Virus record (IMG/VR): IMGVR_UViG_3300042923_000569 | Location: 1 to 64,000 of that record | Length of the DNA: 64,000 nt | Strand: one strand, 5' to 3' | Shown: positions 1-64,000 of the stretch, in pieces | How the letters are laid out: every line of letters begins with the position of its first letter | How positions within the stretch are numbered: the stretch's first letter is position 1 | Made by a program: the position numbers and the translations under genes | Notes under the pieces: model-generated | Told to the model about the DNA's origin: nothing | The model's input: the letters and a program-made list of their open reading frames with translations, nothing else | The model's database searches: none

Positions 1-258
1 ACCATGAAGGTAGATACCATCGCTAATCATACGACCTGCACATGATACGGTTTTAATTTCCCCGCTGATTTTGCTTAGGGTGAAGATTGCTTTACGTTGT
101 GAGTTTTTAAAACCGTCAATACCAGGTAGTGCACGGTCAAAAGTACTTAGAGCATATTCTAAGGATGATTGGTTAATATAATCTGAACTTCCAAAGTCCA
201 GTAGGGTTAATTCGTTTGGAACTACTTCTTGTGTTTGAGTTTTCTTTGATTTACGCAT
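1..258 (-). CDS. gp52: Topoisomerase II GyrA/ParC-like subunit (T4 gp52-like), 5' part, runs off window; absent from ORF track
   Basis: Manual translation MRKSKK...FDRALPGIDGFKNSQRKAIF...GRMISDGIYLHG matches the RA(I/L)P..DG.K..QRK and YxHG motifs; SD GAGG upstream; follows the GyrB-like gene. Confidence 0.88.
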   Translation of the reverse strand, partial: MRKSKKTQTQEVVPNELTLLDFGSSDYINQSSLEYALSTFDRALPGIDGFKNSQRKAIFTLSKISGEIKTVSCAGRMISDGIYLHG

Positions 259-281
259 TCCATTTGCCTCTTTGTTATTTC

Positions 282-300
282 GGGGTACATCCTGTACCCC
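282..300 (-). promoter_or_regulatory. 8-bp intergenic hairpin GGGGUACA-GGA-UGUACCCC without U-tract (CsrA-site-like CAGGAUG)
   Basis: Perfect inverted repeat between the gp39 stop and the gp52 SD. Confidence 0.6.
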
Positions 301-308
301 ACTAATTC

Positions 309-2288
309 TTAGTCTTCTTTAGTCCATTCTTTTCGGTCGTCAGCACGTTCCTTATTAAAGATTAGGTCTAAGGTTGCCCCTAGATTGCCATCATCAGTAA
401 TAGCTACTGCAACGCCATTTTCTAATGCATCACGGAAGTTTGAAACTTCTAGAGTCCCAAGACCTTTTGCACGAGTGGCTTTCCAACCTTTCCATTCTTC
501 AGGATCGTATTCATGGACGTTATGACCATAGAAGTATCTTGATTCTTTACCCTTTTCTAGAATAATAAATGGAGTTTTGAAAATATAAATGAATGGATTT
601 TCTGTATCTGCGAATAGTTCAGGCCAGAACTTATAGAAAAAGTTCACGACTAGAGCACCGATGTTTTTACCATCTTCATCTTCGTCAGCACAGATATATA
701 ATTTACCGAAGTTTAAACTATCACGATCTAGTTTTTCTCCAGGAATAATATTTAATGAAGCCATAATGTCATGAATAGCCGATGGTTTGTCAGCCGTACC
801 CATTAGATCCTTAGTCTTCTCTTTACCGTTTACGTTTTGGATTTTACCACGTAATGGAAGAATACCATGAATAGCTGAGTTACGAGCTGCTGTCATTGAA
901 CTGACCGCTGAATCACCTTCTGCAATTAGAAGAATACATTCTTTACGTGGAACAGTATCGTTAACATCACGAAGCTTAGCTACTTTACCTTTAAGTAAAC
1001 GCTTAGCCATTTTGCGATCTTCATCTGCATCTTTCTTATTAGTACGCTCAGCACAACGAGCATAAATCTCTTCGACCCAATCATTATTCTTCTTGATTAG
1101 TTCTACAAAGAATTCTTCGCTTAGTGCATTCTGTACTGGTTTAATGACATTTTCATTAGTTAACTTGGTTTTGATTTGTGAGTTGAATGTTGGAGTATTC
1201 ATCTTAGTGACGTTATAAATCAACAAACCTTCTTCAATATCAGAACGGTTAGGAGTCATCTTCTTTTGCTTAGACTTACGTTCAAGTGCTTTAATTACAC
1301 CCAATGCAAACTTCTGCTGGAACGTATCTAAGTGTGTACCACCTTCTAAGGATGGTGCGTTGTTTACAAGACCTTGCATATGCAAGTTCTTACTCAAACC
1401 CTGTACTGCATTTGGTACGATTAAGAAAGTACTGTTCAAGCCTGTTTCTGCATCGTCAACTTGCAATGACATAGTTTTAGCAGAACCGAACAAACCTTTA
1501 CGTGCAACGGTAATTTTATCACCATTCAAATAAATTTTATAAGTAGGGTTAGCTGCTGCAATTTCTTTAAGAATACTGAAGACTAGTTCAGTAGGTAGAG
1601 TGTGTACTTTAAACACTTCTTTACTGATTTTAAATCTTACTGTAGTTCCTGTTTTTTCAGTAGCAATCTTACGAATAGATGGCTCGTCAATTCCAAGTTC
1701 AGGAAACATTTGCGTTCCTTCTGTGAATTTCTGAGTAAACTTATATGTACCATTATATTCGGAGTTTGCTTTATCTGTTTTGTAAGGCTTACCAGTACGA
1801 TGAATTTCAAGTTCAGCTTTCTCACTAACAATCATTACTACTGAACCACCAAGACCGTTCATACCAACTACGTTGTTACGTTCATCATCATTAAAGTTAC
1901 GTCCAGTTTTCATTTCTGTTAGAACCATAGTACAGACATGTTTCTGTGCTTCTGGTACATAGTCAATGGGAATACCACGACCATTATCGCTAATTTCGAA
2001 CTCAAGTTCATCTTCATTATATGTTACATGCAAAGTTGGGCTTTTAGCACCGGACTTTACGAATTCATCTAATGAGTTGTCCACGATTTCGCGGAATGAA
2101 GTTAGTAAAGCTGGAACCCAACGTAAATTTTGTACGTTAAAACCATCTTCACCGAAAAGTAGTACTGGTTGTTCATGTTCTGATTTAGAACCCAAATACA
2201 TTTCAGTACGGATACGAGCATGTTGATATTCAGTTAGTTGTTGAACACCGTGTTCTGCTAGGACTGAACTTTTCTTTTCCTTTGCCAT
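309..2288 (-). CDS. gp39: Topoisomerase II ATPase+TOPRIM subunit (T4 gp39+gp60 as one ORF)
   Basis: GHKL motifs EIVDNSLDE, DNGRGIP, GMNGLGG; TOPRIM EGDSA, PLRGKI, DEDEDG; KGLG. Confidence 0.95.
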   Translation of the reverse strand: MAKEKKSSVLAEHGVQQLTEYQHARIRTEMYLGSKSEHEQPVLLFGEDGFNVQNLRWVPALLTSFREIVDNSLDEFVKSGAKSPTLHVTYNEDELEFEISDNGRGIPIDYVPEAQKHVCTMVLTEMKTGRNFNDDERNNVVGMNGLGGSVVMIVSEKAELEIHRTGKPYKTDKANSEYNGTYKFTQKFTEGTQMFPELGIDEPSIRKIATEKTGTTVRFKISKEVFKVHTLPTELVFSILKEIAAANPTYKIYLNGDKITVARKGLFGSAKTMSLQVDDAETGLNSTFLIVPNAVQGLSKNLHMQGLVNNAPSLEGGTHLDTFQQKFALGVIKALERKSKQKKMTPNRSDIEEGLLIYNVTKMNTPTFNSQIKTKLTNENVIKPVQNALSEEFFVELIKKNNDWVEEIYARCAERTNKKDADEDRKMAKRLLKGKVAKLRDVNDTVPRKECILLIAEGDSAVSSMTAARNSAIHGILPLRGKIQNVNGKEKTKDLMGTADKPSAIHDIMASLNIIPGEKLDRDSLNFGKLYICADEDEDGKNIGALVVNFFYKFWPELFADTENPFIYIFKTPFIILEKGKESRYFYGHNVHEYDPEEWKGWKATRAKGLGTLEVSNFRDALENGVAVAITDDGNLGATLDLIFNKERADDRKEWTKED

Positions 2289-2322
2289 TTTTTAATTCCC
2301 TTTATTGTTTCTTAGCCAGTAT

Positions 2323-2351
2323 ATTATAGCATAAATTGTTTCTTTGTTTCA
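2323..2351 (-). promoter_or_regulatory. TGAAAC-class promoter of topoisomerase operon
   Basis: TGAAAC-17 bp-TATAAT with extended -10 TGc. Confidence 0.8.
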
Positions 2352-2380
2352 AAAAAATAACGACGCATATAGCGTCGTTA
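2351..2380 (-). terminator. Intrinsic terminator
   Basis: TAACGACGC/GCGTCGTTA stem followed by a T7 run on the minus strand. Confidence 0.8.
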
Positions 2381-2384
2381 ATAT

Positions 2385-2750
2385 TTATAGAAGAACTAAG
2401 ATAGCAATAATGACGTAGTGAGTCAAATGGTGTGCCATCTGGTCTAATCCTAAGTACCACCAGAACTGAGGTTTAGTACTGTCAGTAGTTCGTGATGCCT
2501 CAACCTTTACTTTATCTACAATAAAATGCACTACAAAGTCTAATACTGCAACAGCAAGTGCAATTTTAAATCCAAAGAATAAACCAATTAAGAAAGTACC
2601 GATGAAATGTACCGCTGCGTGTGCAGTTAATGGTAATTCCCATCCTTCTTTCTTAAACTTACCTAACATGTAAGTACCCTGCAAAGGGTAATCACATACA
2701 AAATGCTTAATTTGAAATGCTATTAAAAGAATAAAAAGTGTGACAATCAT
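2385..2750 (-). CDS. DUF3307-like membrane protein
   Basis: HFVCDYPLQ, L..H..VH, HFIVD..K, GLDQMAHH pattern; hydrophobic helices. Confidence 0.75.
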   Translation of the reverse strand: MIVTLFILLIAFQIKHFVCDYPLQGTYMLGKFKKEGWELPLTAHAAVHFIGTFLIGLFFGFKIALAVAVLDFVVHFIVDKVKVEASRTTDSTKPQFWWYLGLDQMAHHLTHYVIIAILVLL

Positions 2751-2757
2751 AATTACC

Positions 2758-5109
2758 TTATTTTACTAGTAGGAATTGAAGGTCGGCTGAAGGTGAATCT
2801 TCATCGCCCCAATATTTGTGAAATTTCTCTGGTGTTGCTCTTTGAATAATTTCGCCATCAGAAACTACATATACTTCATGATTGGAAATTAACTTCTGCC
2901 AAAAACGAATAGCATCTTCTGAATGCAACGTATCACTCAAAATCTGTAGACCGCTTTTAATCATATCCATATACATCTGATAGACTATTCCTTTACGTCC
3001 ACGCTTTGCTGCAATAGCTTCAATGTGAAATACCTTACCAATTAACTGACCACTAACTACTGCAATCTCATTACCTGAATCGTCATACGCCATATATCCA
3101 GAACCATTTTTTGATTTAGCCACGGAAAATCCATCATGTTCAGCAACAGGGATCATTTTATCTCTTGAATTCAACTTTGCAGTTTTATCAACAAATTCAA
3201 CAGGGTCTGTATCAGCAAATGCATCAAATCGTTGTGGCATTTCTTGTAATTGATCCTTATTAATTAATTCCTGTTCATCAGCATCATCAATATCGTGCTC
3301 TAACTCTGCATTCTGAACAATATCAGCTAACCCACGCATAGAAGATTCAGCCATTGCAGACATACGTTCTTTACGGGATGCAGTACGTTCTACGTAATAA
3401 TCTAGACGCTCATCAAAATCAGCAATATCACTTGCACTTAGGAGTGCTTTAGAAATATGTCTAGGTTCAACTTCCGGTTTGTAATAACTTTCAAATAACT
3501 TGTTGGCAAAAGATTCAAAATCTTGTTCCTTCAAATTATTGAACATGTTTTCACCACCATTCATGTCGAGTGAATATTTTTTACCAGAAGATTGAACTGT
3601 CATCTTGAATTTTACACCAGCCATCTCAATTTCAAAATAACCTTCATCTTCAATATAATCATTAAATGTGATGTTCTTAGTACTATCTTGATTTAAGAAC
3701 TCTGCACTTTCAGCAAGGTTTTCAACTGCAAATAATAACCCATTTAAATTTGCATCAGGAGTTGATTCATCTTCTAACTTGTCTTTTAGCTTTAGAATAT
3801 TTCTCATATTTCCAAGATATTCAATTGGTAATGATGCCATTTGTTCTTTAGTTAGATCAATGCGAAGCTTTTTCTCATCACCTTCTTTAACTAGTAGGAA
3901 ATATTCGTCTTCGTATCTTTTTCTAAAAACTACTGAATATGATGGTTGATACCCACCATCAACAAATAATGTAAACTGTTCTGGATCTTCCATATTCACA
4001 TCATTATTGGTGGTTGGTTGCTGATCATATTCTCTCCATACTCGAAGATATAAATCCCCCATTAGGCTTTGTCCAGCTTCAGGGTAATCTAAACTCTTTT
4101 GTGAGTGGTGCCCGTCGGAAATATCCTTCTCTGATGAATCAAATTCATGATCTTCATCTTGATTTAAATCATTATCATAAAAGTTATTTACGAACTTATA
4201 AATCAATTTCATTGCCTTATTTGCACGAGCATCCTCTTTGTACTTTCTAAGTACTGAAATGATTTTGGATTGACCAAGAGTTTTCATAGCATATTGTATG
4301 GAATTGGAAATATCTTTATTTTTATTTCCAGTAAGTTCATCTTTATTATTTTCAAGCCATTGAGTTGCACGCAACGCCAAATCTTGAACTTGTGGTCCAA
4401 ATTCAACCCCACCAGCATAATATCTGTCATCACCTGTATGGGAGCCACTATAGCCTTTAGCACGCATAGTTTGCTGATCATTTGGATTCAAATTTTTTAA
4501 AACTACTGATTGAATAGTGTGTTGTAACTCATGCTGTACAGTATCCATAAAGTAATTTAGATGATCCACTATTGCATTAATATCATTACTGTTTTTTATT
4601 TCAGCATTATAATTAGGAACACCAAGATCTAACTCATTATAAGTTTCATCAGTACCACTACTACCAGCTTTATCAATGAATTGATTACTGATTTTCATAG
4701 TAATACGCATTTTATCAATAAGTTCTTTGGTCTTTGGATTTTTCTTTAAATTATCAGGTAATTGATTAAAGATCTCATCTGCATCCAATTTAAGATTAGT
4801 ACTACTGTTAACATACTTTTTCAAGTCATTTGGTGAAAGTACCGAAGCATTATATTTTCGCTGGAACCTTTTGCACCAATTCAATAGTGCAGTGGCTTTT
4901 TCAGATTGGCCTTTATTTTGTAAATCATGCTGTTTCATTACAGCCATTGTTAAGAGTACTGAACCAATAAATTTCTGTACTCTCTGTAATAATGCTGGTG
5001 GTACATTTAAAACACCAACACCTCTAGCTTCATCCAGTACCTGTTCTTCTTCAGCCGGAGGCTGGATTGCAGCATTTAAATGCTCATGAGCCTTACTTAT
5101 ATTTGGCAT
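2758..5109 (-). CDS. Multidomain protein: N-terminal HExxH zincin-like domain, C-terminal GNAT-like domain; probable internal head protein
   Basis: QHELQH plus YY..G.EF.PQ; C-terminal FHIEAIAAKRGRKGIVYQMY...SD...AIRFWQKL; LDEA and LQEM putative protease sites. Confidence 0.6.
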   Translation of the reverse strand: MPNISKAHEHLNAAIQPPAEEEQVLDEARGVGVLNVPPALLQRVQKFIGSVLLTMAVMKQHDLQNKGQSEKATALLNWCKRFQRKYNASVLSPNDLKKYVNSSTNLKLDADEIFNQLPDNLKKNPKTKELIDKMRITMKISNQFIDKAGSSGTDETYNELDLGVPNYNAEIKNSNDINAIVDHLNYFMDTVQHELQHTIQSVVLKNLNPNDQQTMRAKGYSGSHTGDDRYYAGGVEFGPQVQDLALRATQWLENNKDELTGNKNKDISNSIQYAMKTLGQSKIISVLRKYKEDARANKAMKLIYKFVNNFYDNDLNQDEDHEFDSSEKDISDGHHSQKSLDYPEAGQSLMGDLYLRVWREYDQQPTTNNDVNMEDPEQFTLFVDGGYQPSYSVVFRKRYEDEYFLLVKEGDEKKLRIDLTKEQMASLPIEYLGNMRNILKLKDKLEDESTPDANLNGLLFAVENLAESAEFLNQDSTKNITFNDYIEDEGYFEIEMAGVKFKMTVQSSGKKYSLDMNGGENMFNNLKEQDFESFANKLFESYYKPEVEPRHISKALLSASDIADFDERLDYYVERTASRKERMSAMAESSMRGLADIVQNAELEHDIDDADEQELINKDQLQEMPQRFDAFADTDPVEFVDKTAKLNSRDKMIPVAEHDGFSVAKSKNGSGYMAYDDSGNEIAVVSGQLIGKVFHIEAIAAKRGRKGIVYQMYMDMIKSGLQILSDTLHSEDAIRFWQKLISNHEVYVVSDGEIIQRATPEKFHKYWGDEDSPSADLQFLLVK

Positions 5110-5110
5110 A

Positions 5111-7276
<2,166 letters not shown>

Positions 7277-7288
7277 AAGTATTAGTTA

Positions 7289-7819
7289 TTAAATGTCACC
7301 TGGGAAATCGCGACGGATAAGATTTTCAAGTAATTCCATACTATCCATTGATTCTGATTCATAAATTTCAATCATATCAGTTTCAAGTTCATTACCTGTT
7401 GCGACATTGGCAGTTTCAACCATACAAGAGAATGTATGCATTAGTTCCATAGTACCTTTCGCTACTACAGCAGAACCTTCATGATGAATAGCATTCACAA
7501 TGTTATGAGTTTCTTCATAATCTTTGCGGAAAATGTCAGCCACAATCTGTTCAACATAACTAGCTGAGGTTGTAGCATTATCAAGAATAACAAGTTCAAA
7601 TTGTGGAACTTTTAATGTTGAAACTGGATTGTCTTTAAGGAAAGCATCAAAGCCGTACTTAATTGCATCCAATTCTTCCAAATCAAAAGAATCTTTAATT
7701 TTTGAAACATAATCAGTAATATCATTCGTGCCGACAATATAATATACTGAGTTTTTGTAAGAAGCTTTAACCACATCAGTACCAAATAGTGAGAAAACTT
7801 CACGTACAATATTAACCAT
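7289..7819 (-). CDS. clpS: ClpS-like adaptor with N-terminal extension
   Basis: ELVILDNATT...VEQIVADIF...IVNAIHHEGSAVV aligns to ClpS YKVILVNDDYT...AVHYQGKAI. Confidence 0.7.
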   Translation of the reverse strand: MVNIVREVFSLFGTDVVKASYKNSVYYIVGTNDITDYVSKIKDSFDLEELDAIKYGFDAFLKDNPVSTLKVPQFELVILDNATTSASYVEQIVADIFRKDYEETHNIVNAIHHEGSAVVAKGTMELMHTFSCMVETANVATGNELETDMIEIYESESMDSMELLENLIRRDFPGDI

Positions 7820-7841
7820 ATAATAGAACTCCGAGATGAGT

Positions 7842-7869
7842 GGGTGTTAAAACTATTTAGTTAACACCC
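7842..7869 (-). promoter_or_regulatory. 9-bp inverted repeat enclosing late-type TAAATA (7854-7859)
   Basis: GGGTGTTAA/TTAACACCC with CTAAATA in the loop. Confidence 0.55.
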
Positions 7870-7886
7870 TTATAAATTTTTTGTAC

Positions 7887-8396
7887 TTATTTTGCTTTAA
7901 CTGTGCAGGTGATATTGTTTCCCTGTACTGCAATTTGTTGAACAAACTCAGACTCATTAATACGAGAAACTACTTCTTTCAAGCGTTCAGTATTTGCTTT
8001 AACGAGTTCAGGGTTTGCTCGTGTACGTCCTGCCATTTTCATGACAATACGAACATGTTTACCTTCTTCAATAAACTTTTGTGCAGACTTTAATTTAGTA
8101 CTCAAGTCATGTTCATGAGTGTTGTATGCGAATTGTACTTCTTTAATTTGAACTGCGGTTTCACGCTGTTTCTTTTTGTTGTTCTTTTCAGTTTGTTTTT
8201 GATCGTACAAGTACTTGTTAAGATCAGCAACTTTAACAACGGGAACATCTTGTTCAGATACTTGAATTAAATCTAATTCTTTACTGTAAGCAAAAGAAAG
8301 TGCAGCAGCGATTGCCATTACTTTGCTAGAACCGTCTTCTTCTACTAAACGAACGTTCTTTGCAGTAATTTTTTCGTTGGCAATAACAGATTTCAT
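7887..8396 (-). CDS. infC: Translation initiation factor IF-3 (both domains)
   Basis: NEKITAKNVRLV, A...A....LDLIQVS...PVVKV.D..KYLY..K, IKEVQF.......HDL..K......F...G..V. Confidence 0.93.
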   Translation of the reverse strand: MKSVIANEKITAKNVRLVEEDGSSKVMAIAAALSFAYSKELDLIQVSEQDVPVVKVADLNKYLYDQKQTEKNNKKKQRETAVQIKEVQFAYNTHEHDLSTKLKSAQKFIEEGKHVRIVMKMAGRTRANPELVKANTERLKEVVSRINESEFVQQIAVQGNNITCTVKAK

Positions 8397-8434
8397 ATAG
8401 GTTTTATAACTCCGAGGGGGTATTCATTAGGTAA

Positions 8435-8462
8435 ATCATAACATAAATTTCAGATTTGTCAA
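8435..8462 (-). promoter_or_regulatory. Host sigma70-type promoter of IF-3 gene
   Basis: TTGACA-16 bp-TATGAT with extended -10 TG. Confidence 0.65.
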
Positions 8463-8466
8463 GCGT

Positions 8467-8661
8467 TTATCGCTTGTCGTCTGCGTCTTTCAATGCTTTG
8501 CAGATTTCTTGTACAAATTTCAAATTTGCAATAGCAGTATCTGCAACACTGCGGGTACGTGGATAAGGGGCTTCTTTAGACATTTTTTCTAAATCATAAA
8601 TTATCTTATCAAAAGCAGAAACGTCCTCTAGAATCCTATCATAAAAAGTTTTGTCGTCCAT
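8467..8661 (-). CDS. Hypothetical protein (64 aa)
   Basis: ORF with SD GGAG in operon context. Confidence 0.55.
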   Translation of the reverse strand: MDDKTFYDRILEDVSAFDKIIYDLEKMSKEAPYPRTRSVADTAIANLKFVQEICKALKDADDKR

Positions 8662-8682
8662 GTCAACTCCATGTTGAAAATA

Positions 8683-9216
8683 TTATAGTGTAATGTAACT
8701 AACGGTAGTACTAACAGTTTCTGCTGGAACATCAACGTAGATCGTTTCTAGTTCATGATAATTGTTGGTAGTTGTTGCACCTGGATACGGAGCACGGTTC
8801 ACAGTTTTCTGTACTTCAACAAACTCACCAACGATTTCTTGTGCAAGTGATTCATCGATGATTGTCTTGATCACTAAACTTGCTACGTCTTCTGGTACTT
8901 GACCTTCAACAAAAGGAACCTGATTTACAAATGCATCATAGCTGATGTAACCAACGGTGATTTTTGCATCAGTTGGGATTGCAGTTGCAGATCCAGCCGT
9001 AGTGTAATCGATCTTGAAGTATACTGGAACAGCTAGTTCACTTAGTTTACGTTCAATTTGTTTTAGACGAACAAATGCAATACCTTTATCAAGGGTTTGT
9101 GCATCAGTAGGTACTGTAGTACTGGTATTGTCATAATCTGAGTACTGATAAAACTTTTTATCATCTAAAAGTTGACCAGGTACTTCGATAGTAAATGCTT
9201 GAAATAAATTGTTCAT
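8683..9216 (-). CDS. Hypothetical late/virion protein (start moved to MNNLFQ)
   Basis: SD GGAG before ATG 9216; late-type TAAATA upstream; T/V/A-rich. Confidence 0.55.
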   Translation of the reverse strand: MNNLFQAFTIEVPGQLLDDKKFYQYSDYDNTSTTVPTDAQTLDKGIAFVRLKQIERKLSELAVPVYFKIDYTTAGSATAIPTDAKITVGYISYDAFVNQVPFVEGQVPEDVASLVIKTIIDESLAQEIVGEFVEVQKTVNRAPYPGATTTNNYHELETIYVDVPAETVSTTVSYITL

Positions 9217-9243
9217 TGTAGTCTCCAATATAGAACTTTATAC

Positions 9244-9277
9244 TATTTATGTGTGAACATATTAGAAAGTTCACACA
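9244..9277 (-). promoter_or_regulatory. Late-type TAAATA (9244-9249) abutting a 9-bp inverted repeat
   Basis: TGTGTGAAC/GTTCACACA immediately upstream of TAAATA. Confidence 0.55.
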
Positions 9278-9292
9278 AGGGCAGTTAACCCG

Positions 9293-10629
9293 TTAATATC
9301 TTCCGTTTTTACGTAACATTACGCTATAACGTGGACGGGTCAAAGCTGTATAAAGGATACGGCATTTAGTATCGTTGTTTGCAATGCGTTCGATAAAATC
9401 TGTATCGAACCAGATATTATTAAAAGTACTTCCCTGTGACTTGTGAGCAGTAGTTGCATATGGATAGTTTATAACGTTAATCTTATTCTTGATAACGTAA
9501 TAGTCCTGCCACATGTACGGCTTTTTAGTTAATGGATTTTCTGCTTTCTTTTCAATCTTATCTACCAAATCTTCAAGATGCTTATCCAATGTAAGTCGTG
9601 TATACGGCCCAACCCCAAGAATGAAATTACCATTTGGTAATTTAAACTGCCAACAATCAATACCTAGAAATGATTCTTGTCTTATTTCTGGACACTGAAT
9701 TATTTGCTGTACTGTGTATGGACAGTTCTCAGTAATGGTTTCAAACACAATTGGTTCACCTGCAACAAATTCTGATTCAGTATGTTCTGGAAACACTTCG
9801 TTTCTGATATACATGTTTGCAAAGTTTACACGATAGTTTGTATAAGCAATAATCTTATTCTCTTGAACAAAATCATATAATTTTCTTGAAGAAGTTCGGT
9901 TCTCATTAACATATTCTTTATAAATGTCCAGAAATAGCATCTCGTCATCAATTGGCGTGATGGTATCCATTCCTTCCAGATTATTAAGAATATCCATTGG
10001 TTCCCGACCAGTACCGATACATTCACGAATCTGAGTTGCGACATTGATAATTGGATTATCAAGTGCCTGACGTAAAACATCAGTAAGTTCATATTTTAGT
10101 GTAATGTCAAAGGTAGGACTTAGTTTTGTTACATTGTTAGTTCCTTCAGTTTCAACTGGAGGTAATTGACATGAATCACCAATGAAAATAATAGCCCTAC
10201 GAACACGGTGAATCTGGCTCATAATATGCTGATACATCTCTTCGGAAATCATACTACATTCATCAACGAATAGTACGTCAACCATAGCAGTACTGTTCTT
10301 TGATTGTGGGTCATGCTTAAGTACTTGACGACTCTTTTCATAGACTAACTTAAGTCCTAAAAAGGAATGGATAGTACTTACTAGTGCGTCATCTTTTGTC
10401 AATCCAACATTGACTAACATATCACGAAGCACAGCGTTAGCTTTATGTGTAGGTGAAGTTACTGCAATGTTATATCCTTGATAGATATTTTCAATAATTT
10501 TAGAAACTAAAGTACTTTTACCAGTTCCTGCAAAGCCGATGATTACAGCTTCCGACCGACCAGGAAAATTATTAATTCGGTCGATTACATCATCAAAAAT
10601 ATATTGTTGCTTATCCGTAAGCGTAATAC

Positions 10630-10633
<4 letters not shown>
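9293..10633 (-). CDS. dda: Dda-like SF1B DNA helicase
   Basis: GFAGTGKS, SPTHKA, DECSM, GDSCQLPPV, YATTAHKSQGSTF, YTALTR. Confidence 0.92.
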
Positions 10634-11955
<1,322 letters not shown>

Positions 11956-11980
11956 AGTTGGCTCTGTTGTTAATGTAGAT

Positions 11981-12009
11981 ATTATACCATAATCGTCTTA
12001 TACGTTTCA
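11981..12009 (-). promoter_or_regulatory. TGAAAC-class promoter (frd-rnhA-dda operon)
   Basis: TGAAAC-17-TATAAT, TGg extended -10. Confidence 0.8.
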
Positions 12010-12038
12010 CTTATTTGCTATTTTTATGTACGTATCGG

Positions 12039-12044
12039 TAAATA
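12039..12044 (+). promoter_or_regulatory. Late-type TAAATA for the holin-like pair
   Basis: TAAATA-N4-TATA upstream of SD GGAGAGG. Confidence 0.5.
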
Positions 12045-12077
12045 TGTATATAAATTATTAAATAATGGAGAGGATAA

Positions 12078-12800
<723 letters not shown>

Positions 12801-12811
12801 GGAGAATAAAC

Positions 12812-13468
12812 ATGTTTAATCGTAAAGAACATCTACCTATCATCGGAAAGATGCTTACACTGGTTGCGTGTTTCGTACTTGGTTTGTTCATTCTGTTTAA
12901 TATGGATGCGATTCATAGAAAAACGGAAGCAGAAGTAGCTCCAGCAATAATGAAAAATATGTCTTCTGTTAATCAACAGAACACTGAAGTCATTAATATG
13001 GAGTTCAAGAAGATGATGATGAAATTTCCTGATATATCTTCTGTTGTCTTATACAAGTTTGTATCAGATAAAGGAACAAAGATGTACACTGGTCAGATTA
13101 ATATAACATCTGAAACCAATGACGGTACTAAATTACCAAACGATAGCACAGTTGTCCCGATGGTAGATGGTACTAATAATATTCAGGAAATACTCTTGAA
13201 TAATGTACATTACGAAAACATTGCAACTATACAACTACTTTGTGAAACCCGATATGATAATACTCAACCATATTCATGTGAACGGTATAAACGTAACGGT
13301 GAAACTTATAAAAGTATAGTGTCTATTCCCATTGTCCAAAACATCGATATTGGTGTTATTGGCTATGTGATGATAACTCTAGGATCTGAATACGATAACC
13401 TTCAAGTTCAAAATCTTGTTAACGGTCTAAGACCAAATCTGGCTAATGTCCAAATATTAGCTAAGTGA
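12812..13468 (+). CDS. Second T-holin-like paralog (TMD plus GAF-like domain)
   Basis: TMD LTLVACFVLGLFILF; SSVVLYKFV and SIVSIPIV..IGYVMITL mirror the upstream gene. Confidence 0.5.
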   Translation: MFNRKEHLPIIGKMLTLVACFVLGLFILFNMDAIHRKTEAEVAPAIMKNMSSVNQQNTEVINMEFKKMMMKFPDISSVVLYKFVSDKGTKMYTGQINITSETNDGTKLPNDSTVVPMVDGTNNIQEILLNNVHYENIATIQLLCETRYDNTQPYSCERYKRNGETYKSIVSIPIVQNIDIGVIGYVMITLGSEYDNLQVQNLVNGLRPNLANVQILAK

Positions 13469-13470
13469 AT

Positions 13471-13499
13471 AAAAAGGGAGCCAATGGCTCCCTTTTTTT
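13471..13499. terminator. Bidirectional terminator
   Basis: AAAAAGGGAGCCA-A-TGGCTCCCTTTTTTT between convergent genes. Confidence 0.9.
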
Positions 13500-14205
13500 A
13501 TTGTACAATAAACTTACTTAGGTCTGGTTCAAAGAACCCCATACCTTTAAGTACTTTACCATCACCTGCACGATTGATAATATAAAATGTATTACCATTA
13601 TGTGTTACTTCACTAGTAGTTGCACCAATGTAATCATTTTTTCCTTCAATTACACGAGCTTTAATACTTTCATCTGCTTCAGTACGAGTTTTACAGAATT
13701 TGCTCATATTTGATTGGTGAACTTCATTAAATGCACCAATTAAATCAAAGTTATGTGCATGAGCAATACCAATTACTGAAAGTACAATGTTGTTTAAACC
13801 AATCTGAATAGTACGGCGGTCACCTTGAACTAGACCACGTTCAGTTTGATTGTAACCATCTTGAACATGTCTACGTGTGTCGTAAGCAGATGAAATTGTC
13901 ATTGCTTGAGACTTGACGCTCTGAAGATGAGAATACACTTCATGTTCAATTGATTCTAGACCAAACGTAGCATATGCACCATAAGCAACATAAAGTACAT
14001 CACAAATACCGTCTAGAATACCTTCTAGATTATCAGTATCAACTGAATCGAATAGTTCATTCTTACCGTTCATTTCTTCATCAATAAGACGTAAACGGAA
14101 GTTACCAACTTTAGTTGTAGGATTTTTCCATGAAGTGTTAACTTCTTGACCTGCAACTGACATAAACTCTACTACTGACTCAAATTGATTTGTTGTGGTA
14201 GTCAT
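13498..14205 (-). CDS. MazG/PRA-PH-like NTP pyrophosphohydrolase
   Basis: LIDEE...EL, LDGICDVLYVAYG, AFNEVHQSNMSK, DGKVLKG..F.EPDL; start set at the TAATG overlap. Confidence 0.85.
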   Translation of the reverse strand: MTTTTNQFESVVEFMSVAGQEVNTSWKNPTTKVGNFRLRLIDEEMNGKNELFDSVDTDNLEGILDGICDVLYVAYGAYATFGLESIEHEVYSHLQSVKSQAMTISSAYDTRRHVQDGYNQTERGLVQGDRRTIQIGLNNIVLSVIGIAHAHNFDLIGAFNEVHQSNMSKFCKTRTEADESIKARVIEGKNDYIGATTSEVTHNGNTFYIINRAGDGKVLKGMGFFEPDLSKFIVQ

Positions 14206-14591
14206 TACCATTCTCCATAATATGCATCACCGTACTGAACAGTGATGTGTCCGATTTCTGCGAATTGTGGTTCAATATTCGAAAGAATAAAAAGCAAATC
14301 CTCGCAGTACTTCTTAATGTATTCTTCACTAAAATCAGAACTTTTAATCTGAATTAGAATGTTTGTTGCATTTGATGAACCGCCAATAAAAGTACTATCA
14401 TCGTATTCATAAATGGCATCTAGTAATTCACCCTCAAAAGGTGAATCGAAAAGACCGGCGGTTAAATCAATTGATACTAACGATTCTGCAAACTCATTAA
14501 GATGTAATTTCTTAATTGTTCTTTTAGAACGTGCTGATGTTTTTGGTAATGATTCTTTTACTTTTGAAAATGTATACTGCATTTTTATCAC
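14205..14591 (-). CDS. yggL: YggL/DUF469-like ribosome-associated protein
   Basis: RSKRTIKKLHLNEF vs E. coli RSRRLRKKMHIDEF; C-terminal DAYYGEW vs DVWWD. Confidence 0.7.
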   Translation of the reverse strand: MIKMQYTFSKVKESLPKTSARSKRTIKKLHLNEFAESLVSIDLTAGLFDSPFEGELLDAIYEYDDSTFIGGSSNATNILIQIKSSDFSEEYIKKYCEDLLFILSNIEPQFAEIGHITVQYGDAYYGEW

Positions 14592-14821
14592 TTGCGATTA
14601 GTACGACGAGCTTTACGAGCTACTTTATTTGAAGCACGACGTTTTGCTTTAATTTTACGCTTCAATGCTTTATCTGAATCTTTCTTCATATAATAACCAG
14701 AAAGACGTTCAATCATTTTACGAGTATATTCAAGGTCCGCTTCAGTCATTTCATAACCAGGAACTTCTTCTGCTGCTGCTTCTAGATTGTTGTTTACCAT
14801 TTGATTTAGTTTCTCGTTCAT
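14588..14821 (-). CDS. Hypothetical protein with basic tail
   Basis: Ends KRRASNKVARKARRTNRK; first gene after the promoter at 14850. Confidence 0.6.
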   Translation of the reverse strand: MNEKLNQMVNNNLEAAAEEVPGYEMTEADLEYTRKMIERLSGYYMKKDSDKALKRKIKAKRRASNKVARKARRTNRK

Positions 14822-14849
14822 AATTTTTCCTTTTTCTGTGAACTCAATT

Positions 14850-14878
14850 ATTATACCACAAATCTTTCGTCTGTTTCA
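14850..14878 (-). promoter_or_regulatory. TGAAAC-class promoter
   Basis: TGAAAC-17-TATAAT, TGg. Confidence 0.8.
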
Positions 14879-15078
14879 TTTTCTTGCCGATTTAGAATAG
14901 GCATGAAGTATGCAATTTTATCTGTAGGAATATGCTGCAATCCCTGTAGTACTATGCCATTGTCATAAGTTTCAATGATCATGTCAGTAAACTGTTCACC
15001 CGATATTAGTTTAATGTAATACGGATATGATGGATCAAAAGAGAACACATCTTGAATTGTTGGATTTTGATTAGCCAT
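14851..15078 (-). CDS. Hypothetical protein (start likely MANQN; the longer call overlaps a terminator)
   Basis: Open frame, weak SD. Confidence 0.4.
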   Translation of the reverse strand: MANQNPTIQDVFSFDPSYPYYIKLISGEQFTDMIIETYDNGIVLQGLQHIPTDKIAYFMPILNRQENETDERFVV

Positions 15079-15094
15079 TAATATAATTCTCATT

Positions 15095-15118
15095 AAAAAA
15101 GGAGGCATAGCCTCCTTT
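15095..15118 (-). terminator. nrdB terminator
   Basis: AAAGGAGGC/GCCTCCTTT stem plus T run. Confidence 0.8.
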
Positions 15119-15123
15119 AGTTA

Positions 15124-16245
15124 TTATAGTTCGAAACTTCCGAATGATTCTTCAGAAATATCATTTACAACACCACCAAGAATATAAGAACTGATTTCAG
15201 TTTCTTGTGGAGCTACCTGTACATCGGCACCAGCAATCCAGCTTTGTGTCCAAGGTAAAGGATTATTTTGACTTACACTGTACGGACATTTTACGCCTGC
15301 TGCCATCATACGTTTAGAACCAATCCAACGAACATACTGCTTAAGAATTGCTGCATTTAGACCAATGATAGAACCATCTTTGAATAGGAAATCAGCCCAT
15401 TCTTCTTCCTGAACAATTGCGTCCATGAACATTGTCTGTACTTCATCTGCACATTCTTCTGCAATTTTAGCGAAGTCTGGATCTTCCTTTTTCAATAAGC
15501 GTAACATCATTTGAGTTGCACCTAAGTGAATATTTTCATCACGACAAATGAAACGAATGATCTTAGCATTACCTTCCATTTTTTCATTCTCTGCAAAACT
15601 CCATGAACAAGCAAAGCTTACATAGAAACGAATACCTTCTAAGATGTTGATACTATTGATACATAACCATAGTTTCTTTTTCAATTCATAAAGATCAACT
15701 ACAACTTCTTCGCCGTTGACAACGTGTGTACCCACGCCTAATAGACGATACTTAAGAATGTAGTCATCAAGATCATCATAGTACTTTGCAATATCATCAG
15801 CACATGATGTAATTTCAGGAATATCTAACATGGTGTCAAATACTTCTGATGGGTTTGCATATACGTTACGAATAATATGTGTATACGAACGGCTATGAAT
15901 ACTTTCAAAAAACGCCCAAGTTTCAATGAATGATTCAATCTCAGGTAAAGAAGCAATTGGTAGTAGAGCTAAGTTAGGACCACGACCTTGTACTGAATCA
16001 AGAAGAATCTGACGCTTTAGATTTGATGTGAAAATATGACGTTCATGATCCTGTAGTGATTTAAAATCAATACGGTCTTTAGAAAGGTCAACTTCCTGTG
16101 GACGCCAGAAGAAACTCTGATGGCTCTCTGTCATTTTTTCAAATGGAGAGTACTTAACTGTATCATAACGCTGAATGTCAACTGACTCATCCAAGAACAT
16201 ATTTTTAAGTAGGTGAGAGGTTTCATTCTTTTTAAATACTGACAT
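15124..16245 (-). CDS. nrdB: Class Ia ribonucleotide reductase beta subunit
   Basis: FFWRPQEVD, LDSVQGR, ESIHSRSY, EGIRFYVSF, RDENIH. Confidence 0.97.
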   Translation of the reverse strand: MSVFKKNETSHLLKNMFLDESVDIQRYDTVKYSPFEKMTESHQSFFWRPQEVDLSKDRIDFKSLQDHERHIFTSNLKRQILLDSVQGRGPNLALLPIASLPEIESFIETWAFFESIHSRSYTHIIRNVYANPSEVFDTMLDIPEITSCADDIAKYYDDLDDYILKYRLLGVGTHVVNGEEVVVDLYELKKKLWLCINSINILEGIRFYVSFACSWSFAENEKMEGNAKIIRFICRDENIHLGATQMMLRLLKKEDPDFAKIAEECADEVQTMFMDAIVQEEEWADFLFKDGSIIGLNAAILKQYVRWIGSKRMMAAGVKCPYSVSQNNPLPWTQSWIAGADVQVAPQETEISSYILGGVVNDISEESFGSFEL

Positions 16246-16254
16246 TGTTTTTCC

Positions 16255-17028
16255 TTATGTGTTAATCTTTTTTCCAAGTTTATATGACAACCAGTGAATA
16301 TCACGTAGGCCGTCTTTAGAAGTAGCGTGAAGTTCTAATAGTTCGTTCCATGTTAGAACAGTAGTATCTAATGGTGTATGTGCATGATAACGATCAATAC
16401 CGTCTTGACATGGATCAAACGCCATAATTTGTGCACCGGTAATAGTTGCTGCTGGTGCGGCAAGACCTAATAAACTTCTTATATCATCCGAAATAATTTG
16501 GAACGTTGCTAATGCTGCAACACTCAACTGATCCCATTTTTCTTTGATGAAATCTACCGTTAATTTCTGGTAACGAGAAATATAATTACTATCCAAGTAC
16601 TCCCATTTTTCTTTGATAAAATCAACTGTCATCGTTTGATAACGGGAAATTTGTTCACCAACTTTATCTGAGAATGATAATAACTGATCCCACTTATCTT
16701 TCAAGAAATCTTCTGTTAGTGTTTGGTACTTAGTAATAGTTTCAATTGCGGTGGATTGAAAATCGCTCCACTTTTCTTTAATTAATTCAATTGGCATGAT
16801 TACGTACTGTGCAATCACATTTTTGTTAAACCAAGCCCACTTTTCTTTAATAAAATCCATTGTCATTGTTTGGTAACGAACTAATGCGTTTGCATCTAAA
16901 CGATGAAAATGTTTTTCAATAAAGTCTTGTGGTAGTTTTTGATATTGAATAACTTGGTTCATATCCAAGTCATCCCAAAATTCCTCAATAAATTCCAAAT
17001 CCATTGGTTTTGTATAATCGACTTTCAT
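16255..17028 (-). CDS. Protein of about 23-aa tandem repeats (I.xYQ.LT.DFIKEKW; tryptophan-repeat-like) with a small C-terminal domain
   Basis: About 7 repeats; 69-bp DNA periodicity (16532 vs 16601). Confidence 0.75.
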   Translation of the reverse strand: MKVDYTKPMDLEFIEEFWDDLDMNQVIQYQKLPQDFIEKHFHRLDANALVRYQTMTMDFIKEKWAWFNKNVIAQYVIMPIELIKEKWSDFQSTAIETITKYQTLTEDFLKDKWDQLLSFSDKVGEQISRYQTMTVDFIKEKWEYLDSNYISRYQKLTVDFIKEKWDQLSVAALATFQIISDDIRSLLGLAAPAATITGAQIMAFDPCQDGIDRYHAHTPLDTTVLTWNELLELHATSKDGLRDIHWLSYKLGKKINT

Positions 17029-17041
17029 TTATTACACCGAT

Positions 17042-17065
17042 AAAAAATCCCGTCAGTGACGGGAT
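17042..17065 (-). terminator. Terminator between nrdA and the repeat gene/nrdB
   Basis: ATCCCGTC/GACGGGAT plus T run. Confidence 0.7.
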
Positions 17066-17073
17066 ATTTAATT

Positions 17074-19404
17074 TTAAATTTTACAACTATCGCAATCTTC
17101 TTCATCTTCTTCCATTGGTGGAAGTTGAATCACGATACCTTTTTCTTTCTTCACATCTTCCAATTTATCCAAATCAACTTCACCTGAACCATCATTGGTA
17201 TTCATATAATAAAGATTTTTTAATCCGTACTTATAACACTTCATTAAGTCTTCAAGTAACATAGACATAGATAATTTTTTATCTGGATAGTTTTCTGGAT
17301 TATAACTGGTATTTGCACTAATACTTTGGTCAATGTATTTTTGTAATACCCCACAGATCTTAATGTAACCATCGTTACTTGTCTGTTCCCAAAGTAGGGT
17401 GTACTTATTCTTTAATTTTCCAATCTCAGGAACAACTTGTTTTAGAATACCATCTTTAGATGCTTTAACTGAAACTAAGTTACGTGGTGGTTCAATACCA
17501 TTAGTACTGTTACTGATTTGTGCAGAAGTTTCTGCTGGCATTAGTGCCATAGTTGTTGCATTGCGAATACCATATTGAGCAATGTCAGCACGTAGTGTAT
17601 CCCAATCCATTTTTAATTCTGTTCCTACTAGAGAATCAATACTTCTCTTGTAAGTGTCAATTGGTAGAATTCCTTTAGCATATTTTAGATTCTCAAACTT
17701 CTCACAACGACCTTGCTCTTTAGCAAGCTGTACTGAGGATTTAAGCAAATAATATGACCAAGCTTCTGACCACTCATTGATAGTTGCTAGTGCTCCGTCA
17801 TCGTAACGTAAGCCACGCTTAGCCAAGAAGTATGCTAAGTTGATGATACCTACACCTAACGGACGATAAGCCTTTGTAGCTCGTTCTGCGTGGATTACAG
17901 GGTATTCCTGATAGTCAAGTAGTGCATCTAATGCACGTACTGCCAAGTCACATGCTTCTTCCATTTCAGAAGGAGTGTCAAAGTTGCCCCAATTAATAGC
18001 AGCCAAAGTACAGAGACTTATTAAACCATTCTCATCATCTTTAACATCTTCAAACGGAATTGAAGGTAATGCTATTTCCTGACATAAGTTACTTTGCTCA
18101 ACTGGTGCAACTTTCTCATCGAATGGTGAGTGTTCATTAGTCAAGTCAATATTCTGAACATAGATACGACCTGTCTCAGAACGCTCTGTCATGAACTGTG
18201 AGAAGGCTTCAATAGCAGTCAATGTCTTGCGACGGATACTAGGATCATTCTCGTACTGAACGTATAGACGCTCAAATTCGGCCTGATCTGAACAGAACGC
18301 ATCATACAACCCAGGAACATCACTTGGTGAGAAGAATGTAATATTCTTACGATCAAGCAAACGCTGATATAGTGTTTTGTTAAACTGGAAACAATAATCC
18401 AACTGGCGAACACGAGAGTTCTCAGTACCTTTATTGTTTTTAAGAACAATCAGATCTTCAAATTCATAATGCCATAATGGAAAGTGGACTGTTGCTGCTC
18501 CGCCTCGAACACCACCCTGCGAACAGGATTTAACAGTTTTTGCAACTGCCGATAGGAATGGAATAAGACCAGTATGTACTGCATCACCGCCGCGAATCTC
18601 AGAACCAACGGCACGAACTCGACCATAGTTTACACCAAGGCCAGCTTTCTTAGAGATATATTTCATGATAGCAGAGTTACCTGCTGCAATACTATCTAGG
18701 CTGTCACCAACGTTAAGTACTACACAAGAGCTAAACTGGCGTGTATTAGTACGTAGACCTGCCATGATAGGGGTAGGTAAACTAATATCAAAATTACTTA
18801 CTGCATCATAAAACTTTTTAACCCACTGAATACGATTTTCAGTATAATTCATGAATACGATAGCTGAAATCATCATATATGCCATTTGAGGAGTTTCAAA
18901 GATTTTACCTTCGATTCCTTTTTTTGGATTGGCACGGTTTTGAAGTAAGTATTTTCCTTCCCATTGCTTCATTGCAACAAACGTAAATTTATCATCACGT
19001 TTGTGTTTGATATAACGACCAAGTTCTTCTAACTCTTGAGTAGAATACTTTTCAAAAATTTCTTTATCGTATTTTCCAATTTCTACTAGTTTGGTAACAT
19101 GGTCGATGAATTTGATTGGCTCATAGCTACCATATACTTGCTTGCGAAGAGAATAATTAATCAATCTTCCTGCAACATATTGGTAATTAGGAGTTTCTTC
19201 AGAAATTAGCTCCGAAGCGGCCTTAATTAGAATGTCGTGAATGGTTTGGGTATTCATACCTTCAAAAAACTGAAGCTGTGAACGCATTTCAATTTCTGAA
19301 ACTGAAACTCCGGTTAGACCTTCACACGCAAAAAATAAAATCTGGTGAATTTTATCTAAATCAAGTGCTTCCTTTGCACCATCACGTTTAGTAACGTTAA
19401 TCAT
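17074..19404 (-). CDS. nrdA: Class Ia ribonucleotide reductase alpha subunit with ATP cone
   Basis: VTKRDG ATP cone, PTPIMAG, SSC, SNLCQEI, MPAETS, C-terminal CDSCKI. Confidence 0.97.
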   Translation of the reverse strand: MINVTKRDGAKEALDLDKIHQILFFACEGLTGVSVSEIEMRSQLQFFEGMNTQTIHDILIKAASELISEETPNYQYVAGRLINYSLRKQVYGSYEPIKFIDHVTKLVEIGKYDKEIFEKYSTQELEELGRYIKHKRDDKFTFVAMKQWEGKYLLQNRANPKKGIEGKIFETPQMAYMMISAIVFMNYTENRIQWVKKFYDAVSNFDISLPTPIMAGLRTNTRQFSSCVVLNVGDSLDSIAAGNSAIMKYISKKAGLGVNYGRVRAVGSEIRGGDAVHTGLIPFLSAVAKTVKSCSQGGVRGGAATVHFPLWHYEFEDLIVLKNNKGTENSRVRQLDYCFQFNKTLYQRLLDRKNITFFSPSDVPGLYDAFCSDQAEFERLYVQYENDPSIRRKTLTAIEAFSQFMTERSETGRIYVQNIDLTNEHSPFDEKVAPVEQSNLCQEIALPSIPFEDVKDDENGLISLCTLAAINWGNFDTPSEMEEACDLAVRALDALLDYQEYPVIHAERATKAYRPLGVGIINLAYFLAKRGLRYDDGALATINEWSEAWSYYLLKSSVQLAKEQGRCEKFENLKYAKGILPIDTYKRSIDSLVGTELKMDWDTLRADIAQYGIRNATTMALMPAETSAQISNSTNGIEPPRNLVSVKASKDGILKQVVPEIGKLKNKYTLLWEQTSNDGYIKICGVLQKYIDQSISANTSYNPENYPDKKLSMSMLLEDLMKCYKYGLKNLYYMNTNDGSGEVDLDKLEDVKKEKGIVIQLPPMEEDEEDCDSCKI

Positions 19405-19407
19405 CGT

Positions 19408-19417
19408 ACATCCTTGT
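19408..19417 (-). promoter_or_regulatory. ACAAGGAUGU over the nrdA SD (CsrA consensus-like)
   Basis: Exact ACANGGANGU pattern just upstream of the ATG at 19404. Confidence 0.45.
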
Positions 19418-19446
19418 CGTTGTTTTTCTTAAAAATCTTAGTTTTA

Positions 19447-19452
19447 TATTTA
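19447..19452 (-). promoter_or_regulatory. Late-type TAAATA upstream of nrdA
   Basis: ATAAATA just downstream of a weak terminator (AGGC/GCCT plus T6). Confidence 0.4.
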
Positions 19453-19477
19453 TTAGGGGCGAAAAAAGGCGGGAGCC

Positions 19478-20056
19478 TTAAAGTGCATCCCACCCGCGAA
19501 TTATGAATTCCACAGTACAACTTTCAGCACTATCATTTGATAATGTGATTGCCATTCTGTTTGTTCCCGTATCGAAAGCTGGGTCTTCAAATTCGATGAC
19601 CACTAAACCTTCTGTTTGATTTGTATTGTTTTGTTGGGCGATAAGTACTGTACCGTCCTGAACCACAAGTTGTACTGCACCAGATTCAAGCAATGTACTA
19701 CCAGACGCATTACTGAATGCTACGTATTCAATAAACACACGAGAAGTACTTTGTATGTTTACAGTAGCATTACCATTTGCTGGAACTGTTACTTTATATG
19801 GTTTGTTTACTAGTGTATTGATGATATTCCAAGGGGTGAATTCTGTAAGAATCTCTACGTTCTCTTTACCAGAATTAGGGGCGTTTTCCCAGGTGCGGCC
19901 TGCAACAATAGATGCAGGTTCAGATGTGCTTGGTAATCCAATGAATACACGACCAACATCAGTACTGAATCCTACCTGACCTTTCTCTAGTGCTAGAGGC
20001 AGGTCACGCTGTTTACCCATTCGAACTTGCATCAATGCAATTTCTTTTTGAGCCAT
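19478..20056 (-). CDS. Virion structural protein (fibre/collar-type N-terminal domain)
   Basis: QVRMG...LP.AL..G.VGFSTD.GRVFIG motif typical of phage fibre N-termini; late promoter. Confidence 0.55.
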   Translation of the reverse strand: MAQKEIALMQVRMGKQRDLPLALEKGQVGFSTDVGRVFIGLPSTSEPASIVAGRTWENAPNSGKENVEILTEFTPWNIINTLVNKPYKVTVPANGNATVNIQSTSRVFIEYVAFSNASGSTLLESGAVQLVVQDGTVLIAQQNNTNQTEGLVVIEFEDPAFDTGTNRMAITLSNDSAESCTVEFIIRGWDAL

Positions 20057-20084
20057 AACTAAAATCTCCTATTAAAGTATAGAA

Positions 20085-20639
20085 TTATTTAGTACTTTCG
20101 TCTTTCGCTTTAACTTCAGCAATACGAATGTCAATTAGCTCATTTACTTTAGCTCCATCTACAGCAGTAAGAATTGGTGCTGGTACAGCACTCTTAAGGT
20201 GTTTTAGATATGGTGCAAAAGATTTAAATTCTTTTTCTTGAAGTGCGGTGTTAATTACATCAACATCTTCTTGTGCACTTTCGGTGCGAACGATTTCAAC
20301 TTCATCATCAGCAATAACAACTGAATTTTTAATTTCTTCTAAATCTTGTTGTTGTTCAACAGTATTAGTTTTATAATTTTCAATGGTTTCATTTACTGAA
20401 GTAGTTTCATCAACTACTGGTTCATCTTGAATCATAATATCAGCGATTTCTTCAGCAATTTGTTCTGCTGTTTTTCCACCACGAACTTTATAATCTTTCA
20501 CTGCTGAAATTAGTTTTACTGGAAGCGGTAGTGCGTCAAGGTCAGCTTCTGATAATTTAATCAGTTCCTGAATATCATAGCCTTTTGCTTGTACTGCTTT
20601 AATTGCGAATAAATCTTGTTTCATTGCTCTAGTTCCCAT
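20085..20639 (-). CDS. Hypothetical acidic protein
   Basis: Open frame in operon; possible HhH-like N-terminus. Confidence 0.6.
   Translation of the reverse strand: MGTRAMKQDLFAIKAVQAKGYDIQELIKLSEADLDALPLPVKLISAVKDYKVRGGKTAEQIAEEIADIMIQDEPVVDETTSVNETIENYKTNTVEQQQDLEEIKNSVVIADDEVEIVRTESAQEDVDVINTALQEKEFKSFAPYLKHLKSAVPAPILTAVDGAKVNELIDIRIAEVKAKDESTK
20086..20091 (-). promoter_or_regulatory. Late-type TAAATA-N4-TATAC
   Basis: 30 nt before ATG 20056. Confidence 0.55.
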
Positions 20640-20641
20640 TT

Positions 20642-21343
20642 TTACATTTCTCCACGCTGAGTATAATATTGCTCTACTCGTTCAATCCACATACGTTTAG
20701 CTTCTTCGAAGTCTTCACCTTCTATAATAAATTCTTGATAGACAAGATTTTCAGGATCTGCTCGAACACAAATAAAAATAACACCACGTTGAATATCAGT
20801 TCCGTGTTGTTGATTGTGTGCCAAGGCATAAGCGGCTAACTGAAGACGATAGTTTTCAATATATTCCCACGTCTTAGGTTTTCGTGAATTTTTATAATCC
20901 ATTATAGAAGGGATACCGTTGTGCATTCCTACTAAGTCTGTCGTTCCAGCCCAAAGACCATTATAAAACAACGGAACTTCCTGGCCCCAAATCTCATTGA
21001 TAGCAGGCCATGCATTCATCTGAATACAATCTGCCATGTTTCGGGCAAGTACTCGTATTGGCATTCCACCATGATGATCAGGATCGCCAACTAATCTGCG
21101 TTCCAAATTCTCATGCATGAAGGTTCCGACTGTGGTTGCTTCTAATGTTATTTCTTTTGCTGCGGCTTCACCGACTCTTGCTCTCCACTTCTTCAATCCT
21201 TCATCATCAGAGGTGGCACTTAGTATTGTAGTCACGGATGGTAGGTTTCCACTTGGGGTAGAATAAAGGCGACCATCGGGGCCGCCTTCAATTCGTTCAT
21301 AACCGACATACGTGTACTTATTGATAATAGGTGGAATGTACAT
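20642..21343 (-). CDS. PD-(D/E)XK exonuclease (MGME1/cyanophage exonuclease-like)
   Basis: LPSVTTILS, GT..H..LE, E..L....WAGT.D, IMDYKNS, QL.AYA.A. Confidence 0.85.
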   Translation of the reverse strand: MYIPPIINKYTYVGYERIEGGPDGRLYSTPSGNLPSVTTILSATSDDEGLKKWRARVGEAAAKEITLEATTVGTFMHENLERRLVGDPDHHGGMPIRVLARNMADCIQMNAWPAINEIWGQEVPLFYNGLWAGTTDLVGMHNGIPSIMDYKNSRKPKTWEYIENYRLQLAAYALAHNQQHGTDIQRGVIFICVRADPENLVYQEFIIEGEDFEEAKRMWIERVEQYYTQRGEM

Positions 21344-21353
21344 CCTGTACTCC
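21333..21353 (-). promoter_or_regulatory. Hairpin covering SD and AUG of the exonuclease, loop CAGGAUG
   Basis: GGA-GUAC-AGGAU-GUAC-AU-UCC. Confidence 0.45.
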
Positions 21354-21356
21354 TAT

Positions 21357-21385
21357 ATTATAGCACATGTTTTTCGTTTGTTTCA
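21357..21385 (-). promoter_or_regulatory. TGAAAC-class promoter
   Basis: TGAAAC-17-TATAAT, TGc. Confidence 0.8.
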
Positions 21386-21386
21386 A

Positions 21387-21719
21387 TTATCTTTGTTTTA
21401 AATTACTTGCTGCTGCTTTTGTTGCCATATCACTTACTTGTTCTTCTGAAGATTCTGCATTATCACCACTTGGAGTAGTGTCAGTACCTTGTAAAGTTAC
21501 TATGTCAGAATTTGCATCCTGAACAAAAGGAAGTGTGTTTAAAATGTCCATAATTACATTATACGGAACATCGATATTAGTTCTCTTTTTGATTTCATTA
21601 ACCAAAGATTGAACACTAACCTGTTCTCTGCCAGTGGCAATTAAGGATAGTGCTATAGTACTAATCATATTACGTATATCTTTACCTGGTGCATCTTCGG
21701 TTATTTGACTGAACCTCAT
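21387..21719 (-). CDS. Hypothetical, probable head-associated protein
   Basis: MRFSQITED N-terminus (I-x-E site). Confidence 0.6.
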   Translation of the reverse strand: MRFSQITEDAPGKDIRNMISTIALSLIATGREQVSVQSLVNEIKKRTNIDVPYNVIMDILNTLPFVQDANSDIVTLQGTDTTPSGDNAESSEEQVSDMATKAAASNLKQR

Positions 21720-21731
21720 ATGTACCTCCGG

Positions 21732-22379
21732 TTATTTTAGGATCTTTAGAACCTTAGCAATTTTACTTTCGTTCTCTGATAACCATTGATTCATTTCAGC
21801 TTTAGAGCTAAAGTACTTGTTACCAACAGAACCTTTAACGCTTTCTAGTTGGATACCAATACGTTTAGACTTAGCTGATTCTTTCATCGCACGGTCAATT
21901 GGAGTTGGTTCAGGAAGTGCTTCAGCATCATCTGTTAGATCCGCATCTGATTCAAAATCAAAATCATCACCATCAACATCGATATTAACATCATCGAATG
22001 AACTTTCGTCAGAACCCAAATCAGAAACTGCTGGAGAACTTGTAATATCACCAGTTAGTTTTAGAGTTTCAGTACTGATCTTATCTTTAACATCCATAAT
22101 AGTTTTTACTGCATGGTCTAATAGACCACTGATGTTATTACGGAAGCTTTCTGCTGCATCCAAACCATGTTCAGCTTTAATACGGTCCAATAGTGGACCA
22201 AGTACGTCAACACCCATGTTGTTAATAACTTCAGCTTGACGTTGTAGTTTATCTACGATTTCACCCTTAACGGCTAGTACGATTTCAGCTTTCTCAATAT
22301 TTGATTCATTTAGATGAACAAAATTTAGAGCTTCAACACGACTACCGGATTCCATCATTTTTTGAAATTTCTTTGACAT
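21732..22379 (-). CDS. Hypothetical, probable head-associated protein
   Basis: MMES/LNES/MKES motifs, acidic linker; TAAATA at 22413-22418. Confidence 0.6.
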   Translation of the reverse strand: MSKKFQKMMESGSRVEALNFVHLNESNIEKAEIVLAVKGEIVDKLQRQAEVINNMGVDVLGPLLDRIKAEHGLDAAESFRNNISGLLDHAVKTIMDVKDKISTETLKLTGDITSSPAVSDLGSDESSFDDVNIDVDGDDFDFESDADLTDDAEALPEPTPIDRAMKESAKSKRIGIQLESVKGSVGNKYFSSKAEMNQWLSENESKIAKVLKILK

Positions 22380-22411
22380 TTACTATTTCCTTATAAATGA
22401 AATTTATATCC

Positions 22412-23218
22412 TTATTTAGTTATGAAACCTTCTTCTTCTAAGAAGTTCAATACTTTTGTACGTAAGTCGCTTGCTTTCCTTTTATGTTCAGCAATAACTC
22501 CATCCAATTCTTGTGCCTTATCGTACCGTGATTCTTTAAGTACATTCTGACGTTGTTTAGCAGCTTCAATTGCTTCTTTAACAACTTTGGTATATTGAAT
22601 ACCTGAACTGATAATACCTAGAACTTTAGGATCAGTTAATGTTTTTCCAGCGTTCAAAAGATTACGAAGTGCAATTGCAGATTCATACATCATGATATTA
22701 TCAAGAATGATCTGATTCGTTGCATTACATTTAACACTATACGTTTTTGCATTTTTCATTCCAAGTACGTATTCTTCAATAATCGACCAGTGTAAACCCG
22801 GTTGATATGGCCTTTGTGTAGGCTGTACTGGAGTGTTGGTAGTTTGTGGATTGACCTGCCGCATTCTTACTTGAATTGGAGATTCAATATATTCCTCTCC
22901 TTCGTCTGGTATATATCTACCATATATACTGTCTAGGTCGGTGGACTCATCCATAAAGCCACCTTGATCATAAAATTGTGCATCTTCTTGATGAAGATTA
23001 CCATATTCACCAGTTAAATCATTTAGTGAATGTAAAAGGTTTTTTGTTTCAGCAAGATTAACCTGTGCAAAATCATTAACGAAAGTACTTCCGTCAGCTA
23101 ATCTTGTAGTTTTAGGTACGGCACGACCTTCCTCGATATCATCAAATGCAGACATGATATCAGACATAAGATCTACACCCTGTTTACGTTGTTCATATTC
23201 GCCATAATCGTCACTCAT
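22412..23218 (-). CDS. Hypothetical conserved protein
   Basis: Long ORF in late cluster. Confidence 0.6.
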   Translation of the reverse strand: MSDDYGEYEQRKQGVDLMSDIMSAFDDIEEGRAVPKTTRLADGSTFVNDFAQVNLAETKNLLHSLNDLTGEYGNLHQEDAQFYDQGGFMDESTDLDSIYGRYIPDEGEEYIESPIQVRMRQVNPQTTNTPVQPTQRPYQPGLHWSIIEEYVLGMKNAKTYSVKCNATNQIILDNIMMYESAIALRNLLNAGKTLTDPKVLGIISSGIQYTKVVKEAIEAAKQRQNVLKESRYDKAQELDGVIAEHKRKASDLRTKVLNFLEEEGFITK

Positions 23219-23433
23219 TGCTTACTCCTTTTAATTGATACAAAATATTCAGTGTCGCCATCTTCATCTATATTTAATACTCCACGAGATACGAGTTTAT
23301 AACCCAACTCTTGGTAATACTCTCCTAAAGATTCAACATCAACTCGAATATTTGCATCAATCTTTTTTAACAAACGGTATTCTTCATTAGATACAATAAT
23401 AGAATAACCATTTTTTGTATCTACTGATCTCAT
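23215..23433 (-). CDS. Hypothetical protein (72 aa)
   Basis: Coupled by TAATG/ATGA overlaps; LVSRGVL motif. Confidence 0.6.
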   Translation of the reverse strand: MRSVDTKNGYSIIVSNEEYRLLKKIDANIRVDVESLGEYYQELGYKLVSRGVLNIDEDGDTEYFVSIKRSKQ

Positions 23434-24350
23434 TAACGACCTCTCATACGTGAACAGAAGTCGATGATTTGTGAAAGTACTTCATCAGCATTATGCATAC
23501 CTTCGTTACCTTCAACTGATTCTTCACCAGAGGTATTCTCTTCACCTTCAATATCACCAATAGCCTGTGCCAGTTGGCCCATACTTGGTTGTTCATGAGT
23601 TAGTGGTGAACTTGTTTGTTCAACATGTGCAACATCAGGTGGTGCCATAACATCTTCAGAATCATTTTCTTCATATTCAGCTTCTTGAACAGGCTGAACA
23701 TCATCTAAACCAAAAACACTTAGTTGGTTTGATTGATTAGGATCTTTAGTTACTACTAAGGTTTGGTCAGTAGTAGGGCCAACGTCCACACCAACAACTG
23801 GTTCAATATCAGTTGAACCTGTAGAATTACCAGGGACAGTAACTTTAAAGTTCTGATTATTAGCATTTTGCTGTAGTTGAGTTTGTTTTAACTTAGCAGC
23901 AGTTTGTGGATTGATTTGTGTTTGTTGGGTATTAGTATTCTTTTGATTAATCTGATTAGCAGATAAAGTACTTGCTAAATCTTCATTAAGTTCATCAAAA
24001 ACTAAAGTTTTAATTTCAGCTAATGTTAGATGAGAATTTTCACGCAATGCAAAAGTACAATGCTGCTTGAAGAAACGTTCTAATTCATTTACTGATAGTT
24101 TATTCAAAGAACTTACTTCAGCAGATTCATTAATCTTAGTATTTGTGAACAACTTATAACTCTCACTCATACGTGCTTTGTACTTTTGAAGTACTTGCAT
24201 AATAGCTCGGTTATCAGAGTTATCCATTGCTTGATTGATTTCGACGAAATCACCAGCATCCATAGAATTTAGTGCCTGGTTTACATCCATCTGTAAACCG
24301 TTTGCATCAGCAAATTTTTGCAATTCCTGTGCAGTTTGTTGTATATCCAT
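23433..24350 (-). CDS. Hypothetical Q/N-rich, probable head-associated protein
   Basis: MSES/INES/LNED motifs, low complexity. Confidence 0.6.
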   Translation of the reverse strand: MDIQQTAQELQKFADANGLQMDVNQALNSMDAGDFVEINQAMDNSDNRAIMQVLQKYKARMSESYKLFTNTKINESAEVSSLNKLSVNELERFFKQHCTFALRENSHLTLAEIKTLVFDELNEDLASTLSANQINQKNTNTQQTQINPQTAAKLKQTQLQQNANNQNFKVTVPGNSTGSTDIEPVVGVDVGPTTDQTLVVTKDPNQSNQLSVFGLDDVQPVQEAEYEENDSEDVMAPPDVAHVEQTSSPLTHEQPSMGQLAQAIGDIEGEENTSGEESVEGNEGMHNADEVLSQIIDFCSRMRGR

Positions 24351-24395
24351 ATTATCTCCAAAAAGAAAAACCTTTTCTGTACATGATGATATTTA

Positions 24396-24794
24396 TCATG
24401 TACGGGAAAAGGTTTGCTTTGTGATGCTGATATTTCGCTCGGTTGTCGTATTATTAAATTTAGTTAGTCTAGTTCCATTAACTTCGGTAGGAAGAACTAA
24501 TGGAACACCCATAACTTTAATATCAACATTCATTGGCAGTGCAAATTTAAAAGTACTAACAACACATTCTCCCCACACTGACGGAAGATTGTAAAATGAT
24601 GAATTGTTGTTCTTACTTAAGTCAACCTCAGTTCGAACAACACTTACCATCATTGGTCTATCGAATTCCATAACACATTCAATTAGTCTAGACAGATTCA
24701 TTGCACCGGTAAACGTACCATCCACGATAGGAGGTGTTAGTCCATCACCAATATCAACTACTGTGTTGATCGTATAAAATGTATAGGAAATCAT
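24396..24794 (-). CDS. Hypothetical protein (start moved to MISYTF)
   Basis: The track start at 24839 lies inside the 54-aa upstream gene; ATG 24794 follows its stop with SD AAGGA. Confidence 0.55.
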   Translation of the reverse strand: MISYTFYTINTVVDIGDGLTPPIVDGTFTGAMNLSRLIECVMEFDRPMMVSVVRTEVDLSKNNNSSFYNLPSVWGECVVSTFKFALPMNVDIKVMGVPLVLPTEVNGTRLTKFNNTTTERNISITKQTFSRT

Positions 24795-24795
24795 G

Positions 24796-24960
24796 TTAGT
24801 CCTTTTTCTTAGATGTTTGCTTGTATTCTTTATATCCAAAGAAATTAGATTTAGGTAAACGTGTTACTAATGGAAAATGTAATCCAGAACTAACAGACGC
24901 AATACCACCAGCACTCGTTGCACCGGCTGATGCATTTTCATCAATCTTTTTATTTTTCAT
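24796..24960 (-). CDS. Unannotated 54-aa protein resembling the mature major-capsid N-terminus
   Basis: MKNKKIDENASAGATSAGGIASVSSGLHFPLVTRLPKSNFFGYKEYKQTSKKKD; fills the gap exactly. Confidence 0.8.
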   Translation of the reverse strand: MKNKKIDENASAGATSAGGIASVSSGLHFPLVTRLPKSNFFGYKEYKQTSKKKD

Positions 24961-24961
24961 A

Positions 24962-25231
24962 TTAATTACCTTTGTTCTTACGTTTATCTGTTAGGGCTAT
25001 GTTTTCAAGACCCTTTTCGAATTTACGATAGTCCCGGTTCTTAATACTCAAATAAAGACGCCGGGTTAAATCCTCAGCATCTTCTTCATCAAATTCTTCT
25101 TCAATACTGTCAAGAAGATTAATAATCGAATTTATTGCATGATCTGCACGATTACCAATGCTCTGTAACTTATCTTTATCGTTAGTATAGTTCATTATAC
25201 TATCTAAAAAATTGTGCTTGTTTTTTGACAT
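24962..25231 (-). CDS. Hypothetical helical protein (89 aa)
   Basis: Tight operon packing. Confidence 0.6.
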   Translation of the reverse strand: MSKNKHNFLDSIMNYTNDKDKLQSIGNRADHAINSIINLLDSIEEEFDEEDAEDLTRRLYLSIKNRDYRKFEKGLENIALTDKRKNKGN

Positions 25232-25233
25232 AA

Positions 25234-26724
25234 TTACGTCCTACCATTCAAAAAGTTTCGCATACTGGAAACCTTGTCTTGAGCCTTTGGTGTATTTATG
25301 TCTGTCGAATCAGTACTGGTCAAATTTTGAGTAACCGGTTTTTTGGTTACTTGGGTAAGCTTATTTGATAATGCACCCAATGCAGATTGTCCTGGTAGTG
25401 TAGGAGTTGCCATTACGCCACCTTTACCAACACGACCTTTACCACTATGTTTGAATTTGGAGTTAATTTCCATTTCTTGAATAGTTTGTGGATGGTCTAG
25501 TACTCGCAATGAATCAATATCATAAGACATTACAAGTTTAGAACCTACTGCGGAGCTGTTACGTGTTTTCTGGAAGTCAAATACCATTTCACCACGTTCT
25601 TTACGTGCATCGATGTAAATTACGTTATCTGCGGTATAGATTTTGGAAATACCACCTGCGATCTGTGCTTGGCTCTTAACATCTTCACCACTAACACCAG
25701 AACGGTTGAACTGACATGCTGTAAAGACGGTTAAATCCATTTTCATAGCAAGAGCACGTAATTCTTCAGATACAAACTTATCTTTTACAAACGCATTTGA
25801 TTTATCATTGGGTCCACAACGGTCAGAAGTTAATAGATCAAGGTAATCGACACAAACATAATCAAGTTTTACACCAGTTTTAATCTGTAGTTCACGAATA
25901 TAACTTTCAATGTCATTAACAGTACTGACTGATTCTGGTAAACGGTGAATACGTAGCTTACCGTTTGTTTTTTCTTCAATTTTAACTTTTGCAGCAGTTT
26001 CGCTAATATCAACCTTAACACGACCCTGAGCAGTATCAACCATCATACCGTAGATACGTACTGCTACTAGTTCTTTAGCAAGTTCTAGTGAGATATAGGC
26101 ACCATTAAGACCAGCTTTACTGAAGTTTACTGCTAAGTTTTGTAGTACTACTGATTTACCACCACCTGATGCAGCAGCGAAGATTTCTAACTCCTGACGA
26201 CCAAAACCACCGAACAATTTATAGTCCAATGTTTCCCAGCCAGATTTGAAACTGCCTTGCATATCAGCTAGAGAGCTAATTACTTCTTCTGGATTTTCAT
26301 AAATGTCCAAACCTAAATCATTTTGGACTGTTACAAGCATAGCTTCACGAATAAGTTCTTCGATTCCACCGTAACGCTTTTGGTTAACGAGTTCCATTCC
26401 TTGCTGAATTGCTAAAGCAAGTGCTTTATGACGACAAAATTCACCAACACTATCAAGTACTGCTTGTTGATTTAATTCCTGTACTGGCGTTTCAGTATAA
26501 ACACCATCAGCGTTATGTTTAATGTCATTAAGCGTAGGAGCCACGTTGTACTTTGTTGAATAATCATGTACATATTGAATACTTGGTGCGAATTCCTTAT
26601 CAAAGTATTCAGGCTTTAGGACATTCTTGCACCGAACATATAGATCCGGTGTACTAAAAATCTGTGATAGAAGATATAGTTGATATTGAATGTCGTATTT
26701 TCTTACGTCCGTGTTAGTTGCCAT
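25234..26724 (-). CDS. gp41: DnaB-like replicative helicase
   Basis: AASGGGKS, YISLEL, CVDYLDL, TACQFNR, AGGISKIYTAD, KTRNS. Confidence 0.93.
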   Translation of the reverse strand: MATNTDVRKYDIQYQLYLLSQIFSTPDLYVRCKNVLKPEYFDKEFAPSIQYVHDYSTKYNVAPTLNDIKHNADGVYTETPVQELNQQAVLDSVGEFCRHKALALAIQQGMELVNQKRYGGIEELIREAMLVTVQNDLGLDIYENPEEVISSLADMQGSFKSGWETLDYKLFGGFGRQELEIFAAASGGGKSVVLQNLAVNFSKAGLNGAYISLELAKELVAVRIYGMMVDTAQGRVKVDISETAAKVKIEEKTNGKLRIHRLPESVSTVNDIESYIRELQIKTGVKLDYVCVDYLDLLTSDRCGPNDKSNAFVKDKFVSEELRALAMKMDLTVFTACQFNRSGVSGEDVKSQAQIAGGISKIYTADNVIYIDARKERGEMVFDFQKTRNSSAVGSKLVMSYDIDSLRVLDHPQTIQEMEINSKFKHSGKGRVGKGGVMATPTLPGQSALGALSNKLTQVTKKPVTQNLTSTDSTDINTPKAQDKVSSMRNFLNGRT

Positions 26725-26731
26725 TAAAACC

Positions 26732-27778
26732 TCAAATCCATTTGTCTGTTTGTACTCTTATGTCGAATCTGTCAGTGAATATGCTTTTATGTAGAAGTTG
26801 TAAACAAAACAACCTTCCGTACTTTGCACATGCCTCATCAAAATCCTTTATGTGACGAATTCCATTTTCATCACGAACTGTTCCGAAATCAGGCATTGCT
26901 ACACTGAATCCGTTTTCTATAGCTTGTTCTATTGTGACTAAACCATCCTTATCACGATCTGGAACAATAACTATATTTTTTCCACGTTCAGAGGCTTTAT
27001 GCAACAATTCTAATTGTGCAGAACTCATGAAGTAGTTATTAGAAGCCATGCCGCCCATTAATGCTGCGTCAATTGGTCCTTCTCCGACAAGAATAGTTTG
27101 TATTCTGTCATCATTTAGTAAATCGAAGTTATAAAAAATGCTCGTGCTAACTTGATTACGATATCTGTACTGACTATCTTTATCAATATGACGAGCGGTA
27201 TAACCGATAATGTTTCCATTCATATAGTACGGAATTATGAATCTCTGAAACATATAAAATTCTTTAGACGGACTCCAGTACAAATCTAAGTCCAACAGAT
27301 AGGGATTACGCTCATTTACTGCATTTACAACTTTAATAAAATCTGGCGGTATGTTTTCCATATTCACCCATTCTAAAAAAGGCTTTGCATCGCTTGGCAT
27401 CTCTCTCTGTACGATTTTCTGATATAACTTAGACGCAGCAGTATCCTGTACTTCATAGTCTCCACTTTCAACCATCTCTTTTGCAATTAACTTAATTGCA
27501 GCGAGTTGTTTATCGTTTGCACCATAAGAATTAAGAAGCGTTTCCATATCACGACTTAAGTATCTTCCAGGCGACCATCCAGTTTTTAAGTGGCAGTTAA
27601 AACAGTTATAGGTAACGGAACCATCGTTTCTAAACATATGGTTTCCGCGACCCTTGGTATCTGGTCTTGATTGCCCTCTGTACACACAAGCAGGGCAATT
27701 GTGTTGATTCCAGCGGTCCATTATTGGTGCCGGATCATGCATAATTGATGATATAATATCTTGTATCTGATTCATCAT
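26732..27778 (-). CDS. gp61: DNA primase
   Basis: Zn finger CPAC...CFNC; IIPY...GYTAR; TOPRIM EGPIDA, PDRDKDG, KDFD. Confidence 0.9.
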   Translation of the reverse strand: MMNQIQDIISSIMHDPAPIMDRWNQHNCPACVYRGQSRPDTKGRGNHMFRNDGSVTYNCFNCHLKTGWSPGRYLSRDMETLLNSYGANDKQLAAIKLIAKEMVESGDYEVQDTAASKLYQKIVQREMPSDAKPFLEWVNMENIPPDFIKVVNAVNERNPYLLDLDLYWSPSKEFYMFQRFIIPYYMNGNIIGYTARHIDKDSQYRYRNQVSTSIFYNFDLLNDDRIQTILVGEGPIDAALMGGMASNNYFMSSAQLELLHKASERGKNIVIVPDRDKDGLVTIEQAIENGFSVAMPDFGTVRDENGIRHIKDFDEACAKYGRLFCLQLLHKSIFTDRFDIRVQTDKWI

Positions 27779-27810
27779 TCATATCCTATGTCTGTGTCAG
27801 TACTTTGATT

Positions 27811-27839
27811 ATTATACCATAAATCTTAAATCTATTTCA
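27811..27839 (-). promoter_or_regulatory. TGAAAC-class promoter, TGAAAT variant (primase-helicase)
   Basis: TGAAAT-17-TATAAT, TGg. Confidence 0.7.
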
Positions 27840-27840
27840 T

Positions 27841-28812
27841 TTATCTACGGATCAAAATCTTAGGAATCGTACTTAAAGGATTGTAGTCTTTCTTTACGAT
27901 ATTAGGAGGGAAATTTTGAACAATTGGTGGAATAAGAGAAACAACTCTAAGCCACATTAACTGTCCACGGAAATTGAATGTCTGAATTCCATCTAAAGGA
28001 ATTGGAACACCATTAACATCAAAATCATTCTCGATGTAATCTTTACCGTCTAATTTAATAATGAACCATTTATAATCTTCTGCGTCTTTAGGAGTTTCAT
28101 TTAATAAACAACCCTGTAATTGAACGCGTCCAATGAAATTACGGAAATAATAAGCAACAGTACTTAATCCATCAACAAGTCCATATTGTGCAGCCGCTCT
28201 GATAGCAGAACTATGAAGAACATCAAAGTCTCCAACAACACCATTAGAAATAGGTTTTTGTTCTTTATCTTTGATTGGCAACCATGATGGATTATGGGTT
28301 GCACTAATTTCTTGACTTGGTGTAAATGTAGGTGCTGCAAGATTACTGATAATTAATTCAGAACTTGCCTCAAATCCTAATCCCGTATATAAGTATTCAG
28401 TAGGTTCAATAAGACTTCCGTCCATTGTTACTTTAGTAATACTCCAACGATATTTAGATCCTACGCTTAGGTCTTGTATAACACCTGCCGGTACTAAACA
28501 CCCATAATACACTTTTTGTTTGTTATTAATTGTAGGTCTTGCTTGTCCAGCTTCTGATACCCATGATGGTAGAACTTTCTCAAGTACCGTTTCAAAGATA
28601 CGTGTATCGCTTCGTGCATCATATATATTGAAGACTAGATATTGATTATCACTAATCAATGTATATTTTCCATCAGCATTATGTATGGTAAAGCTTAATG
28701 GATTGTTTGCACCTTTATAAATTGTAAGTTTCTCATTATTGAATGGCATATTGAAATTGCCTAGAGATACTTCATTGTTATAAGGATACATGTAAACGCC
28801 GTGATGTGCCAT
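27841..28812 (-). CDS. Hypothetical late/structural protein
   Basis: Beta-rich; late promoter at 28851. Confidence 0.55.
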   Translation of the reverse strand: MAHHGVYMYPYNNEVSLGNFNMPFNNEKLTIYKGANNPLSFTIHNADGKYTLISDNQYLVFNIYDARSDTRIFETVLEKVLPSWVSEAGQARPTINNKQKVYYGCLVPAGVIQDLSVGSKYRWSITKVTMDGSLIEPTEYLYTGLGFEASSELIISNLAAPTFTPSQEISATHNPSWLPIKDKEQKPISNGVVGDFDVLHSSAIRAAAQYGLVDGLSTVAYYFRNFIGRVQLQGCLLNETPKDAEDYKWFIIKLDGKDYIENDFDVNGVPIPLDGIQTFNFRGQLMWLRVVSLIPPIVQNFPPNIVKKDYNPLSTIPKILIRR

Positions 28813-28822
28813 GTGTAACCTC

Positions 28823-28856
28823 TATAAATAATATATATTATCAATAACAATATTTA
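28823..28856. promoter_or_regulatory. Face-to-face late promoters: TATAAATA (+, 28823-28830) and TAAATA (-, 28851-28856)
   Basis: Each hexamer points across the other toward its own gene. Confidence 0.55.
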
Positions 28857-28866
28857 TGGAAGTCCT

Positions 28867-29220
28867 ATGAATGAACACAAAACTTATCCGTTCGTGACGG
28901 TCATAGAGCACGACGAGGTAATCTACTACGGAATCATTAAGATTAAGAGTAAACAATATATGACTTTGTATTGCTTTTCTGAAATGGATGAATCCAATCA
29001 AGAAGAACTGTTACTATTAGCGAATAACTGGTGGTGGCAAAGTAATCGAACAATTCCTATTTGCTTGTTTATGCAAGAAGAAATGGAAAAATTTGAACCT
29101 TATACTAAACGATTTAATACTGACCAAGTTAAAGTACACTCAGGTCCAGTAATATCATTAAGTGATCTACCGACAAAACGAATCAAACGCCGCAATGTTG
29201 CACTCAAGAAGAAGAAATAA
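28867..29220 (+). CDS. Hypothetical conserved protein
   Basis: YPF..., WWWQSNR.IPI, GP..SL, basic tail. Confidence 0.7.
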   Translation: MNEHKTYPFVTVIEHDEVIYYGIIKIKSKQYMTLYCFSEMDESNQEELLLLANNWWWQSNRTIPICLFMQEEMEKFEPYTKRFNTDQVKVHSGPVISLSDLPTKRIKRRNVALKKKK

Positions 29221-29854
29221 TAAATTCTACTAGAGCGTTTAACTGTACAACAATCATCAAACTATATGCATAAGCATGAGGCTTTTTAAAGTACCTTAAC
29301 TTTTTACCTTCTGCGTCAAGCCCAATACTATCATAATCCCAAATCACAGCACGCACTTCATCCCAACTATTCATACTCTGACACTGACGTTTCCCAGGAC
29401 GGATCATTGCAATAAACATTGCAAGTTCATCAATGCTACGTGGACGCCATATATTAAGTAAAGTTATATGCTTCTTAATCTGTGATAATTCTTCTACGAA
29501 TTCTGGCACTAATAATAGATCCCAATCCGGCTCTTTGTTCATTAATTCCTTCAGGTGATCCCTATCACGCACATGTTCGTAAGCCGACTGAGAAAGAATA
29601 TCAACTTTTTGGTATCCTAATCTTTCGGCTTCTTTGTATTGAATACTAGCTAATCCACTAATAGGATCTACTGGTATATTATCAAAATGCACGCCACTAT
29701 TATGCGGGAATAACCCATCTTCCGTAATTCTCTCAACACTTCTAGTACAAGGTAGTTGCTCAATCACAGACTTTCCATCTTTGAAATCAATATCAATATC
29801 TGTTCTTGCTTTACGGTAATTAATAACCTGAGTATTCTTGTGATCCATATCCAT
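29204..29854 (-). CDS. Miniature DnaE/PolIII-alpha catalytic core (216 aa)
   Basis: TDIDIDF, HNSGV, GYQKVDIL, LAMFIAMIRPG, FKKPHAYAY in DnaE order. Confidence 0.85.
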   Translation of the reverse strand: MDMDHKNTQVINYRKARTDIDIDFKDGKSVIEQLPCTRSVERITEDGLFPHNSGVHFDNIPVDPISGLASIQYKEAERLGYQKVDILSQSAYEHVRDRDHLKELMNKEPDWDLLLVPEFVEELSQIKKHITLLNIWRPRSIDELAMFIAMIRPGKRQCQSMNSWDEVRAVIWDYDSIGLDAEGKKLRYFKKPHAYAYSLMIVVQLNALVEFIISSS

Positions 29855-30167
29855 TAGTAATTTCCTTCAATCTCTGAACTTCATTCTTTAATGTCTGAAC
29901 TTCACTAATCAGTACTGAGATAGCGTTATGTTGTTCTTTAATTCTATTCCGCATAGTACTTAACATATCTTCATGCCCTTTAAGGATCATAGCAACACGT
30001 TCTAGTTTAGCAGGGTCCGAAATTTGGAACTTACGATTCCCTAATGTAATCTCTGTTACTGAACCACGCTGAAGAATATCTAACTTAGACTGTGCTTGTT
30101 CTTTTAGTACTTCACTTTTCTTATCAAAACTTTCATCTGGTTTAGATGAATACATTCCTTTGCTCAT
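29820..30167 (-). CDS. Hypothetical coiled-coil protein
   Basis: Heptad-rich C-terminal half. Confidence 0.6.
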   Translation of the reverse strand: MSKGMYSSKPDESFDKKSEVLKEQAQSKLDILQRGSVTEITLGNRKFQISDPAKLERVAMILKGHEDMLSTMRNRIKEQHNAISVLISEVQTLKNEVQRLKEITNGYGSQEYSGY

Positions 30168-30892
30168 AAACCTGCCTCTACAAGTAGTTTTCTTATATCT
30201 ACCACTTCATCGCTGTATCGAATTTGAAGAATCTTGAAATATGTAGGATCGATAAATCTAGCAAGATAATCAAGTTCAGAATCTGAAAATCGATTAAGTA
30301 GTTTATTGCCACTTTCTGGAGATGCAATATATATGAGCCAGGGTGATAGTTTACCTGTCTCGAACCATAGAATTGCACGTTCGGTACTTACATTGTCAAA
30401 GAAACTCGTCCAGTCATTATCTGTAGCAACCCCCCACTCAACTAAAGCATTAATTGAGCGTTCAATTCCACGGCGTGGATGTTCATTGCGAATACATTTA
30501 ATAACCCATTCTTCATATGTTTTATGTGAACGCCATTCGTAAACGGTCATCCCACCAGTTAAAACATGTTCGATGAATTGTTCCTTATTTAGAATATCGT
30601 TCGTCAAAATATATTGAGCGAACTCATAGAAATCATTGAAGTATCGTGATTTGATAAACTGCATCAAAGGTTCTTCATTCTTTTTCATCTGGAATTTATG
30701 GGCTTCCATAAAAAGCATATACAAACGATATGCTTCACGCATTAAACGTGATTCACGATCATTATACCGGTCACGCTTGATACATGCATGAGTCAGTACT
30801 GTGTCTTCTCGTTTATATGACTTTCCACAAAATCTACATTCATAAGTAGGGGCTTTAGCAGCCCCTTTATTACTTTTTGCCATACTTTTCAC
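30164..30892 (-). CDS. Conserved protein with N-terminal Zn finger
   Basis: CRFCGKSY........HAC; GKLSPW. Confidence 0.65.
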   Translation of the reverse strand: MKSMAKSNKGAAKAPTYECRFCGKSYKREDTVLTHACIKRDRYNDRESRLMREAYRLYMLFMEAHKFQMKKNEEPLMQFIKSRYFNDFYEFAQYILTNDILNKEQFIEHVLTGGMTVYEWRSHKTYEEWVIKCIRNEHPRRGIERSINALVEWGVATDNDWTSFFDNVSTERAILWFETGKLSPWLIYIASPESGNKLLNRFSDSELDYLARFIDPTYFKILQIRYSDEVVDIRKLLVEAGL

Positions 30893-31715
30893 TTTCTGCT
30901 TTGAATAGTTTTAGAAGAGATTTAATCTCTTGTTCAGATGAACCAAGATCCTGAAGCAGTTCGCTAAAGGTTTCTTTGGTGTATCCTGCTAACAAAATTT
31001 TATATTCAGCTTCACTTAATTGTGCAGCAGTATATTCAGATTGTGTACGTTTGATAATCTCAAAAAGATTCTTATCAACGTTTTTTAAACCTTTACAATG
31101 TGGTAACCAGTTATGAGCACGCTTTTGCGGTCCAATCATTTCTGATACAGAACACATCAATTGGTAAACTAATTCAGGATGATTCTTCATTTCCCAAAAA
31201 TCTTGATTAACCATATCATTAAGTAGAATTAAGTGGTACTTAATAGTAGTGCTATCAATTAGCGATATAATTTCACTACCACCAATTCCAAATTCTTGCA
31301 TAGTACTGATTAATGCGTCAGCAGAGGATTTATCCTGGACTGCAAACTTAATACGCCAATCATACTTAGCATGTTCATACTTAGCAGCACTGATACAAAT
31401 TCCAGCATCAGTACTGTTAAATTCATCTTTTAGTTCATTAAGAGCATCTTTGCCACCGGCTGACCATTTTCCAAAGACAGTTTCAACTTTCTTTGCATTA
31501 TAAGTCACTTGAACAGAGTCGTCTAGAGAACTTACCCAACGTAAAACAATATACGGTTGGAAATGCTTCTTTTCTTTTTCGCTTAGTGTATCAAAATAAC
31601 CATAATCGGCCATATCAATCTTTTCAAGTAAAAGATTCATGTCTAATTTGGTATTTGAACCAGTAACTGAATCTTCATCCTCTGAAGTTGTTGGCAAACC
31701 GCTAAAATCGAACAT
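30870..31715 (-). CDS. gp62: Clamp-loader small subunit-like protein with an internal insertion of about 90-100 aa
   Basis: YFDTL...KKHFQPYIVLRWVSS and ND.VN..FW....HPEL...LM.......KR.H.WL. Confidence 0.55.
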   Translation of the reverse strand: MFDFSGLPTTSEDEDSVTGSNTKLDMNLLLEKIDMADYGYFDTLSEKEKKHFQPYIVLRWVSSLDDSVQVTYNAKKVETVFGKWSAGGKDALNELKDEFNSTDAGICISAAKYEHAKYDWRIKFAVQDKSSADALISTMQEFGIGGSEIISLIDSTTIKYHLILLNDMVNQDFWEMKNHPELVYQLMCSVSEMIGPQKRAHNWLPHCKGLKNVDKNLFEIIKRTQSEYTAAQLSEAEYKILLAGYTKETFSELLQDLGSSEQEIKSLLKLFKAESEKYGKK

Positions 31716-32218
31716 TATTCACCAATTCCTAAAAATAAATCTTGGATTTTTTCATTTTCATCTGCAAAGTACACACATGGTGGATTTTTACCATTAAACA
31801 ACGGTACTGCAAGTAAATTTTTCTTTGGTAGCATTGGAATTTGCCATTTAGTAGTTAGTGTGAAAACACGAAGTACTTTTACTGTCTCATAACGTGGATA
31901 CATCGAGCGAATTGGGTTATAAACAAACGCACGAGGGTCTTTCATGTTTAAGATATTCTCAATGGTACACATTTCCATCATACCAGTATCTTCATCGCCT
32001 AGCAAAATCTGCCAGCCCAACGGTACTTGTACAACGTGATTGCCGATTTGTAAATCAGCACTAATACTGTTAAAAGAAACAGTATTGTGAATGTGTTTGA
32101 AATAATAATCAGCATCTTCTACTGAGCTTAAATCAAGTACACAATACATTTCTTCTGGAATGGTATCTGAAACCAAATCCATTTCAAAAGAGTAGTTTTC
32201 AGGTGTTAAAATATTCAT
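31715..32218 (-). CDS. Conserved beta-rich protein, possible degenerate Hint-like fold
   Basis: IGNHVVQVP..WQIL, V.V.RV..., NLLAVP spacing; no catalytic Cys1/His-Asn. Confidence 0.4.
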   Translation of the reverse strand: MNILTPENYSFEMDLVSDTIPEEMYCVLDLSSVEDADYYFKHIHNTVSFNSISADLQIGNHVVQVPLGWQILLGDEDTGMMEMCTIENILNMKDPRAFVYNPIRSMYPRYETVKVLRVFTLTTKWQIPMLPKKNLLAVPLFNGKNPPCVYFADENEKIQDLFLGIGE

Positions 32219-32226
32219 GTAAATCC

Positions 32227-32664
32227 TTAATAATAATTGTTGTCTTCGTCTTCATCGTCCTGATAATAATCTTCGTCATCATCAGTACAGCCGTAGAACT
32301 CCAATCCATAAGTTTCACATAATTCCTGAATTTTATCGACGTCAGTATCAAGATACACATCAAAATTACCAGATACGCTAATCACATCAATGTAGGATTT
32401 AGCATCAGTACTGGCATAGATAATGTCATATTTGTGTTCTTTGTCGAATTTAGCATCAAGTCGTGTTTTAATGTCGTAGATATTAACCCACGAATCATCA
32501 TCCGCTTGGCAGCGGTACACATAGGTGTCATCTGTTTCTAGATCCGGTATGTAATCAACCGAAAACACCATATCATCGATTAATGATTCCTCTGTTATTA
32601 GGGTATCAATAATCTCCAAAATTTCAGAATCGCCAATAAAGGCAAGACTAGATCGAAGTTCCAT
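32227..32664 (-). CDS. Highly acidic hypothetical protein
   Basis: About 42 D+E vs about 9 K+R in 145 aa (hand count). Confidence 0.65.
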   Translation of the reverse strand: MELRSSLAFIGDSEILEIIDTLITEESLIDDMVFSVDYIPDLETDDTYVYRCQADDDSWVNIYDIKTRLDAKFDKEHKYDIIYASTDAKSYIDVISVSGNFDVYLDTDVDKIQELCETYGLEFYGCTDDDEDYYQDDEDEDNNYY

Positions 32665-32715
32665 TTCAAAATTCCTTTTGTTCCATATGCCTATATTATA
32701 TCACAAATTTTATTT

Positions 32716-34200
32716 TCATTCCATATTTTCCCAATCAGAAACGATAGTTTGTTCATATGGGTATTGTACTTCATTGTAATATGCAATACGTTCTCGTTGG
32801 TGCTTAGCACTGTACTTATTAGAACCTGAAATATCAAAAATCTCTACGTGATCTTTATCTTCTGCACGGCGTAATCCACGTCCAATACTCTGAATAGTCC
32901 TTACAAAACTCTTACCGGGTTCAATGAGTACTACATTATATAAACGACTGATACTAATACCAGTACTTGCAACACCATAGGTAGCAATAAGTATTTTGTT
33001 ATCAGCCCAACGAATTTCACCATATGAAGCTTCACGATCTTTCTTCTTTGTCTTACCCCTAACAAACTCGGTAACTGGAATTCCTAAGAATTCACATAGT
33101 AGTTCCCCAGCTTCCAATCTATCTACTAGTACTAACGTGTTACCAGTTTCTGCAATAGCAGCTATGAATGTAGCAATATACTGCATTCTTGCTCTATCAG
33201 TAACTAGGTACTTTAATTCTTCCTGATAGTTAGAAAACTTCATCTTACTTTGCATCTTAATACAGTTAACGTTACATGTACTAAGAATCTTTTTATCTTG
33301 AAGTTCTTTTGCTGAGATTGTATAAATTATGTCACCAACATTACACTTAATCTTAGCTGCTAGTACTGGATCTTTTGGAATAGTACCAGTTAAACCCCAG
33401 CGTAACGGAATATTACACATGACCTGTCCAAGTACTGCATGTAGTGCTTCTGCTGCACTGGTATGTGCTTCATCTACAATAACTGCAATAACTCCACTGA
33501 TAAAGTCATTAACATCCTGTTCAGTTAGTTCTAGTTCACCCTTTTTGGTTTTCTTCCATAGGGAGTTAAGTGACTGCCATGTAGTAATAGTATGTTGGTG
33601 ATTAAGTTCTTTTTTATCACCATAGAACACACCAGCATCAAGACCACACATTTCATAGTCATTATATGTCTGCTGAACAAGATCTTTGTTAGGTACGATG
33701 ATAATACTTCTTCCGTACTTCTCAACACTTTTAGACATTGCAGCAGTAATTAGTGTTTTACCAGAACTAGTACTTGCTAATAGCAATCCATGTGGATTTC
33801 TTAGACACGCATTTACAGCATTTACCTGGTGTTCACGAAGGATTATTTTTTCACCTTCCATGTGGTGACCAGCAGGAAATTCTACATAATCGAAAATATT
33901 CTCATCAATTTCTTCAAACTCAAAGTTATGTTGAATACGTTGATCTTCGATATCGATCATTATGTTATGTTTTTCAAGAATAGGTAGTAATTGCTCTAAC
34001 ATATGATAGCTAGTAGCACCACCGATGTTCATAAAGTTCACTTTACCATCCCAGCGGCCCATTCTTCCCGCTGGGGTAAATTTTGCATATGGTAGTGTGA
34101 ATGAAACCTTACGAATCATTTCTTGACGAATATTAGGGGCAAGCCCCTCAAATTTACAGTTAACTTCATCCTGAAGAATTAACTTACAAGTTCCACTCAT
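32716..34200 (-). CDS. uvsW: UvsW-like SF2 helicase
   Basis: LREHQ, TSSGKT, VDEAH, GLTGT, ATYGVASTGISI, QSIGRGLR. Confidence 0.93.
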   Translation of the reverse strand: MSGTCKLILQDEVNCKFEGLAPNIRQEMIRKVSFTLPYAKFTPAGRMGRWDGKVNFMNIGGATSYHMLEQLLPILEKHNIMIDIEDQRIQHNFEFEEIDENIFDYVEFPAGHHMEGEKIILREHQVNAVNACLRNPHGLLLASTSSGKTLITAAMSKSVEKYGRSIIIVPNKDLVQQTYNDYEMCGLDAGVFYGDKKELNHQHTITTWQSLNSLWKKTKKGELELTEQDVNDFISGVIAVIVDEAHTSAAEALHAVLGQVMCNIPLRWGLTGTIPKDPVLAAKIKCNVGDIIYTISAKELQDKKILSTCNVNCIKMQSKMKFSNYQEELKYLVTDRARMQYIATFIAAIAETGNTLVLVDRLEAGELLCEFLGIPVTEFVRGKTKKKDREASYGEIRWADNKILIATYGVASTGISISRLYNVVLIEPGKSFVRTIQSIGRGLRRAEDKDHVEIFDISGSNKYSAKHQRERIAYYNEVQYPYEQTIVSDWENME

Positions 34201-34208
34201 CCTTGAGT
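34195..34208 (-). promoter_or_regulatory. ACUC-AAGGAU-GAGU hairpin overlapping the uvsW AUG (CANGGANG)
   Basis: Perfect 4-5 bp stem, GGA in loop, start codon in the 3' arm. Confidence 0.5.
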
Positions 34209-34222
34209 CCTTATTTTATTTC

Positions 34223-35068
34223 TTAGTGCGGTTGTTCATCCAATGTAATCGAACCGTCTTCCATTCTGCGTGTAATTTCAGTTTCTACTGTATACGCTAG
34301 ATCAGCATCAAAGTTTGGCATATTAGAATTTAGTACATCCATATTCATAATCATCCACATTAGATAATTCTGAGGTACTTCTTCCATTAACATTCCTTTG
34401 TGCTTACCAATAGTCATTACACTGTATAGGATTGGAGTATTTGCTAGTGCAACTACTTGTGAACCAATTTCCATACTGGTATCAATTAAACCACGTTCAA
34501 TCGCTATATTTACTAAGTGTACAAGTACCTTATATGTCATATATACATCATCTTCAGCACTGTGTGGTACAATTTTACGAGTACATGTTGTATGTAACCC
34601 AAATTTAAACCACAAGAAGCTTAATGTTAGGTTTTTAAACTCAGGGTCTTCAGCAAATAGTTTCTTTGCAAGTTTTAGTGTACAAATCCAACGGCTATCA
34701 TCAACAAACGGTGCAAATTCCGTTGCATCAACACGTTCACTGTTTTTAAGTAGCATTCTACGGTCAAACTGCACATTGTGTCCTACAAAGTACTGTTTTA
34801 GTTCAAAGAATGGATAAAACTCATTATGTCCATCAGCATAAGTTTCATGTCCAACTAAATCTTCTTCAGTAATGAAATGAATAGCAGATGCGTCGGCAGG
34901 AATACCATTTACTGGTTTAAAACGTTCGGTGTAATTTACCATATCCTCAAACGAATCATTTGAACTATTAGGAAATGACGCACTGAATTCAATAATTTCA
35001 GATACATCATCTACACCAGTAGTTTCAGTGTCAAGTACTATAATATTGTTAAAAAAGTCTTCTAGCAT
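34223..35068 (-). CDS. DEDDh 3'-5' exonuclease (ExoX/DnaQ-like) with C-terminal GK(H/Y)KG domain
   Basis: LDTETTG, GHNVQFD, CTLKLA, HSAEDDV, IGKHKG..EEVP..YL.W; start moved to MLEDFF. Confidence 0.88.
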   Translation of the reverse strand: MLEDFFNNIIVLDTETTGVDDVSEIIEFSASFPNSSNDSFEDMVNYTERFKPVNGIPADASAIHFITEEDLVGHETYADGHNEFYPFFELKQYFVGHNVQFDRRMLLKNSERVDATEFAPFVDDSRWICTLKLAKKLFAEDPEFKNLTLSFLWFKFGLHTTCTRKIVPHSAEDDVYMTYKVLVHLVNIAIERGLIDTSMEIGSQVVALANTPILYSVMTIGKHKGMLMEEVPQNYLMWMIMNMDVLNSNMPNFDADLAYTVETEITRRMEDGSITLDEQPH

Positions 35069-35084
35069 TGTATTATTTTGTCCT

Positions 35085-35115
35085 AAAAAACAAAAAGGAC
35101 GCAATAAGCGTCCTT
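35085..35115 (-). terminator. Terminator after uvsY
   Basis: AAGGACGC/GCGTCCTT plus T-rich run. Confidence 0.75.
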
Positions 35116-35120
35116 AAAAA

Positions 35121-35585
35121 TTAATCTAATCTTGCGTCTTCGATGCCTGCTGTTCTCAATCGAACAATATTGTTCAACTGGAATGCTTTCATCTCTAACG
35201 ATTTTACTACGCCTGCTAATTGATTCCGAATATATGACACATCAGCTATCAATTGCGATAACGCCACAACATCAGGATCGCCATCAACATATTTCTTACA
35301 GTCTGCACTTGAAAGAGCACGTTTGTAGTGCTCTAAGAATGTTTTAAACTTTTCAGATTCGAGTTGTCTCATTTCTATTTCTAGAATTTCGAGTACTGCC
35401 TCTACTTGTTGAAATTGGCTGAAGCGTAATTCATGGTATGCAGGCAACTTTTGAGCAATTTGTTCAATTAAACCTATTTGTTTAATCTCACGGCGAGCTT
35501 CTTCAAGTTCTTCTTCGAAGAATTCAACCATGTCAAGTATTTTGGATTTATCATCTTTAATAATCCAGTGCCATGCCTTAGCCAT
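35121..35585 (-). CDS. uvsY: UvsY recombination mediator
   Basis: Helical, KYVDGD, K..E.K.FQL.NIV.LR.AG; follows uvsX. Confidence 0.75.
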   Translation of the reverse strand: MAKAWHWIIKDDKSKILDMVEFFEEELEEARREIKQIGLIEQIAQKLPAYHELRFSQFQQVEAVLEILEIEMRQLESEKFKTFLEHYKRALSSADCKKYVDGDPDVVALSQLIADVSYIRNQLAGVVKSLEMKAFQLNNIVRLRTAGIEDARLD

Positions 35586-35587
35586 TA

Positions 35588-36724
35588 TTATTCTCCGGTT
35601 AGTTCTTCGTCTGGTGTTTCAACATCAAGACCGAAATCTTCATCGCCCTTTTCTTCTTCAGGGACATGTGAGATTAATGGATGACGAACGAATTGTTCCA
35701 TTACTAAATCTAGACAATCAGATTCATTATTCATCCAACCTTTACGATATAGTAGAATTTGCTCACCAGTATCAATATCAACATATGATAGACGGTTTCC
35801 TGATTTCTCAATTAGGCCGTACTTCTCAAACATGTCAAGAAGACCACTGCGAGGATTCATACCTTTATCCCAAGGAATTTTGATTTCCACATCTTCAAAT
35901 GGTTTGTTGTAACGTGTTTTCATGACTTTACATTTAGAACGAATACCACTTACATCAGAAGTTTTATTACCATCTTCATCTTCTTTTAGTTTTAGTTTAC
36001 CCATCGCAACAACGATTGAGGAAGCGTATACTAAACCAGAACCACCACTGATTTTAGGATCAGGACTGAACATATCTTGGCTTTCATATGAGTGGTTTAC
36101 ACATACCATTCCCATATTCAATGCACCAATACTGTTTACACAGTTAGTGATGAATGCTTTTAACTGCTTAGGTTTATGACCCATGTCACCTTTTAGATTA
36201 CCCGCTTTCATTTGATCGTTAGCAATTTCAGTATTCAACATACCGATACTATCAATAATGAATAGAACTTTTTGACGTTCATCACGTGGTACATCTTCGT
36301 ATTCTTTACGATAACCTTCAATGAATTCATAAGTGAATTTAGCAACGTCGCCAATCATACCCATGTTCATTTTAAGTAGTTTTTCAGGTGAGGTATCTAC
36401 ACCAAGTGCCTGAAGCCATTCTGAATCCAATGCGTTCTCAGAGTCGATTATAACTACAAAAATGCCTTGTTTCTGTGCTTCACGAGCAATATTACCAGAT
36501 ACGATGAATGATTTACCGGAACCGGATTCACCAGCAAACATTGTTACTTTGCCAAGTGGAATGCCCTTTTTAAAATCGCCACTAATACGGTAATTAAGTG
36601 CGAAGTTACCAGTACTAACCCAAGTATCAGGATCGTGGAATCCAATACTTACACCAGAGTTCTTTTTAACTGAGGCGGTACTGTTTTTAATAATGCTTGC
36701 AAGACCTGCTGAAAAATTCTTCAT
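35588..36724 (-). CDS. uvsX: UvsX/RecA recombinase
   Basis: STGN.ALN, GESGSGKS, DSENAL, IDSIG, SGGSG..Y.SS, KTRY. Confidence 0.95.
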   Translation of the reverse strand: MKNFSAGLASIIKNSTASVKKNSGVSIGFHDPDTWVSTGNFALNYRISGDFKKGIPLGKVTMFAGESGSGKSFIVSGNIAREAQKQGIFVVIIDSENALDSEWLQALGVDTSPEKLLKMNMGMIGDVAKFTYEFIEGYRKEYEDVPRDERQKVLFIIDSIGMLNTEIANDQMKAGNLKGDMGHKPKQLKAFITNCVNSIGALNMGMVCVNHSYESQDMFSPDPKISGGSGLVYASSIVVAMGKLKLKEDEDGNKTSDVSGIRSKCKVMKTRYNKPFEDVEIKIPWDKGMNPRSGLLDMFEKYGLIEKSGNRLSYVDIDTGEQILLYRKGWMNNESDCLDLVMEQFVRHPLISHVPEEEKGDEDFGLDVETPDEELTGE

Positions 36725-36744
36725 ATTTTTCTCTCCATGAAATG

Positions 36745-36769
36745 ATTAAGGCCAATCCTTGGCCTTAAT
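36745..36769 (-). promoter_or_regulatory. 11-bp hairpin with AGGAU loop in the gp32-uvsX spacer
   Basis: ATTAAGGCCAA-GGA-TTGGCCTTAAT; no sense-strand U-tract. Confidence 0.55.
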
Positions 36770-36786
36770 TTTTTACTTACTACTTA

Positions 36787-37827
36787 TTAGCCGCCTTTAG
36801 CTTTTAGCTTAGCAACTAGCTCGGCTGGAGATAGTTTAGCGGTGGTAGCTGCTGGAGTTGCTGCTTTAACAGGTTCTACAGGAGCAGATTCAACAGCGGC
36901 TGGTTTAGTTTCAGCTACTACTGGAGTAGATGGAACTGAAGCAGTTTGTGCTGCTGGAGTAGTTGGAGCGGTAGTGCTTGAACCAGTTGCTGGTTTTTGA
37001 ACGCCTGCTGGACGATAGAACTCAGCCCAACGTGCAGGATCGTATGCTTCACCGTTACAAGATGCTTCGAACATCTCACGAATCGCATTCAATTCTTCTG
37101 GAGTTGGTTGTTTTGGCATGAATTCACTTAGAGTGAATAGACCATATTGTTCAATCGCTTCTAGTTCATCACCGTTTAGTGGACGCTCGGAGAATTTGAA
37201 CTGAGATGAGTCATAGGTATTGAAACCACCACCATTTTTAGTCTTGATTACACGGAAATCACGTCCATGCTGATAATCAGTTGGTAGTTCTGCCACATCT
37301 GGATTCAAAATGATAGATTTGATTTTTTCAAACAAATCTTTGTTCACTAGAACACGGCGAATTGGGTTTTCAGGTGCGTTGTCGTCTTTAACTTCAACTG
37401 AGCCTGGTGCAATCATGCATTGGAATAGATAAGTTTTCTTTTTCCAGTACTGTGATGCTTGTTTAGATAGATCTTCGTTACCTGTCTCTTTAGCCACTTT
37501 ATACCACTGACGAATCTCGGTAAGAATAGGACAAGAGTTTGGAACCCACATTTCGTTGCATGGAACTTGTAGACGTACTTTATCAGTGTGTACACCTTTC
37601 ACGCCGTTGAAAGTAAGATTAATCATCTCACGCTCACGCCAGAAGTAAGTGTTATTCTGATCTGCGTCTGGTAGAAAACGTAGATTTAGATCTTGGTTTT
37701 CAGGAATGTTCCAGAACGCTAGAAATGCGTCAGGTTGACCATTTCCGGTAAAGGTTCCGCTTTTTGCTGCTTCAGCTTTTGCCGCTTCAGCCGCTAGTAA
37801 TGCACGAATTTCTGCTAATGATGCCAT
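36787..37827 (-). CDS. gp32: Single-stranded DNA-binding protein (start moved to MASLAE)
   Basis: LRFLPD, CPI......W, KK.YLFQ, PTDY..G.DF...K..., Y..S.F; SD AAGGA. Confidence 0.88.
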   Translation of the reverse strand: MASLAEIRALLAAEAAKAEAAKSGTFTGNGQPDAFLAFWNIPENQDLNLRFLPDADQNNTYFWREREMINLTFNGVKGVHTDKVRLQVPCNEMWVPNSCPILTEIRQWYKVAKETGNEDLSKQASQYWKKKTYLFQCMIAPGSVEVKDDNAPENPIRRVLVNKDLFEKIKSIILNPDVAELPTDYQHGRDFRVIKTKNGGGFNTYDSSQFKFSERPLNGDELEAIEQYGLFTLSEFMPKQPTPEELNAIREMFEASCNGEAYDPARWAEFYRPAGVQKPATGSSTTAPTTPAAQTASVPSTPVVAETKPAAVESAPVEPVKAATPAATTAKLSPAELVAKLKAKGG

Positions 37828-37909
37828 TTTTGATTTCCTTATCAATTTGCTTCTTGGTTTCTTTGTTTAATTTGCTTATTGTCGCCAGCTTCATGCCGTT
37901 GACTTTCAT

Positions 37910-37938
37910 ATTATACCACAATATTTCGTGGCGTTTCA
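37910..37938 (-). promoter_or_regulatory. TGAAAC-class promoter P1 of gp32
   Basis: TGAAAC-17-TATAAT, TGg. Confidence 0.8.
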
Positions 37939-38039
37939 TTTTTCTCTACTATACACAGGTAAAATACCTAAAGTACAATAAAATAAAATGGCTTTTAAGT
38001 CTGTGCTGACTATATCTGAGTTGCCTCAAATCTATTTAC

Positions 38040-38068
38040 ATTATACCACAAAAAGGTATAACGTTTCA
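38040..38068 (-). promoter_or_regulatory. TGAAAC-class promoter P2 of gp32
   Basis: TGAAAC-17-TATAAT, TGg; flanked by TAAATA on both sides. Confidence 0.8.
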
Positions 38069-38087
38069 TTTATTTAACGGAGGGGGC

Positions 38088-39389
<1,302 letters not shown>

Positions 39390-39406
39390 TCAAATCTGTA
39401 TAGATA

Positions 39407-39412
39407 TATTTA
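39407..39412 (-). promoter_or_regulatory. Late-type TAAATA-N4-TATAC
   Basis: 30 nt before ATG. Confidence 0.55.
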
Positions 39413-41122
<1,710 letters not shown>

Positions 41123-41150
41123 CTAGTTTACCCATGCGGGTTTTCTAGAC

Positions 41151-41156
41151 TATTTA
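41151..41156 (-). promoter_or_regulatory. Late-type TAAATA for terL
   Basis: CTAAATA 40 nt before ATG. Confidence 0.5.
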
Positions 41157-41179
41157 GCAATTAAAAAAGTAAAAATTAG

Positions 41180-41695
41180 TTACGATGATCTAACAGTTAC
41201 AACTCTGTTATACATAAATGCATGATTTTTAGGTATTTCATAATTATCAACAAAAATATATTCAAAATTCCTTCCACGTAATCCATTTTCTACATCTTGA
41301 ATAAAATAAATCTTAGAATTATTAGAGAAAGTGAATGTATTTGAGGTACGTTGTTCAAGAGTAATAAATCTTTGGTCTTCTGGTAGACGTTCTTGGAATT
41401 TATCAAATAATTCATTAATAATATCAAAATTATATCTAAAGATACTATATGACTTTCCACAAAGTGCCACATTAATATTTTTATTGAATAAAACTGTCCA
41501 TAATGCAGCTATCATAATTGTTGTTGTAGTTCCATCACCACGATTTGTAATAATTTCGTAATGGTCTGAATGATCCATATTAATAATATGGTTCATATCA
41601 TTCATTTGATGTTCTCTAAGACATATTTCTAGATATTCTTCTATAAAATAGAAAATAGTTTGTCTACAAATTTCATATTCTAATGCATAATTCAT
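41180..41695 (-). CDS. Truncated, degenerate terminase-ATPase paralog (pseudo-ATPase)
   Basis: Colinear with TerL N-domain: YFIE, HQ, NRGDGTTT, LW..LFN, FSNNSKI, LRG, IFVDNY. Confidence 0.75.
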   Translation of the reverse strand: MNYALEYEICRQTIFYFIEEYLEICLREHQMNDMNHIINMDHSDHYEIITNRGDGTTTTIMIAALWTVLFNKNINVALCGKSYSIFRYNFDIINELFDKFQERLPEDQRFITLEQRTSNTFTFSNNSKIYFIQDVENGLRGRNFEYIFVDNYEIPKNHAFMYNRVVTVRSS

Positions 41696-41705
41696 AATCT
41701 TCCTT

Positions 41706-41730
41706 AAAAAGTACCGTCAAGTGACGGTAC
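41706..41730 (-). terminator. Terminator before the pseudo-terminase gene
   Basis: GTACCGTCA/TGACGGTAC plus T5. Confidence 0.65.
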
Positions 41731-41739
41731 ATAGTACTA

Positions 41740-42239
41740 TTAAATCTGTTTTTGTGTATATGTTAGGTCCATATAAGTCTTAAATGGTCCATATAGTGCT
41801 TCAGTATTGTTTCGTTCGTTGTAAATATCGATACTTAGAGTTAAACGAGGAAGATATGTTCCATTTTCACTACGAACCAACCACCAGCCAGGATAAAAAC
41901 GCTTTTTAGAGCGTGTACTTTTCCTGAAAGTACCGATACCTAATGGATCATCATATAAAATATCAATAATAGTGTCTGTATCATTAATCGGATAGTCGCC
42001 TAATGCTTTTGATGCATTGGTCGAATCAGTCACTACAATTTCTGCATATGTGAATGTTTCATTAAGTAATTCTTCAAGTTCTGAAATAGTTTTGAATTTC
42101 AATATTCCAGTACTGGTAAAGAACTCTAAACCTGTACGTTCGGTAGTACCTTCATCATAATTAACTAGAATACCCATCTTTTCACCAGTATTAGTTTCAA
42201 CAATAAATGAATATTCAGTTAGTACTTTAAGAATTGCCA

Positions 42240-42240
<1 letters not shown>
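41740..42240 (-). CDS. Conserved hypothetical protein
   Basis: TAATG-coupled to rnh; KS..Y.PGW, YGPFKT. Confidence 0.65.
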
Positions 42241-43286
<1,046 letters not shown>

Positions 43287-43363
43287 GAAAACAAATAAAT
43301 AATTGCATATAAACACTTTACATCATTTTTTATTCGTTATTAATACCAACGAAATGAAAATGA

Positions 43364-43392
43364 TAAATAACATTAAGCAGGCAAAAGCCTGC
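43364..43392 (+). promoter_or_regulatory. Late-type TAAATA followed by a 5' stabilising hairpin GCAGGC-AAAA-GCCTGC
   Basis: Upstream of a highly biased-codon structural pair. Confidence 0.55.
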
Positions 43393-43417
43393 ACCAAATT
43401 AGACAAGGAGATTTCTT

Positions 43418-43978
43418 ATGAGTCTTAATTCTTTTGATCGTAACTATGGTATGTCTGCTAATAGTCGCGAATATTGGGGTGGTAATAACGGTTTCGTTAC
43501 TGTTGTTGTTTCTCTACCAGCCGATGTTGAAATCGGTGTATCAACAGTAGCATTCGATGGTACTGAACTTGGTAATAACGCTGCTCAAACAGCACTATCT
43601 GCTGCTGAAAAGAACCAGTTCATCATCGCACAAGCTCTTGCACAACGTGCGGTTCTAGTAACTACTTCTGCCCTATCTACTTCAGTAAATCCTACTGCTG
43701 CTGGATTCGGAACAGTCGGTGGAAACGTTATCGCTTTCGGTTCTGCTGGTACTCTTGCTACTAATTCTTTCGGTATTACTTACATTGTTGAACGTCAAGA
43801 CGTTTTCACTAAACAAGAAAACAAACCTGGTTCTACTTATGCTCTAACTGTAGATCCTGCTGCTGAGATTGCTGCAAATCTAGCACAAGCTGGTGTATTC
43901 CAGAAGAAAGATGGTACTCCTGCTGCTGCTGCCGGTGTTGCAATTAAAGTATTTGCTGCACTACCAGTACTACTATAA
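43418..43978 (+). CDS. Ala/Thr-rich abundant structural protein (paralog 1)
   Basis: Strong codon bias like the MCP; QRAVL, ITY.VER..VF, AIKVF. Confidence 0.65.
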   Translation: MSLNSFDRNYGMSANSREYWGGNNGFVTVVVSLPADVEIGVSTVAFDGTELGNNAAQTALSAAEKNQFIIAQALAQRAVLVTTSALSTSVNPTAAGFGTVGGNVIAFGSAGTLATNSFGITYIVERQDVFTKQENKPGSTYALTVDPAAEIAANLAQAGVFQKKDGTPAAAAGVAIKVFAALPVLL

Positions 43979-43993
43979 TAAGAGGAATATAAT

Positions 43994-44650
43994 ATGTTAG
44001 AACGTATTAATGGTTTCTCCGAAAGTGGTGTTTTGGGTTATTTCTACGGAAAAAATGCCCTAGTTTCAATCGCTATCGGTGGTGCATCTGATGTTGTTGT
44101 TAAGGTTACTGGTGCTGTATGTTCTTTCGTAGAACTTCAACGCTTCCTTAATACCGAAGATGCTGATGTAATTGTCGCATTCCTAAATGACAAAAACGTT
44201 GTTCGTGTTGACGGTACTGATTTCGTAGTTGGTACTCTAGCTGCTGATTATACCGCTGCTTATGCTGCTCAAACTAACGTTAAACGCGTAATTGACATTG
44301 TTCAACAACGTGCTGTTATCCTAAGTACTTCACTAACTGCACAAGACGTTGCTGTTGCTGGTTTCAAAAATGCCCCTGCTGGTGTTTCTGCGGCTGCTTC
44401 TGTAGCTGATGCAAACGTGATTACTTTCCTAGTAGAACGTGCGAATGTGTTTGATAAAGATCTTACTTCATTCCAAGGTGTTCCAGATGGTACAATTGAT
44501 GAAGGTCGTCTACTAATTGATGATCTAACTGCTGTTCCAATGCTTTCAGCTACTGCTACTGAAGTGATTCTTGCTTCTTCTGCAACTGCTGCTGCGGCTG
44601 GTAACTTTGCGATTAAAGTGTATAAGGCTATTCCAGCACTATCAATTTAA
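43994..44650 (+). CDS. Ala-rich abundant structural protein (paralog 2)
   Basis: QRAVI, ITF.VER..VF, AIKVY. Confidence 0.65.
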   Translation: MLERINGFSESGVLGYFYGKNALVSIAIGGASDVVVKVTGAVCSFVELQRFLNTEDADVIVAFLNDKNVVRVDGTDFVVGTLAADYTAAYAAQTNVKRVIDIVQQRAVILSTSLTAQDVAVAGFKNAPAGVSAAASVADANVITFLVERANVFDKDLTSFQGVPDGTIDEGRLLIDDLTAVPMLSATATEVILASSATAAAAGNFAIKVYKAIPALSI

Positions 44651-44662
44651 TAGAATAAAAAG

Positions 44663-44696
44663 AAAAGGGAGAACATTATATGTTCTCCCTTTTTTT
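44663..44696. terminator. Bidirectional terminator
   Basis: AAAAGGGAGAACA/TGTTCTCCCTTTT between convergent genes. Confidence 0.9.
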
Positions 44697-45414
44697 ATTC
44701 ATAGATTTTGAAATCAGTAGAACCAGTCGTTTGATTCATTTCGTCGTTTACGCTTGTTAACTTTGTGTCGTAGTCACCACTGTAATCTTCAGTAGCTAAC
44801 TTACGACCCCAATCTTTAATAAAGTTATCAATGATTTCGTGTTCATCAATTCCCGGATGACCTTCAGCTCGAAGTTTTTTCCAGAAATATTCATTATAGT
44901 CAAATGACATTATTAGGTCATTTGTCTCTTCGTCAAATTCCACATCAAATGCAAACCAAGGCTCCTTATTAAAGGTTGCAACCTCTTTATCATATTCATT
45001 CTGTGAAATAGACTCATATTTCAATGCATATGCCAATGCTGCTAAGTACTTTTTACCTTCGTCCTTAATTAACTCAACATACTCTTTATCGTAAGTTTGT
45101 TGGTCAATCTTTCCGAATTTCAATTGTAACTCAAGAGAACGTTCGTTAACTACACTAGAAGGTATAACAGAAAACTCTTCATCGATGTGGATTTTATTTA
45201 ATTCATATTGAAATTCATCAATTTCTTCATGATTGAACTGAATTTCATTCTTTGCCTTTTGTAAGTCGTACTTAGTCAAGTACTGCACTTCTGCACGTTT
45301 CAAATCTGCTTCTAATCCTTCGTAATTAAAGTCGATTAAAGCAAGCTCTTTAGCTTTACCTTTAAGACCCCAATGAGAAGGATATAACCAGAATGGTATA
45401 ATCTTTTTAGCCAT
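44695..45414 (-). CDS. Conserved hypothetical protein (start moved to MAKK)
   Basis: EPW..., .DYN..F...L...G, W domain. Confidence 0.6.
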   Translation of the reverse strand: MAKKIIPFWLYPSHWGLKGKAKELALIDFNYEGLEADLKRAEVQYLTKYDLQKAKNEIQFNHEEIDEFQYELNKIHIDEEFSVIPSSVVNERSLELQLKFGKIDQQTYDKEYVELIKDEGKKYLAALAYALKYESISQNEYDKEVATFNKEPWFAFDVEFDEETNDLIMSFDYNEYFWKKLRAEGHPGIDEHEIIDNFIKDWGRKLATEDYSGDYDTKLTSVNDEMNQTTGSTDFKIYE

Positions 45415-45691
45415 TTTTCTTTCCAAATATATCACCAATTTTCATAACAAAGTACTTTTTATCACCTTCATCATGTGGCATATTTAGTGAAGATTTACCA
45501 AAAACAACAACGTCGCCATCGGCTAGGTTATGTTCTTCACGTTCACCATTATCAAGAAAACGACCTGGACCAACACTGATAATTGTGCCGGTGCATGGTG
45601 GTTCAACTTGAGTAAGAATAATGCTAGTTGTAGTTGGTGTTACATCAGATAGTTCGATGAACACATAATCATTAATAGCTTGTAAACTCAT
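45407..45691 (-). CDS. groES: GroES/cpn10 co-chaperonin
   Basis: AINDYV, IILT, GTIISVGPG, GDVV.F.K, DI.G. Confidence 0.9.
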   Translation of the reverse strand: MSLQAINDYVFIELSDVTPTTTSIILTQVEPPCTGTIISVGPGRFLDNGEREEHNLADGDVVVFGKSSLNMPHDEGDKKYFVMKIGDIFGKKNG

Positions 45692-45716
45692 TTATTCGAC
45701 TCCATTCAAAAATAAA

Positions 45717-45923
45717 TTAGTATCCGCCAGTATTGGCGAAGAAATTACCACGGAAATACAGATTACTTCCTTTATCACCTGCGGTATATGCTTCGTACTT
45801 CATGGTTTGTTCCCCTTCACATTCAGGGCAATCATGGGGGTTTTCTCGATCATTAATTTTAACGATCTTTTCCATTGAATGTTCACATGCTTCAGTACTA
45901 CAGCGATATGTATATAGTGGCAT
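45717..45923 (-). CDS. FmdB-family zinc-ribbon protein
   Basis: MPLYTYRC...C.H..E......CP.C..., F.G.F.. Confidence 0.85.
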   Translation of the reverse strand: MPLYTYRCSTEACEHSMEKIVKINDRENPHDCPECEGEQTMKYEAYTAGDKGSNLYFRGNFFANTGGY

Positions 45924-45936
45924 TTTTCTTTCCTTA

Positions 45937-46551
45937 TTAAACAGTAATTTTTCGAGAATCTTCTAGTGCTTTGTAGTATGCAGCTTTTGCAACTGGATTA
46001 CTTTCAATAACAGCTAATGAGTTTTCCTGTGAAACACCCGCGAAGATTTGTTGTGTACTATTTACTGTCTCAAAAGCAGTGCGAACTTCGTGAAGAGTTC
46101 TAGGGAAGAAATTCATGAAAGAACTATCTACTGACACATTCAAATATTCCAAACCACTTACTGATTCTGTGTGTACGTGACCGTGAACATTATTTTTTCC
46201 ACGTAATTCTTCAGGGTGAAGTGGTGCGTGGGAAAGCCAGAACTCTTTATACTTCAGTAGTCCATGAACTTCGTCAAAAGCTTCACATAGTTTTTTGGTA
46301 GAAATATATTCAGAACAGTGGTTACCCAAGATAAGAATTTTACTACCAGGAAGTTCTTTAATAAAATCTAAGTACTTTTCATCAAAGATAACATCACCTA
46401 AGAAGAACATAGTATCTCTTTTTGTACAAACTTCAGAAAGAATATATTGAAAGTACAAATCATTGTGAAGGGTGCTTTCAAATACCGGACGATATTTCCA
46501 AATATTCCGGTGACCCATATGGGTGTCTGCTATAAAGCGTGGGGTACTCAT
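45937..46551 (-). CDS. Calcineurin-like metallophosphoesterase
   Basis: ADTH.GH, LGD, GNH, LSHAP, HGHVH, NVSVD. Confidence 0.9.
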   Translation of the reverse strand: MSTPRFIADTHMGHRNIWKYRPVFESTLHNDLYFQYILSEVCTKRDTMFFLGDVIFDEKYLDFIKELPGSKILILGNHCSEYISTKKLCEAFDEVHGLLKYKEFWLSHAPLHPEELRGKNNVHGHVHTESVSGLEYLNVSVDSSFMNFFPRTLHEVRTAFETVNSTQQIFAGVSQENSLAVIESNPVAKAAYYKALEDSRKITV

Positions 46552-46565
46552 TATTTTATATTCAA

Positions 46566-46591
46566 AGAAAAAGGGAACCGAAGTTCCCTTT
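46566..46591 (-). terminator. Terminator with UUCG loop after gp45
   Basis: AAAGGGAAC-TTCG-GTTCCCTTT plus T run. Confidence 0.85.
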
Positions 46592-46601
46592 AATTTTACT
46601 A

Positions 46602-47333
46602 TTATGCACCACTTACGTAGATGCTATATACTGCAACACCAGTATCAACTGTTACGTTTAACATACCAGTTTTGGTAAATCCTAATGACTTACTTTCAGC
46701 ATTAGATACGCGGTTTAATGCTTGAAGTACGCGGTCAATTGGATAACCGTAACCTTTGGTTAGTTCACCTTCTGTTTTAGAGAATAGTAAAGTACCGGTA
46801 TGGTTGTTTTTATTCTTTTCACCAACGTAAAAATATAAACTATCGTCTTCAGTGAAGGGAGTGACTAAAGCAGAGAATGATTTAAACACACCTGAGAAAC
46901 TTTTTAGTTCATTGACCTTAGAAGCACTAGGTGTAACCTGTACGTCATAAGCTTGGTCAGTAAAACGTGGTTGAGGTGGAATATATTTTTCCGCAACAAC
47001 TAGATAGTTGGTATTTGCATCGTCTGAATTGAAAGTTAAGCTTTTAACTACATTATCTTTCGCATTCACACTAATTTTAGTACTTTCTGATTTGTAGACA
47101 TTTAAGTTTAGTAGACCTTGAAGCATTCCAAGATTACCAATACCAAAACGACCAACAACTTCAGGTACATCTTCCTTGGTATATGCACGCATAACCAAAG
47201 TTTTATCGGCTGTATAAGCTTCCATGTAAACACGTTGACCTTGACCGCGATCTTCGCTAGAAACTGCGATACAATCAAAATCAATACCAGATGTGGTTGT
47301 TACTAGGTCGCGTAGTACGTCACGTAATTCCAT
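46602..47333 (-). CDS. gp45: Sliding clamp-like protein
   Basis: 243 aa, two-domain beta/alpha periodicity, position near DNA polymerase; weak sequence evidence. Confidence 0.55.
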   Translation of the reverse strand: MELRDVLRDLVTTTSGIDFDCIAVSSEDRGQGQRVYMEAYTADKTLVMRAYTKEDVPEVVGRFGIGNLGMLQGLLNLNVYKSESTKISVNAKDNVVKSLTFNSDDANTNYLVVAEKYIPPQPRFTDQAYDVQVTPSASKVNELKSFSGVFKSFSALVTPFTEDDSLYFYVGEKNKNNHTGTLLFSKTEGELTKGYGYPIDRVLQALNRVSNAESKSLGFTKTGMLNVTVDTGVAVYSIYVSGA

Positions 47334-47365
47334 TTGTTAAATCTCCATTTTGTGTTAACGGGTAT

Positions 47366-47394
47366 ATTATACCAGAATAATTCTACCCGTTTCA
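47366..47394 (-). promoter_or_regulatory. TGAAAC-class promoter overlapped by an 8-bp inverted repeat
   Basis: TGAAAC-17-TATAAT; AACGGGTA/TACCCGTT flanks the -10. Confidence 0.8.
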
Positions 47395-47400
47395 TTTTTG

Positions 47401-47877
47401 TTAGATATTAGTAGTATTACTTTCGTTTGTCATAATAGCAGTATGTTCAGACATATTTTCATTATTTTTAAACATAGCAAGACCCATTTCATATATTCTT
47501 GCTGAAACACTATAGTCAATTTCATCGCTAACTACTGTACTGCCATCACGATACAACCAATCTGGTTGATTAACAGTCCCAAATGTCGCGGTATATGGTT
47601 GATTACTTACCCAAGGTTTATTATTCCAAGGAGTAGTATCAATTGGTGGGTATGGTTTGATTGTTGGTGAAACAATAGGTACTTGAACAACCTTTTCAAT
47701 AGTTTTAATTTCAATTTTATAAAGGGAAACTACCTTTTCCCCTTCTAATATTGATCCAACCTTTTTGAAACCAGAACCTTCAAGAATTTCTGATTCTTCT
47801 TTAGTTTCAGCACGAACAATATCGTACTCACCGCATGAAGAGATTGCTCTCCCAATGCGTTCATAAATGTTAGACAT
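47401..47877 (-). CDS. Hypothetical protein
   Basis: ORF with SD GAGGA after gp43. Confidence 0.55.
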   Translation of the reverse strand: MSNIYERIGRAISSCGEYDIVRAETKEESEILEGSGFKKVGSILEGEKVVSLYKIEIKTIEKVVQVPIVSPTIKPYPPIDTTPWNNKPWVSNQPYTATFGTVNQPDWLYRDGSTVVSDEIDYSVSARIYEMGLAMFKNNENMSEHTAIMTNESNTTNI

Positions 47878-47891
47878 ATTTTATCCTCTTA

Positions 47892-50800
47892 TTACCAAGC
47901 GAAGAAACCAGTGTTTAATTCGATGGTACTTTTCTCTGTTATACCAATATCCATATCAAGAATACCGAAGATATTACCTAATTTCTTAGTTAGTACTGCC
48001 ATTTCCATAGTATCGTCATCGAATGGTAATTCCATGAACCAATTTGGTAAGTAGTCTGCACAGTCAATTGGGTATCCAACTTTAGTAATCCCTAGTGGAT
48101 TAGGTTTTAGGTCACATACGATAACTTTTGTACCGTCTGTTGCTTCTGGAACTGATTTATCATCGTTTAATTCACGAAGTTTATTCCAGTAGATTGCTGC
48201 TTTAACATGACCAACTGAACATTTTCCTGTTTCCTGGAATTCTTTCTCTTTGTTGGTATAGTTCTTAACAGTTTTTGGTGATCCCTTCTCTACGCTTGGT
48301 TTATCTTTAAACTCACGTTTAAAAGTACGTACTCGGTTACGTAATTCTTCCTCAGATTCACCAACTAGTAATGCGATTAGTGTTTCTTCAAGGAAATTCT
48401 GGATGTATTTTGGTGTGTCTGAACGTTTAATTTCAAGACCCATTGCCTTAATTTCACCAGGTGAACCGTTTTCATCCTTACGGAATCCATCTTCCCAAAA
48501 CTTTAGAATTGCATAACGTTTCTTTTTCAAGAATAAACCACGAGAACCGACCATTTCTAGATCTGCACCAACGATTTTACCGTTTTCAAGACCAGTATTG
48601 AAAGTTGTATCCATAAATTCAGGGAATGATGAACCTACTGTATCACCAATCATCTGATATAGTTCAACTACTTCAGAACGTGATAGGTTAAATTCCATAT
48701 CATTTTCTTTATAGTAGTGTGCAACACTGAAATATACTGAGTCAGTATCGCCATATACTACTACACCACCATTATGATCGTAAGTTTCAGTACATACTTC
48801 ATTAATCTTACTTGCAAGGTGTTTAGTCATACTACGACCAGTTAAAGTAACTGATTGTCCTAGTCGTTTATCGAAGAAACGAGAACCTTTATTCAACAAC
48901 GCACCATATAGTGAGTTTAAAAGAATCTTACGAATCTGTTGGTTCTGCTTCCAGAAATCAGACTGAGTTTTACAGTACTTTTTATCAGAATCAGCCACAA
49001 ATAAACGACCATCTTCAATTCTCATGCCATTTTGTGCAATAATCTTTGCTATTTCAGCAGGATTCTTATCAGCAATTGCTAGACGAAGCAAATAAATTGG
49101 ATCATCTTCATGAAGGTTGGTTTTATGTAGTCCATTTCCAGATTGTAATGACTTTAACTCATTTTCTAAGTCAGCTAGCATATTTTCAGGCATTTCCCAG
49201 CCATCGGTAGCCAAGTGCTTATAGTCAATTACCATTTTCTGTTGTGCTTTACGTTCAGAATACCAAACTGTAAGAATTTCTGGAATTACACCATACTTCG
49301 TCTTATCAAAAAGTGTTCCATTTGCACTTAATACAATAGTACTGTCAGAATTAAAGATAATGTCATATAATTCTTCGCCGGTTGCTTGGAAACTCGTACC
49401 ATCTTCTAAATCTACGGTAATTACTTCCTGTGATTTCTCACGAACCATAGTGAATTCGACGCTTGCAAACAAACCATGCCATGCTTCAGTCCATTTAGGA
49501 TCGAATTTACCACGACCACCATTTTTAGCCCATTTAACACGCTGTTCTTCAATTTTAGATGCCAAATATGCATCAGTGTAATCCTGTCGCAATTGTCCAA
49601 GAATACATTCAGTACTCATGCCTAATGTGCGAAGAACTGTTGGGTATAGTGAGTTAAAGTCCACGCAACCTAACATATCAATCAATCCAAGAATAGGATC
49701 TTGTACCCATGCTCCAGCAGCTTTAGAACCACTTTGTGATTCACCATCTTCATCATCATCTAAGTCAATATCATAATCTTGATACGCAAAATCTTCTTCT
49801 TCTTCAACTTTACGTTTATTGAATACTACTTCACCACGTTGGTGAGCAAGATTTATAATTGCGGTGTCAATTAGTGCTACTGAACCCATAGTTGTTGTGA
49901 TTAACACACATTCTTTATGAGCAAGACGGTTATGTAGGTTGATAAAGTCCATCTTTTCATCGATTTTCTTAAGTAAGATACTATCTTGCTTAGAATAACG
50001 AAGAAAACGCATATAATCTTCACGATATAGCTTATCTAATGAACCATCATATGGTACTTTGTTCTCGCCAGTTACTTTCTCTGCAATATAATCAAGTTTA
50101 TATGACTGTTCAACTTGACCAGCATGTTTTTTGTATAGTGCAAGGTAATCTAAGTGGACGCGTCCAACTAAATCGTAGGTAACGATGGTTTTACCGAACA
50201 TATCTGCTTCACGTGCATTTGGTTTTTTATTCCATAAGCACCAGCGAGCTAATGTAGCTTCATTGAAAACCTTTCTGGTACGGTTAACCATATATGGAAT
50301 ATCAAAGAACTCACTATTCCAACCAGTAAGAATGTCACTATCTTCAATTAGCTCAAAGAAGGTTTCAAACATCTCTGATTCTTCAGTATATAGTACTACT
50401 ATACTGTTTGGATCATTGGTTTCAGCATTTAAACGATTAATAATGTCCTGTGCCTCAATATTATCCATACCAGTAGGTGCCATAGTAAGAACATAGTCTT
50501 TACCTGACCAACTTTGGTATAGTGATATTGCAGTTACACGGTTAAATGGATCACTTGGGGAGGCATAACCAAATTTAGGGTGAAAGTCGGTTTCGATATC
50601 GAAATAAGCGATGTTTAAATCGGGTGAAGGCTTACCCATGTAGTGTTTTGCAAGGGTTTTAAACGTAACATTACAATCCGCTTCATAAATCTTAGCAGAT
50701 GCAGGTAATGATTCCATTTGGCGTTTCATTTCAGAATACCGGGAGAATTCAAACTTCTCGGCCATAGTACCGTTGATAGTTTTATGCTCACCGTTTGGAG

Positions 50801-50921
50801 ATTCTACATAGTATTCATATACTGGCTCAATTTCACGCAGTATACGACGACCATTGACACGTTCTGCTACATGCAAAACTTCTCCGGTGCGTTTTCTATC
50901 CATATATCCATCTATATACAT
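47892..50921 (-). CDS. gp43: Family B DNA polymerase
   Basis: FDIET, WN...FD.PY, DFNSLYP, KILLNSLYG, YGDTDS, KKRY; no intein. Confidence 0.97.
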   Translation of the reverse strand: MYIDGYMDRKRTGEVLHVAERVNGRRILREIEPVYEYYVESPNGEHKTINGTMAEKFEFSRYSEMKRQMESLPASAKIYEADCNVTFKTLAKHYMGKPSPDLNIAYFDIETDFHPKFGYASPSDPFNRVTAISLYQSWSGKDYVLTMAPTGMDNIEAQDIINRLNAETNDPNSIVVLYTEESEMFETFFELIEDSDILTGWNSEFFDIPYMVNRTRKVFNEATLARWCLWNKKPNAREADMFGKTIVTYDLVGRVHLDYLALYKKHAGQVEQSYKLDYIAEKVTGENKVPYDGSLDKLYREDYMRFLRYSKQDSILLKKIDEKMDFINLHNRLAHKECVLITTTMGSVALIDTAIINLAHQRGEVVFNKRKVEEEEDFAYQDYDIDLDDDEDGESQSGSKAAGAWVQDPILGLIDMLGCVDFNSLYPTVLRTLGMSTECILGQLRQDYTDAYLASKIEEQRVKWAKNGGRGKFDPKWTEAWHGLFASVEFTMVREKSQEVITVDLEDGTSFQATGEELYDIIFNSDSTIVLSANGTLFDKTKYGVIPEILTVWYSERKAQQKMVIDYKHLATDGWEMPENMLADLENELKSLQSGNGLHKTNLHEDDPIYLLRLAIADKNPAEIAKIIAQNGMRIEDGRLFVADSDKKYCKTQSDFWKQNQQIRKILLNSLYGALLNKGSRFFDKRLGQSVTLTGRSMTKHLASKINEVCTETYDHNGGVVVYGDTDSVYFSVAHYYKENDMEFNLSRSEVVELYQMIGDTVGSSFPEFMDTTFNTGLENGKIVGADLEMVGSRGLFLKKKRYAILKFWEDGFRKDENGSPGEIKAMGLEIKRSDTPKYIQNFLEETLIALLVGESEEELRNRVRTFKREFKDKPSVEKGSPKTVKNYTNKEKEFQETGKCSVGHVKAAIYWNKLRELNDDKSVPEATDGTKVIVCDLKPNPLGITKVGYPIDCADYLPNWFMELPFDDDTMEMAVLTKKLGNIFGILDMDIGITEKSTIELNTGFFAW

Positions 50922-50946
50922 CTTATTTCCTTATAATAAACGCAAT

Positions 50947-50980
50947 TAAAAACATAATGCCCCATTCATTGGGGCATTAT
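50947..50980 (-). terminator. Terminator between dsbA and gp43
   Basis: ATAATGCCCCA/TGGGGCATTAT plus GT5. Confidence 0.6.
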
Positions 50981-50986
50981 TTACTA

Positions 50987-51292
50987 TTAGTAGTCTGAGT
51001 CATCCATTTGTGCAAGATTACCAGATACAGTAAGAATAGTTTCTACTTCGTCTTGTGCACGAACTTTATCAAAGAAGTCTTGTTTGTAGATACGCATTGC
51101 AGCAGATTTTAGTTTAGCCTTATCAAGACCAAGCTCATCAGCTAGGGTATCCATGAAGTCACCATATGATTCTTTGATGGTATCAATATGAGTTAGTTGG
51201 ACTACAGCAGAATTGAGGCCATCTTTAAGTTTTTTACGTTGAACGTCATTTAACTCAGTTGCTTCAATTTTAGATTCAGTTTTCTTAGCCAT
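50987..51292 (-). CDS. dsbA: T4 DsbA-like dsDNA-binding protein (GapR/DUF2312-like fold)
   Basis: MAKK..., DELGLDKAK......YK.D....EVE aligns to T4 DsbA DELGVDGK...LYHKD. Confidence 0.7.
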   Translation of the reverse strand: MAKKTESKIEATELNDVQRKKLKDGLNSAVVQLTHIDTIKESYGDFMDTLADELGLDKAKLKSAAMRIYKQDFFDKVRAQDEVETILTVSGNLAQMDDSDY

Positions 51293-51309
51293 TGTATTCT
51301 CCATGTTAT

Positions 51310-51342
51310 AAAAAAAGCACCCTAACTCTCCGTTAGGATGCT
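51310..51342 (-). terminator. Terminator/attenuator overlapping the transcription start of the promoter at 51346
   Basis: 11-bp stem (one G.U), GGAGA loop, U7. Confidence 0.7.
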
Positions 51343-51345
51343 CAT

Positions 51346-51374
51346 ATTATACCAGATCATTTTTTAGCGTTTCA
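51346..51374 (-). promoter_or_regulatory. TGAAAC-class promoter (dsbA-gp43)
   Basis: TGAAAC-17-TATAAT, TGg. Confidence 0.8.
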
Positions 51375-51375
51375 T

Positions 51376-51819
51376 TTATTTGGTGTATTTTTCGACAAGG
51401 ATTGTATGTAGTTCACTTAAACGTACTAACTTTTCAGTTGTTATAATTCCCAAATCGGATTGTAATCTCAGTTCTCTATATTCATCTTTGAGTTGTTCTA
51501 ACTCGCGAATTTCCATCTTATTTTTGTAGTACTCAGTCTCAGTAACATGTTTAAATTCACCATCAATATAATACCACCCATAAGGGTTTTCATTAAATTC
51601 AGAAGGTAAATCTTCTAAAGTTATAATTGAACAATCTACTGGAAATATTTCATAAGGATCAACGAAAGAATATCTAACAAAACAGTTTTCATCAACTGCT
51701 ATCTTAACACTGTTATTATCTAAAGTTTTTCTATATTCATACCAATCAATGCCAGTTGCTGTATCTTTAAGATACAAAACATTGGCAAGTTTTTGTTCAG
51801 GACTATACGTTTTAAACAT
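51376..51819 (-). CDS. Tail fibre assembly chaperone (Tfa/gp38-like)
   Basis: YLKD..G.DWYE, KIA.D, D...IFP....I, W.YIDG; TAATG-coupled to the fibre. Confidence 0.8.
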   Translation of the reverse strand: MFKTYSPEQKLANVLYLKDTATGIDWYEYRKTLDNNSVKIAVDENCFVRYSFVDPYEIFPVDCSIITLEDLPSEFNENPYGWYYIDGEFKHVTETEYYKNKMEIRELEQLKDEYRELRLQSDLGIITTEKLVRLSELHTILVEKYTK

Positions 51820-53432
51820 TATAATACTCCAACGGTGTACCAAACACCACCAATCTGTTTCTGTACATATCTATAAAAAATAGCATCAACATCTTCGATC
51901 CAAATTTTGCTAGTTTCAGTATCGGCAACACCAACCATAACAGAACCATCAGGTGCATATGCTGCTCTACCTTGATCAAAATTAACAAAGTTTCTGTTAA
52001 CTAGAGTACCCATTGCACTTAATCTAATATCTTGAACTCCAATATCGATATTTAATGAACCATTACCATCAGCAGTTATGCCATTTACTGAACGTAGTAC
52101 GTTTCTTCCACCTACAATAGAGGTATTTCCAGTAACAATAGAACCAGACGAAGTGATATTACCTGAACTATCGATAACGACTTCTGAACCACCTGCACTA
52201 CGTAAACGTAGACTGTTTGTTGTCGCATTATGATATATAGCACCACGTTCACCACCAGTACTGTTCTGGAACCATAGTATGACGTTAGTATCATTTGCAC
52301 GAATAGCAGCAGAGTTTGCTATAGTTAATGAACCGGTCATTGTATCACCAGCTTTTAGTACATATCTAGAATCCCCTGCTGATTGGTTCAATGCGGTACT
52401 TGGTTGTGCAATGTTATATAAAATAGCAACATTAAAATGTCTAACATCAACATCAGTTAAATTATGGCTGTGAACCGTTGTATTTCCATTAGGGTAAACA
52501 CCATACGTAGTACTGAATGCTGTTCTACTATCTGAACCACTTACTGATTGCACAGTTCTTGTATTTGCTTCACCATTAATACGTAAACCATTATAAGATA
52601 AGCCATCATCCCAAGTTTTTCCAGAAATGAACAAACCATCATCACCATTACCACCAGAAAGACCAACCATCATACCAACACCATGATAGTGTAATGGTTC
52701 TTGAATTGTTGTATTAGATATAGTTCCTGAACCTGATACTACTGAATCAGTTTTAGTTACACCAGAAGTATTGATACTTTTTAAATAAGCGTTTTGGTTC
52801 AAATTAGGAACTTGTTGTGTAACTGATGTTATTCCATTCCACGTCCAGTAAAAGCCATCAGAGAAACACCAACCAGTTTTAGTTACAAATGGTGCATTTA
52901 TAGATCCATCACGTCCATTTTGACCACCACTAACGCCACTCATTTGTTCACGAATACTTTCAACAGACTGACCTGAAGTTAATGAATAATGCATTAAACT
53001 TCCTGGTAGTGATGAAGTGAAAAGTCCAGGAACATCAGTAGGACTAGTGGTGCTTGATGGGAAAACAATATTAAGGTTAGTTCCGCTTACTGAAGCAGAA
53101 GCAACTGAACTTGATGAATAGGTTACAGTACTGACACGATTAGCCAGTTTGTTATTAATTTCTGTCAATGAAATATTAATAGGTGCAAGTACTTCGTCTT
53201 TTGAAAGTAATTCTACCCACGATACGCCATTATGGTACTTTAACGATTTAGTGTTAATGTCAAATACTACCGCACCTGCTTCACCTACTGGCAATTGTTT
53301 ATTAGGGAATACAACTGACGATGCATCAAGTCTTAATGGACGTGGTGATGTTGGTGTTCCACCTTCGATTACAATAGTCGCAGTATTCGTGCTAGTGATT
53401 TTATTACTAGCATGATTAAATCTTATACTCAT
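51819..53432 (-). CDS. Tail fibre protein
   Basis: H.HGV motifs, RYVLKAGDTMTGSL, C-terminal VQDIRL...APDG.VM.G...FYR..QK.IGG.WYTV of P2/Mu-type fibres. Confidence 0.85.
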   Translation of the reverse strand: MSIRFNHASNKITSTNTATIVIEGGTPTSPRPLRLDASSVVFPNKQLPVGEAGAVVFDINTKSLKYHNGVSWVELLSKDEVLAPINISLTEINNKLANRVSTVTYSSSSVASASVSGTNLNIVFPSSTTSPTDVPGLFTSSLPGSLMHYSLTSGQSVESIREQMSGVSGGQNGRDGSINAPFVTKTGWCFSDGFYWTWNGITSVTQQVPNLNQNAYLKSINTSGVTKTDSVVSGSGTISNTTIQEPLHYHGVGMMVGLSGGNGDDGLFISGKTWDDGLSYNGLRINGEANTRTVQSVSGSDSRTAFSTTYGVYPNGNTTVHSHNLTDVDVRHFNVAILYNIAQPSTALNQSAGDSRYVLKAGDTMTGSLTIANSAAIRANDTNVILWFQNSTGGERGAIYHNATTNSLRLRSAGGSEVVIDSSGNITSSGSIVTGNTSIVGGRNVLRSVNGITADGNGSLNIDIGVQDIRLSAMGTLVNRNFVNFDQGRAAYAPDGSVMVGVADTETSKIWIEDVDAIFYRYVQKQIGGVWYTVGVL

Positions 53433-53466
53433 ATAAATCAATCCTCGCGTTTATATATTATAGAGA

Positions 53467-53472
53467 TATTTA
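53467..53472 (-). promoter_or_regulatory. Late-type TAAATA for the tail fibre
   Basis: 35 nt before ATG. Confidence 0.5.
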
Positions 53473-53476
53473 TGAT

Positions 53477-53788
53477 TTAGTCTGTCTCTTCTTCTAAATC
53501 ATCAAATACTGTATCTATCATATTAGCAGCAAGTTTCTTTGGCATTTTATACCATTCTTTTCCTGCACCTTGAGTTGCATTCATAAGCTTCAAGCGTTTA
53601 TTAACTTCTTTTTCGGCGGCTTTAGCATCTTCAAAATACACTTCATGATAGACTTCATAGTCTCTAAACGGAGAACCTGTCTGATAAGTACTTAGACGTG
53701 TTTTCATTTCTTCTTTTGATGTAAATCCAATCTTAACCCATTCAGGCCATGCTTGGTTTACGATTACATAACAGATCTGATTAGACAT
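53477..53788 (-). CDS. T5orf172/GIY-YIG superfamily protein
   Basis: CYVI......VKIGFT......RL..YQTGSP..Y, AEK, KEW. Confidence 0.8.
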   Translation of the reverse strand: MSNQICYVIVNQAWPEWVKIGFTSKEEMKTRLSTYQTGSPFRDYEVYHEVYFEDAKAAEKEVNKRLKLMNATQGAGKEWYKMPKKLAANMIDTVFDDLEEETD

Positions 53789-53816
53789 AGTTCTACCCTC
53801 TTTTTTAGTGGGGTAT

Positions 53817-54251
53817 TTATCCTCTCAAAATCTGCACTTTTACACCGTGATTATTCAAATTTGACAGTACTGGATTAGCATTAATAACCTGTCTGGTGAT
53901 ATTTTGCTGACCGTACAGATTTACTGGATTACTCATTTCCTGCATAGTGGTTGAAGGTAACTCATTCAACATAGGAGCATGAGGATTATCTCGTACCAAT
54001 TTTTCCTGATATTTTTTTAGATATTCTGTATATGTCATTTCCTCAAAATCAGTATACATTATATCATCGACATATGAATCCATACTGTAGTATACCGCAT
54101 CAGTACCACAGCATAGAATTCCAAGGTCTTCGATATAGCCAACCATTTTATTATCTTCATACAATATCTGAAACCGGCTATGAACGCTTTGGTGATAGTA
54201 TTGGCGAGGATTACGATAGACTACTACTGTTGAATTTGGTTTTATGATCAT
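53817..54251 (-). CDS. Hypothetical protein
   Basis: First gene after the promoter at 54266; SD GGAG. Confidence 0.55.
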   Translation of the reverse strand: MIIKPNSTVVVYRNPRQYYHQSVHSRFQILYEDNKMVGYIEDLGILCCGTDAVYYSMDSYVDDIMYTDFEEMTYTEYLKKYQEKLVRDNPHAPMLNELPSTTMQEMSNPVNLYGQQNITRQVINANPVLSNLNNHGVKVQILRG

Positions 54252-54265
54252 ATTATTTCTCCATG

Positions 54266-54294
54266 ATTATACCACAAATTTGAAAGTCGTTTCA
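54266..54294 (-). promoter_or_regulatory. TGAAAC-class promoter
   Basis: TGAAAC-17-TATAAT, TGg. Confidence 0.8.
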
Positions 54295-54336
54295 TATGGT
54301 ATCGAACGTATTTAGTTTAGGGATATTAGAAACGCG

Positions 54337-54360
54337 AAAAGGACGCCGAAGCGTCCTTTT
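54337..54360 (-). terminator. Major capsid terminator, cUUCGg loop
   Basis: AAAAGGACGC-TTCG-GCGTCCTTTT. Confidence 0.85.
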
Positions 54361-54404
54361 TCTTTTTAACATCAGATTTTTTTAAATCTAAACGTTACTT
54401 CAAA

Positions 54405-55580
54405 TTACATGAAGGTTACGTTGCGGATAGCAATTTTGCTGTAGTAGTCAGCAGCGTTACCTAGTGATGAAGTACTGTCAGTTAGCTGTACATAACCATA
54501 ACGAGTTAGGAAGCTAGTAACTAGTTCACCAGTGTTAGGGTCCATTACAGTACCAGAAGCCATCAATGGGATGTAAGGGCAGTAGAATGCACCAGCATCA
54601 GTTTCTTGATTACCTTTATAACCGATTAGTACATCAGTACTGTCATCAGCATAGGTATCAACATAAACACGCATTGTTGAGTTTAGAACACCAACGAATT
54701 TAACGTTAGTTGGAGCTTCGAAAGTACCTTCAGTAGTACGTGCAAAACTAGAAGTAGTTGCAGACTGTAGAATGGTTAGAGCAGTTGGAGAAACAACAGC
54801 CCAATTCGCTGCACCACGTTTGGTACGACGAGCAACTTCGTTAGCTTGACGGTTGATTAGAGTAGCTAGAGCAGCGTGTTCATCACCAACGAAGGTAGCA
54901 ACACCGGTAACTTTAGACTGATCGTAAACAACAGCAGCAGCACCTGGAAGTGCACGTAGACGAGCTAGCAATTCTTGGTCGATTTCAGTAGTGATTTCTT
55001 GTGCGATAGCAGCCATTAGTTCAGCTTCAACGTCAATACCGTGTTGTGCTTGTGCATCTTGTGCAGATTCAACAGTCCAACGAGCAGATAGACGACGAGA
55101 TTGAGCTTCTACGGTTTCACGTAGAATACGGATGTTAACACGACGACCCATAACACCTTCTAGTTGAGAAGTAGGTGCAGCACGTGGTGCAGTGTTATCA
55201 GAGTTTACTTCACCAGTGTAAGACTTAGCGATTTTGTAAGGTGATAGAGCTTCTTCACCAGCAACAACGCCTGGAGCGTTATCAGCATATTGAACACGTA
55301 GTGTATGAATCTGACCAACTGGACCAGTCATAGGTTGAACACCAATAATTTCGTTAGCAATAACGGTTGGCATAACACGACGGATAATTGGTAGAATTAC
55401 TTTGTTTAGTGTAGCGATGTTACCAGCAGAAGTTGCACCAGCAGTTGCAGATTCGCGTAGCATTACTTTACGTTGGTTATCTAGAACTGATTCCATTACA
55501 GTTTTACGATTACCACTTAGACCTTCAACAAGCTTATCCTTTACAGCAGCCCATTTAGATTCAGTTAATAGTTGTGACAT
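54405..55580 (-). CDS. gp23: Major capsid protein (start moved to MSQLLTES)
   Basis: IRRVMP..IA..IIGVQPMTGP, A.SRRL.A.W..E..QD, EI..EID, FYCPYIP, TRYG; extreme codon bias. Confidence 0.96.
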   Translation of the reverse strand: MSQLLTESKWAAVKDKLVEGLSGNRKTVMESVLDNQRKVMLRESATAGATSAGNIATLNKVILPIIRRVMPTVIANEIIGVQPMTGPVGQIHTLRVQYADNAPGVVAGEEALSPYKIAKSYTGEVNSDNTAPRAAPTSQLEGVMGRRVNIRILRETVEAQSRRLSARWTVESAQDAQAQHGIDVEAELMAAIAQEITTEIDQELLARLRALPGAAAVVYDQSKVTGVATFVGDEHAALATLINRQANEVARRTKRGAANWAVVSPTALTILQSATTSSFARTTEGTFEAPTNVKFVGVLNSTMRVYVDTYADDSTDVLIGYKGNQETDAGAFYCPYIPLMASGTVMDPNTGELVTSFLTRYGYVQLTDSTSSLGNAADYYSKIAIRNVTFM

Positions 55581-55609
55581 TATAAATCTCCTCAAAAGAT
55601 ATTTTTTAC

Positions 55610-55641
55610 TTTTCTGTATACTTTATTTATCAGACAGAAAA
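55610..55641 (-). promoter_or_regulatory. MCP late promoter TAAATA (55624-55629)-N3-TATAC inside an 8-bp inverted repeat
   Basis: TTTTCTGT/ACAGAAAA flanks. Confidence 0.6.
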
Positions 55642-55656
55642 ATTAGCATTTAATAA

Positions 55657-56778
55657 TTAACGATTTTTATCCATTCCTGATAATTTAGTAATTTCGTTTA
55701 GGAAATCTAAGTCATCAGAAGATAGCTCATCATTTTTAATGATACTTTCACGGTTTCCAGTTACTACTTTACCTTCCGTTAGAGCATTTTTAGCCTTATT
55801 ATTAACTGCTGGACGGCTAGGATTAGCAGCAGATTCATTTACAGTACCCTTAAGAACAGATTTGTGGTACTTGCTGAAATTTTCTTTTAGCTTCTCGGTT
55901 GGAGATGTTGCTAGTAGAGATTCCATAATTTGTTTTTGTTGAATAGTAAGTGGCTTAGTTAGTTCAGAGATGATTGCAGAACGTGCTGCGTTATCTTCCA
56001 TAATACGAACTTTACGTTTAGCATTTTCAGCTTCTTTACGAGCTTCGCTTAAAGCTACTTTCGCAGAGATTGCTTCTTCTTCAGCTTCTTTAACAGATTC
56101 ATTAAGCTCACGTAGAATAGAACTTTCGTTATATTGTTTGCTGTAGAATTCATTTGAGAATGCTTCGAAAATCTTACGACCGAACATGTTTTGTTTTGCT
56201 TCTAGTAGATCAACTTTAAGAGCATTTAAGTTCTTTTCGGTAGTCTCAGCAATATAAGTCGCTGCGGTTTCAGCAGTACGCTTAATAAAGTTTGCACGTG
56301 CTTCCGCAATTTGCTTACTTCCTTCTGCAATCAACTTAACGCGAGTTTCAACTAGTTCACGTTTTTCTTGATGGAAATCTTTAAGTTCTTCTGCTAGGAC
56401 ACGATTACTGAATCCCATGAATTTACTTAGACTTTCATTAATATGTTTGCGTTCTTGACGCATAGTTTTTACTTCTTCAGCTAGTACTGTGTTAGCGAAG
56501 TCTGAGAAATTACCCAAAGTCTTACGAAGTTTAACGCGGTCTTCTACAAGTTTACGCTTTTCAGCATATACATCTGACATTTGTTCGCTGATTACTTCAG
56601 CCATCATTTTGTCTAGACCTTCTGTTAGTTTCGATAAGTCTTCTTGGTAACGTTCTTTCATTTCTTCACGCATTTCAGCAGCTACGATAGCTTTTTCTTC
56701 ATTCCATGCTTCCTGAATTAGCTTTTTAGCTTCGTCAGAAAGAGATGATTCTTTTAGAAACTGATCCAATTTTGACAT
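55657..56778 (-). CDS. Prohead core scaffold protein (gp22-like)
   Basis: Coiled coil, many L/I-x-E sites, located between protease and MCP. Confidence 0.85.
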   Translation of the reverse strand: MSKLDQFLKESSLSDEAKKLIQEAWNEEKAIVAAEMREEMKERYQEDLSKLTEGLDKMMAEVISEQMSDVYAEKRKLVEDRVKLRKTLGNFSDFANTVLAEEVKTMRQERKHINESLSKFMGFSNRVLAEELKDFHQEKRELVETRVKLIAEGSKQIAEARANFIKRTAETAATYIAETTEKNLNALKVDLLEAKQNMFGRKIFEAFSNEFYSKQYNESSILRELNESVKEAEEEAISAKVALSEARKEAENAKRKVRIMEDNAARSAIISELTKPLTIQQKQIMESLLATSPTEKLKENFSKYHKSVLKGTVNESAANPSRPAVNNKAKNALTEGKVVTGNRESIIKNDELSSDDLDFLNEITKLSGMDKNR

Positions 56779-56827
56779 TCGTTCTCTCCTTTAAAGTACA
56801 GATATATCTGCACTCTTGATGTACAGA

Positions 56828-56835
56828 TATTTATA
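56828..56835 (-). promoter_or_regulatory. Late promoter TATAAATA for scaffold
   Basis: Exact T4 late consensus; GTACAGATAT direct repeat and CAGATATATCTG palindrome downstream. Confidence 0.65.
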
Positions 56836-56846
56836 AATTTATTTTA

Positions 56847-57479
56847 TTAACCTTTCAAATTCTTAAAAAATTGATGAATTTCATCATCAATAGTCTGAGA
56901 GGTTCCTTTGGTAGATTCAAACACTCGTTTTGAACCAGTTACAGGTGATCCGTACTTACTATTTAGAGATTCAAATACCGCTTTTGGATATGCATCTGGA
57001 GCACTAGGTTGTGCTACAATATCAATAGTTACGATTTCAAAATCTGATACAATACCGTTATGGTCAACATTACCTGAACCACGTGAACTCACACCCAATT
57101 TAACGCCACTTTCAATCATTGTACGAATATCTTTACCATGAGTGGTATCTAGTAACATAATGGTAGCCATACCATTTGCACCTTCCATCCAAACTTCAGT
57201 AATCATACCCACTACACGATCTAAATTAACAGTTAGTGTTTCAGGGTGGTCACATTCACATAAAATACTTTCGCCACGACGAATCCTTTCAGCCATATTA
57301 TTTACTGCTCTCGCAATTTCAGCGAAAGGATATACGCGTTCGTTCAAGTTTCTACGGTCAGCTTGAATTGCAATACCACGAAGGTAGCAATTCTTACGTC
57401 CAGTAACCTGATCCTCTTTGTACTCTAGTACTATTCTAGAATCATTGAATGAAGACCATTCTCTAATCATATTGCTCAT
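56847..57479 (-). CDS. gp21: Prohead protease
   Basis: N.NERVYP, ECDHP, GVSSRGSG, DIVAQPSAP.AY. Confidence 0.93.
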   Translation of the reverse strand: MSNMIREWSSFNDSRIVLEYKEDQVTGRKNCYLRGIAIQADRRNLNERVYPFAEIARAVNNMAERIRRGESILCECDHPETLTVNLDRVVGMITEVWMEGANGMATIMLLDTTHGKDIRTMIESGVKLGVSSRGSGNVDHNGIVSDFEIVTIDIVAQPSAPDAYPKAVFESLNSKYGSPVTGSKRVFESTKGTSQTIDDEIHQFFKNLKG

Positions 57480-57501
57480 AAAAATGATCTCCCTTCTTTA
57501 A

Positions 57502-58326
57502 TTATTTTTGTTTTGGTAGTGGTGATTTAGAAGTTGCAGCAGTATTTTTAGGAACACTTACTGGTTTCAATACATTCTTACCGCTGTCCATAACGTTGTT
57601 GTTATCTTCAACTTTCGCAGATAGTGCATCTGAGTTTTCGAATTTGTCATCAGTCGCATCAACAGTGCCGTCTTTGATAGTTACTGGCTTAACACCGTCT
57701 ACTGGAGACTTAGCATTAGAAGCAACTACTGACTTCTTGTTAACACCTGCTTTTTCACTTTTTTCTGGAGCAGTTACACTTTTCATTTTGTAAGCTTCAC
57801 CAACTTTTTCAGCACCGAAATCTACATCAGAGAATTCGTCTTCAGTTTCTTCTTCAGAATCACCGAAATCATCAGATTGATCATCGAAATCAGCATCTCC
57901 ACCTTCGATTTCATCAAACATACGTTCTAATGAATCAAATGCAGACTTAATAGATTCCCATTGGTCAGCGTCTGGTTGTGCACCAGCTTCTTCACCACCG
58001 AAATCTTCTTCACCACCGAAATCACCGTGTGCTTCTTCAGCTTCTGGTTCTTCTTCTTCAGCTAGGCCAGCGAATCCGAACATACCTTCATCAAGTTCTT
58101 CTTCTTCGTCTAGTTTGTAGCCAACATCGTCAGTCATATCTTCTGAAGGATCGGTGTCTACGTCTTCGCAAACTTCTTCTTCTTCAGCTTCCATTTCTTC
58201 TTCTAATTTTTTATTAATTTCTTGTGCTTGTTCAACAAAGTACTTACGCATTTTTTTATCAGCTACTTCGTTATCGCCATTAGCAAAAGCTTGGATAGCT
58301 TCTTGCAATAGTTTAATATTTGCCAT
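57502..58326 (-). CDS. Acidic prohead core protein (gp67/68-like; start moved to MANIK)
   Basis: Very E/D-rich with LQEA/LDEG sites, between portal and protease. Confidence 0.7.
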   Translation of the reverse strand: MANIKLLQEAIQAFANGDNEVADKKMRKYFVEQAQEINKKLEEEMEAEEEEVCEDVDTDPSEDMTDDVGYKLDEEEELDEGMFGFAGLAEEEEPEAEEAHGDFGGEEDFGGEEAGAQPDADQWESIKSAFDSLERMFDEIEGGDADFDDQSDDFGDSEEETEDEFSDVDFGAEKVGEAYKMKSVTAPEKSEKAGVNKKSVVASNAKSPVDGVKPVTIKDGTVDATDDKFENSDALSAKVEDNNNVMDSGKNVLKPVSVPKNTAATSKSPLPKQK

Positions 58327-58370
58327 TATATCCTCCAAAAGATATACAAAAATTTATTTTGGTATGTCAT

Positions 58371-58376
58371 TATTTA
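58371..58376 (-). promoter_or_regulatory. Late-type TAAATA-N4-CATAC
   Basis: Upstream of core protein. Confidence 0.5.
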
Positions 58377-58437
58377 TTGATTCAAAAAATACCATTTTCA
58401 AAAAAGCTTAAAAATGGTACTTTTCAACTAAAATAAC

Positions 58438-58665
58438 TTACATCATGCCGCCAGACTGTTCAGCAGGTGCAGCCGCATATACGACTGCTACTACTGCATC
58501 ACGCTTGGAGGCTTCGTTTTTCTTAAATTCCCTGTACTTTCTCAAGTTGTTGAGAATTTGCAATGTCAATTTAGGTTTGCGAGTATCGGTGATTTGATAT
58601 ACCGTCTGATCATCTTCAGGGTCATACATCGAATCATCTTTAGCTTCAAAAATTTCGTCCAACAT
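58438..58665 (-). CDS. Small conserved head-assembly protein
   Basis: D..Y....D......RK.KLTL..LN.LR motif; IFEA; TAAATA at 58711. Confidence 0.65.
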   Translation of the reverse strand: MLDEIFEAKDDSMYDPEDDQTVYQITDTRKPKLTLQILNNLRKYREFKKNEASKRDAVVAVVYAAAPAEQSGGMM

Positions 58666-58722
58666 AACCTACATCCTTATAATTAATCGTTCATGAGAAC
58701 GAATCATAACTATTTATGGTCG

Positions 58723-60462
58723 TTAAAATGAATTACCTAAACTATTAGGGTCAAATCCACCACCACCAGATTGTTCCTGATATTCGGCGTCAGCACTTGC
58801 TAAATTACCATCATCATCTAATCCTAAATCGGATTCTGGTGAATTAGGTGATTCAATACCTACTGATTGTAGACCCGCATCGGCTCCTGGAGCACCTTCA
58901 CCAGCAGCATTAGTAATAGCTCCCGGATTTTCTTGCATCCATAGTCTTTCATTCTCTACAATATCGTCTTGTTCGAAGCCCATTTGCTTCATAATGAATT
59001 GTTTAGAGAAGTATGGAAGATCATTCAATGGCATATATGTTTGGATTAATTTAGCATCCATTTCTGCTCTGCGGTTTGCTGCAAAGTTCATTGGTGGATT
59101 GAAATTAACTTCAAATGATGATGCACTGATGTTATATCCATTTTTAATCATATAACGTTTAAATTCTTCATCAAAAATACGACTAATAATACGTTGATAA
59201 CGCATACATTCATTATTAAAACGCAATTCACTAGCCATCGCTTGTGTTGCACCATCACCAAACATAGCTACACCGCCATCATCTGGTCCCATTGGTAGAT
59301 ATGAAGCAGGAATCTGTAAACCACGAATTAATTTGTTATTGAAATAACGTAAATCGTCAATTTGTCCTAAATTATCACCACCTGGTAAAGTTTCCACTGA
59401 AGAACCACGTCCTTCCGCTGTTTGAGGGAAGAAATAGTCTTCTAGAATACTTAATGGGTTATATGCTGCATCCATTAATGAAGTACTGCCACCTTTATTG
59501 GAAGGAATTCTTCGCTGGTGGATATCATTCTTAACACGCTCAACATATGCCATCGCTTGGTGCGGTTGCATATCACCAACATCGATTTTAAATACACGAC
59601 GTTCTGGAGCACGCTGAACACGGTAGATAATAATACTATCTTCCAATAGTTCTTTTTGTTTGTAGACTTTAAAGATATTTTCTAAGATACTTGTACCAAA
59701 AGGCCAGAAAGGATCTTGTCCAGTATTTAGGGATAGGTGAATTACGTGTTCAGCCGCTACTGGTAACACATCTAATTGACCGTTAGTGCCGAATGGATTA
59801 GAACTATCTGTTCCACCGCCTCCGGCAGCTCCACCTACTGAACCATATTGGTTTCCAGCACCAGATAATGAATTAGGTAATGTACCGTAAGCCTGTTTAT
59901 CAAATCCTAATTGAGTATTACTCATTACTTTGTCACGGATATTAAGAGAAATATCACGCATGTAATAAATTATTGGATTTTTACCAGTAGATTCATTTAC
60001 TACTACCTTATCGACATTCATTGGGTTGACCCAATACCATTCAAAGGTTTCTGGATCACGAACAAAGAATTGATCGCCGTATTTTAGAATTCCACGAATA
60101 ATGTCATAAATTCTAACCTTAAATTCATTAAGGTCACTCCATGACTCCAATCTATCTTCTAATGTAGTTACTTCGGTATCACCCATTGTATCTTTATATT
60201 GAATATTAAATGGCAATCCAAAATCTTTAGTACTTTGTGTACAGAAATCCGCAATAATGTTTAAAGCGGTGCGAATTTCAGGGTCTTGGTCCATTTGATC
60301 GTACTGACGATAACGGTCAACACGGTTTGATAATCCGGTATATACAGCAGGTAGATAAGAAGCGAAATTTGTTTTCGCTCCTGATGACTGTACGGGATTG
60401 TTGTTTTGTGGGGTGCTCGATATTTTCGAACGCCCCATTGTCATATGACGTTTCCAACTCAT
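58723..60462 (-). CDS. gp20: Portal protein
   Basis: Y..MD.D.EI..AL, LED..IIYR..RAPERRVF.IDVG, EDYF.P..EGRG..V.TLPGG.NLG. Confidence 0.96.
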   Translation of the reverse strand: MSWKRHMTMGRSKISSTPQNNNPVQSSGAKTNFASYLPAVYTGLSNRVDRYRQYDQMDQDPEIRTALNIIADFCTQSTKDFGLPFNIQYKDTMGDTEVTTLEDRLESWSDLNEFKVRIYDIIRGILKYGDQFFVRDPETFEWYWVNPMNVDKVVVNESTGKNPIIYYMRDISLNIRDKVMSNTQLGFDKQAYGTLPNSLSGAGNQYGSVGGAAGGGGTDSSNPFGTNGQLDVLPVAAEHVIHLSLNTGQDPFWPFGTSILENIFKVYKQKELLEDSIIIYRVQRAPERRVFKIDVGDMQPHQAMAYVERVKNDIHQRRIPSNKGGSTSLMDAAYNPLSILEDYFFPQTAEGRGSSVETLPGGDNLGQIDDLRYFNNKLIRGLQIPASYLPMGPDDGGVAMFGDGATQAMASELRFNNECMRYQRIISRIFDEEFKRYMIKNGYNISASSFEVNFNPPMNFAANRRAEMDAKLIQTYMPLNDLPYFSKQFIMKQMGFEQDDIVENERLWMQENPGAITNAAGEGAPGADAGLQSVGIESPNSPESDLGLDDDGNLASADAEYQEQSGGGGFDPNSLGNSF

Positions 60463-60477
60463 TTTTATATAACTCCA

Positions 60478-62679
60478 TTATACATTTCGAGGTGGCTCGG
60501 TATTTTCTGCAATCTGTCGCAATAACACTGCGATTTGACCGTTGTTCTGACCTTGCTGCTCTAGGTTATTTAGTATTTCGCCAAGTAGCTTACTTGCCTG
60601 TTCATTACTTGCATTTTTAGCAGTTTGAACGTTTTCAGTATCACTTTGATCGGCTTGTTCAACTTTTGCAGGAGGTGTATATTCAGGTGGTGCAGTTACT
60701 TTCTGAACTCCAGCCGTTTTAGGCTGAGAAGCAGTTGGTGATATTGGTTTAGCATCATTGGAAGCAGTTTTACCATCTGTTTTAACATCTTCATCATCTG
60801 AATCATTCCACCAGCTTTTAATTCGTCCTAACATACTAGAGAATTTACTTTTTAGTGAATTTATTGCATCTTGGAATTTAGTTTTAACATCATCGAAGTT
60901 TATACTTAATTTACTAATCTTATTGAATACCGCAGTAACGTCAGAAAAAATATGTTTAATTGATCCTGCTAGTTCTTTACCGGCAGCATCAACATCAGCA
61001 TCTGAACCAGTAAACATTTCCCAAATTAATTTTCCTACACGAATAGGTATTTGTATAAGGTCACCAGCTAAATTACCAAAAGCTTCAGATACTTTATTCC
61101 AAGAATCTCCAAAAATCATACCCATTAACTTAGAAGGAATACTTGCAAGCATTCCAAATGGTCCAGACATTCCTGTTTGGAATTTAGCAATCGCATCAGT
61201 TGCCAGTTTAGACATGAAATCCCAACCATCAGTACTGTTATCTGCCAAGTTCATTAGATAAGACGTTGCTTTTTCTGCGAACTTTGTATAAAACTCATTA
61301 AATGGTTGTGTAAATGTATTACCTAACCATAAATTAAATCTGTTAGTAAATTCCTCAATAACCGGACTAGGATTATTTTTTGGGTCATTCAACAAGTTCA
61401 TTGTTTGAAGCATTTGACGGTGGAAATTTTCAGCCGCTGTGTTACCAACCGCTCGGTCGATATCAGCTTGCTTAGAAATCATATCCTGATGTTCTTTAAT
61501 GAAGTTTGCAGTCATTTTATTAATAGTACGTTGGTCTGTAATTCCAGATTTTTGTACACCCTGCATGAACTGTGCGAATTGCTGAGAAACTTCATCGTTA
61601 AATTCTTCAGGTAATGATCCTAATGACCATTTAGAAGCATTTAATTGTTGTGAAGTTTTACCAAATTCACCCATAGATGCAAACATACTATTCCAAGTTT
61701 TCATTACCTCGACAGATTTCTTTTCAGTGAATCCCGCTTGATTTTGTAATGCAGAAATAGTTGCTCCAGTATCAATATTAGTACTTAAATCATTAAAACG
61801 AGAAAGTAATTCATCAACACTTTTACCAACAGCTTTACTTAGATATGTCATTGAGCCGACAAATTTAGTCGTACTCTGTGATTCATTCATATTACGCATT
61901 GTCTGCTGACTAGCGTACATTTTTTCGAACTTGAAGTTTTTTGCGGTAATATCAGCTAGTTGCTGTTGGGATACACCATATAATCCCATTTGTTCCTGTG
62001 TAAGTTGAACGGTATTTAGTAATTTACCAAAATGTTCTACACCGTCGCCGTACATACCTTCCATTGCAGCAAGAGAATCGCTGTTTTTGGTTACTGCTTG
62101 ACTAAATTCATTGATGCTCATAAATGCAGCACCCGAACCTTTACGTACTGTCAACATCCCGTTGGCTAACGTAACACCAGCACTGTTTAACTGATTATAC
62201 ATTTGTAACTGCTGGTTTAAATATTCATAAACCATTGCACCTACTTGTACAATTTGCATAAATCCACTAGCAACTAATCCAATTGGCCCAGGTAATGCAC
62301 CCAATGAACGTTGTAGTATTTTTGCAGATGTTCCAACTGAACCAACAACGTTCTGGATATTTCCATTATTACCTAACGCTGTTCTTCCGAGATTTGATGC
62401 TTCTCCGAATAAATCTTTAAATGCATTCTTGAAGCTACTGCCGCCGCCACCAGAATTACGATTATTATTTCCATTATTTCTTCGATTACCGCGATTACCG
62501 CCGTTATTACCAGAACCATTTCCATTGTTATTACCACCGCCTCCACCAGAACCATTTTTCTTTCCAGTGTTCTTTTTGACGTCGAGTAGTATTTCACGCA
62601 TCGCACTTAAATTATCATTCATGGAAACACTTTGGTCTAACAATTGCTGTTGGATATAGTCGTTGCTTAATCCTGCCAT
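60478..62679 (-). CDS. Tape measure / hub protein (gp29-like; start moved to MAGLSN)
   Basis: 733 aa, helical, G/A-rich with W/F periodicity; adjacent to gp26-like chaperone. Confidence 0.7.
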   Translation of the reverse strand: MAGLSNDYIQQQLLDQSVSMNDNLSAMREILLDVKKNTGKKNGSGGGGGNNNGNGSGNNGGNRGNRRNNGNNNRNSGGGGSSFKNAFKDLFGEASNLGRTALGNNGNIQNVVGSVGTSAKILQRSLGALPGPIGLVASGFMQIVQVGAMVYEYLNQQLQMYNQLNSAGVTLANGMLTVRKGSGAAFMSINEFSQAVTKNSDSLAAMEGMYGDGVEHFGKLLNTVQLTQEQMGLYGVSQQQLADITAKNFKFEKMYASQQTMRNMNESQSTTKFVGSMTYLSKAVGKSVDELLSRFNDLSTNIDTGATISALQNQAGFTEKKSVEVMKTWNSMFASMGEFGKTSQQLNASKWSLGSLPEEFNDEVSQQFAQFMQGVQKSGITDQRTINKMTANFIKEHQDMISKQADIDRAVGNTAAENFHRQMLQTMNLLNDPKNNPSPVIEEFTNRFNLWLGNTFTQPFNEFYTKFAEKATSYLMNLADNSTDGWDFMSKLATDAIAKFQTGMSGPFGMLASIPSKLMGMIFGDSWNKVSEAFGNLAGDLIQIPIRVGKLIWEMFTGSDADVDAAGKELAGSIKHIFSDVTAVFNKISKLSINFDDVKTKFQDAINSLKSKFSSMLGRIKSWWNDSDDEDVKTDGKTASNDAKPISPTASQPKTAGVQKVTAPPEYTPPAKVEQADQSDTENVQTAKNASNEQASKLLGEILNNLEQQGQNNGQIAVLLRQIAENTEPPRNV

Positions 62680-62692
62680 GTGTTCTTCCTCA

Positions 62693-62734
62693 TAAATAAT
62701 CGTATACAAAATATATAGTATAGTCATATTTATA
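62693..62734. promoter_or_regulatory. Face-to-face late promoters TAAATA (+, 62693-62698) and TATAAATA (-, 62727-62734), both followed by N4-TATAC
   Basis: Spacer between the divergent tape measure and chaperone genes. Confidence 0.65.
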
Positions 62735-62745
62735 ATGGAGTCGAT

Positions 62746-63603
62746 ATGAATAAGATGAACCCTTTATCAAAGTACACTAAAGTAGAAGTACTTTATACAA
62801 AGTTGATAAGTAACAATGTTGTGAAATACAACGAAGGTGTTTTAGTAAATGACACTGTGGAATGTGGCGTTTGTGCACGTTCTGCACGAGATGAATTAAT
62901 GTTCAATAACCCTGACGCACTAATGAATGGTGAAGCAGTATCTAGTGTTATTGAGAACTGCGTACCAAATATTGCAGACGCAAGAAAACTTTTTGTTCCA
63001 GATGTTGAACTACTATTGATTGCAATTAAATTAGCAACAAAAGAAACCGAATATCATATTGAAGTAGATTGTCCTGAATGTGGTCATCATGGTGCATTTG
63101 AACGTAACCTACAAGTACTATTAGATAGTGCTGAACTATTAGAAAAGCAACCAGAATTACTATTAGAAGATGTAGGTGGTCTACTTCTTAAATTCAGACC
63201 TCAAACATGGCAGGAATATAATACCTTTGGACAGAATATGTTCCAGCAACAAAAGAAAGCACAGATCCTAGAAAAACGTGATGATTTAACTGATGAACAG
63301 AAAATGGAAGTCTTTAGTCAAATCTTTGAAGAAATGACAAGATTGAGTTTTGATATGATTGTTTGTAATATTGATAGTGTTGAAACTGTAGACGGGAATG
63401 TGATTACTGAGAAGGAATTTATTGCAGAATGGTTGGGTGTACAGCCTTCATTTATTCTCAAACAAATTCGAGAAAAAGCAGATGAAGTCAATAATTGCGG
63501 AGTTTCGCATGAGATGGATGTAGGATGTTCTAAGTGTGATCATGAATGGACAATCGAAAATCTTCAATTTGACCCAAGCAATTTTTTCGTACAAAGCTTC
63601 TAA
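62746..63603 (+). CDS. T4 gp26/gp51-like baseplate hub / tail assembly chaperone
   Basis: NPL..Y, CVP.I, D...LL.AI..AT, CPEC, C.KC.H, terminal DPSNFF. Confidence 0.8.
   Translation: MNKMNPLSKYTKVEVLYTKLISNNVVKYNEGVLVNDTVECGVCARSARDELMFNNPDALMNGEAVSSVIENCVPNIADARKLFVPDVELLLIAIKLATKETEYHIEVDCPECGHHGAFERNLQVLLDSAELLEKQPELLLEDVGGLLLKFRPQTWQEYNTFGQNMFQQQKKAQILEKRDDLTDEQKMEVFSQIFEEMTRLSFDMIVCNIDSVETVDGNVITEKEFIAEWLGVQPSFILKQIREKADEVNNCGVSHEMDVGCSKCDHEWTIENLQFDPSNFFVQSF
63582..63588 (+). other. Candidate -1 programmed frameshift site T TTT TTC
   Basis: X XXY YYZ heptamer in frame, 4 codons before the stop. Confidence 0.75.
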
Positions 63604-63800
63604 TTTCTGAACCGGAAGAAATACGGAAAGAAATAGCAGACCTAAGATTGAACTCGGAAGATATTAAAAGTGGATTGATGGAGGTGTCAGTGTACATAGA
63701 GAACACTACATATGAAACGCTACTGAATATGCCTGTAACCGACAGAGATCTTCTTGTGAAGCAATATAATAAAAAGGTCAAAAAAGAAAATAAGAAATAA
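63585..63800 (+). CDS. Unannotated -1-frame extension (71 aa, GT/gpE'-like)
   Basis: FRTKLLISEPEEIRKEIADL...YETLLNMPVTDRDLLVKQYNKK...; bounded by TGA at 63570; no good own start/SD; terminator follows. Confidence 0.75.
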   Translation, partial: FRTKLLISEPEEIRKEIADLRLNSEDIKSGLMEVSVYIENTTYETLLNMPVTDRDLLVKQYNKKVKKENKK

Positions 63801-63805
63801 TTAAG

Positions 63806-63830
63806 AACCAGCCATTGTGCTGGTTTTTTT
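63806..63830 (+). terminator. Terminator after the frameshifted chaperone
   Basis: AACCAGC/GCTGGTT plus T run. Confidence 0.8.
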
Positions 63831-64000
63831 GTATCTAAATTATCTTAACTCTTTAGATTTGCCATTCTTCGAATGTCAAAGAATTTTCGTTGTTCTGTAC
63901 ATCACTAACGTTCTGTACTGAATCAACTCAATTCAGATTTATATCTAATGCATCACTGTTAACGTTACACACTTTATACTGACGAGATTTGTTTCATTTA

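Follow-up and report, generated by a model that had tools for sequence, protein, structure and literature searches.

Which factor reads a promoter with TGAAAC at -35 and TGnTATAAT at -10? The question is raised by a DNA stretch of 64,000 nucleotides (the window) from IMG/VR record IMGVR_UViG_3300042923_000569. The complete genome, 357,873 bp long and 91% coding, is that of a jumbo myovirus of the Mimasvirus (Rak2-like) type, and the window and Pectobacterium phage CBB show a DNA identity of about 81%. Judged from their sequence, the copies of TGAAAC-N14-TGnTATAAT are predicted promoters of a giant Rak2/CBB-like phage. The motif has already been published for the relatives CBB and GAP32 and hence is not new as a motif; since it repeats the published one, it adds little by itself. 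What is added here is the set of genes headed by the sites, the presence of one early-region sigma70-family gene in a genome that gave no match to AsiA or MotA_activ, and a clade-wise change of the -35 box and of the sigma recognition helix. This change bears on the identity of the reader and on how -35 specificity is encoded. Several enterobacterial jumbo phages of the group have been proposed for biocontrol.

The TGAAAC class and the genes it heads

A pattern search of the window with at most one mismatch recovered exactly the 11 sites of TGAAAC-N14-TGnTATAAT that had been listed in a first-pass annotation, all on the minus strand, compared with a chance expectation of 0.13 sites (maximum, 1) in dinucleotide-preserving shuffles. 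The spacer had been given correctly as 17 bp, the sum of N14 and TGn. The total of 11 did not stand, since a weight matrix built from the motif sites gave a 12th site that had been missed, TGGAAT-N14-TGATATAAT at 32695..32723 (minus strand), upstream of the open reading frame (ORF) 32227-32664 and conserved in 8 related genomes. The whole genome yielded 31 exact sites, and the matrix gave 38. The set was sharply separated, with all 38 matrix sites scoring at least 23 bits and nothing scoring 10 to 20 bits. No matrix site was found on the plus strand of the whole genome; the strand bias mostly reflects gene orientation, with 478 of 532 crude ORFs on the minus strand.

The consensus is longer than was noted before. 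It begins with an A-rich upstream stretch, followed by TGAAAC and, in 36 of 37 sites, directly by a purine. The spacer is variable in its 5' part and A/T-rich in its 3' part, and the element ends in T-R-TGG-TATAAT-A, with T-R preceding the TG in most sites. The extended -10 was indeed confirmed: the TG stands at -15/-14, immediately 5' of the TATAAT-like hexamer, in 37 of 37 sites, and four positions of the hexamer are invariant, while the remaining two are conserved in 36 of 37. The -35 box and the -10 are equally informative, and the spacing between them is rigid. Purines are enriched at the position 7 nt past the -10, and transcription is predicted to start at about this distance. When IMG/VR was scanned with the motif, the contigs with several hits were, among the matches listed, all Mimasvirus-like; the single hits in other contigs among these matches look like chance.

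In this 91% coding genome, 23 or more of the 37 sites fall entirely between genes, typically 10 to 65 nt from a start codon or 10 to 20 nt from the 5' end of a tRNA gene. Replication genes lie downstream, as expected from the earlier claim that the class heads DNA metabolism operons. The site at 2323..2351 lies 34 nt upstream of a topoisomerase II/GyrB-like gene (309-2288), that at 21357..21385 13 nt upstream of a PD-(D/E)XK exonuclease gene (20642-21343), and that at 43258..43286 10 nt upstream of an RNase H/5'-3' exonuclease gene (42240-43247). The primase gene (26732-27778) is preceded at 32 nt by a variant site (27811..27839) whose -35 box reads TGAAAT here and TGGAAT in CBB and GAP32. A tandem pair precedes the gp32-like single-stranded-DNA-binding protein (SSB) gene (36787-37845), with the proximal site (37910..37938) 64 nt upstream of the gene and the distal site (38040..38068) 130 bp upstream of the proximal one. 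The site at 51346..51374 lies upstream of a 105-amino-acid ORF (50987-51304) and the DNA polymerase gene (47892-50921), and a hairpin with a T-run (~51310-51341) follows directly 3' of it. The other sites precede ORFs of 125 amino acids (11578-11955; site at 11981..12009, 25 nt upstream), 77 amino acids (14588-14821; site at 14850..14878, 28 nt upstream and overlapping the 3' end of ORF 14851-15108), 243 amino acids (46602-47333; site at 47366..47394, 32 nt upstream) and 144 amino acids (53817-54251; site at 54266..54294, 14 nt upstream). All of these sites are on the minus strand.

Transcription was addressed with the contigs of one RNA run, which cover part of the window and carry neither 5' ends nor strand nor level. 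One contig extended from inside the SSB gene to 38016 and ended 17 nt short of the predicted start of the promoter at 38040, which is weakly consistent with a start there. A scan of the window at the gathering thresholds of Rfam matched no family, and thus nothing known accounts for the leader downstream of 38040.

Sites of the class also head tRNA genes, at least five in number, and the site at position 69176 of the genome heads a gp55-like late sigma gene (phrog_12791, E = 7.6e-156; phrog_234, E = 2.5e-18). Taken together with the replication genes, these targets argue for a pre-late ("middle") class, and middle timing is what we infer for it. In 8 related genomes both boxes were invariant or nearly so, as in the promoter at 21357..21385, whose -35 and -10 are invariant, whereas, of three promoters compared, two had a variable spacer.

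The class is phage specific, as had been proposed, and differs from the TTGACA-type promoters that this genome also contains. Of the latter, only one had been reported, at IF3. This promoter is present (TTGACA-N16-TATGAT at 8435-8462; IF3 gene at 7887-8396, minus strand; Pfam IF3_N/IF3_C) but is not the only one, since a second is found at 8638-8666 and dozens in the early region, at ~220 to 265 kb of the genome. ATAAATA motifs lie upstream of structural genes. The exact sequence TATAAATA, a rare one with 13 copies, was considered and rejected as the late motif in favour of the shorter ATAAATA.

A candidate sigma factor and the -35 box in sister clades

One sigma70-family gene was found, encoding 329 amino acids at 261344-262333 of the genome (minus strand), in the early region and outside the window. 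Its product gave Pfam matches to regions 2 and 3; a Pfam search of the whole genome gave no match to PF04545 (sigma region 4), and region 4 was recognised by PDB alignment, an AF2 model and profile alignment. The core-binding 2.2 segment (GLMKA) and the 2.3/2.4 segment FSTYAT..IRQ align with SigA. In the AF2 model, region 4 is confident (pLDDT, 84 to 92) and a 12-residue loop precedes the recognition helix; the best Foldseek matches were sigmaS and sigmaA. The RpoD profile alignment ends exactly before the recognition helix. From these comparisons, the protein is predicted to have segments for core binding and -10 reading as well as a region 4, with regions 2 and 3 conserved and a recognition helix in region 4.2 that appears very divergent. 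In region 2.3, TA stands in place of the tryptophan dyad, and in region 3.0 a V takes the position of E458; reading of the -10 and the TG by this protein is thus assumed. Directly upstream of the gene there is no good promoter; a terminator precedes it instead. A small XRE-type HTH gene adjoins the sigma gene. A second PF04542 match, at ~114.9 kb of the genome, was judged from its sequence to be spurious and to lie within a thymidylate-synthase-like ORF.

GAP32, whose sigma is 78% identical, has 28 exact copies of the motif, and no exact copy was found in Munch, 121Q, RaK2 or Vibrio phage 2.275.O. In the sister clades, orthologous genes have the same extended -10 with a different -35 box, which is TGGGAC in Munch (25 sites), TG(G/A)GAC in 121Q, TGAGAC in EJP2 (10 sites) and TTGAAC in RaK2. 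The recognition helices differ by clade as well (SKATLSRRY, SRTSLHRCY, SRSSIHRKY, NRCTIHRRY and VRGTLHYKF), and each box goes with a different helix, in a co-change that covers only about five clades nested in one phylogeny. The residues that vary at the start of the helix are K/R/H at position 303 and S/H/N/Q at position 307, which by our register would be equivalent to R584 and R588 of sigma70. The enterobacterial hosts of these phages have one common sigma70. Constant across the clades are an ACTTGCA-type class, common to G000, 121Q and Munch, and the TTGACA-type promoters, which occur in all four genomes compared and are rarer in G000. In the Munch clade, a two-residue insertion in the loop accompanies a 1-bp shift of the box. 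Some lineages whose sigma is only 41 to 51% identical (P0029, P0037 and P0045 types) have retained the SKATLSRRY helix. Around four metagenomic sigma genes (P0033, P0035, P0037 and P0045), the flanks proved to be early regions in which middle promoters are nearly absent.

The Rak2-like jumbo phages may be a natural series of matched sigma factors and promoters, in which region 4.2 is retuned at two to three residues and each sigma has its own -35 box (TGAAAC, TGAGAC, TGGGAC or TTGAAC, and perhaps TGTTAC as a further one) at an otherwise identical extended -10. We put this forward tentatively, with a chance slightly below even. If true, it would document co-evolution of sigma and -35 box over hundreds of promoters and would be a source of orthogonal sigma/promoter pairs.

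Candidate readers of the promoters

Of the readers suggested in the first-pass annotation, a phage sigma factor is credible, given one sigma70-family protein in which the -10-reading parts look conserved and the helix for the -35 has diverged. That this sigma acts with host core polymerase at middle promoters is, on the sequence evidence, the best reading, and we regard it as fairly probable. Host sigma70 holoenzyme would transcribe the early region from TTGACA-type promoters, and the early region would supply the 329-amino-acid protein. This protein would bind the core RNA polymerase of the host and would read the extended -10 (T-R-TG-G-TATAAT) with its sigma70-like regions 2.4 and 3.0 and TGAAAC(R), 17 bp upstream of the -10, with its remodelled region 4.2, so that the box would be contacted by the phage sigma and not by another factor. 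The replication and nucleotide metabolism operons, the tRNA genes and the gp55-like gene would be switched on, and the gp55-like sigma would then serve the ATAAATA late promoters.

What weighs against this reading is that any co-diverging phage protein would give the same pattern of boxes and helices. The clade-wise changes fit equally well any reader encoded by the phage, including an unrecognised activator, MotA/AsiA-like in function, that binds TGAAAC at -35 while host sigma70 reads the extended -10. T4 is a precedent for such an arrangement, -10 and TG match the sigma70 consensus perfectly, and the XRE-type HTH gene beside the sigma gene is a possible source of an activator. However, searches of the complete genome for AsiA and MotA_activ (PF09010 and PF09114) gave no match even at E ≤ 10. 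Nor is the box that of MotA, the conserved sequence being TGAAAC at -35 to -30, the place of sigma region 4. Moreover, the phage encodes a dedicated sigma whose region 4.2 is remodelled and which would otherwise be left without an assigned promoter class. The AsiA/MotA-like appropriation envisaged earlier was therefore not borne out, and an activator of any other kind is unlikely.

Host sigma70 could also act alone from the strong extended -10, with TGAAAC as a tolerated weak -35 or UP-like context and timing brought about by competition or by the shut-off of other promoters. Indeed, at a perfect TGnTATAAT promoter sigma70 needs no -35 contact in vitro (review, PMC2613000). For the same reason, the proposal that full activity with sigma70 alone would refute a phage-specific reader is a weak test. 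In addition, the upstream DNA is A-rich, and aTGAAA matches TTGACA at 4 of 6 positions in an 18-bp register. On the other hand, a merely tolerated box would hardly be as informative as the -10 at a rigid spacing, or be (nearly) invariant in relatives in which the spacer of two out of three promoters varies, or differ sharply between phage clades whose enterobacterial hosts have one common sigma70 and whose genomes also contain TTGACA-type promoters. We consider action of sigma70 alone improbable. A dispersed repeat without promoter function, for instance a signal for protein binding, replication or packaging, is highly improbable: no ORF of at least 50 amino acids lies within 600 nt of a few sites, but the architecture is bipartite and sigma-type, the sites are co-oriented with the genes at short distances from start codons and tRNA 5' ends, and orthologous positions are kept across clades.

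Relation to known systems

The -35 hexamer had been likened to that of ECF sigma factors. It is identical to the TGAAAC-type -35 of such sigmas, of which Bacillus SigW is an example, including the conserved AAC. ECF sigmas have two domains (sigma2 and sigma4) without region 3 and a -10 of the CGT type, whereas the -10 here is the consensus extended -10, TGnTATAAT, and the candidate sigma has region 3. The resemblance is therefore superficial. With T4 middle promoters the class shares a sigma70-type -10, often with TGn, an upstream box that is not of the sigma70 type, and a location before replication genes and tRNAs ahead of the late genes, although the timing is deduced here from the gene content. 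The MotA box, in contrast, has a TGCTT core and is centred at -30, and neither a MotA nor an AsiA gene was matched in this genome.

Phage-encoded sigma factors are known from phiEco32 (gp36) and Salmonella phage 7-11 (gp47) (PMC8948821). In these systems, as is predicted here, the host core polymerase is redirected by a phage sigma of early or middle timing, and related phages keep the promoter positions while the consensus differs. The present class differs in that its -10 is the sigma70 consensus and in that it is predicted from sequence. The closest match is the class described in CBB as a "divergent RpoD-like promoter, -35 TGAAACG", cited there for GAP32 (Buttimer et al. 2017, PMC5259590); that study predicted 18 sites with MEME and did not name a reader. 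The two agree in consensus, in location in a Rak2-like genome, in a TATA-type -10, in the DNA synthesis genes that are headed and in one copy before the gp55-like gene. Beyond that account, 38 sites were obtained here, promoters of tRNA genes among them; the consensus was lengthened, and the -35 box was compared with the sigma helix from clade to clade.

Motif shape and distribution

The virus record is a 357,873-bp genome with direct terminal repeats, of which the window (36% G+C) is the first 64 kb; its minus strand carries about 90% of the crude open reading frames (ORFs). Over 10 kb, window DNA is about 80 to 82% identical to Pectobacterium phage CBB, Cronobacter phage GAP32, Serratia phage BF and related Erwinia and Yersinia phages, all of them Mimasvirus-type, "Rak2-like" jumbo myoviruses. 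The large terminase appears as two adjoining minus-strand ORFs (39413-41116, 567 aa; 41180-41695, 171 aa) and may be a split gene or contain an intervening element; CBB and GAP32 share this arrangement, with a terminase large subunit annotation on each ORF.

The first-pass annotation had listed 11 copies of TGAAAC-N14-TGnTATAAT. Indeed, every one is present at its position, with 0.13 expected from shuffled sequences, but the list was incomplete: a weight matrix revealed a 12th window site, TGGAAT-N14-TGATATAAT, at 32695-32723 (minus strand). The whole genome contains 31 exact copies, all on the minus strand. The weight matrix sets apart 38 genome sites, each scoring at least 23 bits, with no score between 10 and 20 bits genome-wide and none on the plus strand. 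The core consensus stands, but the actual motif is longer. An A-rich stretch precedes TGAAAC plus a purine, the spacer is variable in its 5' part and A/T-rich in its 3' part, and the 3' end reads T-R-TG-G-TATAAT-A with a purine 7 nt past the -10. The suggested likeness of the -35 box to ECF boxes is superficial. A 36-bp promoter stretch at 38033-38068 is the sole match of contigs from two DNA runs, which extend on both sides into sequence flanking another promoter, at genome position 117154; the promoters are alike enough for cross-matching in read mapping. A phage-encoded full translation initiation factor IF3 (IF3_N plus IF3_C; 7887-8396, minus) has its own promoter, TTGACA-N16-TATGAT, at 8435-8462, and a protein with a ClpS-like adaptor domain is encoded at 7289-7819 (minus).

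Promoter function and genes behind the sites

At least 23 of 37 sites are wholly intergenic, although the genome is 91% coding, and most end 10 to 65 nt before a start codon. Moreover, the mature 5' ends of five tRNAs (Met, Pro, Asn, Leu and Ser) lie 10 to 20 nt after a site, where an artefact of ORF calling is impossible. A comparison of three promoters in eight related genomes showed the -35 hexamer and extended -10 to be invariant or nearly so, with just 21 to 36% of spacer positions invariant in two of the three; this is selection on two blocks at a fixed distance. RNA contigs came from one library and covered part of the region. A 1,173-nt contig at 36841-38016 reaches from within the gp32-like gene across the 37910 promoter and ends 17 nt short of the predicted start of the 38040 promoter; upstream, beyond 38073, contigs are short and of low depth. 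This is weak evidence for initiation from the 38040 promoter, as contigs cannot reveal starts.

As claimed at first pass, sites head DNA-metabolism genes: among the first genes downstream in the window are those for a topoisomerase II/GyrB-like protein, a PD-(D/E)XK exonuclease, a primase, a gp32-like single-stranded-DNA-binding protein and an RNase H/5'-3' exonuclease. By CBB annotation, the operon with the DNA polymerase also lies behind a window site. Outside the window, sites precede NUDIX/cytidylyltransferase genes, an AAA ATPase gene and tRNA genes; at least 5 of the 30 tRNA genes, all on the minus strand at genome 272.6-329.8 kb, directly follow such a promoter. The site at genome 69176 stands ahead of the gene for the gp55-like late sigma (phrog_12791, E 7.6e-156), and structural genes carry ATAAATA-type motifs instead. 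Since the class stands at replication, tRNA and late-sigma genes, it would act before late transcription and is probably a "middle" class.

At four or five TGAAAC-class promoters a strong hairpin and T-run (-13 to -17 kcal/mol) begins 5 to 60 nt downstream, as at window ~51310-51341 (minus) and genome 149206, 208618 and 120076. The predicted transcript would thus open with a terminator-like structure, which may serve to attenuate transcription, stabilise the 5' end or terminate the upstream unit from a position beyond the promoter. More than 600 nt without an ORF of at least 50 aa follow the sites at genome 149206, 208618, 257474 and 338624 (outside the window), whose transcripts may be non-coding or carry small ORFs.

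Candidate readers

Two readers had been proposed, a phage sigma factor or AsiA/MotA-like sigma appropriation. The latter is unsupported, since searches of the whole genome with the AsiA and MotA_activ profiles (E<=10) gave no match. The phage sigma is the favoured, putative reader. The genome has one sigma70-family gene (261344-262333, minus; 329 aa, GTG start behind a GGAG box), in which Pfam detected regions 2 and 3 and did not detect region 4. Alignment with sigmas of solved structure shows conservation of the core-binding segment in 2.2 and of FSTYAT..IRQ in 2.3/2.4, whereas TA replaces the tryptophan dyad and V replaces E458 of region 3.0 (residue roles from PMC2613000). An AlphaFold model built from 34 homologues gave region 4 confidently (residues 251-323, pLDDT 84-92), with two 4.1 helices, a first HTH helix (284-290), a 12-residue hairpin-like loop in place of sigma70's short turn and a long recognition helix (303-323). 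The top Foldseek matches were sigmaS and sigmaA in holoenzymes. Since the alignment to the RpoD profile ends directly past the first HTH helix, the DNA-reading helix is the diverged part. The protein, with -10 readers kept and -35 reader remodelled, thus mirrors the promoter, with its consensus extended -10 and foreign -35. A perfect TGnTATAAT promoter functions with sigma70 even without region 4.2 (PMC2613000); therefore, sigma70 activity in vitro would not refute a phage-sigma reader.

No clear promoter was found directly upstream of the sigma gene. In four clades it is directly preceded by an intrinsic terminator (sequence pieces L009:1990-2030, genome ~262.4 kb, here; L015:2435-2465 in GAP32; L012:2462-2489 in Munch; L014:2447-2475 in RaK2), which suggests that read-through limits its expression. 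In Munch, the hairpin lies downstream of a TTGACA-N17-TATTAT promoter. Two early promoter families occur at genome ~220-265 kb, outside the window. The first is a near-identical module whose G+C-rich hairpin contains the -35 TTGACT and whose T-run is the spacer ahead of TATACT, forming a fused terminator-promoter. The second, AGTACTTGCA-N16-TATAAT, frequently carries another AGTACT directly ahead of the -10 and also occurs in 121Q and Munch.

Variation between clades and known systems

GAP32, whose sigma is 78% identical, has 28 exact copies of the motif, against 0 in Munch (45%), 121Q (35%), RaK2 (31%) and Vibrio phage 2.275.O (27%). In those genomes, genes orthologous to the ones that follow our sites have a promoter in the same place, with the extended -10 unchanged and a different box. 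The box is TGAAAC here and in GAP32 (38 and 28 sites; recognition helix starting SKATLSRRY), TGGGAC(AA) in Munch (25 sites; SRTSLHRCY), TGAGAC(A) in EJP2 (sigma 42%, 10 sites; NRCTIHRRY), TG(G/A)GAC(A) in 121Q (6 + 8 sites; SRSSIHRKY), TTGAAC(A) in RaK2 (7 sites on the main strand; VRGTLHYKF) and TGTTAC in 2.275.O (6 sites; TKTTIQRFE). Munch boxes are mostly 1 bp further from the -10, and the Munch sigma loop has two extra residues. The hosts are enterobacteria, with sigma70 region 4 taken as identical. Two other classes are constant between clades: an ACTTGCA-type class common to our genome, 121Q and Munch, and TTGACA-type promoters, present in all four genomes and rarer in ours. The clade-specific box of the TGAAAC class thus points to a phage-encoded reader. 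In the hydrophobic register that we infer from the model, phage-sigma residues 303 and 307 would match sigma70 R584 and R588, which, with E585, have been linked to the choice of base at -31 and -33 (PMC2613000). The link between box and helix is a correlation and no proof, with about five clades nested in one phylogeny. At the orthologous promoters of 27811-27839 and 32695-32723, the box ends in ATG, not AC plus purine, in both the Mimasvirus (TGGAATG) and Munch (TGGGATGA) clades (L107-L121), so that the promoter-specific deviation is retained and the clade-specific part altered.

A literature search found no transcriptome for these enterobacterial phages. The related Pseudomonas phage PA5oct relies on host polymerase, with TTGAC/TATAATA promoters. 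For CBB, an earlier study described early promoters of RpoD-like type, a sigma factor gene among the early genes, ATAAATA as a late motif and a "divergent RpoD-like promoter" (-35 TGAAACG plus TATA -10), whose reader was left unassigned (Buttimer et al. 2017, PMC5259590). Of its 18 CBB copies, 11 precede DNA-synthesis genes and one the gp55-like gene, and GAP32 is stated to carry it too (PMC5259590); the TGAAAC motif is already known from these two phages.

What the first reader, a model, noticed from the sequence alone, without database searches (positions are those of the whole stretch)
24796..24960. Unannotated 54-aa protein that copies the mature N-terminus of the major capsid protein
After a putative cleavage site it reads IDE|NASAGATSAGGIAS; the MCP reads LRE|SATAGATSAGNIAT (55432-55461 region), about 10 of 15 residues identical. 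It is below the ORF-track cutoff but fills the gap exactly and is translationally coupled on both sides. Inference: a capsid N-arm mimic that fills lattice sites, regulates protease or expansion, or serves as a decoy for capsid-sensing defences (e.g. CapRel-type); the shared motif may also be a head-targeting signal.
Basis: partly seen in the sequence, partly recalled or inferred. Interest (0 to 1): 0.72.

Follow-up and report, generated by a model that had tools for sequence, protein, structure and literature searches.

The report
Capsid N-arm-like small head protein
A real, conserved 54-residue late gene of a Rak2-like jumbo phage encodes a basic peptide that starts with a copy of the protease-cut N-terminal arm of the major capsid protein; it is most likely a processed internal head peptide, but its exact job is untested.

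Summary
ORF 24796-24960 (-) encodes 54 aa. Residues 6-36 are homologous to residues 41-70 of the T4 gp23-type major capsid protein (MCP, 54405-55580 -), including the (I/L)-x-E maturation site at the same aligned position. Support: BLASTP E 2e-5; 0 of 5000 shuffles reach the score; profile-profile E 1e-7 to 2e-9.

It is not a new gene. It is phrog_17311 and is annotated 'hypothetical' in CBB, GAP32, phAPEC6 and others. It is under purifying selection (median dN/dS 0.18). It stays downstream of primase and helicase in distant 311-452 kb phage contigs.

It is the second cistron of a unit behind a T4-type late promoter, between two genes whose CBB homologues are virion proteins by MS.

Distant relatives carry T4 capsid-targeting-like leaders. 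In others the same module is the C-terminal piece of 150-830 aa proteins, again after L-x-E.

Best reading (about 0.5): a small basic internal-protein-like head peptide. It is loaded into the prohead, cut by the gp21-type protease after Glu8, and shares the MCP's scaffold-contact/N-arm segment.

Virion presence, cleavage and function are unproven. The decoy idea has no support.

The parts
24796..24960 (-). Small gene: 54 codons plus TAA. Member of phrog_17311; orthologue of CBB_293 and GAP32_288.
   Evidence: (E 1.4e-31, full length). Median dN/dS 0.18 across 10 sequences.
24937..24960 (-). Leader, residues 1-8 (MKNKKIDE), ending in I-x-E. This is the predicted cut site of the gp21-type prohead protease, after Glu8.
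   Evidence: (L/I/V)-x-E is invariant in the 20 homologues of A2, in 8 paired relatives and in distant modules. It aligns with the MCP's L41-R42-E43. Cleavage itself is inferred.
24853..24936 (-). MCP-like segment, residues 9-36 (NASAGATSAGGIASV...FPLVTRLP). It aligns with MCP residues 44-70.
24799..24852 (-). Residues 37-54: conserved (K/P)(S/T)NFFGYKEYK followed by a Lys-rich tail. The predicted mature peptide 9-54 is 4.8 kDa with pI 10.
25293..25299 (-). T4-type late-promoter core ATAAATA, 62 nt upstream of the 89-aa ORF and inside the 3' end of the helicase gene. Likely start of the 89-54-132 aa late unit.
   Evidence: 14 of 16 minus-strand copies in the window lie 26-94 nt upstream of gene starts, including the MCP and scaffold genes; 1.7 expected at random. 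It reads TATAAATA at the same place in CBB, GAP32, Kaldavass, fHe-Yen9-04 and Munch. ATAAATA was proposed as the late motif in CBB (PMC5259590). It lies in coding sequence, so its conservation is partly confounded.
24962..25231 (-). Upstream 89-aa gene (phrog_11854). Its CBB homologue CBB_292 was found in virions by MS.
24396..24794 (-). Downstream 132-aa gene (phrog_14976). Its CBB homologue CBB_294 was found in virions by MS (4 peptides, 33% coverage).
54405..55580 (-). Major capsid protein gene, 391 aa, Pfam Gp23 (PF07068). It is the only Gp23-family gene in the genome.
55452..55460 (-). MCP codons 41-43 (L-R-E), the predicted maturation cleavage site.
   Evidence: L41 and E43 are invariant in 19 MCPs. 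The predicted mature mass is about 37.2 kDa; the 121Q MCP runs at 37 kDa against 42.2 kDa predicted (PMC5646251).
55368..55451 (-). MCP residues 44-71 (SATAGATSAGNIATLNKVILPIIRRVMP), the segment copied in the small protein. MCP residues 46-71 align with T4 gp23 residues 80-104.
   Evidence: HMMER alignment to T4 gp23* chains; for the T4 structural role.
56847..57479 (-). Prohead protease, Peptidase_S77 (T4 gp21 family).
55657..56778 (-). Scaffold-position gene (373 aa, phrog_10922) between the protease and the MCP, with ATAAATA 50 nt upstream.
   Evidence: phAPEC6 gp226c is annotated as scaffolding protein.

Best explanation
The ORF encodes a small, basic, internal-protein-like component of the phage head.

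Proposed pathway:
1. It is transcribed late, from a T4-type late promoter embedded in the end of the helicase gene, as the second of three tightly coupled cistrons.
2. The 54-aa precursor enters the assembling prohead.
3. The gp21-type (Peptidase_S77) prohead protease cuts it after Glu8, at an (I/L/V)-x-E site. This is the same aligned position at which the MCP loses its 43-residue propeptide.
4. The product is a 46-aa peptide of pI 10.

The first 28 residues of that peptide are a paralogous copy of the MCP's N-terminal region. In T4 gp23 this region lies inside the unexpanded shell against the scaffolding core, and it later becomes the N-arm. It is followed by a conserved FFGY motif and a Lys-rich tail.

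I infer that the MCP-like segment gives the peptide the same contact that the MCP N-terminus makes in the prohead, at the shell/core interface. I also infer that the basic tail holds it to the acidic core proteins and then to the DNA.

Shown: the homology, the conservation, the site motif, the late-promoter context and the virion-protein neighbours. Inferred: encapsidation, cleavage, the binding partner, and retention in the mature head.
For: (1) It is a real gene.
- phrog_17311 over its full length.
- tblastn matches in 73 phage records of the Rak2-like group.
- Median dN/dS 0.18 with dS near saturation.
- It survives an extra gene inserted in RaK2 and K64-1.

(2) It is homologous to the MCP N-terminus, cut site included.

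(3) The maturation machinery is of the T4 type: Peptidase_S77 protease and Gp23 MCP.
- T4 gp21 cuts after Glu, with L/I at P3 (PMC9026906).
- The 121Q MCP is processed from 42.2 to about 37 kDa, matching a cut after E43 here.

(4) Late-unit context and virion-protein neighbours.

(5) Some distant family members carry leaders close to the T4 capsid-targeting sequence MKTYQEFIAE (PMC8442874): MKAHEFIRE, and MRAHEFIWE, MRAFEFITE and MRWYEFITE. Each is directly followed by the module.

(6) In phage contigs of up to 452 kb, the syntenic gene encodes a 603-826 aa protein. It has an N-terminal CTS-like leader (MRYQNLIE in P0042, MKYQERKIKLFE in P0035), and the module sits at its C-terminal end after L-x-E. 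C-terminal processing of a head-packaged protein (Alt) is known in T4.

(7) The mature peptide is basic (pI 10), like the T4 internal proteins, and the neighbouring proteins are acidic.

(8) AF2 finds no independent fold (pLDDT 63), as expected for an arm-like segment that orders only on a partner.
Against: - The peptide was not reported in the virion proteomes of CBB or phAPEC6. These were gel/trypsin workflows in which a 5 kDa peptide is easily lost, so the absence is weak evidence.
- The leader of the Rak2-like proteins (MK-KK-I/V/L-x-E) does not itself resemble the T4 CTS.
- There is no sequence similarity to T4 IPI, IPII or IPIII.
- Small cleavage products of T4 core proteins leave the head, so retention of the peptide is not assured.
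- The promoter motif lies within coding sequence and has one mismatch to TATAAATA in this genome.
- No transcript or ribosome data exist.
Confidence: 0.5

Rival explanations
1. Structural N-arm mimic. After cleavage the peptide is a stoichiometric or site-specific part of the mature T=28 shell. It would occupy grooves that normally take a neighbour's N-arm, for example around pentons or the portal, acting as an internal cement.
For: - The copied segment corresponds to the T4 region that forms the N-arm/N-fist and makes intra- and inter-capsomer contacts after expansion.
- The genome has a single Gp23-family gene and no gp24-like vertex paralogue.
- The 121Q capsid has unassigned density, including density under the fivefold vertices.
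Against: - Every MCP subunit brings its own N-arm, so vacant sites would be few.
- In T4 the N-arm ends up on the outer surface, which a free internal peptide could not easily reach.
- Complex prediction with N-arm-deleted MCP gave no verdict.
- The peptide was not seen in virion proteomes.
Confidence: 0.15
2. Transient assembly regulator. The peptide competes with the MCP N-terminal region for its scaffold/core contact, or for the protease as a look-alike substrate. This would tune shell curvature or size, or the timing of maturation. It is then degraded or lost and is absent from virions.
For: - T4 head-length mutations A94V and G97S lie in the equivalent gp23 segment, which is thought to touch the scaffolding core.
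- The family has so far been found only in contigs of jumbo-phage type.
- Absence from proteomes fits.
Against: - The Lys-rich tail and FFGY motif are conserved but have no role in this model.
- In the fused forms the module is released from large CTS-bearing proteins, which looks more like a packaged product than a soluble competitor.
- There is no direct evidence.
Confidence: 0.15
3. Defence decoy or host-factor binder. The peptide would mimic the part of the capsid protein that host systems or host factors recognise (Gol/Lit with EF-Tu in T4; CapRel-type sensors), blocking or pre-empting them.
For: - The copied segment overlaps the start of the gp23 stretch that corresponds to T4 Gol. The Gol coordinates are from my memory, about residues 93-122. 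The review read gives only '29 residues' and notes that Gol is the most conserved part of gp23.
- T4 internal proteins are known anti-restriction cargo.
Against: - Only about 12 aligned residues overlap that stretch, and the conserved core that follows (IANEIIGVQPM in this MCP) is absent from the peptide.
- The conserved protease site and late expression are not needed for a cytoplasmic decoy.
- The family is conserved across phages of many hosts with little diversification, unlike typical counter-defence genes.
Confidence: 0.05
4. Chance resemblance of an Ala/Gly/Ser/Thr-rich stretch, or a non-functional ORF.
For: The shared core is of low complexity. The library-wide HMM search did not retrieve MCPs at E of 0.001 or better.
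Against: - Shuffle test 0 of 5000.
- hhalign E 1e-7 to 2e-9 with two independent sets of sequences.
- The cut site is at the same aligned position in both families.
- Purifying selection.
- Deep synteny.
Confidence: 0.02

Closest known systems
[quoted passage not shown]
   Same: - Small basic proteins with a short N-terminal propeptide ending (L/I)-x-E.
- The propeptide is removed by the gp21-family prohead protease inside the prohead.
- T4-related phages carry varied CTS-bearing basic proteins.
- Distant members of this family have near-T4 CTS leaders.
   Different: - No sequence similarity to IPI-III.
- The Rak2-like leader is Lys-rich and not CTS-like.
- The mature part is a copy of the MCP N-terminus, which no T4 internal protein has.
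- The gene is strongly conserved, whereas IP genes are poorly conserved among T4 relatives.
- Encapsidation has not been shown.
N-terminal region of T4 gp23 (residues 66-105: scaffold-contact segment, later the N-arm/N-fist)
   Same: Homologous sequence: MCP 46-71 aligns with gp23 80-104, and the small protein aligns with that MCP segment. A protease cut precedes it.
   Different: The small protein has no HK97-fold body and gives no Pfam Gp23 hit. It carries a Lys-rich tail instead. In T4 the cut lies about 14 residues further upstream of the motif.
C-terminal processing of T4 Alt, and polyprotein-like head proteins of giant phages (phiKZ, SPN3US)
   Same: The fused forms (P0035, P0042, P0046) look like head proteins trimmed at both ends after Glu.
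   Different: This applies to the distant relatives, not to the 54-aa gene of this window. No MS evidence exists.
Adenovirus core peptides cut by the viral protease (Mu/pX, pVII; pVIc as protease cofactor). From my own knowledge, not checked here.
   Same: Short basic peptides released inside a capsid by the maturation protease; they bind DNA or the protease.
   Different: Unrelated virus and sequence. This is an analogy only.

Membership tests
phrog_17311 (uncharacterised small proteins of Rak2-like jumbo phages) | Full-length match to the family profile | tested here: met
   E 1.4e-31, residues 1-54 on profile positions 1-54.
T4-type CTS-bearing internal head proteins | Short N-terminal propeptide ending in (L/I/V)-x-E, the gp21 cleavage motif | tested here: met
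   MKNKKIDE in the window. The motif is invariant in all homologues.
T4-type CTS-bearing internal head proteins | A gp21-family prohead protease encoded by the same phage | tested here: met
   PF03420 Peptidase_S77, E 3e-21, at 56847-57479.
T4-type CTS-bearing internal head proteins | Basic mature protein | tested here: met
   Residues 9-54: pI 10.0, 7 K+R against 2 D+E.
T4-type CTS-bearing internal head proteins | Leader resembles the T4 CTS (MKTYQEFIAE) | tested here: not met
   The window's leader is Lys-rich. CTS-like leaders occur only in distant family members.
T4-type CTS-bearing internal head proteins | Physically present in proheads or heads and cleaved there | not testable with these tools
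   Not reported in the CBB or phAPEC6 virion MS. The gel-based methods are poorly suited to a 5 kDa peptide.
Gp23 major capsid protein family (PF07068) | HK97-fold body matching the Pfam model | tested here: not met
   No Pfam hit for the 54-aa protein at E up to 1. Only the N-terminal region is shared.
Capsid cement or decoration proteins | Binds assembled MCP | tested here: inconclusive
   Complex prediction with two copies of MCP 76-391 plus peptide 9-54 gave no verdict.
Gol-like EF-Tu-binding peptide of gp23 | Contains the conserved Gol core of gp23 | tested here: not met
   The alignment ends at the RR-x-x-P position. The following conserved MCP stretch is absent. The Gol residue numbers are from memory.

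The most novel reading that the evidence does not exclude
The module may be a portable, trans-acting copy of the capsid protein's scaffold-contact/N-arm segment, which a large clade of jumbo and mega phages releases inside the prohead by protease cleavage. It would dock at the shell/core interface or under the pentons, where 121Q has unassigned inner density. There it would help set or stabilise the very large T=28 lattice while its Lys tail tethers DNA to the wall. That would be a new class of capsid-protein-derived assembly factor.
Probability: 0.15. Interest if true: 0.8.

Novelty: new variant of a known kind. Interest (0 to 1): 0.55.

Why it matters
Little is known about how T4-type capsid proteins talk to the scaffolding core, and how jumbo phages build T=28 shells with one MCP. 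Here a free-standing paralogue of exactly the MCP segment implicated in scaffold contact and head-size control in T4 is conserved from Rak2-like phages to 450 kb metagenomic phages, together with its protease site. That isolates the segment as an independent module.

This gives a small, genetically tractable handle (a 54-codon gene) for testing three things: what the MCP N-terminal region binds, whether jumbo phages carry T4-like internal peptides, and whether the module can serve as a packaging tag. It also assigns a likely role to a widespread 'hypothetical' PHROG.

Tried and rejected
- Complex prediction (MCP 76-391 x2 plus peptide 9-54, with my own alignments): score 0.00, no verdict. It counts neither for nor against binding.
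- AlphaFold2 of the peptide with a 30-sequence alignment: mean pLDDT 63, pTM 0.20, no fold, so no fold search was made.
- Pfam: no hit.
- ESM Atlas: only unnamed viral clusters.
- PDB profile search: only a marginal match to PsaE (E 0.014), judged to be chance.
- Expression data: no run identified as RNA holds the locus. Laying four runs gave flat, DNA-like contig depth and a single variant in the ORF, 24813 A>G = S50P in the tail.
- tblastn of distant members P0046 and P0041 against isolated phages: no match.
- The MCP could not be searched in the metagenome records behind L020 and L022. The L022 pair was recovered by another route.
- Virion proteomes of CBB and phAPEC6 do not list the protein. 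The fEgEco12 paper has no MS data, and phiKp24 has a different MCP type.
- A genome-wide scan for other short-leader basic ORFs gave mostly spurious frames.

Full report
**What the window is.** The region is about 80% identical in DNA to Rak2-like jumbo myophages: Pectobacterium phage CBB, Cronobacter phage GAP32, Erwinia phage Kaldavass, Serratia phage BF and Yersinia phage fHe-Yen9-04. The genome is a 357,873-bp virus record with terminal repeats. Head morphogenesis is of the T4 type. It has a Peptidase_S77 (gp21-family) protease at 56847-57479, a scaffold-position gene at 55657-56778, and a 391-aa Gp23-family MCP at 54405-55580. No second Gp23-family gene, that is no gp24-like vertex paralogue, is detectable.

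**The observation.**
- The 54-codon ORF lies at 24796-24960 (-). It is packed with one-base spacers between an 89-aa and a 132-aa gene, and has an AAAGGT ribosome-binding site.
- Its residues 8-22 match MCP residues 43-57 at 11 of 15 positions. BLASTP extends this to 13/28 identities, E 2e-5.
- None of 5000 composition-preserving shuffles reached the observed local score (60 against 26.4 +/- 4.1). The MCP is the top hit among all 419 long ORFs of the genome.
- The core motif occurs only in these two genes.
- At family level, the profile of 20 small-protein homologues aligns to a profile of 19 MCPs over 35 columns: hhalign probability 94%, E 1.3e-7. An independent profile of 24 more distant modules does better: 96%, E 1.8e-9.
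- Both alignments place the small protein's I6-D7-E8 on the MCP's L41-R42-E43.
- Five of the eleven shared residues use different codons, so this is conservation at the protein level and not a recent DNA copy.

**It is a real gene, and a known one.**
- It is a full-length member of phrog_17311.
- tblastn finds it in 73 phage records of the group.
- It is annotated 'hypothetical protein' in CBB (CBB_293), GAP32 (GAP32_288), phAPEC6 (gp188c), fHe-Yen9-04 (g286), Munch and others. It is uncalled in RaK2, where an extra 127-aa gene has been inserted just upstream.
- Median pairwise dN/dS is 0.18, with synonymous sites near saturation.
- The whole length is conserved: leader, (L/I/V)-x-E, N-A-S-x-G-A-T-S-A-G-x-I-A-S-V, G-L-x-(F/Y)-P-L-x-x-R-(L/M)-P, N-F-F-G-Y-K-E-Y-K, then a Lys-rich tail.

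**Context.**
- The CBB homologues of both flanking genes were detected in virions by MS: CBB_292 with 1 peptide and CBB_294 with 4 peptides (PMC5259590). CBB_293 itself was not detected, nor was phAPEC6 gp188c. Both studies used gel and trypsin workflows.
- The T4-late-like motif ATAAATA occurs 16 times on the coding (minus) strand of the window. Fourteen copies lie 26-94 nt upstream of a gene start, against 1.7 expected at random. They precede the MCP, the scaffold gene, other virion-protein and tail-fibre genes, the 305-aa gene at 24350 and the 89-aa gene.
- The copy at 25293-25299 lies inside the 3' end of the helicase gene. It reads TATAAATA at the same place in five of seven relatives. 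ATAAATA was proposed as the late promoter in CBB and GAP32.
- The small gene is therefore probably the second cistron of a late 89-54-132 aa unit, even though it sits right behind the primase and helicase genes.

**Wider family.** An HMM search of 1.8 billion representatives found 32 hits at E up to 0.001, four of which are repetitive or very long proteins I judged spurious. Three points stand out.

1. Deep synteny. The order primase, DnaB helicase, 8x-aa gene, module gene recurs in a 311-kb contig. There the small protein P0022 and the MCP P0126, with its S77 protease, sit on the same record, and both keep the motif. It also recurs in contigs of up to 452 kb. tblastn of the 452-kb contig's proteins against this genome maps a collinear block covering about 9 kb of the window (22.5-31.6 kb). 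In that block, residues 542-597 of a 603-aa protein correspond to the 54-aa gene, and the other 540 residues have no counterpart.

2. Fused forms. In these proteins (P0031, P0035, P0038, P0042, P0044, P0046) the module is always C-terminal and always preceded by (L/V)-x-E. P0035 and P0042 also begin with CTS-like leaders (MKYQERKIKLFE, MRYQNLIE). P0035 carries a LysM domain.

3. CTS-like leaders. Several stand-alone members begin MKAHEFIRE, MRAHEFIWE, MRAFEFITE or MRWYEFITE, directly followed by the module. The T4 capsid-targeting sequence is MKTYQEFIAE (PMC8442874). In one contig the module gene sits among other small basic genes with MR-x-x-E leaders.

**What the copied segment does in T4.**
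- HMMER aligns MCP residues 46-71 to gp23 residues 80-104. The numbering is cross-checked by A94, G97 and M98, which are named in PMC9546572.
- That paper reports that gp23* residues 66-105 are disordered in the unexpanded head. They point to the inside and probably contact the scaffolding core. They carry the head-length mutations A94V and G97S, and include Met98, which contacts the portal.
- After expansion this region becomes the external N-arm and N-fist, with extensive intra- and inter-capsomer contacts.
- T4 gp21 cuts after Glu with L/I at P3. It removes 10-19-residue targeting propeptides from internal proteins, and also processes Alt at its C-terminus.
- For the Rak2-like phage 121Q, the MCP runs at about 37 kDa against 42.2 kDa predicted. 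A cut after E43 here predicts about 37.2 kDa.

**Interpretation.** The invariant protease motif sits at the homologous position in both families. It is retained even where the module is internal to a long protein. This argues that release of a free N-terminus just before the A-S-x-G-A-T-S-A-G motif by the prohead protease is part of the module's biology. T4-type proteases act inside assembled proheads, so this places the module in the prohead. The CTS-like leaders, the late promoter, the virion-protein neighbours and the basic charge of the product (pI 10) all fit a T4-internal-protein-like peptide.

What is unusual is that its mature part is a paralogue of the MCP's scaffold-contact/N-arm segment. 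The simplest reason for two paralogues to keep the same 28 residues over this evolutionary depth is a shared partner. In the prohead, that partner would be the core/shell interface. I put about 0.5 on this reading. The main rivals are a lattice-bound N-arm mimic (0.15) and a transient regulator of assembly or maturation (0.15). A defence decoy (0.05) has no positive evidence, and the peptide lacks most of the Gol-equivalent region. Chance is excluded for practical purposes.

**Limits.** There is no evidence of translation, cleavage or virion presence. The only structural tests were uninformative. The promoter motif is in coding sequence. The Gol coordinates and the adenovirus analogy rest on my memory.

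**Novelty.** The gene is known as an uncharacterised PHROG. I found no paper in the searched library that links it to the MCP. I class it as a new variant of a known kind: a T4-type processed internal head protein with a capsid-derived module that also exists as a cleavable C-terminal piece of large proteins.

Noticed in passing
window minus strand: 2382, 7250, 9244, 19447, 24390, 25293, 28851, 39407, 53467, 53814, 55624, 56828, 58371, 58711: ATAAATA (T4-late-like) lies 26-94 nt upstream of 14 gene starts, against 1.7 expected at random. It marks late transcription units, including some embedded among replication genes.
   Followed up: partly
L007:140-523 (RaK2 ORF130), with K64-1 and Muenster at the same place: An extra 127-aa gene (Pfam DUF7487; annotated 'homing endonuclease EDxHD' in K64-1 and Muenster) is inserted between the 89-aa gene and the small gene. 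The small gene survives but is unannotated in RaK2.
   Followed up: partly
whole genome (G000): There is only one Gp23-family gene and no detectable gp24-like vertex paralogue. The pentons are therefore made either of the MCP itself or of an unrecognised protein.
   Followed up: partly
window 53477-53788 (-): A 103-aa ORF two genes downstream of the MCP gene matches T5orf172/MUG113 (GIY-YIG-like) domains. It may be a remnant of a mobile endonuclease.
   Followed up: no
L019:5173-7022: The DnaB-type helicase of a distant relative is split by an intein-like insert (Hom_end_hint) and appears as two ORFs.
   Followed up: no
P0047 (L025:3093-3407) and P0043: One distant member has two tandem copies of the module in 104 aa. 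In another, the module is N-terminal (after MRYKELKE) and is followed by a domain with a ParB-like H-E-G-R-H-R motif.
   Followed up: no
L019:11083-11706, L055:6767-7549, L025:3410-3823: The gene just downstream of the module gene begins with a conserved L-T-G-N-(M/L)-D-F-F-T motif in three distant lineages, even where the helicase is not adjacent. This suggests a conserved gene pair. Its relation to the window's 132-aa virion protein was not tested.
   Followed up: no
P0035, P0044, P0046 (fused modules): After the predicted cut, the released module would start with Tyr or Phe, which are bacterial N-degron residues. A ClpS-like gene sits next to the MCP in the 311-kb relative (L029:2815-3129). 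This may be coincidence.
   Followed up: no
small protein residues 18-43: A marginal profile match to the beta-hairpin of photosystem I subunit PsaE (E 0.014 to 0.03). Probably chance, but it hints at beta-hairpin propensity.
   Followed up: no
genome position about 213037 (-), outside the window: Another 60-aa basic ORF has a short leader ending I-V-E (MAKSKKGVKKLTPIVE). It may be a second internal-protein-like gene.
   Followed up: no

What the first reader, a model, noticed from the sequence alone, without database searches (positions are those of the whole stretch)
29204..29854. A 216-aa miniature C-family (DnaE) polymerase alongside a full family-B replicase
DnaE motifs are kept in order: R..T-DIDIDF (E. 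coli D401/D403), HNSGV, KVDIL (D555), LAMFIAMIRPG and FKKPHAYAY. PHP, thumb, clamp-binding, OB and CTD regions are missing (about 1160 aa reduced to 216). All three catalytic Asp remain, so it does not look like a pseudogene. It lies in the gp62 operon near primase and helicase. Inference: a primer-extending or priming enzyme, or a template-independent nucleotidyltransferase (Pol-beta-like fold) for DNA, RNA or protein. Comparative jumbo-phage surveys may have noted it; I know of no functional test.
Basis: partly seen in the sequence, partly recalled or inferred. Interest (0 to 1): 0.78.

Follow-up and report, generated by a model that had tools for sequence, protein, structure and literature searches.

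The report
C-terminal half of split mini-PolIIIα
The 216-aa gene is real and related to bacterial DNA polymerase III alpha, but it is only the C-terminal half of a two-gene, thumbless mini-polymerase that a 2021 jumbo-phage survey already described and nobody has tested biochemically.

Summary
D19/D21 correspond to E. coli D401/D403, K83/D85 to K553/D555, RPG152-154 to 639-641, and YFKKPH188-193 to the Y754...H760 loop. These positions are 96-100% conserved among 100 family representatives. dN/dS is 0.02-0.14. The AlphaFold model (pLDDT 94.9) matches only C-family polymerases (Z 8.5-9.6; next fold Z <=3.6).

It is not a self-contained mini-polymerase. It lacks the first half of the palm, including the Arg-Gly-Ser loop that binds the dNTP. 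That half is a separate 172-aa gene (genome 353341-353859, outside the window, Pfam PF07733) that ends where this ORF begins in DnaE coordinates. The two genes co-occur in about 95 phage genomes. Rare natural fusions exist; the model of one matches Pol III alpha at Z 22. A complex prediction supports assembly (0.88 against 0.00 for the best control).

The thumb is missing (78 aa, the thumb's length), and so is most of the fingers. The steric-gate His and the primer-phosphate Lys are kept, which points to primer-dependent dNTP addition.

Iyer et al. 2021 (PMC7824862) already described this split minimal Pol III alpha in group 2.2 jumbo phages. I found no functional test. Verdict: already known; motifs right, "miniature polymerase" only half right.

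The parts
29204..29854 (-). C-terminal unit of the split minimal Pol III alpha (216 aa). It contains the second half of the large palm subdomain, the small palm subdomain and a stub of the fingers. It corresponds to E. coli alpha ~394-784 with the thumb and most of the index finger deleted.
   Evidence: ORF. PHROG 11778 full length, E 1e-107. Profile hits to Pol III alpha chains. AF2 model pLDDT 94.9. VIA Z 8.5-9.6 to PolC, T. aquaticus, M. tuberculosis and E. coli alpha over residues 10-215.
29861..29868 (-). Shine-Dalgarno-like GAAGGAAA; its AAGGA core ends 8 nt upstream of the ATG at 29854
   Evidence: Read directly from the sequence. The start overlaps the upstream gene 29820..30167 by 35 nt.
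29786..29800 (-). D19-I-D21-I-D23: metal-binding strand (E. coli D401, D403, D405)
   Evidence: HMMER alignments. D19 99/100, D21 99/100, D23 96/100.
29690..29704 (-). H51-N-S-G54-V55: start of the small palm subdomain (E. coli H511-AGG-V515). The thumb would be inserted just before this motif.
   Evidence: Motif and spacing comparison. H51 98/100, G54 98/100.
29600..29608 (-). K83-V-D85: primer-phosphate lysine and third catalytic carboxylate (E. coli K553, D555)
   Evidence: Both are 100/100. Roles of K553 and D555 from the preprint read.
29393..29401 (-). R152-P153-G154: finger motif (E. coli R639-P640-G641)
   Evidence: R 98/100, P 100/100.
29276..29293 (-). Y188-F-K-K-P-H193: helix-loop-helix nucleotide pocket (E. 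coli Y754-G-F756-N-K-S-H760). H193 is the steric-gate histidine.
   Evidence: H 96/100, F/Y at 189 92/100; Y at the preceding column in 65/100, shifted by one residue in this phage. Roles.
28867..29220 (+). Context: conserved convergent 117-aa gene (phrog_11637) overlapping the 3' end of the C-unit by 17 nt
   Evidence: The same arrangement occurs in Kaldavass, PA5oct, Slickus01 and beside a natural fused form.
26732..27778 (-). Context: DnaG/gp61-type primase, two genes downstream on the same strand
   Evidence: phrog_47 E 1e-36. Linkage conserved to PA5oct and Slickus01.
25234..26724 (-). Context: DnaB-like replicative helicase
   Evidence: phrog_19 E 7e-66; PF03796.
34223..35104 (-). Context: DnaQ/epsilon-like 3'-5' exonuclease (RNase_T family), a possible proofreading partner
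   Evidence: phrog_192. PF00929 E 1e-16. Noted as a Pol III epsilon-like protein in phage CBB.
47892..50921 (-). Context: full-length family-B DNA polymerase (gp43-like), the presumed main replicase
   Evidence: phrog_262 E 2e-217. PF00136 + PF03104.

Best explanation
The 216-aa protein is the C-terminal subunit of a two-subunit, minimal C-family (Pol III alpha-type) nucleotidyltransferase.

Its partner is a 172-aa protein encoded at genome position 353341-353859 (minus strand, outside the window). That is about 33 kb away across the record ends, and 34 kb downstream in colinear relatives. The partner supplies the first half of the palm (E. coli 271-392), including the Arg-Gly-Ser loop that holds the sugar and the beta/gamma phosphates of the incoming nucleotide.

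The 216-aa protein supplies:
- the strand with the two metal-binding Asp (D19, D21);
- the small palm subdomain with K83, which contacts the primer's terminal phosphate, and D85, the third carboxylate;
- a stub of the fingers with the RPG motif and the Y/F...H loop that forms the nascent base-pair pocket and gates out ribonucleotides.

The cut lies inside the Pol-beta-type fold, so neither protein can form an active site alone; they must assemble as a heterodimer.

[quoted passage not shown] On its own the enzyme should therefore be distributive, and it probably depends on other replisome proteins for DNA grip.

Shown here: homology, the split, co-occurrence, purifying selection, conservation of the active-site residues, and the predicted fold.
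Supported by prediction only: assembly of the two halves.
Inferred: that it adds dNTPs to a primer terminus on a template.
More speculative: that it works beside the family-B replicase in replication, for example extending primers made by the neighbouring primase, or in repair.
For: Homology:
- C-unit profile against the PDB: the nine best hits are all Pol III alpha, with three colinear segments. hhalign to E. coli DnaE gives E 8e-5.
- The N-unit passes the Pfam PF07733 cut-off (36.9 against 23.9 bits) and aligns to E. coli 317-395 at 94% probability.

Fold:
- The C-unit model has pLDDT 94.9. VIA Z is 9.6/9.4/9.0/8.5 to PolC, T. aquaticus, M. tuberculosis and E. coli alpha; the next fold scores <=3.6.
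- The natural fused homolog P0093 scores Z 22.3 over T. aquaticus 292-830 and E. coli 271-773; generic Pol-beta-type transferases follow at Z about 3.

The split:
- The N-unit ends at E. coli L392 and the C-unit DxD is D401/D403. Every split N-unit ends at the same EFLK motif.
- The N-unit is the only PF07733 match in the phage genome.

Working together:
- 96 against 93 phage records, with near-identical genus tallies.
- 5 of 5 divergent edge genomes carry both halves.
- Natural single-gene fusions exist. One sits at the C-unit's syntenic slot.
- Complex prediction: ipSAE 0.88 against a best control of 0.00. That mark was reached by 58 of 80 solved complexes and 2 of 110 mismatched pairs. The interface includes the GRGS loop and the DxD and KxD strands.

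Selection:
- dN/dS 0.02-0.14.
- D19 99, D21 99, K83 100, D85 100, H51 98, R152 98, P153 100, H193 96 of 100. N-unit R140, G141, S142 are 32 of 32.

Residue roles come from the E. coli ternary-complex preprint: GS motif, D401/D403, Y754/F756/H760 and R639-P-G641 at or near the dNTP; K553 on the primer phosphate; H760 as steric gate.

Thumb loss: the D403-to-H511 spacing is 108 aa in E. coli and 30 aa here. The difference of 78 equals residues 433-510.

Replication context:
- The C-unit lies beside primase + DnaB, from Rak2-like phages to PA5oct and Slickus01.
- The N-unit lies between topoisomerase II and the clamp loader.
- A divergent fused form overlaps the end of a PF03090 replicase gene.

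Prior description: Iyer et al. 2021.
Against: - There is no biochemical, genetic or expression evidence for any member. The public 'RNA' runs that hold the locus are probably DNA.
- Foldseek E-values for the C-unit alone are modest (9e-3 and weaker, TMq 0.35-0.48), and Pfam's own finger model is below threshold (11.4 against 22 bits).
- Some dNTP contacts of E. coli alpha are not kept. R390 aligns to an invariant acidic residue (E168 of the N-unit). The index-finger segment carrying R709/K714/K715 is deleted. The pocket therefore differs from the cellular enzyme.
- Without a thumb or a duplex-binding domain it is unclear how the enzyme holds primer-template DNA.
- The complex score is the model's own confidence, and it may partly reflect memory of intact Pol III alpha structures.
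Confidence: 0.8

Rival explanations
1. One reading: the 216-aa protein is a self-sufficient miniature polymerase or transferase that needs no second catalytic chain.
For: All three catalytic Asp, K83 and the finger motifs lie on this one chain. The model folds confidently on its own.
Against: - It lacks the GS loop (E. coli R362-G363-S364) and the whole first half of the palm. R362A abolishes activity in E. coli alpha.
- A partner carrying exactly that piece co-occurs in essentially every genome.
- The partner is fused to it in rare natural genes.
- The partner is predicted to bind it through the active-site elements.
Confidence: 0.03
2. The heterodimer is an active nucleotidyltransferase, but not a templated replicative or repair DNA polymerase. 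It might be a template-independent 3'-tailing enzyme, a maker of a nucleotide signal, or an enzyme used in phage-host conflict.
For: - The enzyme has lost the thumb, most of the fingers and all duplex-binding domains.
- R390 and the R709/K714/K715 contacts are not kept.
- Pol-beta-fold enzymes include many non-templated transferases, which appear as the weak Z~3 matches.
- Both subunits are acidic, with pI 5.7 and 4.7.
Against: - The residues kept are those specific to templated dNTP insertion in C-family polymerases: the primer-phosphate Lys (100%), the steric-gate His (96%), the base-stacking aromatic loop and RPG.
- The structural match is to Pol III alpha/PolC at Z 22, against Z ~3 for other Pol-beta-type transferases.
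- Both genes sit in replication gene clusters. A fused relative is coupled to a replicase gene.
Confidence: 0.14
3. It is a decaying remnant of a captured bacterial dnaE (as the CBB paper's word 'truncated' suggests for the partner), or a non-catalytic structural protein. GenBank's 'putative membrane protein' label for the CBB and GAP32 orthologs would fit the second idea.
For: The CBB paper called the 172-aa partner a truncated Pol III alpha. CBB_287, the ortholog of this ORF, is annotated as a membrane protein. Residues 196-214 are hydrophobic.
Against: - dN/dS is 0.02-0.14.
- There are 266 family representatives at E <= 0.001, nearly all full length at 185-215 aa.
- Catalytic residues are 96-100% conserved.
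- The hydrophobic stretch is modelled as a helix directly after the KSH-type motif, and residues up to 215 superpose on Pol III alpha/PolC.
- It is not in the CBB virion proteome list, although its neighbour CBB_286 is.
Confidence: 0.02
4. The two halves are joined after translation by a split intein, as in cyanobacterial DnaE.
For: Cyanobacterial dnaE is a precedent for a C-family polymerase encoded in two distant genes (my own knowledge). Some viral Pol III alpha clusters carry Hint modules.
Against: - The N-unit stops right after EFLK(W), with no intein N-fragment.
- The C-unit has at most ~17 residues before the DxD strand, and many homologs start 1-3 residues before it. That leaves no room for an intein C-fragment.
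- No Hint/intein Pfam hit appears on either protein.
Confidence: 0.01

Closest known systems
Split minimal DNA polymerase III alpha of group 2.2 jumbo phages (Iyer, Anantharaman, Krishnan, Burroughs, Aravind 2021, Viruses 13:63; PMC7824862)
   Same: This is that system. There is an N-terminal NTP-binding unit and a C-terminal Mg2+/template-binding unit on distantly located genes, no other Pol III domains, and a family-B polymerase alongside. The window's phage is a Rak2/CBB/GAP32-type phage (97% aa identity to CBB_287).
   Different: Nothing differs in kind.
- the exact cut point (after E. coli L392);
- deletion of a segment the size of the thumb (78 aa);
- conservation of the steric-gate His and the primer-phosphate Lys;
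- rare natural fused forms and their contexts;
- presence in a 142-kb non-jumbo phage (Slickus01);
- structure and complex predictions.
Bacterial Pol III alpha (DnaE) and PolC, the C-family replicative polymerases
   Same: It has the same Pol-beta-type palm, with D401/D403/D555, the GS motif, K553, RPG and the Y..F...H steric-gate loop. The fused form's model superposes on T. aquaticus, M. tuberculosis and E. coli alpha and on PolC at Z 14-22.
   Different: - It is encoded as two polypeptides cut inside the palm.
- PHP, thumb, most of the index finger, the middle-to-little fingers, and the beta-clamp-binding, HhH, OB and tau-binding domains are missing.
- R390 and R709/K714/K715 are not conserved.
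- About 388 aa in total against 1160.
Cyanobacterial split DnaE (dnaE-n / dnaE-c joined by a split intein)
   Same: A C-family polymerase encoded by two widely separated genes.
   Different: No intein fragments are present here. The cut is inside the palm, whereas as I recall the cyanobacterial cut lies further along the protein. The two chains must associate non-covalently.
DnaE of Bacillus subtilis, working beside PolC (a two-polymerase replisome in which DnaE extends RNA primers; my own knowledge)
   Same: A C-family enzyme that coexists with a different main replicase. Here the gene lies beside the primase-helicase genes, and in one relative beside a replicase/primase gene.
   Different: This is a functional analogy only and is untested. 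The main replicase here is family B, and the mini-enzyme lacks clamp-binding and DNA-binding domains.

Membership tests
C-family DNA polymerase catalytic core (Pol III alpha / PolC) | Three catalytic carboxylates on the Pol-beta-type palm (E. coli D401, D403, D555) | tested here: met
   D19, D21 and D85 align to them and are conserved 99/99/100 of 100.
C-family DNA polymerase catalytic core (Pol III alpha / PolC) | GS motif (R362-G363-S364) that binds the incoming nucleotide, on the same chain | tested here: not met
   It is absent from the 216-aa ORF. It is present as R140-G141-S142 (32/32) on the separate 172-aa N-unit.
C-family DNA polymerase catalytic core (Pol III alpha / PolC) | Primer-phosphate lysine (K553), the RPG motif and the helix-loop-helix pocket with the steric-gate His (Y754/F756/H760) | tested here: met
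   K83 100/100, R152 98, P153 100, F189 (F/Y) 92, H193 96. The Tyr is shifted by one residue in this phage. Roles.
C-family DNA polymerase catalytic core (Pol III alpha / PolC) | Palm + fingers fold superposable on solved Pol III alpha/PolC | tested here: met
   C-unit Z 8.5-9.6 with 176-202 residues aligned, next fold <=3.6. Fused homolog Z 14-22 with ~290 residues aligned.
C-family DNA polymerase catalytic core (Pol III alpha / PolC) | Thumb domain (E. coli 433-510) | tested here: not met
   The D403-to-H511 spacing is 108 aa in E. coli and 30 aa here. Domain limits.
C-family DNA polymerase catalytic core (Pol III alpha / PolC) | PHP domain, beta-clamp-binding/HhH, OB and tau-binding domains | tested here: not met
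   The structural alignments span only E. coli 271-784. Neither chain has a Pfam PHP/HHH_6 hit. The phage genome has only one PF07733 match.
C-family DNA polymerase catalytic core (Pol III alpha / PolC) | Pfam membership at the curated threshold (PF07733 / PF17657) | tested here: not met
   The C-unit gets only PF17657 at 11.4 bits against a cut-off of 22. The N-unit passes PF07733 at 36.9 against 23.9.
C-family DNA polymerase catalytic core (Pol III alpha / PolC) | Template-directed DNA polymerase activity | not testable with these tools
   No assay has been reported. It needs biochemistry.
Split minimal Pol III alpha of group 2.2 jumbo phages (Iyer et al. 2021) | C-terminal unit with the Mg2+-binding and template-binding subdomains as a stand-alone protein | tested here: met
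Split minimal Pol III alpha of group 2.2 jumbo phages (Iyer et al. 2021) | Separate N-terminal NTP-binding unit encoded at a distant locus of the same genome | tested here: met
   Genome 353341-353859 (-), found. The two genes are 31-44 kb apart in relatives and 11-182 kb apart in edge genomes.
Split minimal Pol III alpha of group 2.2 jumbo phages (Iyer et al. 2021) | Accompanied by a family-B DNA polymerase and T4-like replisome genes | tested here: met
   PolB at 47892..50921, plus primase, DnaB, SSB, UvsX and a clamp loader.
PHROG 11778 ('DNA polymerase') | Full-length profile match | tested here: met
   E 1.1e-107, residues 12-214 against profile positions 1-197 of 197.

The most novel reading that the evidence does not exclude
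The heterodimeric, thumbless mini-Pol III alpha is a dedicated primer-extension polymerase. It takes over from the neighbouring primase-helicase and hands off to the family-B replicase. That would give Rak2-like phages a two-polymerase replisome analogous to DnaE/PolC in Firmicutes or Pol alpha/delta in eukaryotes. It would also define the smallest working C-family polymerase: palm plus a finger stub, about 388 aa in two chains.
Probability: 0.3. Interest if true: 0.7.

Novelty: already known. Interest (0 to 1): 0.4.

Why it matters
If the pair is active, it is the smallest known C-family polymerase. It would be a natural experiment showing which parts of Pol III alpha are needed for chemistry (palm plus the helix-loop-helix pocket) and which for processivity and fidelity (thumb, fingers, PHP, clamp binding). 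A polymerase whose catalytic fold is assembled from two separately encoded chains would be unusual among replication enzymes, and it bears on ideas about how the bacterial replicase arose (Iyer et al. 2021). It would also mean that Rak2-like jumbo phages, some of which are studied for phage therapy, carry a second DNA polymerase beside the T4-type one. For this scan, the practical points are that the gene is already described in the literature, and that the GenBank labels 'hypothetical' and 'putative membrane protein' for its orthologs should be replaced.

Tried and rejected
- **Single-sequence searches** of the 216-aa protein found nothing useful: one sub-threshold Pfam hit, no NCBIfam hit, and only chance-level PDB matches. 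Profiles and structure were needed.
- **Expression evidence.** The only 'RNA' runs holding the locus are wastewater libraries that the tool flags as probably DNA, and the contigs are short and partly from relatives. No conclusion is possible. The PA5oct omics paper does not mention the gene under the terms I searched.
- **Promoter and terminator scan** around the gene did not differ from shuffled sequence.
- **Composite alignments.** A3 put the N-units in the wrong place, and A4 pulled the C-unit DIDID onto the N-unit DLDI. Both were discarded. A5 was checked at four anchor motifs before use.
- **Cellular relatives.** A scan of genome contigs with the fused form P0093 found none. The Atlas lead to about 360-aa Bacillota proteins therefore stays unconfirmed.
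- **Split-intein trans-splicing** was rejected: there are no intein fragments.
- **The 'gp62 operon' context** was rejected for this ORF. It applies to the partner gene.
- **The epsilon-like exonuclease** as a strictly co-varying partner was not supported as exclusive: its relatives occur in 145 phage records, including small unrelated phages.
- **Supplementary tables** of Iyer et al. are not held, so I could not match accession numbers.
Full report
**1. The observation**

An ORF of 216 codons runs from 29854 down to 29204 on the minus strand. An AAGGA ribosome-binding site lies 8 nt upstream of the ATG (read). The start overlaps the upstream gene (29820..30167) by 35 nt. The 3' end overlaps a conserved convergent gene (28867..29220, phrog_11637) by 17 nt.

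The window comes from a Rak2/CBB/GAP32-type jumbo phage. The protein is 97% identical to CBB_287 of Pectobacterium phage CBB, and relatives occur in 96 phage records. A full-length family-B polymerase lies at 47892..50921 (phrog_262, PF00136 + PF03104). Primase (26732..27778) and a DnaB-like helicase (25234..26724) lie just downstream on the same strand.

**2. Is it really DnaE-like?**

The single sequence gives only a sub-threshold Pfam hit (DNA_pol3_finger, 11.4 bits against a cut-off of 22) and chance-level matches in the PDB. PHROG 11778 ('DNA polymerase') matches it end to end (E 1e-107).

An exhaustive search found 266 family representatives at E <= 0.001, nearly all 185-215 aa long. A profile of 100 of them (A1) finds Pol III alpha as its nine best PDB sequences (E 6e-6 to 1e-4), in three colinear blocks. 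hhalign to E. coli DnaE gives E 8e-5.

The residue map is as follows:
- D19/D21/D23 = E. coli D401/D403/D405
- H51xxG54V = H511AGGV
- K83/D85 = K553/D555
- R152-P-G = R639-P-G641
- Y188-FKKP-H193 = Y754-GFNKS-H760

The AlphaFold model is confident (pLDDT 94.9, pTM 0.85). The top Foldseek hits are all C-family polymerases, with probabilities 0.97-1.00 but modest E-values. In the VIA-align second look the 13 best entries are all Pol III alpha or PolC (Z 5.8-9.6, 176-202 residues aligned, covering E. coli 394/399-784). The best unrelated fold scores 3.6. An ESM Atlas model of a close family member independently superposes on Pol III alpha clusters (TM 0.72-0.76).

**3.

Two longer hits in the family search (P0092, 336 aa; P0093, 375 aa) carry an extra N-terminal region with a GRGSS motif. 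Using that region as a query found a 172-aa ORF in the window's own genome at 353341-353859, minus strand, outside the window.

This N-unit passes Pfam's PF07733 threshold (36.9 against 23.9 bits). It is the only PF07733 match in the phage genome. It aligns to E. coli alpha 317-395 at 94% probability. Its R140-G141-S142 correspond to E. coli R362-G363-S364, and it ends at E. coli L392. The 216-aa protein takes over a few residues later, with D401/D403. All split N-units end at the same EFLK motif.

The cut therefore lies inside the Pol-beta-type nucleotidyltransferase fold, between the GS-motif helix and the metal-binding strand. According to a 2026 preprint on E. coli Pol III ternary complexes, the GS motif contacts the sugar and the beta/gamma phosphates of the incoming dNTP, and R362A abolishes activity. 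The 216-aa protein alone should not be active.

**4. Evidence that the halves work together**

- **Co-occurrence.** 96 phage records hold the C-unit and 93 hold the N-unit, with near-identical genus tallies. Five of five divergent genomes checked individually carry both halves, always as separate genes on the same strand, 11-182 kb apart: Slickus01, XacN1, Vibrio 2.275.O, Atu_ph07 and SCTP-2.
- **Natural fusions.** Rare single-gene fusions exist (P0093, P0151, P0152, P0092). The P0152 fusion sits at the C-unit's syntenic position, next to the same two neighbour families as in the window.
- **Fold of the fused form.** Modelled with an alignment I checked at four anchor motifs (A5), P0093 gives pLDDT 86.9. 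It superposes on the T. aquaticus ternary complex at Z 22.3, M. tuberculosis DnaE1 at 22.1, PolC at 21.0 and E. coli alpha at 14-16. About 290 residues align, spanning E. coli 271-773, that is from the start of the palm to the first part of the fingers. Generic Pol-beta-type transferases follow at Z about 3.
- **Complex prediction.** The window's N-unit and C-unit score ipSAE 0.88 against a best control of 0.00. That mark was reached by 58 of 80 solved complexes and 2 of 110 mismatched pairs. The interface includes the GRGS loop and the DxD and KxD strands. This supports binding but does not show it, and it may partly reflect the model's memory of intact Pol III alpha.

**5. What is kept and what is lost**

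Kept:
- D19 99/100, D21 99/100, D85 100/100, K83 100/100
- H51 98/100, R152 98/100, P153 100/100, H193 96/100
- an aromatic residue at the F756 position in 92/100
- Tyr at the Y754 position in 65/100; in this phage the Tyr is shifted by one residue
- N-unit R140/G141/S142 in 32/32

By the roles given, these are the metal ligands, the lysine on the primer's last phosphate (K553A is dead in E. coli), the RPG motif, the base-stacking loop, and the histidine that clashes with a 2'-OH.

Lost:
- **Thumb.** The D403-to-H511 spacing is 108 aa in E. coli and 30 aa here. The difference of 78 equals the length of residues 433-510.
- **Index finger.** About 80 aa are missing between RPG and the HLH loop, including the segment with R709/K714/K715.
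- **Everything after about E. coli 784**, and the PHP domain.
- **R390.** It aligns to an invariant acidic residue in the N-unit.

Pairwise dN/dS among six orthologs is 0.02-0.14 where dS could be estimated, so the gene is under strong purifying selection.

**6. Most likely mechanism**

The two proteins assemble into one palm with a finger stub and add dNTPs to a primer 3' end. This is inferred from the conserved primer-phosphate lysine and steric-gate histidine. The enzyme is probably distributive unless other proteins hold the DNA.

The genomic context points to replication:
- The C-unit is linked to primase + DnaB from Rak2-like phages (about 97% identity) out to PA5oct (40%) and the 142-kb phage Slickus01 (33%).
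- The N-unit lies between topoisomerase II and a gp44-type clamp loader.
- A divergent fused form overlaps the stop codon of a PF03090 'Replicase' gene in a metagenomic contig. As far as I recall, PF03090 is an archaeo-eukaryotic-primase-type plasmid initiator.

Iyer et al. proposed cooperation with the family-B enzyme on one strand, or repair. A primer-extension role, like B. subtilis DnaE beside PolC (my own knowledge), is an attractive guess but unproven.

**7. Rivals**

- **Stand-alone mini-polymerase:** rejected; see sections 3 and 4.
- **Non-templated or non-replicative transferase:** cannot be excluded, given the lost DNA-binding parts, but the residues retained are those specific to templated dNTP insertion.
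- **Relic or membrane protein:** rejected. Selection is strong, and the only hydrophobic stretch (residues 196-214) is modelled as a helix directly after the KSH-type motif, with residues up to 215 superposing on Pol III alpha/PolC. CBB_287 is not in the CBB virion proteome list, although its neighbour CBB_286 is.
- **Split-intein trans-splicing, as in cyanobacterial DnaE:** rejected. There is no room for intein fragments.

**8. Novelty**

[quoted passage not shown] Earlier genome papers had noticed only the N-unit, as a 'truncated' Pol III alpha, together with an epsilon-like DnaQ (CBB; Atu_ph07). PHROGs already labels the C-unit family 'DNA polymerase'.

I found no experimental follow-up. 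The finding is therefore already known as a computational prediction, and its function is open.

- the exact cut point;
- deletion of a segment the size of the thumb;
- the residue-by-residue check against the new ternary-complex data;
- the fused forms and their contexts;
- presence of the split pair in a non-jumbo phage;
- the fold and complex predictions.

**9. Limits**

- There is no expression or activity evidence. The public 'RNA' runs holding the locus are probably DNA.
- I could not match accession numbers with the 2021 paper, because its supplements are not held. The identity with their 'C-terminal unit' rests on the description and on the phage group.
- The Atlas lead to Bacillota mini-forms is not confirmed by alignment.

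Noticed in passing
window 34223-35104 (-): A stand-alone DnaQ/epsilon-like 3'-5' exonuclease (PF00929, 293 aa) lies seven genes upstream of the C-unit, although the family-B polymerase has its own exonuclease domain. It could be the proofreader of the mini-Pol III. However, the PHP domain that as I recall binds epsilon in bacteria is absent, and relatives also occur in small unrelated phages (145 records).
   Followed up: partly
L015:1516-4181 (metagenomic contig): A divergent fused mini-Pol III alpha (P0092, 336 aa, lacking the variable N-terminal ~90 aa) overlaps the stop codon of a 552-aa PF03090 'Replicase' + HTH protein. This looks like a two-gene initiator/primase + mini-polymerase replication module of a small element, not a jumbo phage.
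   Followed up: partly
ESM Atlas clusters (no locus); query P0093: The nearest clusters by features are Bacillota 'hypothetical proteins' of 355-378 aa with PF07733 + PF17657. Structurally similar proteins of 454-500 aa are fused to an XRE-type HTH. This suggests unsplit minimal Pol III alpha modules in Firmicutes (prophage or other). It is not confirmed by alignment, and a genome-contig scan with P0093 found nothing.
   Followed up: partly
L017 (Alishewanella phage vB_AspM_Slickus01, 141,644 bp) and L024: The split pair also occurs in a 142-kb phage, below the usual 200-kb jumbo threshold. The clamp loader, C-unit and primase/helicase all lie within 5.5 kb, and the N-unit is 11 kb away. The system is therefore not strictly a jumbo-phage trait.
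   Followed up: partly
window 28867-29220 (+): A 117-aa convergent gene (phrog_11637, unknown function) overlaps the 3' end of the C-unit by 17 nt. The tail-to-tail arrangement is conserved in Kaldavass and beside a fused form (L014). A small convergent gene also sits at this position in PA5oct and Slickus01, though its family was not checked there.
   Followed up: partly
window 30164-30892 (-): A 242-aa protein of unknown function (phrog_11058) has a weak C2H2 zinc-finger-like N-terminus. It lies two genes upstream of the C-unit in this phage group. In PA5oct-type phage PAC2 a 'C2H2-type domain-containing protein' is annotated beside the C-unit match.
   Followed up: no
window 39413-41116 (-) and 41180-41695 (-): The large terminase appears to be in two adjacent ORFs (567 aa and 171 aa, both matching terminase large-subunit PHROGs), separated by a 63-nt gap. 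This could be a split gene, an intron or intein remnant, or a duplication.
   Followed up: no
L016:3146-4743 (genome 350645-352242, -): A gp44-type clamp loader (phrog_168, 319 aa) is followed by an overlapping 218-aa ORF (phrog_420, unknown). The second ORF may be the gp62-like small subunit that the CBB paper reported as missing.
   Followed up: no
N-unit residues 1-95 (L001:1738-2022, -): The first ~95 residues of the N-unit have no counterpart in DnaE by sequence and are poorly modelled in the fused form (pLDDT 43-67). In the complex prediction, however, residues 1-30 and 66-77 touch the C-unit. They may replace a lost domain such as the thumb or the PHP contacts.
   Followed up: no

What the first reader, a model, noticed from the sequence alone, without database searches (positions are those of the whole stretch)
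41180..41695. Catalytically dead terminase-ATPase paralog directly upstream of terL
It aligns end to end with the TerL N-domain: [34 protein letters not shown]; EYQ/EHQ; Walker [17 protein letters not shown] (K to T); LWYAMFN/LWTVLFN; FENKSRI/FSNNSKI; ARG/LRG; Walker B LYLDEF/IFVDNY (E to N). The nuclease domain is absent. Both catalytic residues are lost while the ORF stays intact. It lies upstream of the terL late promoter at the end of the rnh (TGAAAC) unit, so it may be made before terminase. Established: Avs STAND NTPases detect large-terminase ATPase domains. Inference: a decoy/sponge for terminase-sensing immunity, or a packaging-motor regulator (no small terminase is seen in the window).
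Basis: partly seen in the sequence, partly recalled or inferred. Interest (0 to 1): 0.82.

Follow-up and report, generated by a model that had tools for sequence, protein, structure and literature searches.

The report
Dead terminase-ATPase paralog beside terL
A jumbo-phage gene next to the DNA-packaging enzyme encodes a well-folded copy of that enzyme's ATPase core without its catalytic residues; the gene family is widespread and fast-evolving, was previously noted only as a 'truncated terminase', and has no tested function.

Summary
Window 41180-41695 (-) is a 171-aa ORF with a strong, conserved ribosome-binding site.

- **Homology:** it matches the TerL ATPase domain by BLASTP, Pfam, PHROG and an AlphaFold2/Foldseek comparison with T4 gp17.
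- **Dead motifs:** the Walker A Lys is Thr and the catalytic Glu is Asn. There is no lid subdomain and no nuclease domain.
- **Known gene:** the window is a Rak2/GAP32/CBB-type jumbo phage. Published genome papers already note a 'truncated large terminase' upstream of terL as a hallmark of this group, and at least 65 database genomes match it at the same locus.

New here:
- All 14 alleles examined lack both catalytic residues.
- The gene evolves about 10-30 times faster than TerL. It is still under purifying selection (dN/dS 0.15-0.43, against 0.01-0.08 for its neighbours).
- About 30 further clusters of dead short TerL-like proteins exist in metagenomes. They often sit in terminase modules that also encode a recognisable TerS.

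Function is untested. My best guess is a non-catalytic binding partner or regulator of TerL (about 0.35). A terminator-like hairpin lies upstream of the ORF, which contradicts the claim that it ends the rnh unit.

The parts
41180..41695 (-). 171-aa catalytically dead TerL-ATPase-core paralog (short form; phrog_5989 family)
   Evidence: ORF list. BLASTP to own TerL E=2e-5. Pfam Terminase_6N above cut-off. phrog_5989 E=6.5e-19. AF2 pLDDT 88.6. Foldseek to T4 gp17 ATPase TMq 0.78.
41522..41545 (-). Degenerate Walker A (residues 51-58, NRGDGTTT): P-loop Arg52 and Gly55 kept, Lys replaced by Thr56
   Evidence: Alignments A1, A2 and A7. Profile alignment to T4 gp17 SRQLGKT. Lys absent in all 14 alleles examined and in 31 of 42 short hits.
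41243..41260 (-). Degenerate Walker B (residues 146-151, YIFVDN): Asp150 kept, catalytic Glu replaced by Asn151
   Evidence: Every dead paralog aligned has N, D, S, Q or C here. P0023 still reads D-E at Walker B although its Walker A Lys is lost. All 8 full-length TerL hits that align cleanly keep D-E.
41273..41278 (-). Arg140-Gly141, ten residues before the Walker B Asp, at the position of the P74-26 trans-acting arginine finger
   Evidence: At least 90% conserved in A7 and invariant in A1/A2. Position between alpha2 and beta3 as described for P74-26 R139 and T4 (PMC5727402). Lost in Rak2 (LYG) and several metagenomic members.
41606..41611 (-). His29-Gln30, aligned with the adenine-binding Q motif (T4 gp17 Q143)
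41699..41705 (-). Shine-Dalgarno AAGGAAG, 3 nt before the ATG
   Evidence: Sequence. Invariant AAGGAAGA in 9 relatives.
41706..41730 (-). Terminator-like hairpin (8-bp GC-rich stem, 4-nt loop) followed by TTTTT, between the upstream 166-aa ORF and this gene
   Evidence: Terminator scan. Fold -13.1 kcal/mol, z=-2.95. Conserved with compensatory stem changes in relatives.
41117..41179 (-). 63-nt spacer to terL. It holds a late-promoter-like GCTAAATAGTCTAGAAA (41142-41158), a small hairpin (41130-41141) and the terL Shine-Dalgarno ACTAGAGGA (41119-41127).
   Evidence: Sequence and motif scan. The same cassette occurs in the other short-form genomes L019 and Yen9-04. CBB late-promoter consensus is ATAAATA (PMC5259590). 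Long-form relatives overlap or abut terL instead (-47 to +1 nt).
39413..41116 (-). Catalytically intact large terminase TerL. The ATG at 41110 is the likely start, and the TTG at 41116 is the longest ORF.
   Evidence: Pfam Terminase_6N/6C and phrog_36964 E=2e-261. Walker A ARQMGKTT and Walker B LYLDEF. 565-aa gene call in sibling contig L009.
41740..42240 (-). Conserved 166-aa ORF of unknown function immediately upstream. It is context only and not shown to be part of the system.
   Evidence: phrog_15898 E=3e-85. dN/dS about 0.05. AF2 pLDDT 82 with no PDB fold match, so not TerS-like.

Best explanation
SHOWN: the gene encodes a stably folded, standalone copy of the core (Rossmann/ASCE) subdomain of the large-terminase ATPase. 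It cannot hydrolyse ATP, because the Walker A lysine and the catalytic glutamate are both gone. It belongs to an old family (phrog_5989, the 'truncated terminase' of Rak2-like jumbo phages). The family is kept as an open, translated gene in every relative examined. It is under purifying but strongly relaxed selection. It usually sits inside the terminase gene module.

INFERRED mechanism: it acts by binding, not catalysis, as a non-catalytic accessory subunit or regulator of the packaging terminase. It would dock on the TerL ATPase domain through the same subunit-subunit surface that TerL protomers use in the pentameric ring. Most alleles keep the P-loop arginine, the Walker B aspartate and the arginine at the trans-finger position. 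Docking could hold TerL in check before the motor assembles on the portal, nucleate motor assembly, or tune ATPase or nuclease activity. The analogy is with dead paralogs in other ring ATPases, such as the clamp-loader delta-prime subunit (analogy from general knowledge, not tested here). In long-form relatives it is probably translationally coupled to TerL, because the genes overlap or abut (-47 to +1 nt). In this window the coupling is broken by a 63-nt spacer that carries a late-promoter-like element.
For: - **Fold and dead motifs:**
- **Selection:** dN/dS is 0.15-0.43 with every 95% upper bound at or below 0.65. Neighbours give 0.01-0.08.
- **Retention:** the ORF is intact in all 14 alleles examined, from five genera whose TerLs diverged to 65% identity. 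tblastn matches at least 65 database genomes, and wherever flanks were inspected the match lay directly upstream of terL.
- **Module linkage outside the Rak2 clade:**
  - L014: TerS, dead paralog, TerL.
  - L017: gp15, dead paralog, TerS, TerL, gp18.
  - L012: dead paralog, a 61-aa ORF, TerS, TerL.
  - L013: dead paralog, TerL.
  - L010: TerL, dead paralog.

- **Gene coupling in long forms:** the terL Shine-Dalgarno lies inside the paralog's conserved C-terminal GCTRG codons.
- **Residue pattern:** conserved polar residues cluster at the former active site and at the trans-arginine position (PMC5727402).
- **Core-gene behaviour:** strict positional retention across a whole phage clade is typical of a core-module gene, not of an accessory gene.
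Against: - No interaction, expression or phenotype data exist.
- The protein evolves about 10-30 times faster than the nearly invariant TerL it is supposed to bind (57% against 97% identity for GAP32-CBB; tree path 2.8 against about 0.1).
- Among close strains of the window phage, the listed variants in this gene are 5 nonsynonymous to 1 synonymous. The neighbours give 5 to 29 (Fisher p=0.002).
- The putative arginine finger and even the P-loop Gly and Walker B Asp are lost in some alleles (Rak2, L022).
- Three of eight sampled metagenomic members are not near any TerL.
- The lid subdomain is dispensable, since short forms arose repeatedly.
Confidence: 0.35

Rival explanations
1. Immune decoy or blocker. 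The dead TerL mimic occupies the sensor pocket of terminase-sensing defence proteins (Avs1-3, Upx). It would either fail to trigger their oligomerisation or shield nascent TerL.
For: - Very fast amino-acid evolution and an excess of nonsynonymous polymorphism, as in conflict genes.
- The fold matches the TerL ATPase domain seen in the Avs3 complex 8dgc_E (TMq 0.69).
- Avs2 and Upx need only the ATPase domain. Another TerL-ATPase-like protein, T4 vs.8, does enter the Avs2 pocket, and its authors suggest such proteins may be anti-defence factors (PMC13601566).
- Placement beside terL in the terminase module would allow co-expression with it, giving the right timing (inferred from position; no expression data).
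- Some family members lie in early or accessory regions.
Against: - Binding normally activates Avs, and vs.8 is toxic with Avs2 rather than protective.
- Avs3 and Avs2 read the active-site residues, the bound ATP and its Mg shell. These are the features lost here, so the protein may simply be invisible to them.
- Anti-defence genes are usually patchy, yet this one was found at the same locus in every Rak2-like genome examined.
- No experimental data.
Confidence: 0.2
2. Small-terminase substitute or specificity subunit. Rak2-like phages lack a recognisable gp16. The paralog occupies the gene slot just upstream of terL, and these phages have defined long terminal repeats, so it could provide DNA-end recognition or TerL activation.
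For: - T4 core gene 16 is reported missing from Rak2 (PMC3622015).
- No TerS hit among the four ORFs of this locus that were scanned.
- It occupies the TerS-like position.
- Rapid divergence resembles that of TerS proteins (general knowledge).
- The upstream 166-aa ORF is not TerS-like.
Against: - In L012, L014 and L017 the dead paralog coexists with a recognisable TerS.
- It has no DNA-binding or oligomerisation fold typical of TerS.
- The pI is near neutral to acidic in the Rak2-like alleles, 5.2 for the window protein.
- A TerS may lie elsewhere in the roughly 350-kb genome, outside the window.
Confidence: 0.1
3. Decaying duplicate whose protein is unimportant. The ORF is kept open mainly as an upstream cistron that sets terL translation, or it is drifting towards loss in the short-form lineages.
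For: - dN/dS is 4-10 times higher than in the neighbours.
- 5:1 nonsynonymous to synonymous variants among close strains.
- C-terminal truncations recur (window/L019, Yen9-04, P0003).
- Active-site remnants are eroding in L022 and Rak2.
- The terL ribosome-binding site is embedded in the 3' end of long forms.
Against: - dN/dS is significantly below 1 in every pair, including window against L019 (0.39, CI 0.22-0.65).
- A 171-codon frame stays open in an AT-rich genome after dN of about 0.6-0.8.
- The AF2 fold is confident and is shared at TM 0.92-0.93 with alleles only 26-30% identical.
- In the window the coupling architecture is gone, yet the ORF and its strong Shine-Dalgarno persist.
- The family persists in unrelated phages, sometimes far from terL.
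Confidence: 0.1
4. Inter-phage weapon. It would be a dominant-negative 'poison' subunit that caps or blocks the terminase rings of co-infecting phages or satellites while sparing the phage's own TerL.
For: Fast evolution and allele diversity between otherwise near-identical genomes. Dead subunits of ring ATPases are classic dominant negatives (general knowledge).
Against: Purely speculative. There is no sign of specificity determinants. Its own TerL is the closest available target.
Confidence: 0.05

Closest known systems
'Truncated large terminase' of Rak2-like jumbo phages (CBB_274, GAP32_268, BF_0272, pEa 'terminase-like protein'; phrog_5989)
   Same: Same locus (rnh, 166-aa ORF, paralog, terL), same PHROG and same fold (BFVD CBB_274 TM 0.92, Yen9-04 g267 TM 0.93). 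It also has the same loss of the Walker A Lys and the catalytic Glu. The literature notes it as a hallmark of the group (PMC5259590, PMC7760394).
   Different: Only 23-35% identical to any Rak2-like allele aligned pairwise, although the flanks are 84-93% identical. The window allele is a short form (171 aa) without the lid subdomain. It is separated from terL by a promoter-like spacer instead of overlapping it. The papers do not mention the dead motifs, the evolutionary rate or any function.
Large terminase TerL (T4 gp17 type) ATPase domain
   Same: Same ASCE fold and same motif order: Q motif, P-loop with Arg, arginine before Walker B, Walker B Asp, C-motif strand.
   Different: No Walker A Lys, no catalytic Glu, no lid subdomain and no RNase-H-like nuclease domain. 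Amino-acid evolution is about 10-30 times faster.
T4 vs.8 (phrog_1488), a standalone TerL-ATPase-like protein that activates Avs2 (PMC13601566)
   Same: A small standalone phage protein with a TerL-ATPase-like fold and unknown function.
   Different: A separate family: different PHROG, hhalign probability only 24%. vs.8 keeps GKS and DE. It lies in an early-gene region next to denV, not by terL.
Small terminase TerS (T4 gp16 and others)
   Same: Gene position directly upstream of terL. Fast sequence divergence.
   Different: Unrelated fold, with no TerS profile hit. It coexists with real TerS genes in other phages.
Non-catalytic paralogous subunits of ring ATPases (for example clamp-loader delta-prime, F1 alpha); analogy from general knowledge
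   Same: A dead paralog of the working ATPase that keeps an arginine at the trans-finger position.
   Different: No evidence here that it joins a ring. Its conservation is much weaker than in those subunits.

Membership tests
Large terminase (TerL) | TerL-type ASCE ATPase fold | tested here: met
   AF2 pLDDT 88.6. Foldseek to T4 gp17 ATPase TMq 0.78, E=1e-9. Pfam Terminase_6N above cut-off.
Large terminase (TerL) | Walker A G-K-[ST] lysine | tested here: not met
   G-T-T at residues 55-57, and T56 aligns with T4 K166.
Large terminase (TerL) | Walker B Asp followed by the catalytic Glu | tested here: not met
   D150-N151 aligns with T4 D255-E256.
Large terminase (TerL) | C-terminal RNase-H-like nuclease domain | tested here: not met
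   The protein ends at residue 171 and has no Terminase_6C hit.
Rak2-like 'truncated terminase' / phrog_5989 | Best profile match to phrog_5989 | tested here: met
   E=6.5e-19. All eight sampled metagenomic relatives also hit it best.
Rak2-like 'truncated terminase' / phrog_5989 | Locus rnh, conserved 166-aa ORF, paralog, terL | tested here: met
Rak2-like 'truncated terminase' / phrog_5989 | Walker A Lys and catalytic Glu both absent | tested here: met
   All 14 alleles examined. 31 of 42 short hits in the exhaustive search.
Rak2-like 'truncated terminase' / phrog_5989 | Full ATPase domain including the lid (229-239 aa), overlapping or abutting terL | tested here: not met
   The window allele is 171 aa with a 63-nt spacer. 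Short forms also occur in L019, Yen9-04, P0003 and others, so this is a variant within the family.
Small terminase (TerS) | Sequence or profile similarity to a TerS family | tested here: not met
   No TerS hit in Pfam or PHROGs at E up to 1.
Small terminase (TerS) | It is the only small partner gene in the terminase module | tested here: not met
   In L012, L014 and L017 a TerS (phrog_445 or phrog_735) coexists with the dead paralog.
T4 vs.8 family (phrog_1488) | Profile similarity and intact Walker motifs | tested here: not met
   hhalign probability 24%. vs.8 keeps GKS and DE and belongs to a different PHROG.
Anti-Avs/Upx decoy (hypothetical class) | Binds a terminase sensor and prevents its activation | not testable with these tools
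   Needs co-expression or binding assays. Only fold similarity to the TerL in 8dgc is available.

The most novel reading that the evidence does not exclude
The phrog_5989 proteins would be a widespread class of terminase mimics. Phages would co-express them with TerL to neutralise terminase-sensing immunity (Avs1-3, Upx). They would occupy the sensor pocket without supplying the ATP and active-site contacts needed to trigger it. This would be a viral pseudoenzyme decoy aimed at a pattern-recognition receptor.
Probability: 0.2. Interest if true: 0.85.

Novelty: new member of a known kind. Interest (0 to 1): 0.55.

Why it matters
- **Annotation:** databases annotate these proteins as 'terminase large subunit'. 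That is wrong in a functional sense and can corrupt TerL-based phylogenies and packaging-type predictions.
- **Biology:** a dead ATPase paralog is kept for a very long time in the packaging module of jumbo and T4-like phages. Either viral packaging motors have an unrecognised non-catalytic component, or phages deploy terminase look-alikes in conflicts with terminase-sensing immunity. Recent work on T4 vs.8 and Avs2/Upx makes the second question directly testable.
- **Test systems:** cultivable relatives (CBB, GAP32, 121Q, Rak2) can serve for either question.

Tried and rejected
1. **Word-indexed homologue search** with the window protein found only a 99%-identical sibling.
2. **The search for related loci** with alignment A2 failed because no stretch was conserved enough.
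I did not resend them to the structure-prediction, representative-search or homologue-search tools and used only window or session-fetched proteins there. A2 did go to the solved-structure (PDB) sequence search, which accepted it.
4. **phmmer of the single protein against PDB** found nothing. The family profile was needed.
5. **RNA evidence:** no run shown to be RNA holds the locus, so expression and timing could not be tested.
6. **Is the upstream 166-aa ORF the missing TerS?**
   - There was no family hit.
   - The AF2 model is a two-domain beta-rich protein with no PDB match.
   - The idea is rejected as far as these tools can see.
7. **Recent independent duplications of each phage's own TerL:**
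   - In the tree, dead paralogs do not pair with their cognate TerLs, except possibly P0019.
   - A single old origin is not excluded, but resolution is poor.
8. **Orthology with T4 vs.8:** rejected.
9. **DNA binding inferred from charge:** pI is not conserved and is acidic in the window protein.
10. **Cassette replacement by recombination as the main cause of divergence:** paralog dS is only modestly above that of the flanks and the excess is mostly in dN. In-place fast evolution is therefore sufficient, although exchange is not excluded.
Full report
**1. What is there**

Window 41180-41695 (minus strand) is a 171-aa ORF. A Shine-Dalgarno AAGGAAG lies 3 nt before its ATG. Sixty-three bases downstream starts a 565/567-aa large terminase at 39413-41110/41116. 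This TerL has an intact Walker A (ARQMGKTT) and Walker B (LYLDEF), and it matches Terminase_6N, Terminase_6C and phrog_36964 (E=2e-261).

The small ORF is homologous to the TerL ATPase domain by every test used:
- BLASTP against its own TerL: 23% identity over 158 residues, E=2e-5.
- Pfam Terminase_6N: 25.2 bits, above the cut-off of 22.
- phrog_5989: E=6.5e-19.
- A profile of the paralog family hits the T4 gp17 ATPase domain in the PDB at E=2e-16.
  - Its best structural matches are T4 gp17 ATPase (TMq 0.78, E=1e-9).
  - The TerL ATPase domains of P74-26, T7, PhiV-1 (in the Avs3 complex), D6E, HK97 and Sf6 follow.

The alignment to T4 gp17 fixes the motif equivalences:

| Window ORF | T4 gp17 | Role |
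|---|---|---|
| Q30 | Q143 | adenine-binding Q motif |
| R52 | R162 | P-loop arginine |
| G55 | G165 | P-loop glycine |
| T56 | K166 | Walker A lysine, lost |
| D150 | D255 | Walker B aspartate |
| N151 | E256 | catalytic glutamate, lost |

The protein stops at the C-motif strand, so it lacks the lid subdomain as well as the nuclease domain.

**2. Whose genome, and is the gene known?**

The flanks match Pectobacterium phage CBB, Cronobacter phage GAP32 and their relatives (Mimasvirus, Eneladusvirus) at 82-84% nucleotide identity. The match skips the ORF itself.

All relatives carry a positional counterpart between a conserved 166-aa ORF and terL. It is annotated 'terminase large subunit', 'terminase-like protein' or 'hypothetical protein'. 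tblastn with two alleles finds it in 18 plus 47 database genomes, spanning Mimasvirus, Eneladusvirus, Asteriusvirus, Alcyoneusvirus and unclassified relatives.

[quoted passage not shown] Neither paper mentions the catalytic residues, the evolutionary rate or a function. My literature searches found nothing further.

The gene is therefore a new, very divergent allele of a known but uncharacterised kind.

**3. Family-wide anatomy**

In 14 alleles examined from five genera, the Walker A lysine is always replaced (T, L, S, V, I or N). The residue after the Walker B acid is never Glu; it is N, D, S or C.

Most alleles are 229-239 aa and cover the whole ATPase domain including the lid. Short forms of 171-185 aa, ending at or just after the C-motif strand, occur in the window, in its nearest relative L019 (176 aa once the start is corrected), in Yen9-04 and in P0003.

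The most conserved polar residues are the P-loop Arg and Gly, the Walker B Asp, and an Arg-Gly pair ten residues before that Asp. That arginine lies between alpha2 and beta3. This is the position of the biochemically confirmed trans-acting arginine finger R139 of P74-26 TerL, where T4 also has an arginine (PMC5727402).

These remnants are not universal:
- Rak2 has Tyr at the arginine position.
- L022 has lost the P-loop Gly and carries Glu in place of the Walker B Asp.
- Several metagenomic members have K, E, C, H or Y at the arginine position.

**4. Evolution**

Amino-acid identity between GAP32 and CBB, by gene:

| Gene | Identity |
|---|---|
| dead paralog | 57% |
| TerL | 97% |
| 166-aa ORF | 93% |
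| RNase H (rnh) | 95% |
| downstream structural protein | 96% |

The window allele is only 23-35% identical to the 13 other alleles aligned pairwise. In a maximum-likelihood tree the window-to-GAP32 path is 2.8 substitutions per site for the paralog. The TerL terminal branches are about 0.05 each, so the corresponding TerL path is about 0.1.

Nei-Gojobori dN/dS with codon bootstrap:

| Pair | Paralog dN/dS (95% CI) |
|---|---|
| XbC2-Kaldavass (dS 0.46, unsaturated) | 0.15 (0.09-0.25) |
| GAP32-CBB | 0.22 |
| BF-Yen9-04 | 0.32 |
| window-L019 | 0.39 (0.22-0.65) |
| L022-GAP32 / L022-CBB | 0.41 / 0.43 |
| neighbouring genes, all pairs | 0.01-0.08 |

The protein is therefore under purifying selection, relaxed about 4-10-fold. 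Synonymous divergence is only modestly above that of the flanks, so fast change in place is a sufficient explanation.

Among four close strains recovered from public runs, the best-supported variants split as follows:

| Gene | Nonsynonymous : synonymous |
|---|---|
| dead paralog | 5 : 1 (four of the five in codons 31-38) |
| TerL | 0 : 10 |
| 166-aa ORF | 4 : 14 |
| rnh | 1 : 5 |

Fisher's exact test gives p=0.002. One caveat applies: only the best-supported 40 of 339 differences were listed, and the data are contigs, not reads.

The tree does not pair dead paralogs with their own TerLs. One old origin is not ruled out, but the branches are poorly resolved.

**5. A much wider family**

An exhaustive phmmer search of 1.84 billion representative proteins returned 51 hits.
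- Of the 42 short hits (157-297 aa), 31 lack the Walker A lysine. Nearly all of those also lack the catalytic Glu.
- Eight of the nine full-length TerL hits keep G-K-[ST] and D-E. The ninth, P0038, aligns poorly at Walker A.
- All eight sampled dead members hit phrog_5989 best.
- The ESM Atlas lists dozens of clusters of 166-206-aa Terminase_6N proteins from viruses, some of which may be fragments.

Contexts of the eight sampled divergent members:

| Member | Locus | Gene order or context |
|---|---|---|
| P0045 | L014 | TerS (phrog_445, E=6e-8), dead paralog, TerL |
| P0024 | L017 | T4-like: gp14, gp15, dead paralog, TerS (phrog_735, E=6e-4), TerL, gp18 |
| P0030 | L012 | dead paralog, a 61-aa ORF, TerS (phrog_445, E=1e-10), intein-containing TerL |
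| P0022 | L013 | dead paralog, TerL, then gp32 and RecA |
| P0019 | L010 | TerL, then the dead paralog immediately downstream |
| P0015 | L015 | T4-like replication-gene region; no TerL within 4 kb |
| P0051 | L016 | glycosyltransferase/NUDIX region; no TerL within 4 kb |
| P0007 | L018 | block of small ORFs; no TerL within 4 kb |

The family is therefore usually, but not always, part of the terminase module. It coexists with TerS, so it is not simply a TerS replacement.

In Rak2-like phages no gp16 homologue has been found (PMC3622015). I tested whether the conserved 166-aa ORF upstream could be one. It has no family annotation. Its AF2 model, two beta-rich domains with pLDDT 82, matches nothing in the PDB.

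**6. Expression signals**

Between the 166-aa ORF and the paralog lies an 8-bp GC-rich hairpin followed by TTTTT and then the Shine-Dalgarno sequence (41706-41730).
- The terminator scan reports it.
- It folds at -13.1 kcal/mol with z=-2.95.
- It is conserved in nine relatives with compensatory stem changes, for example CCGTCA/TGACGG, CTGC/GCAG and CTAC/GTAG.

This argues that the rnh unit, which has a sigma-70-like promoter at 43258-43287, ends before the paralog.

In long-form genomes the paralog overlaps or abuts terL (from a 47-nt overlap to a 1-nt gap). The terL Shine-Dalgarno ACTAGAGGA is encoded in the paralog's conserved C-terminal GCTRG. This suggests translational coupling.

In the short-form genomes (window, L019, Yen9-04) the 3' part is replaced by a spacer. 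It carries GCTAAATAGTCTAGAAA, a small hairpin and the same Shine-Dalgarno. CTAAATA resembles the ATAAATA late-promoter consensus proposed for CBB. CTAAATAG occurs only three times in the window.

What transcribes the paralog in this window is unknown. No run shown to be RNA holds the locus.

**7. How it most likely works**

Shown: it is a folded, translated, selected, catalytically dead TerL-ATPase core, usually encoded in the terminase module.

Inferred: it works by binding. I favour a non-catalytic partner or regulator of TerL that uses the ring-type subunit interface (confidence about 0.35). The reasons are:
- The locus is strictly retained across a whole clade.
- The gene recurs in TerS-TerL modules of unrelated phages.
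- The gene arrangement suggests coupling to terL.
- Conserved polar residues sit at the former active site and the trans-arginine position.

The main objection is the very fast evolution beside an almost invariant TerL, together with the erosion of those residues in some alleles.

Fast evolution and an excess of nonsynonymous polymorphism fit a conflict gene. A 2026 study shows that another standalone TerL-ATPase-like protein, T4 vs.8, enters the Avs2 pocket, and it speculates that such proteins are anti-defence factors (PMC13601566). Three points weigh against the idea:
- vs.8 triggers Avs2 rather than blocking it.
- vs.8 is a different family with intact motifs.
- Avs3 and Avs2 read the active-site residues and the bound ATP, which this protein lacks. 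Loss of these features could equally be a way of not being sensed.

Lesser rivals are a TerS-like specificity subunit (0.1), a decaying duplicate with only a cis role (0.1) and an inter-phage poison subunit (0.05).

**8. Verdict**

The object is a new, short and highly divergent member of a known but uncharacterised family. The recognition that the whole family is catalytically dead, fast-evolving, widespread and usually embedded in TerS-TerL modules appears to be new within the literature I could search. Function remains untested, and the decisive experiments are ordinary ones (see next steps). Interest is moderate, at 0.55.

Noticed in passing
window 41706-41730 (-): Terminator-like hairpin plus T5 directly upstream of the paralog's ribosome-binding site. 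It is conserved in nine relatives with compensatory stem changes. It may end the rnh-hyp transcript, or it may act as a 5' stabiliser of a late transcript. In CBB, XbC2 and Kaldavass, a TATAAATG late-like motif overlaps the upstream stop codon.
   Followed up: partly
window 41117-41179 (-); also L019:4572-4644 and L004 (Yen9-04) 5557-5640: Only the short-form genomes have a spacer between the paralog and terL. All three share the 17-nt string GCTAAATAGTCTAGAAA, followed by a hairpin and the terL Shine-Dalgarno. The genomes belong to different genera, which hints at exchange of this cassette or at a conserved late promoter exposed by the deletion.
   Followed up: partly
window 41740-42240 (-): A 166-aa ORF (phrog_15898) is very conserved (dN/dS about 0.05) and belongs to a large phage-only family. 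Its AF2 model has two beta-rich domains and no PDB match. Nineteen of the 45 differences between the window and its 99.5%-identical sibling L009 fall in this gene, which suggests a recombination patch.
   Followed up: partly
window 41108-41116 (-): The longest terL ORF starts at the TTG at 41116. The ATG two codons later (41110) has the better spacing to the Shine-Dalgarno and is the start called in the sibling contig (565 aa). The window and L019 TerLs have about 15 extra acidic N-terminal residues compared with GAP32 and CBB.
   Followed up: no
L012:5401-7983: A metagenomic phage TerL of 860 aa carries LAGLIDADG/Hom_end hits, indicating an intein. Its module also contains a dead paralog and a TerS. 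The CBB paper reports inteins in the Rak2 and K64-1 TerLs.
   Followed up: no
L025:8254-8913 (T4 vs.8): T4 vs.8 (219 aa, phrog_1488) is a second, independent family of standalone TerL-ATPase-like proteins. Its GKS and DE motifs are intact, and it lies next to denV.
   Followed up: partly
one search list: P0016, P0032, P0034, P0035, P0039, P0044 and others: Eleven short hits (178-297 aa) keep the Walker A Lys, and most of those also keep the catalytic Glu. They may be contig-end fragments, split TerLs or active standalone ATPase domains. Their contexts were not examined.
   Followed up: no
window 41072-41137: One low-depth contig in run X10 skips 66 nt spanning the terL start and its ribosome-binding site. 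It probably comes from a related phage with the shorter TerL N-terminus.
   Followed up: no
long-form loci L001-L003, L006-L008, L022, L026-L028: In every long-form genome checked, the distance from the paralog's stop to the terL start is congruent to 1 modulo 3 (values +1, -11, -14, -17, -23, -47). terL is therefore always in the same frame relative to the paralog. This is probably inherited architecture. No slippery site was sought.
   Followed up: no
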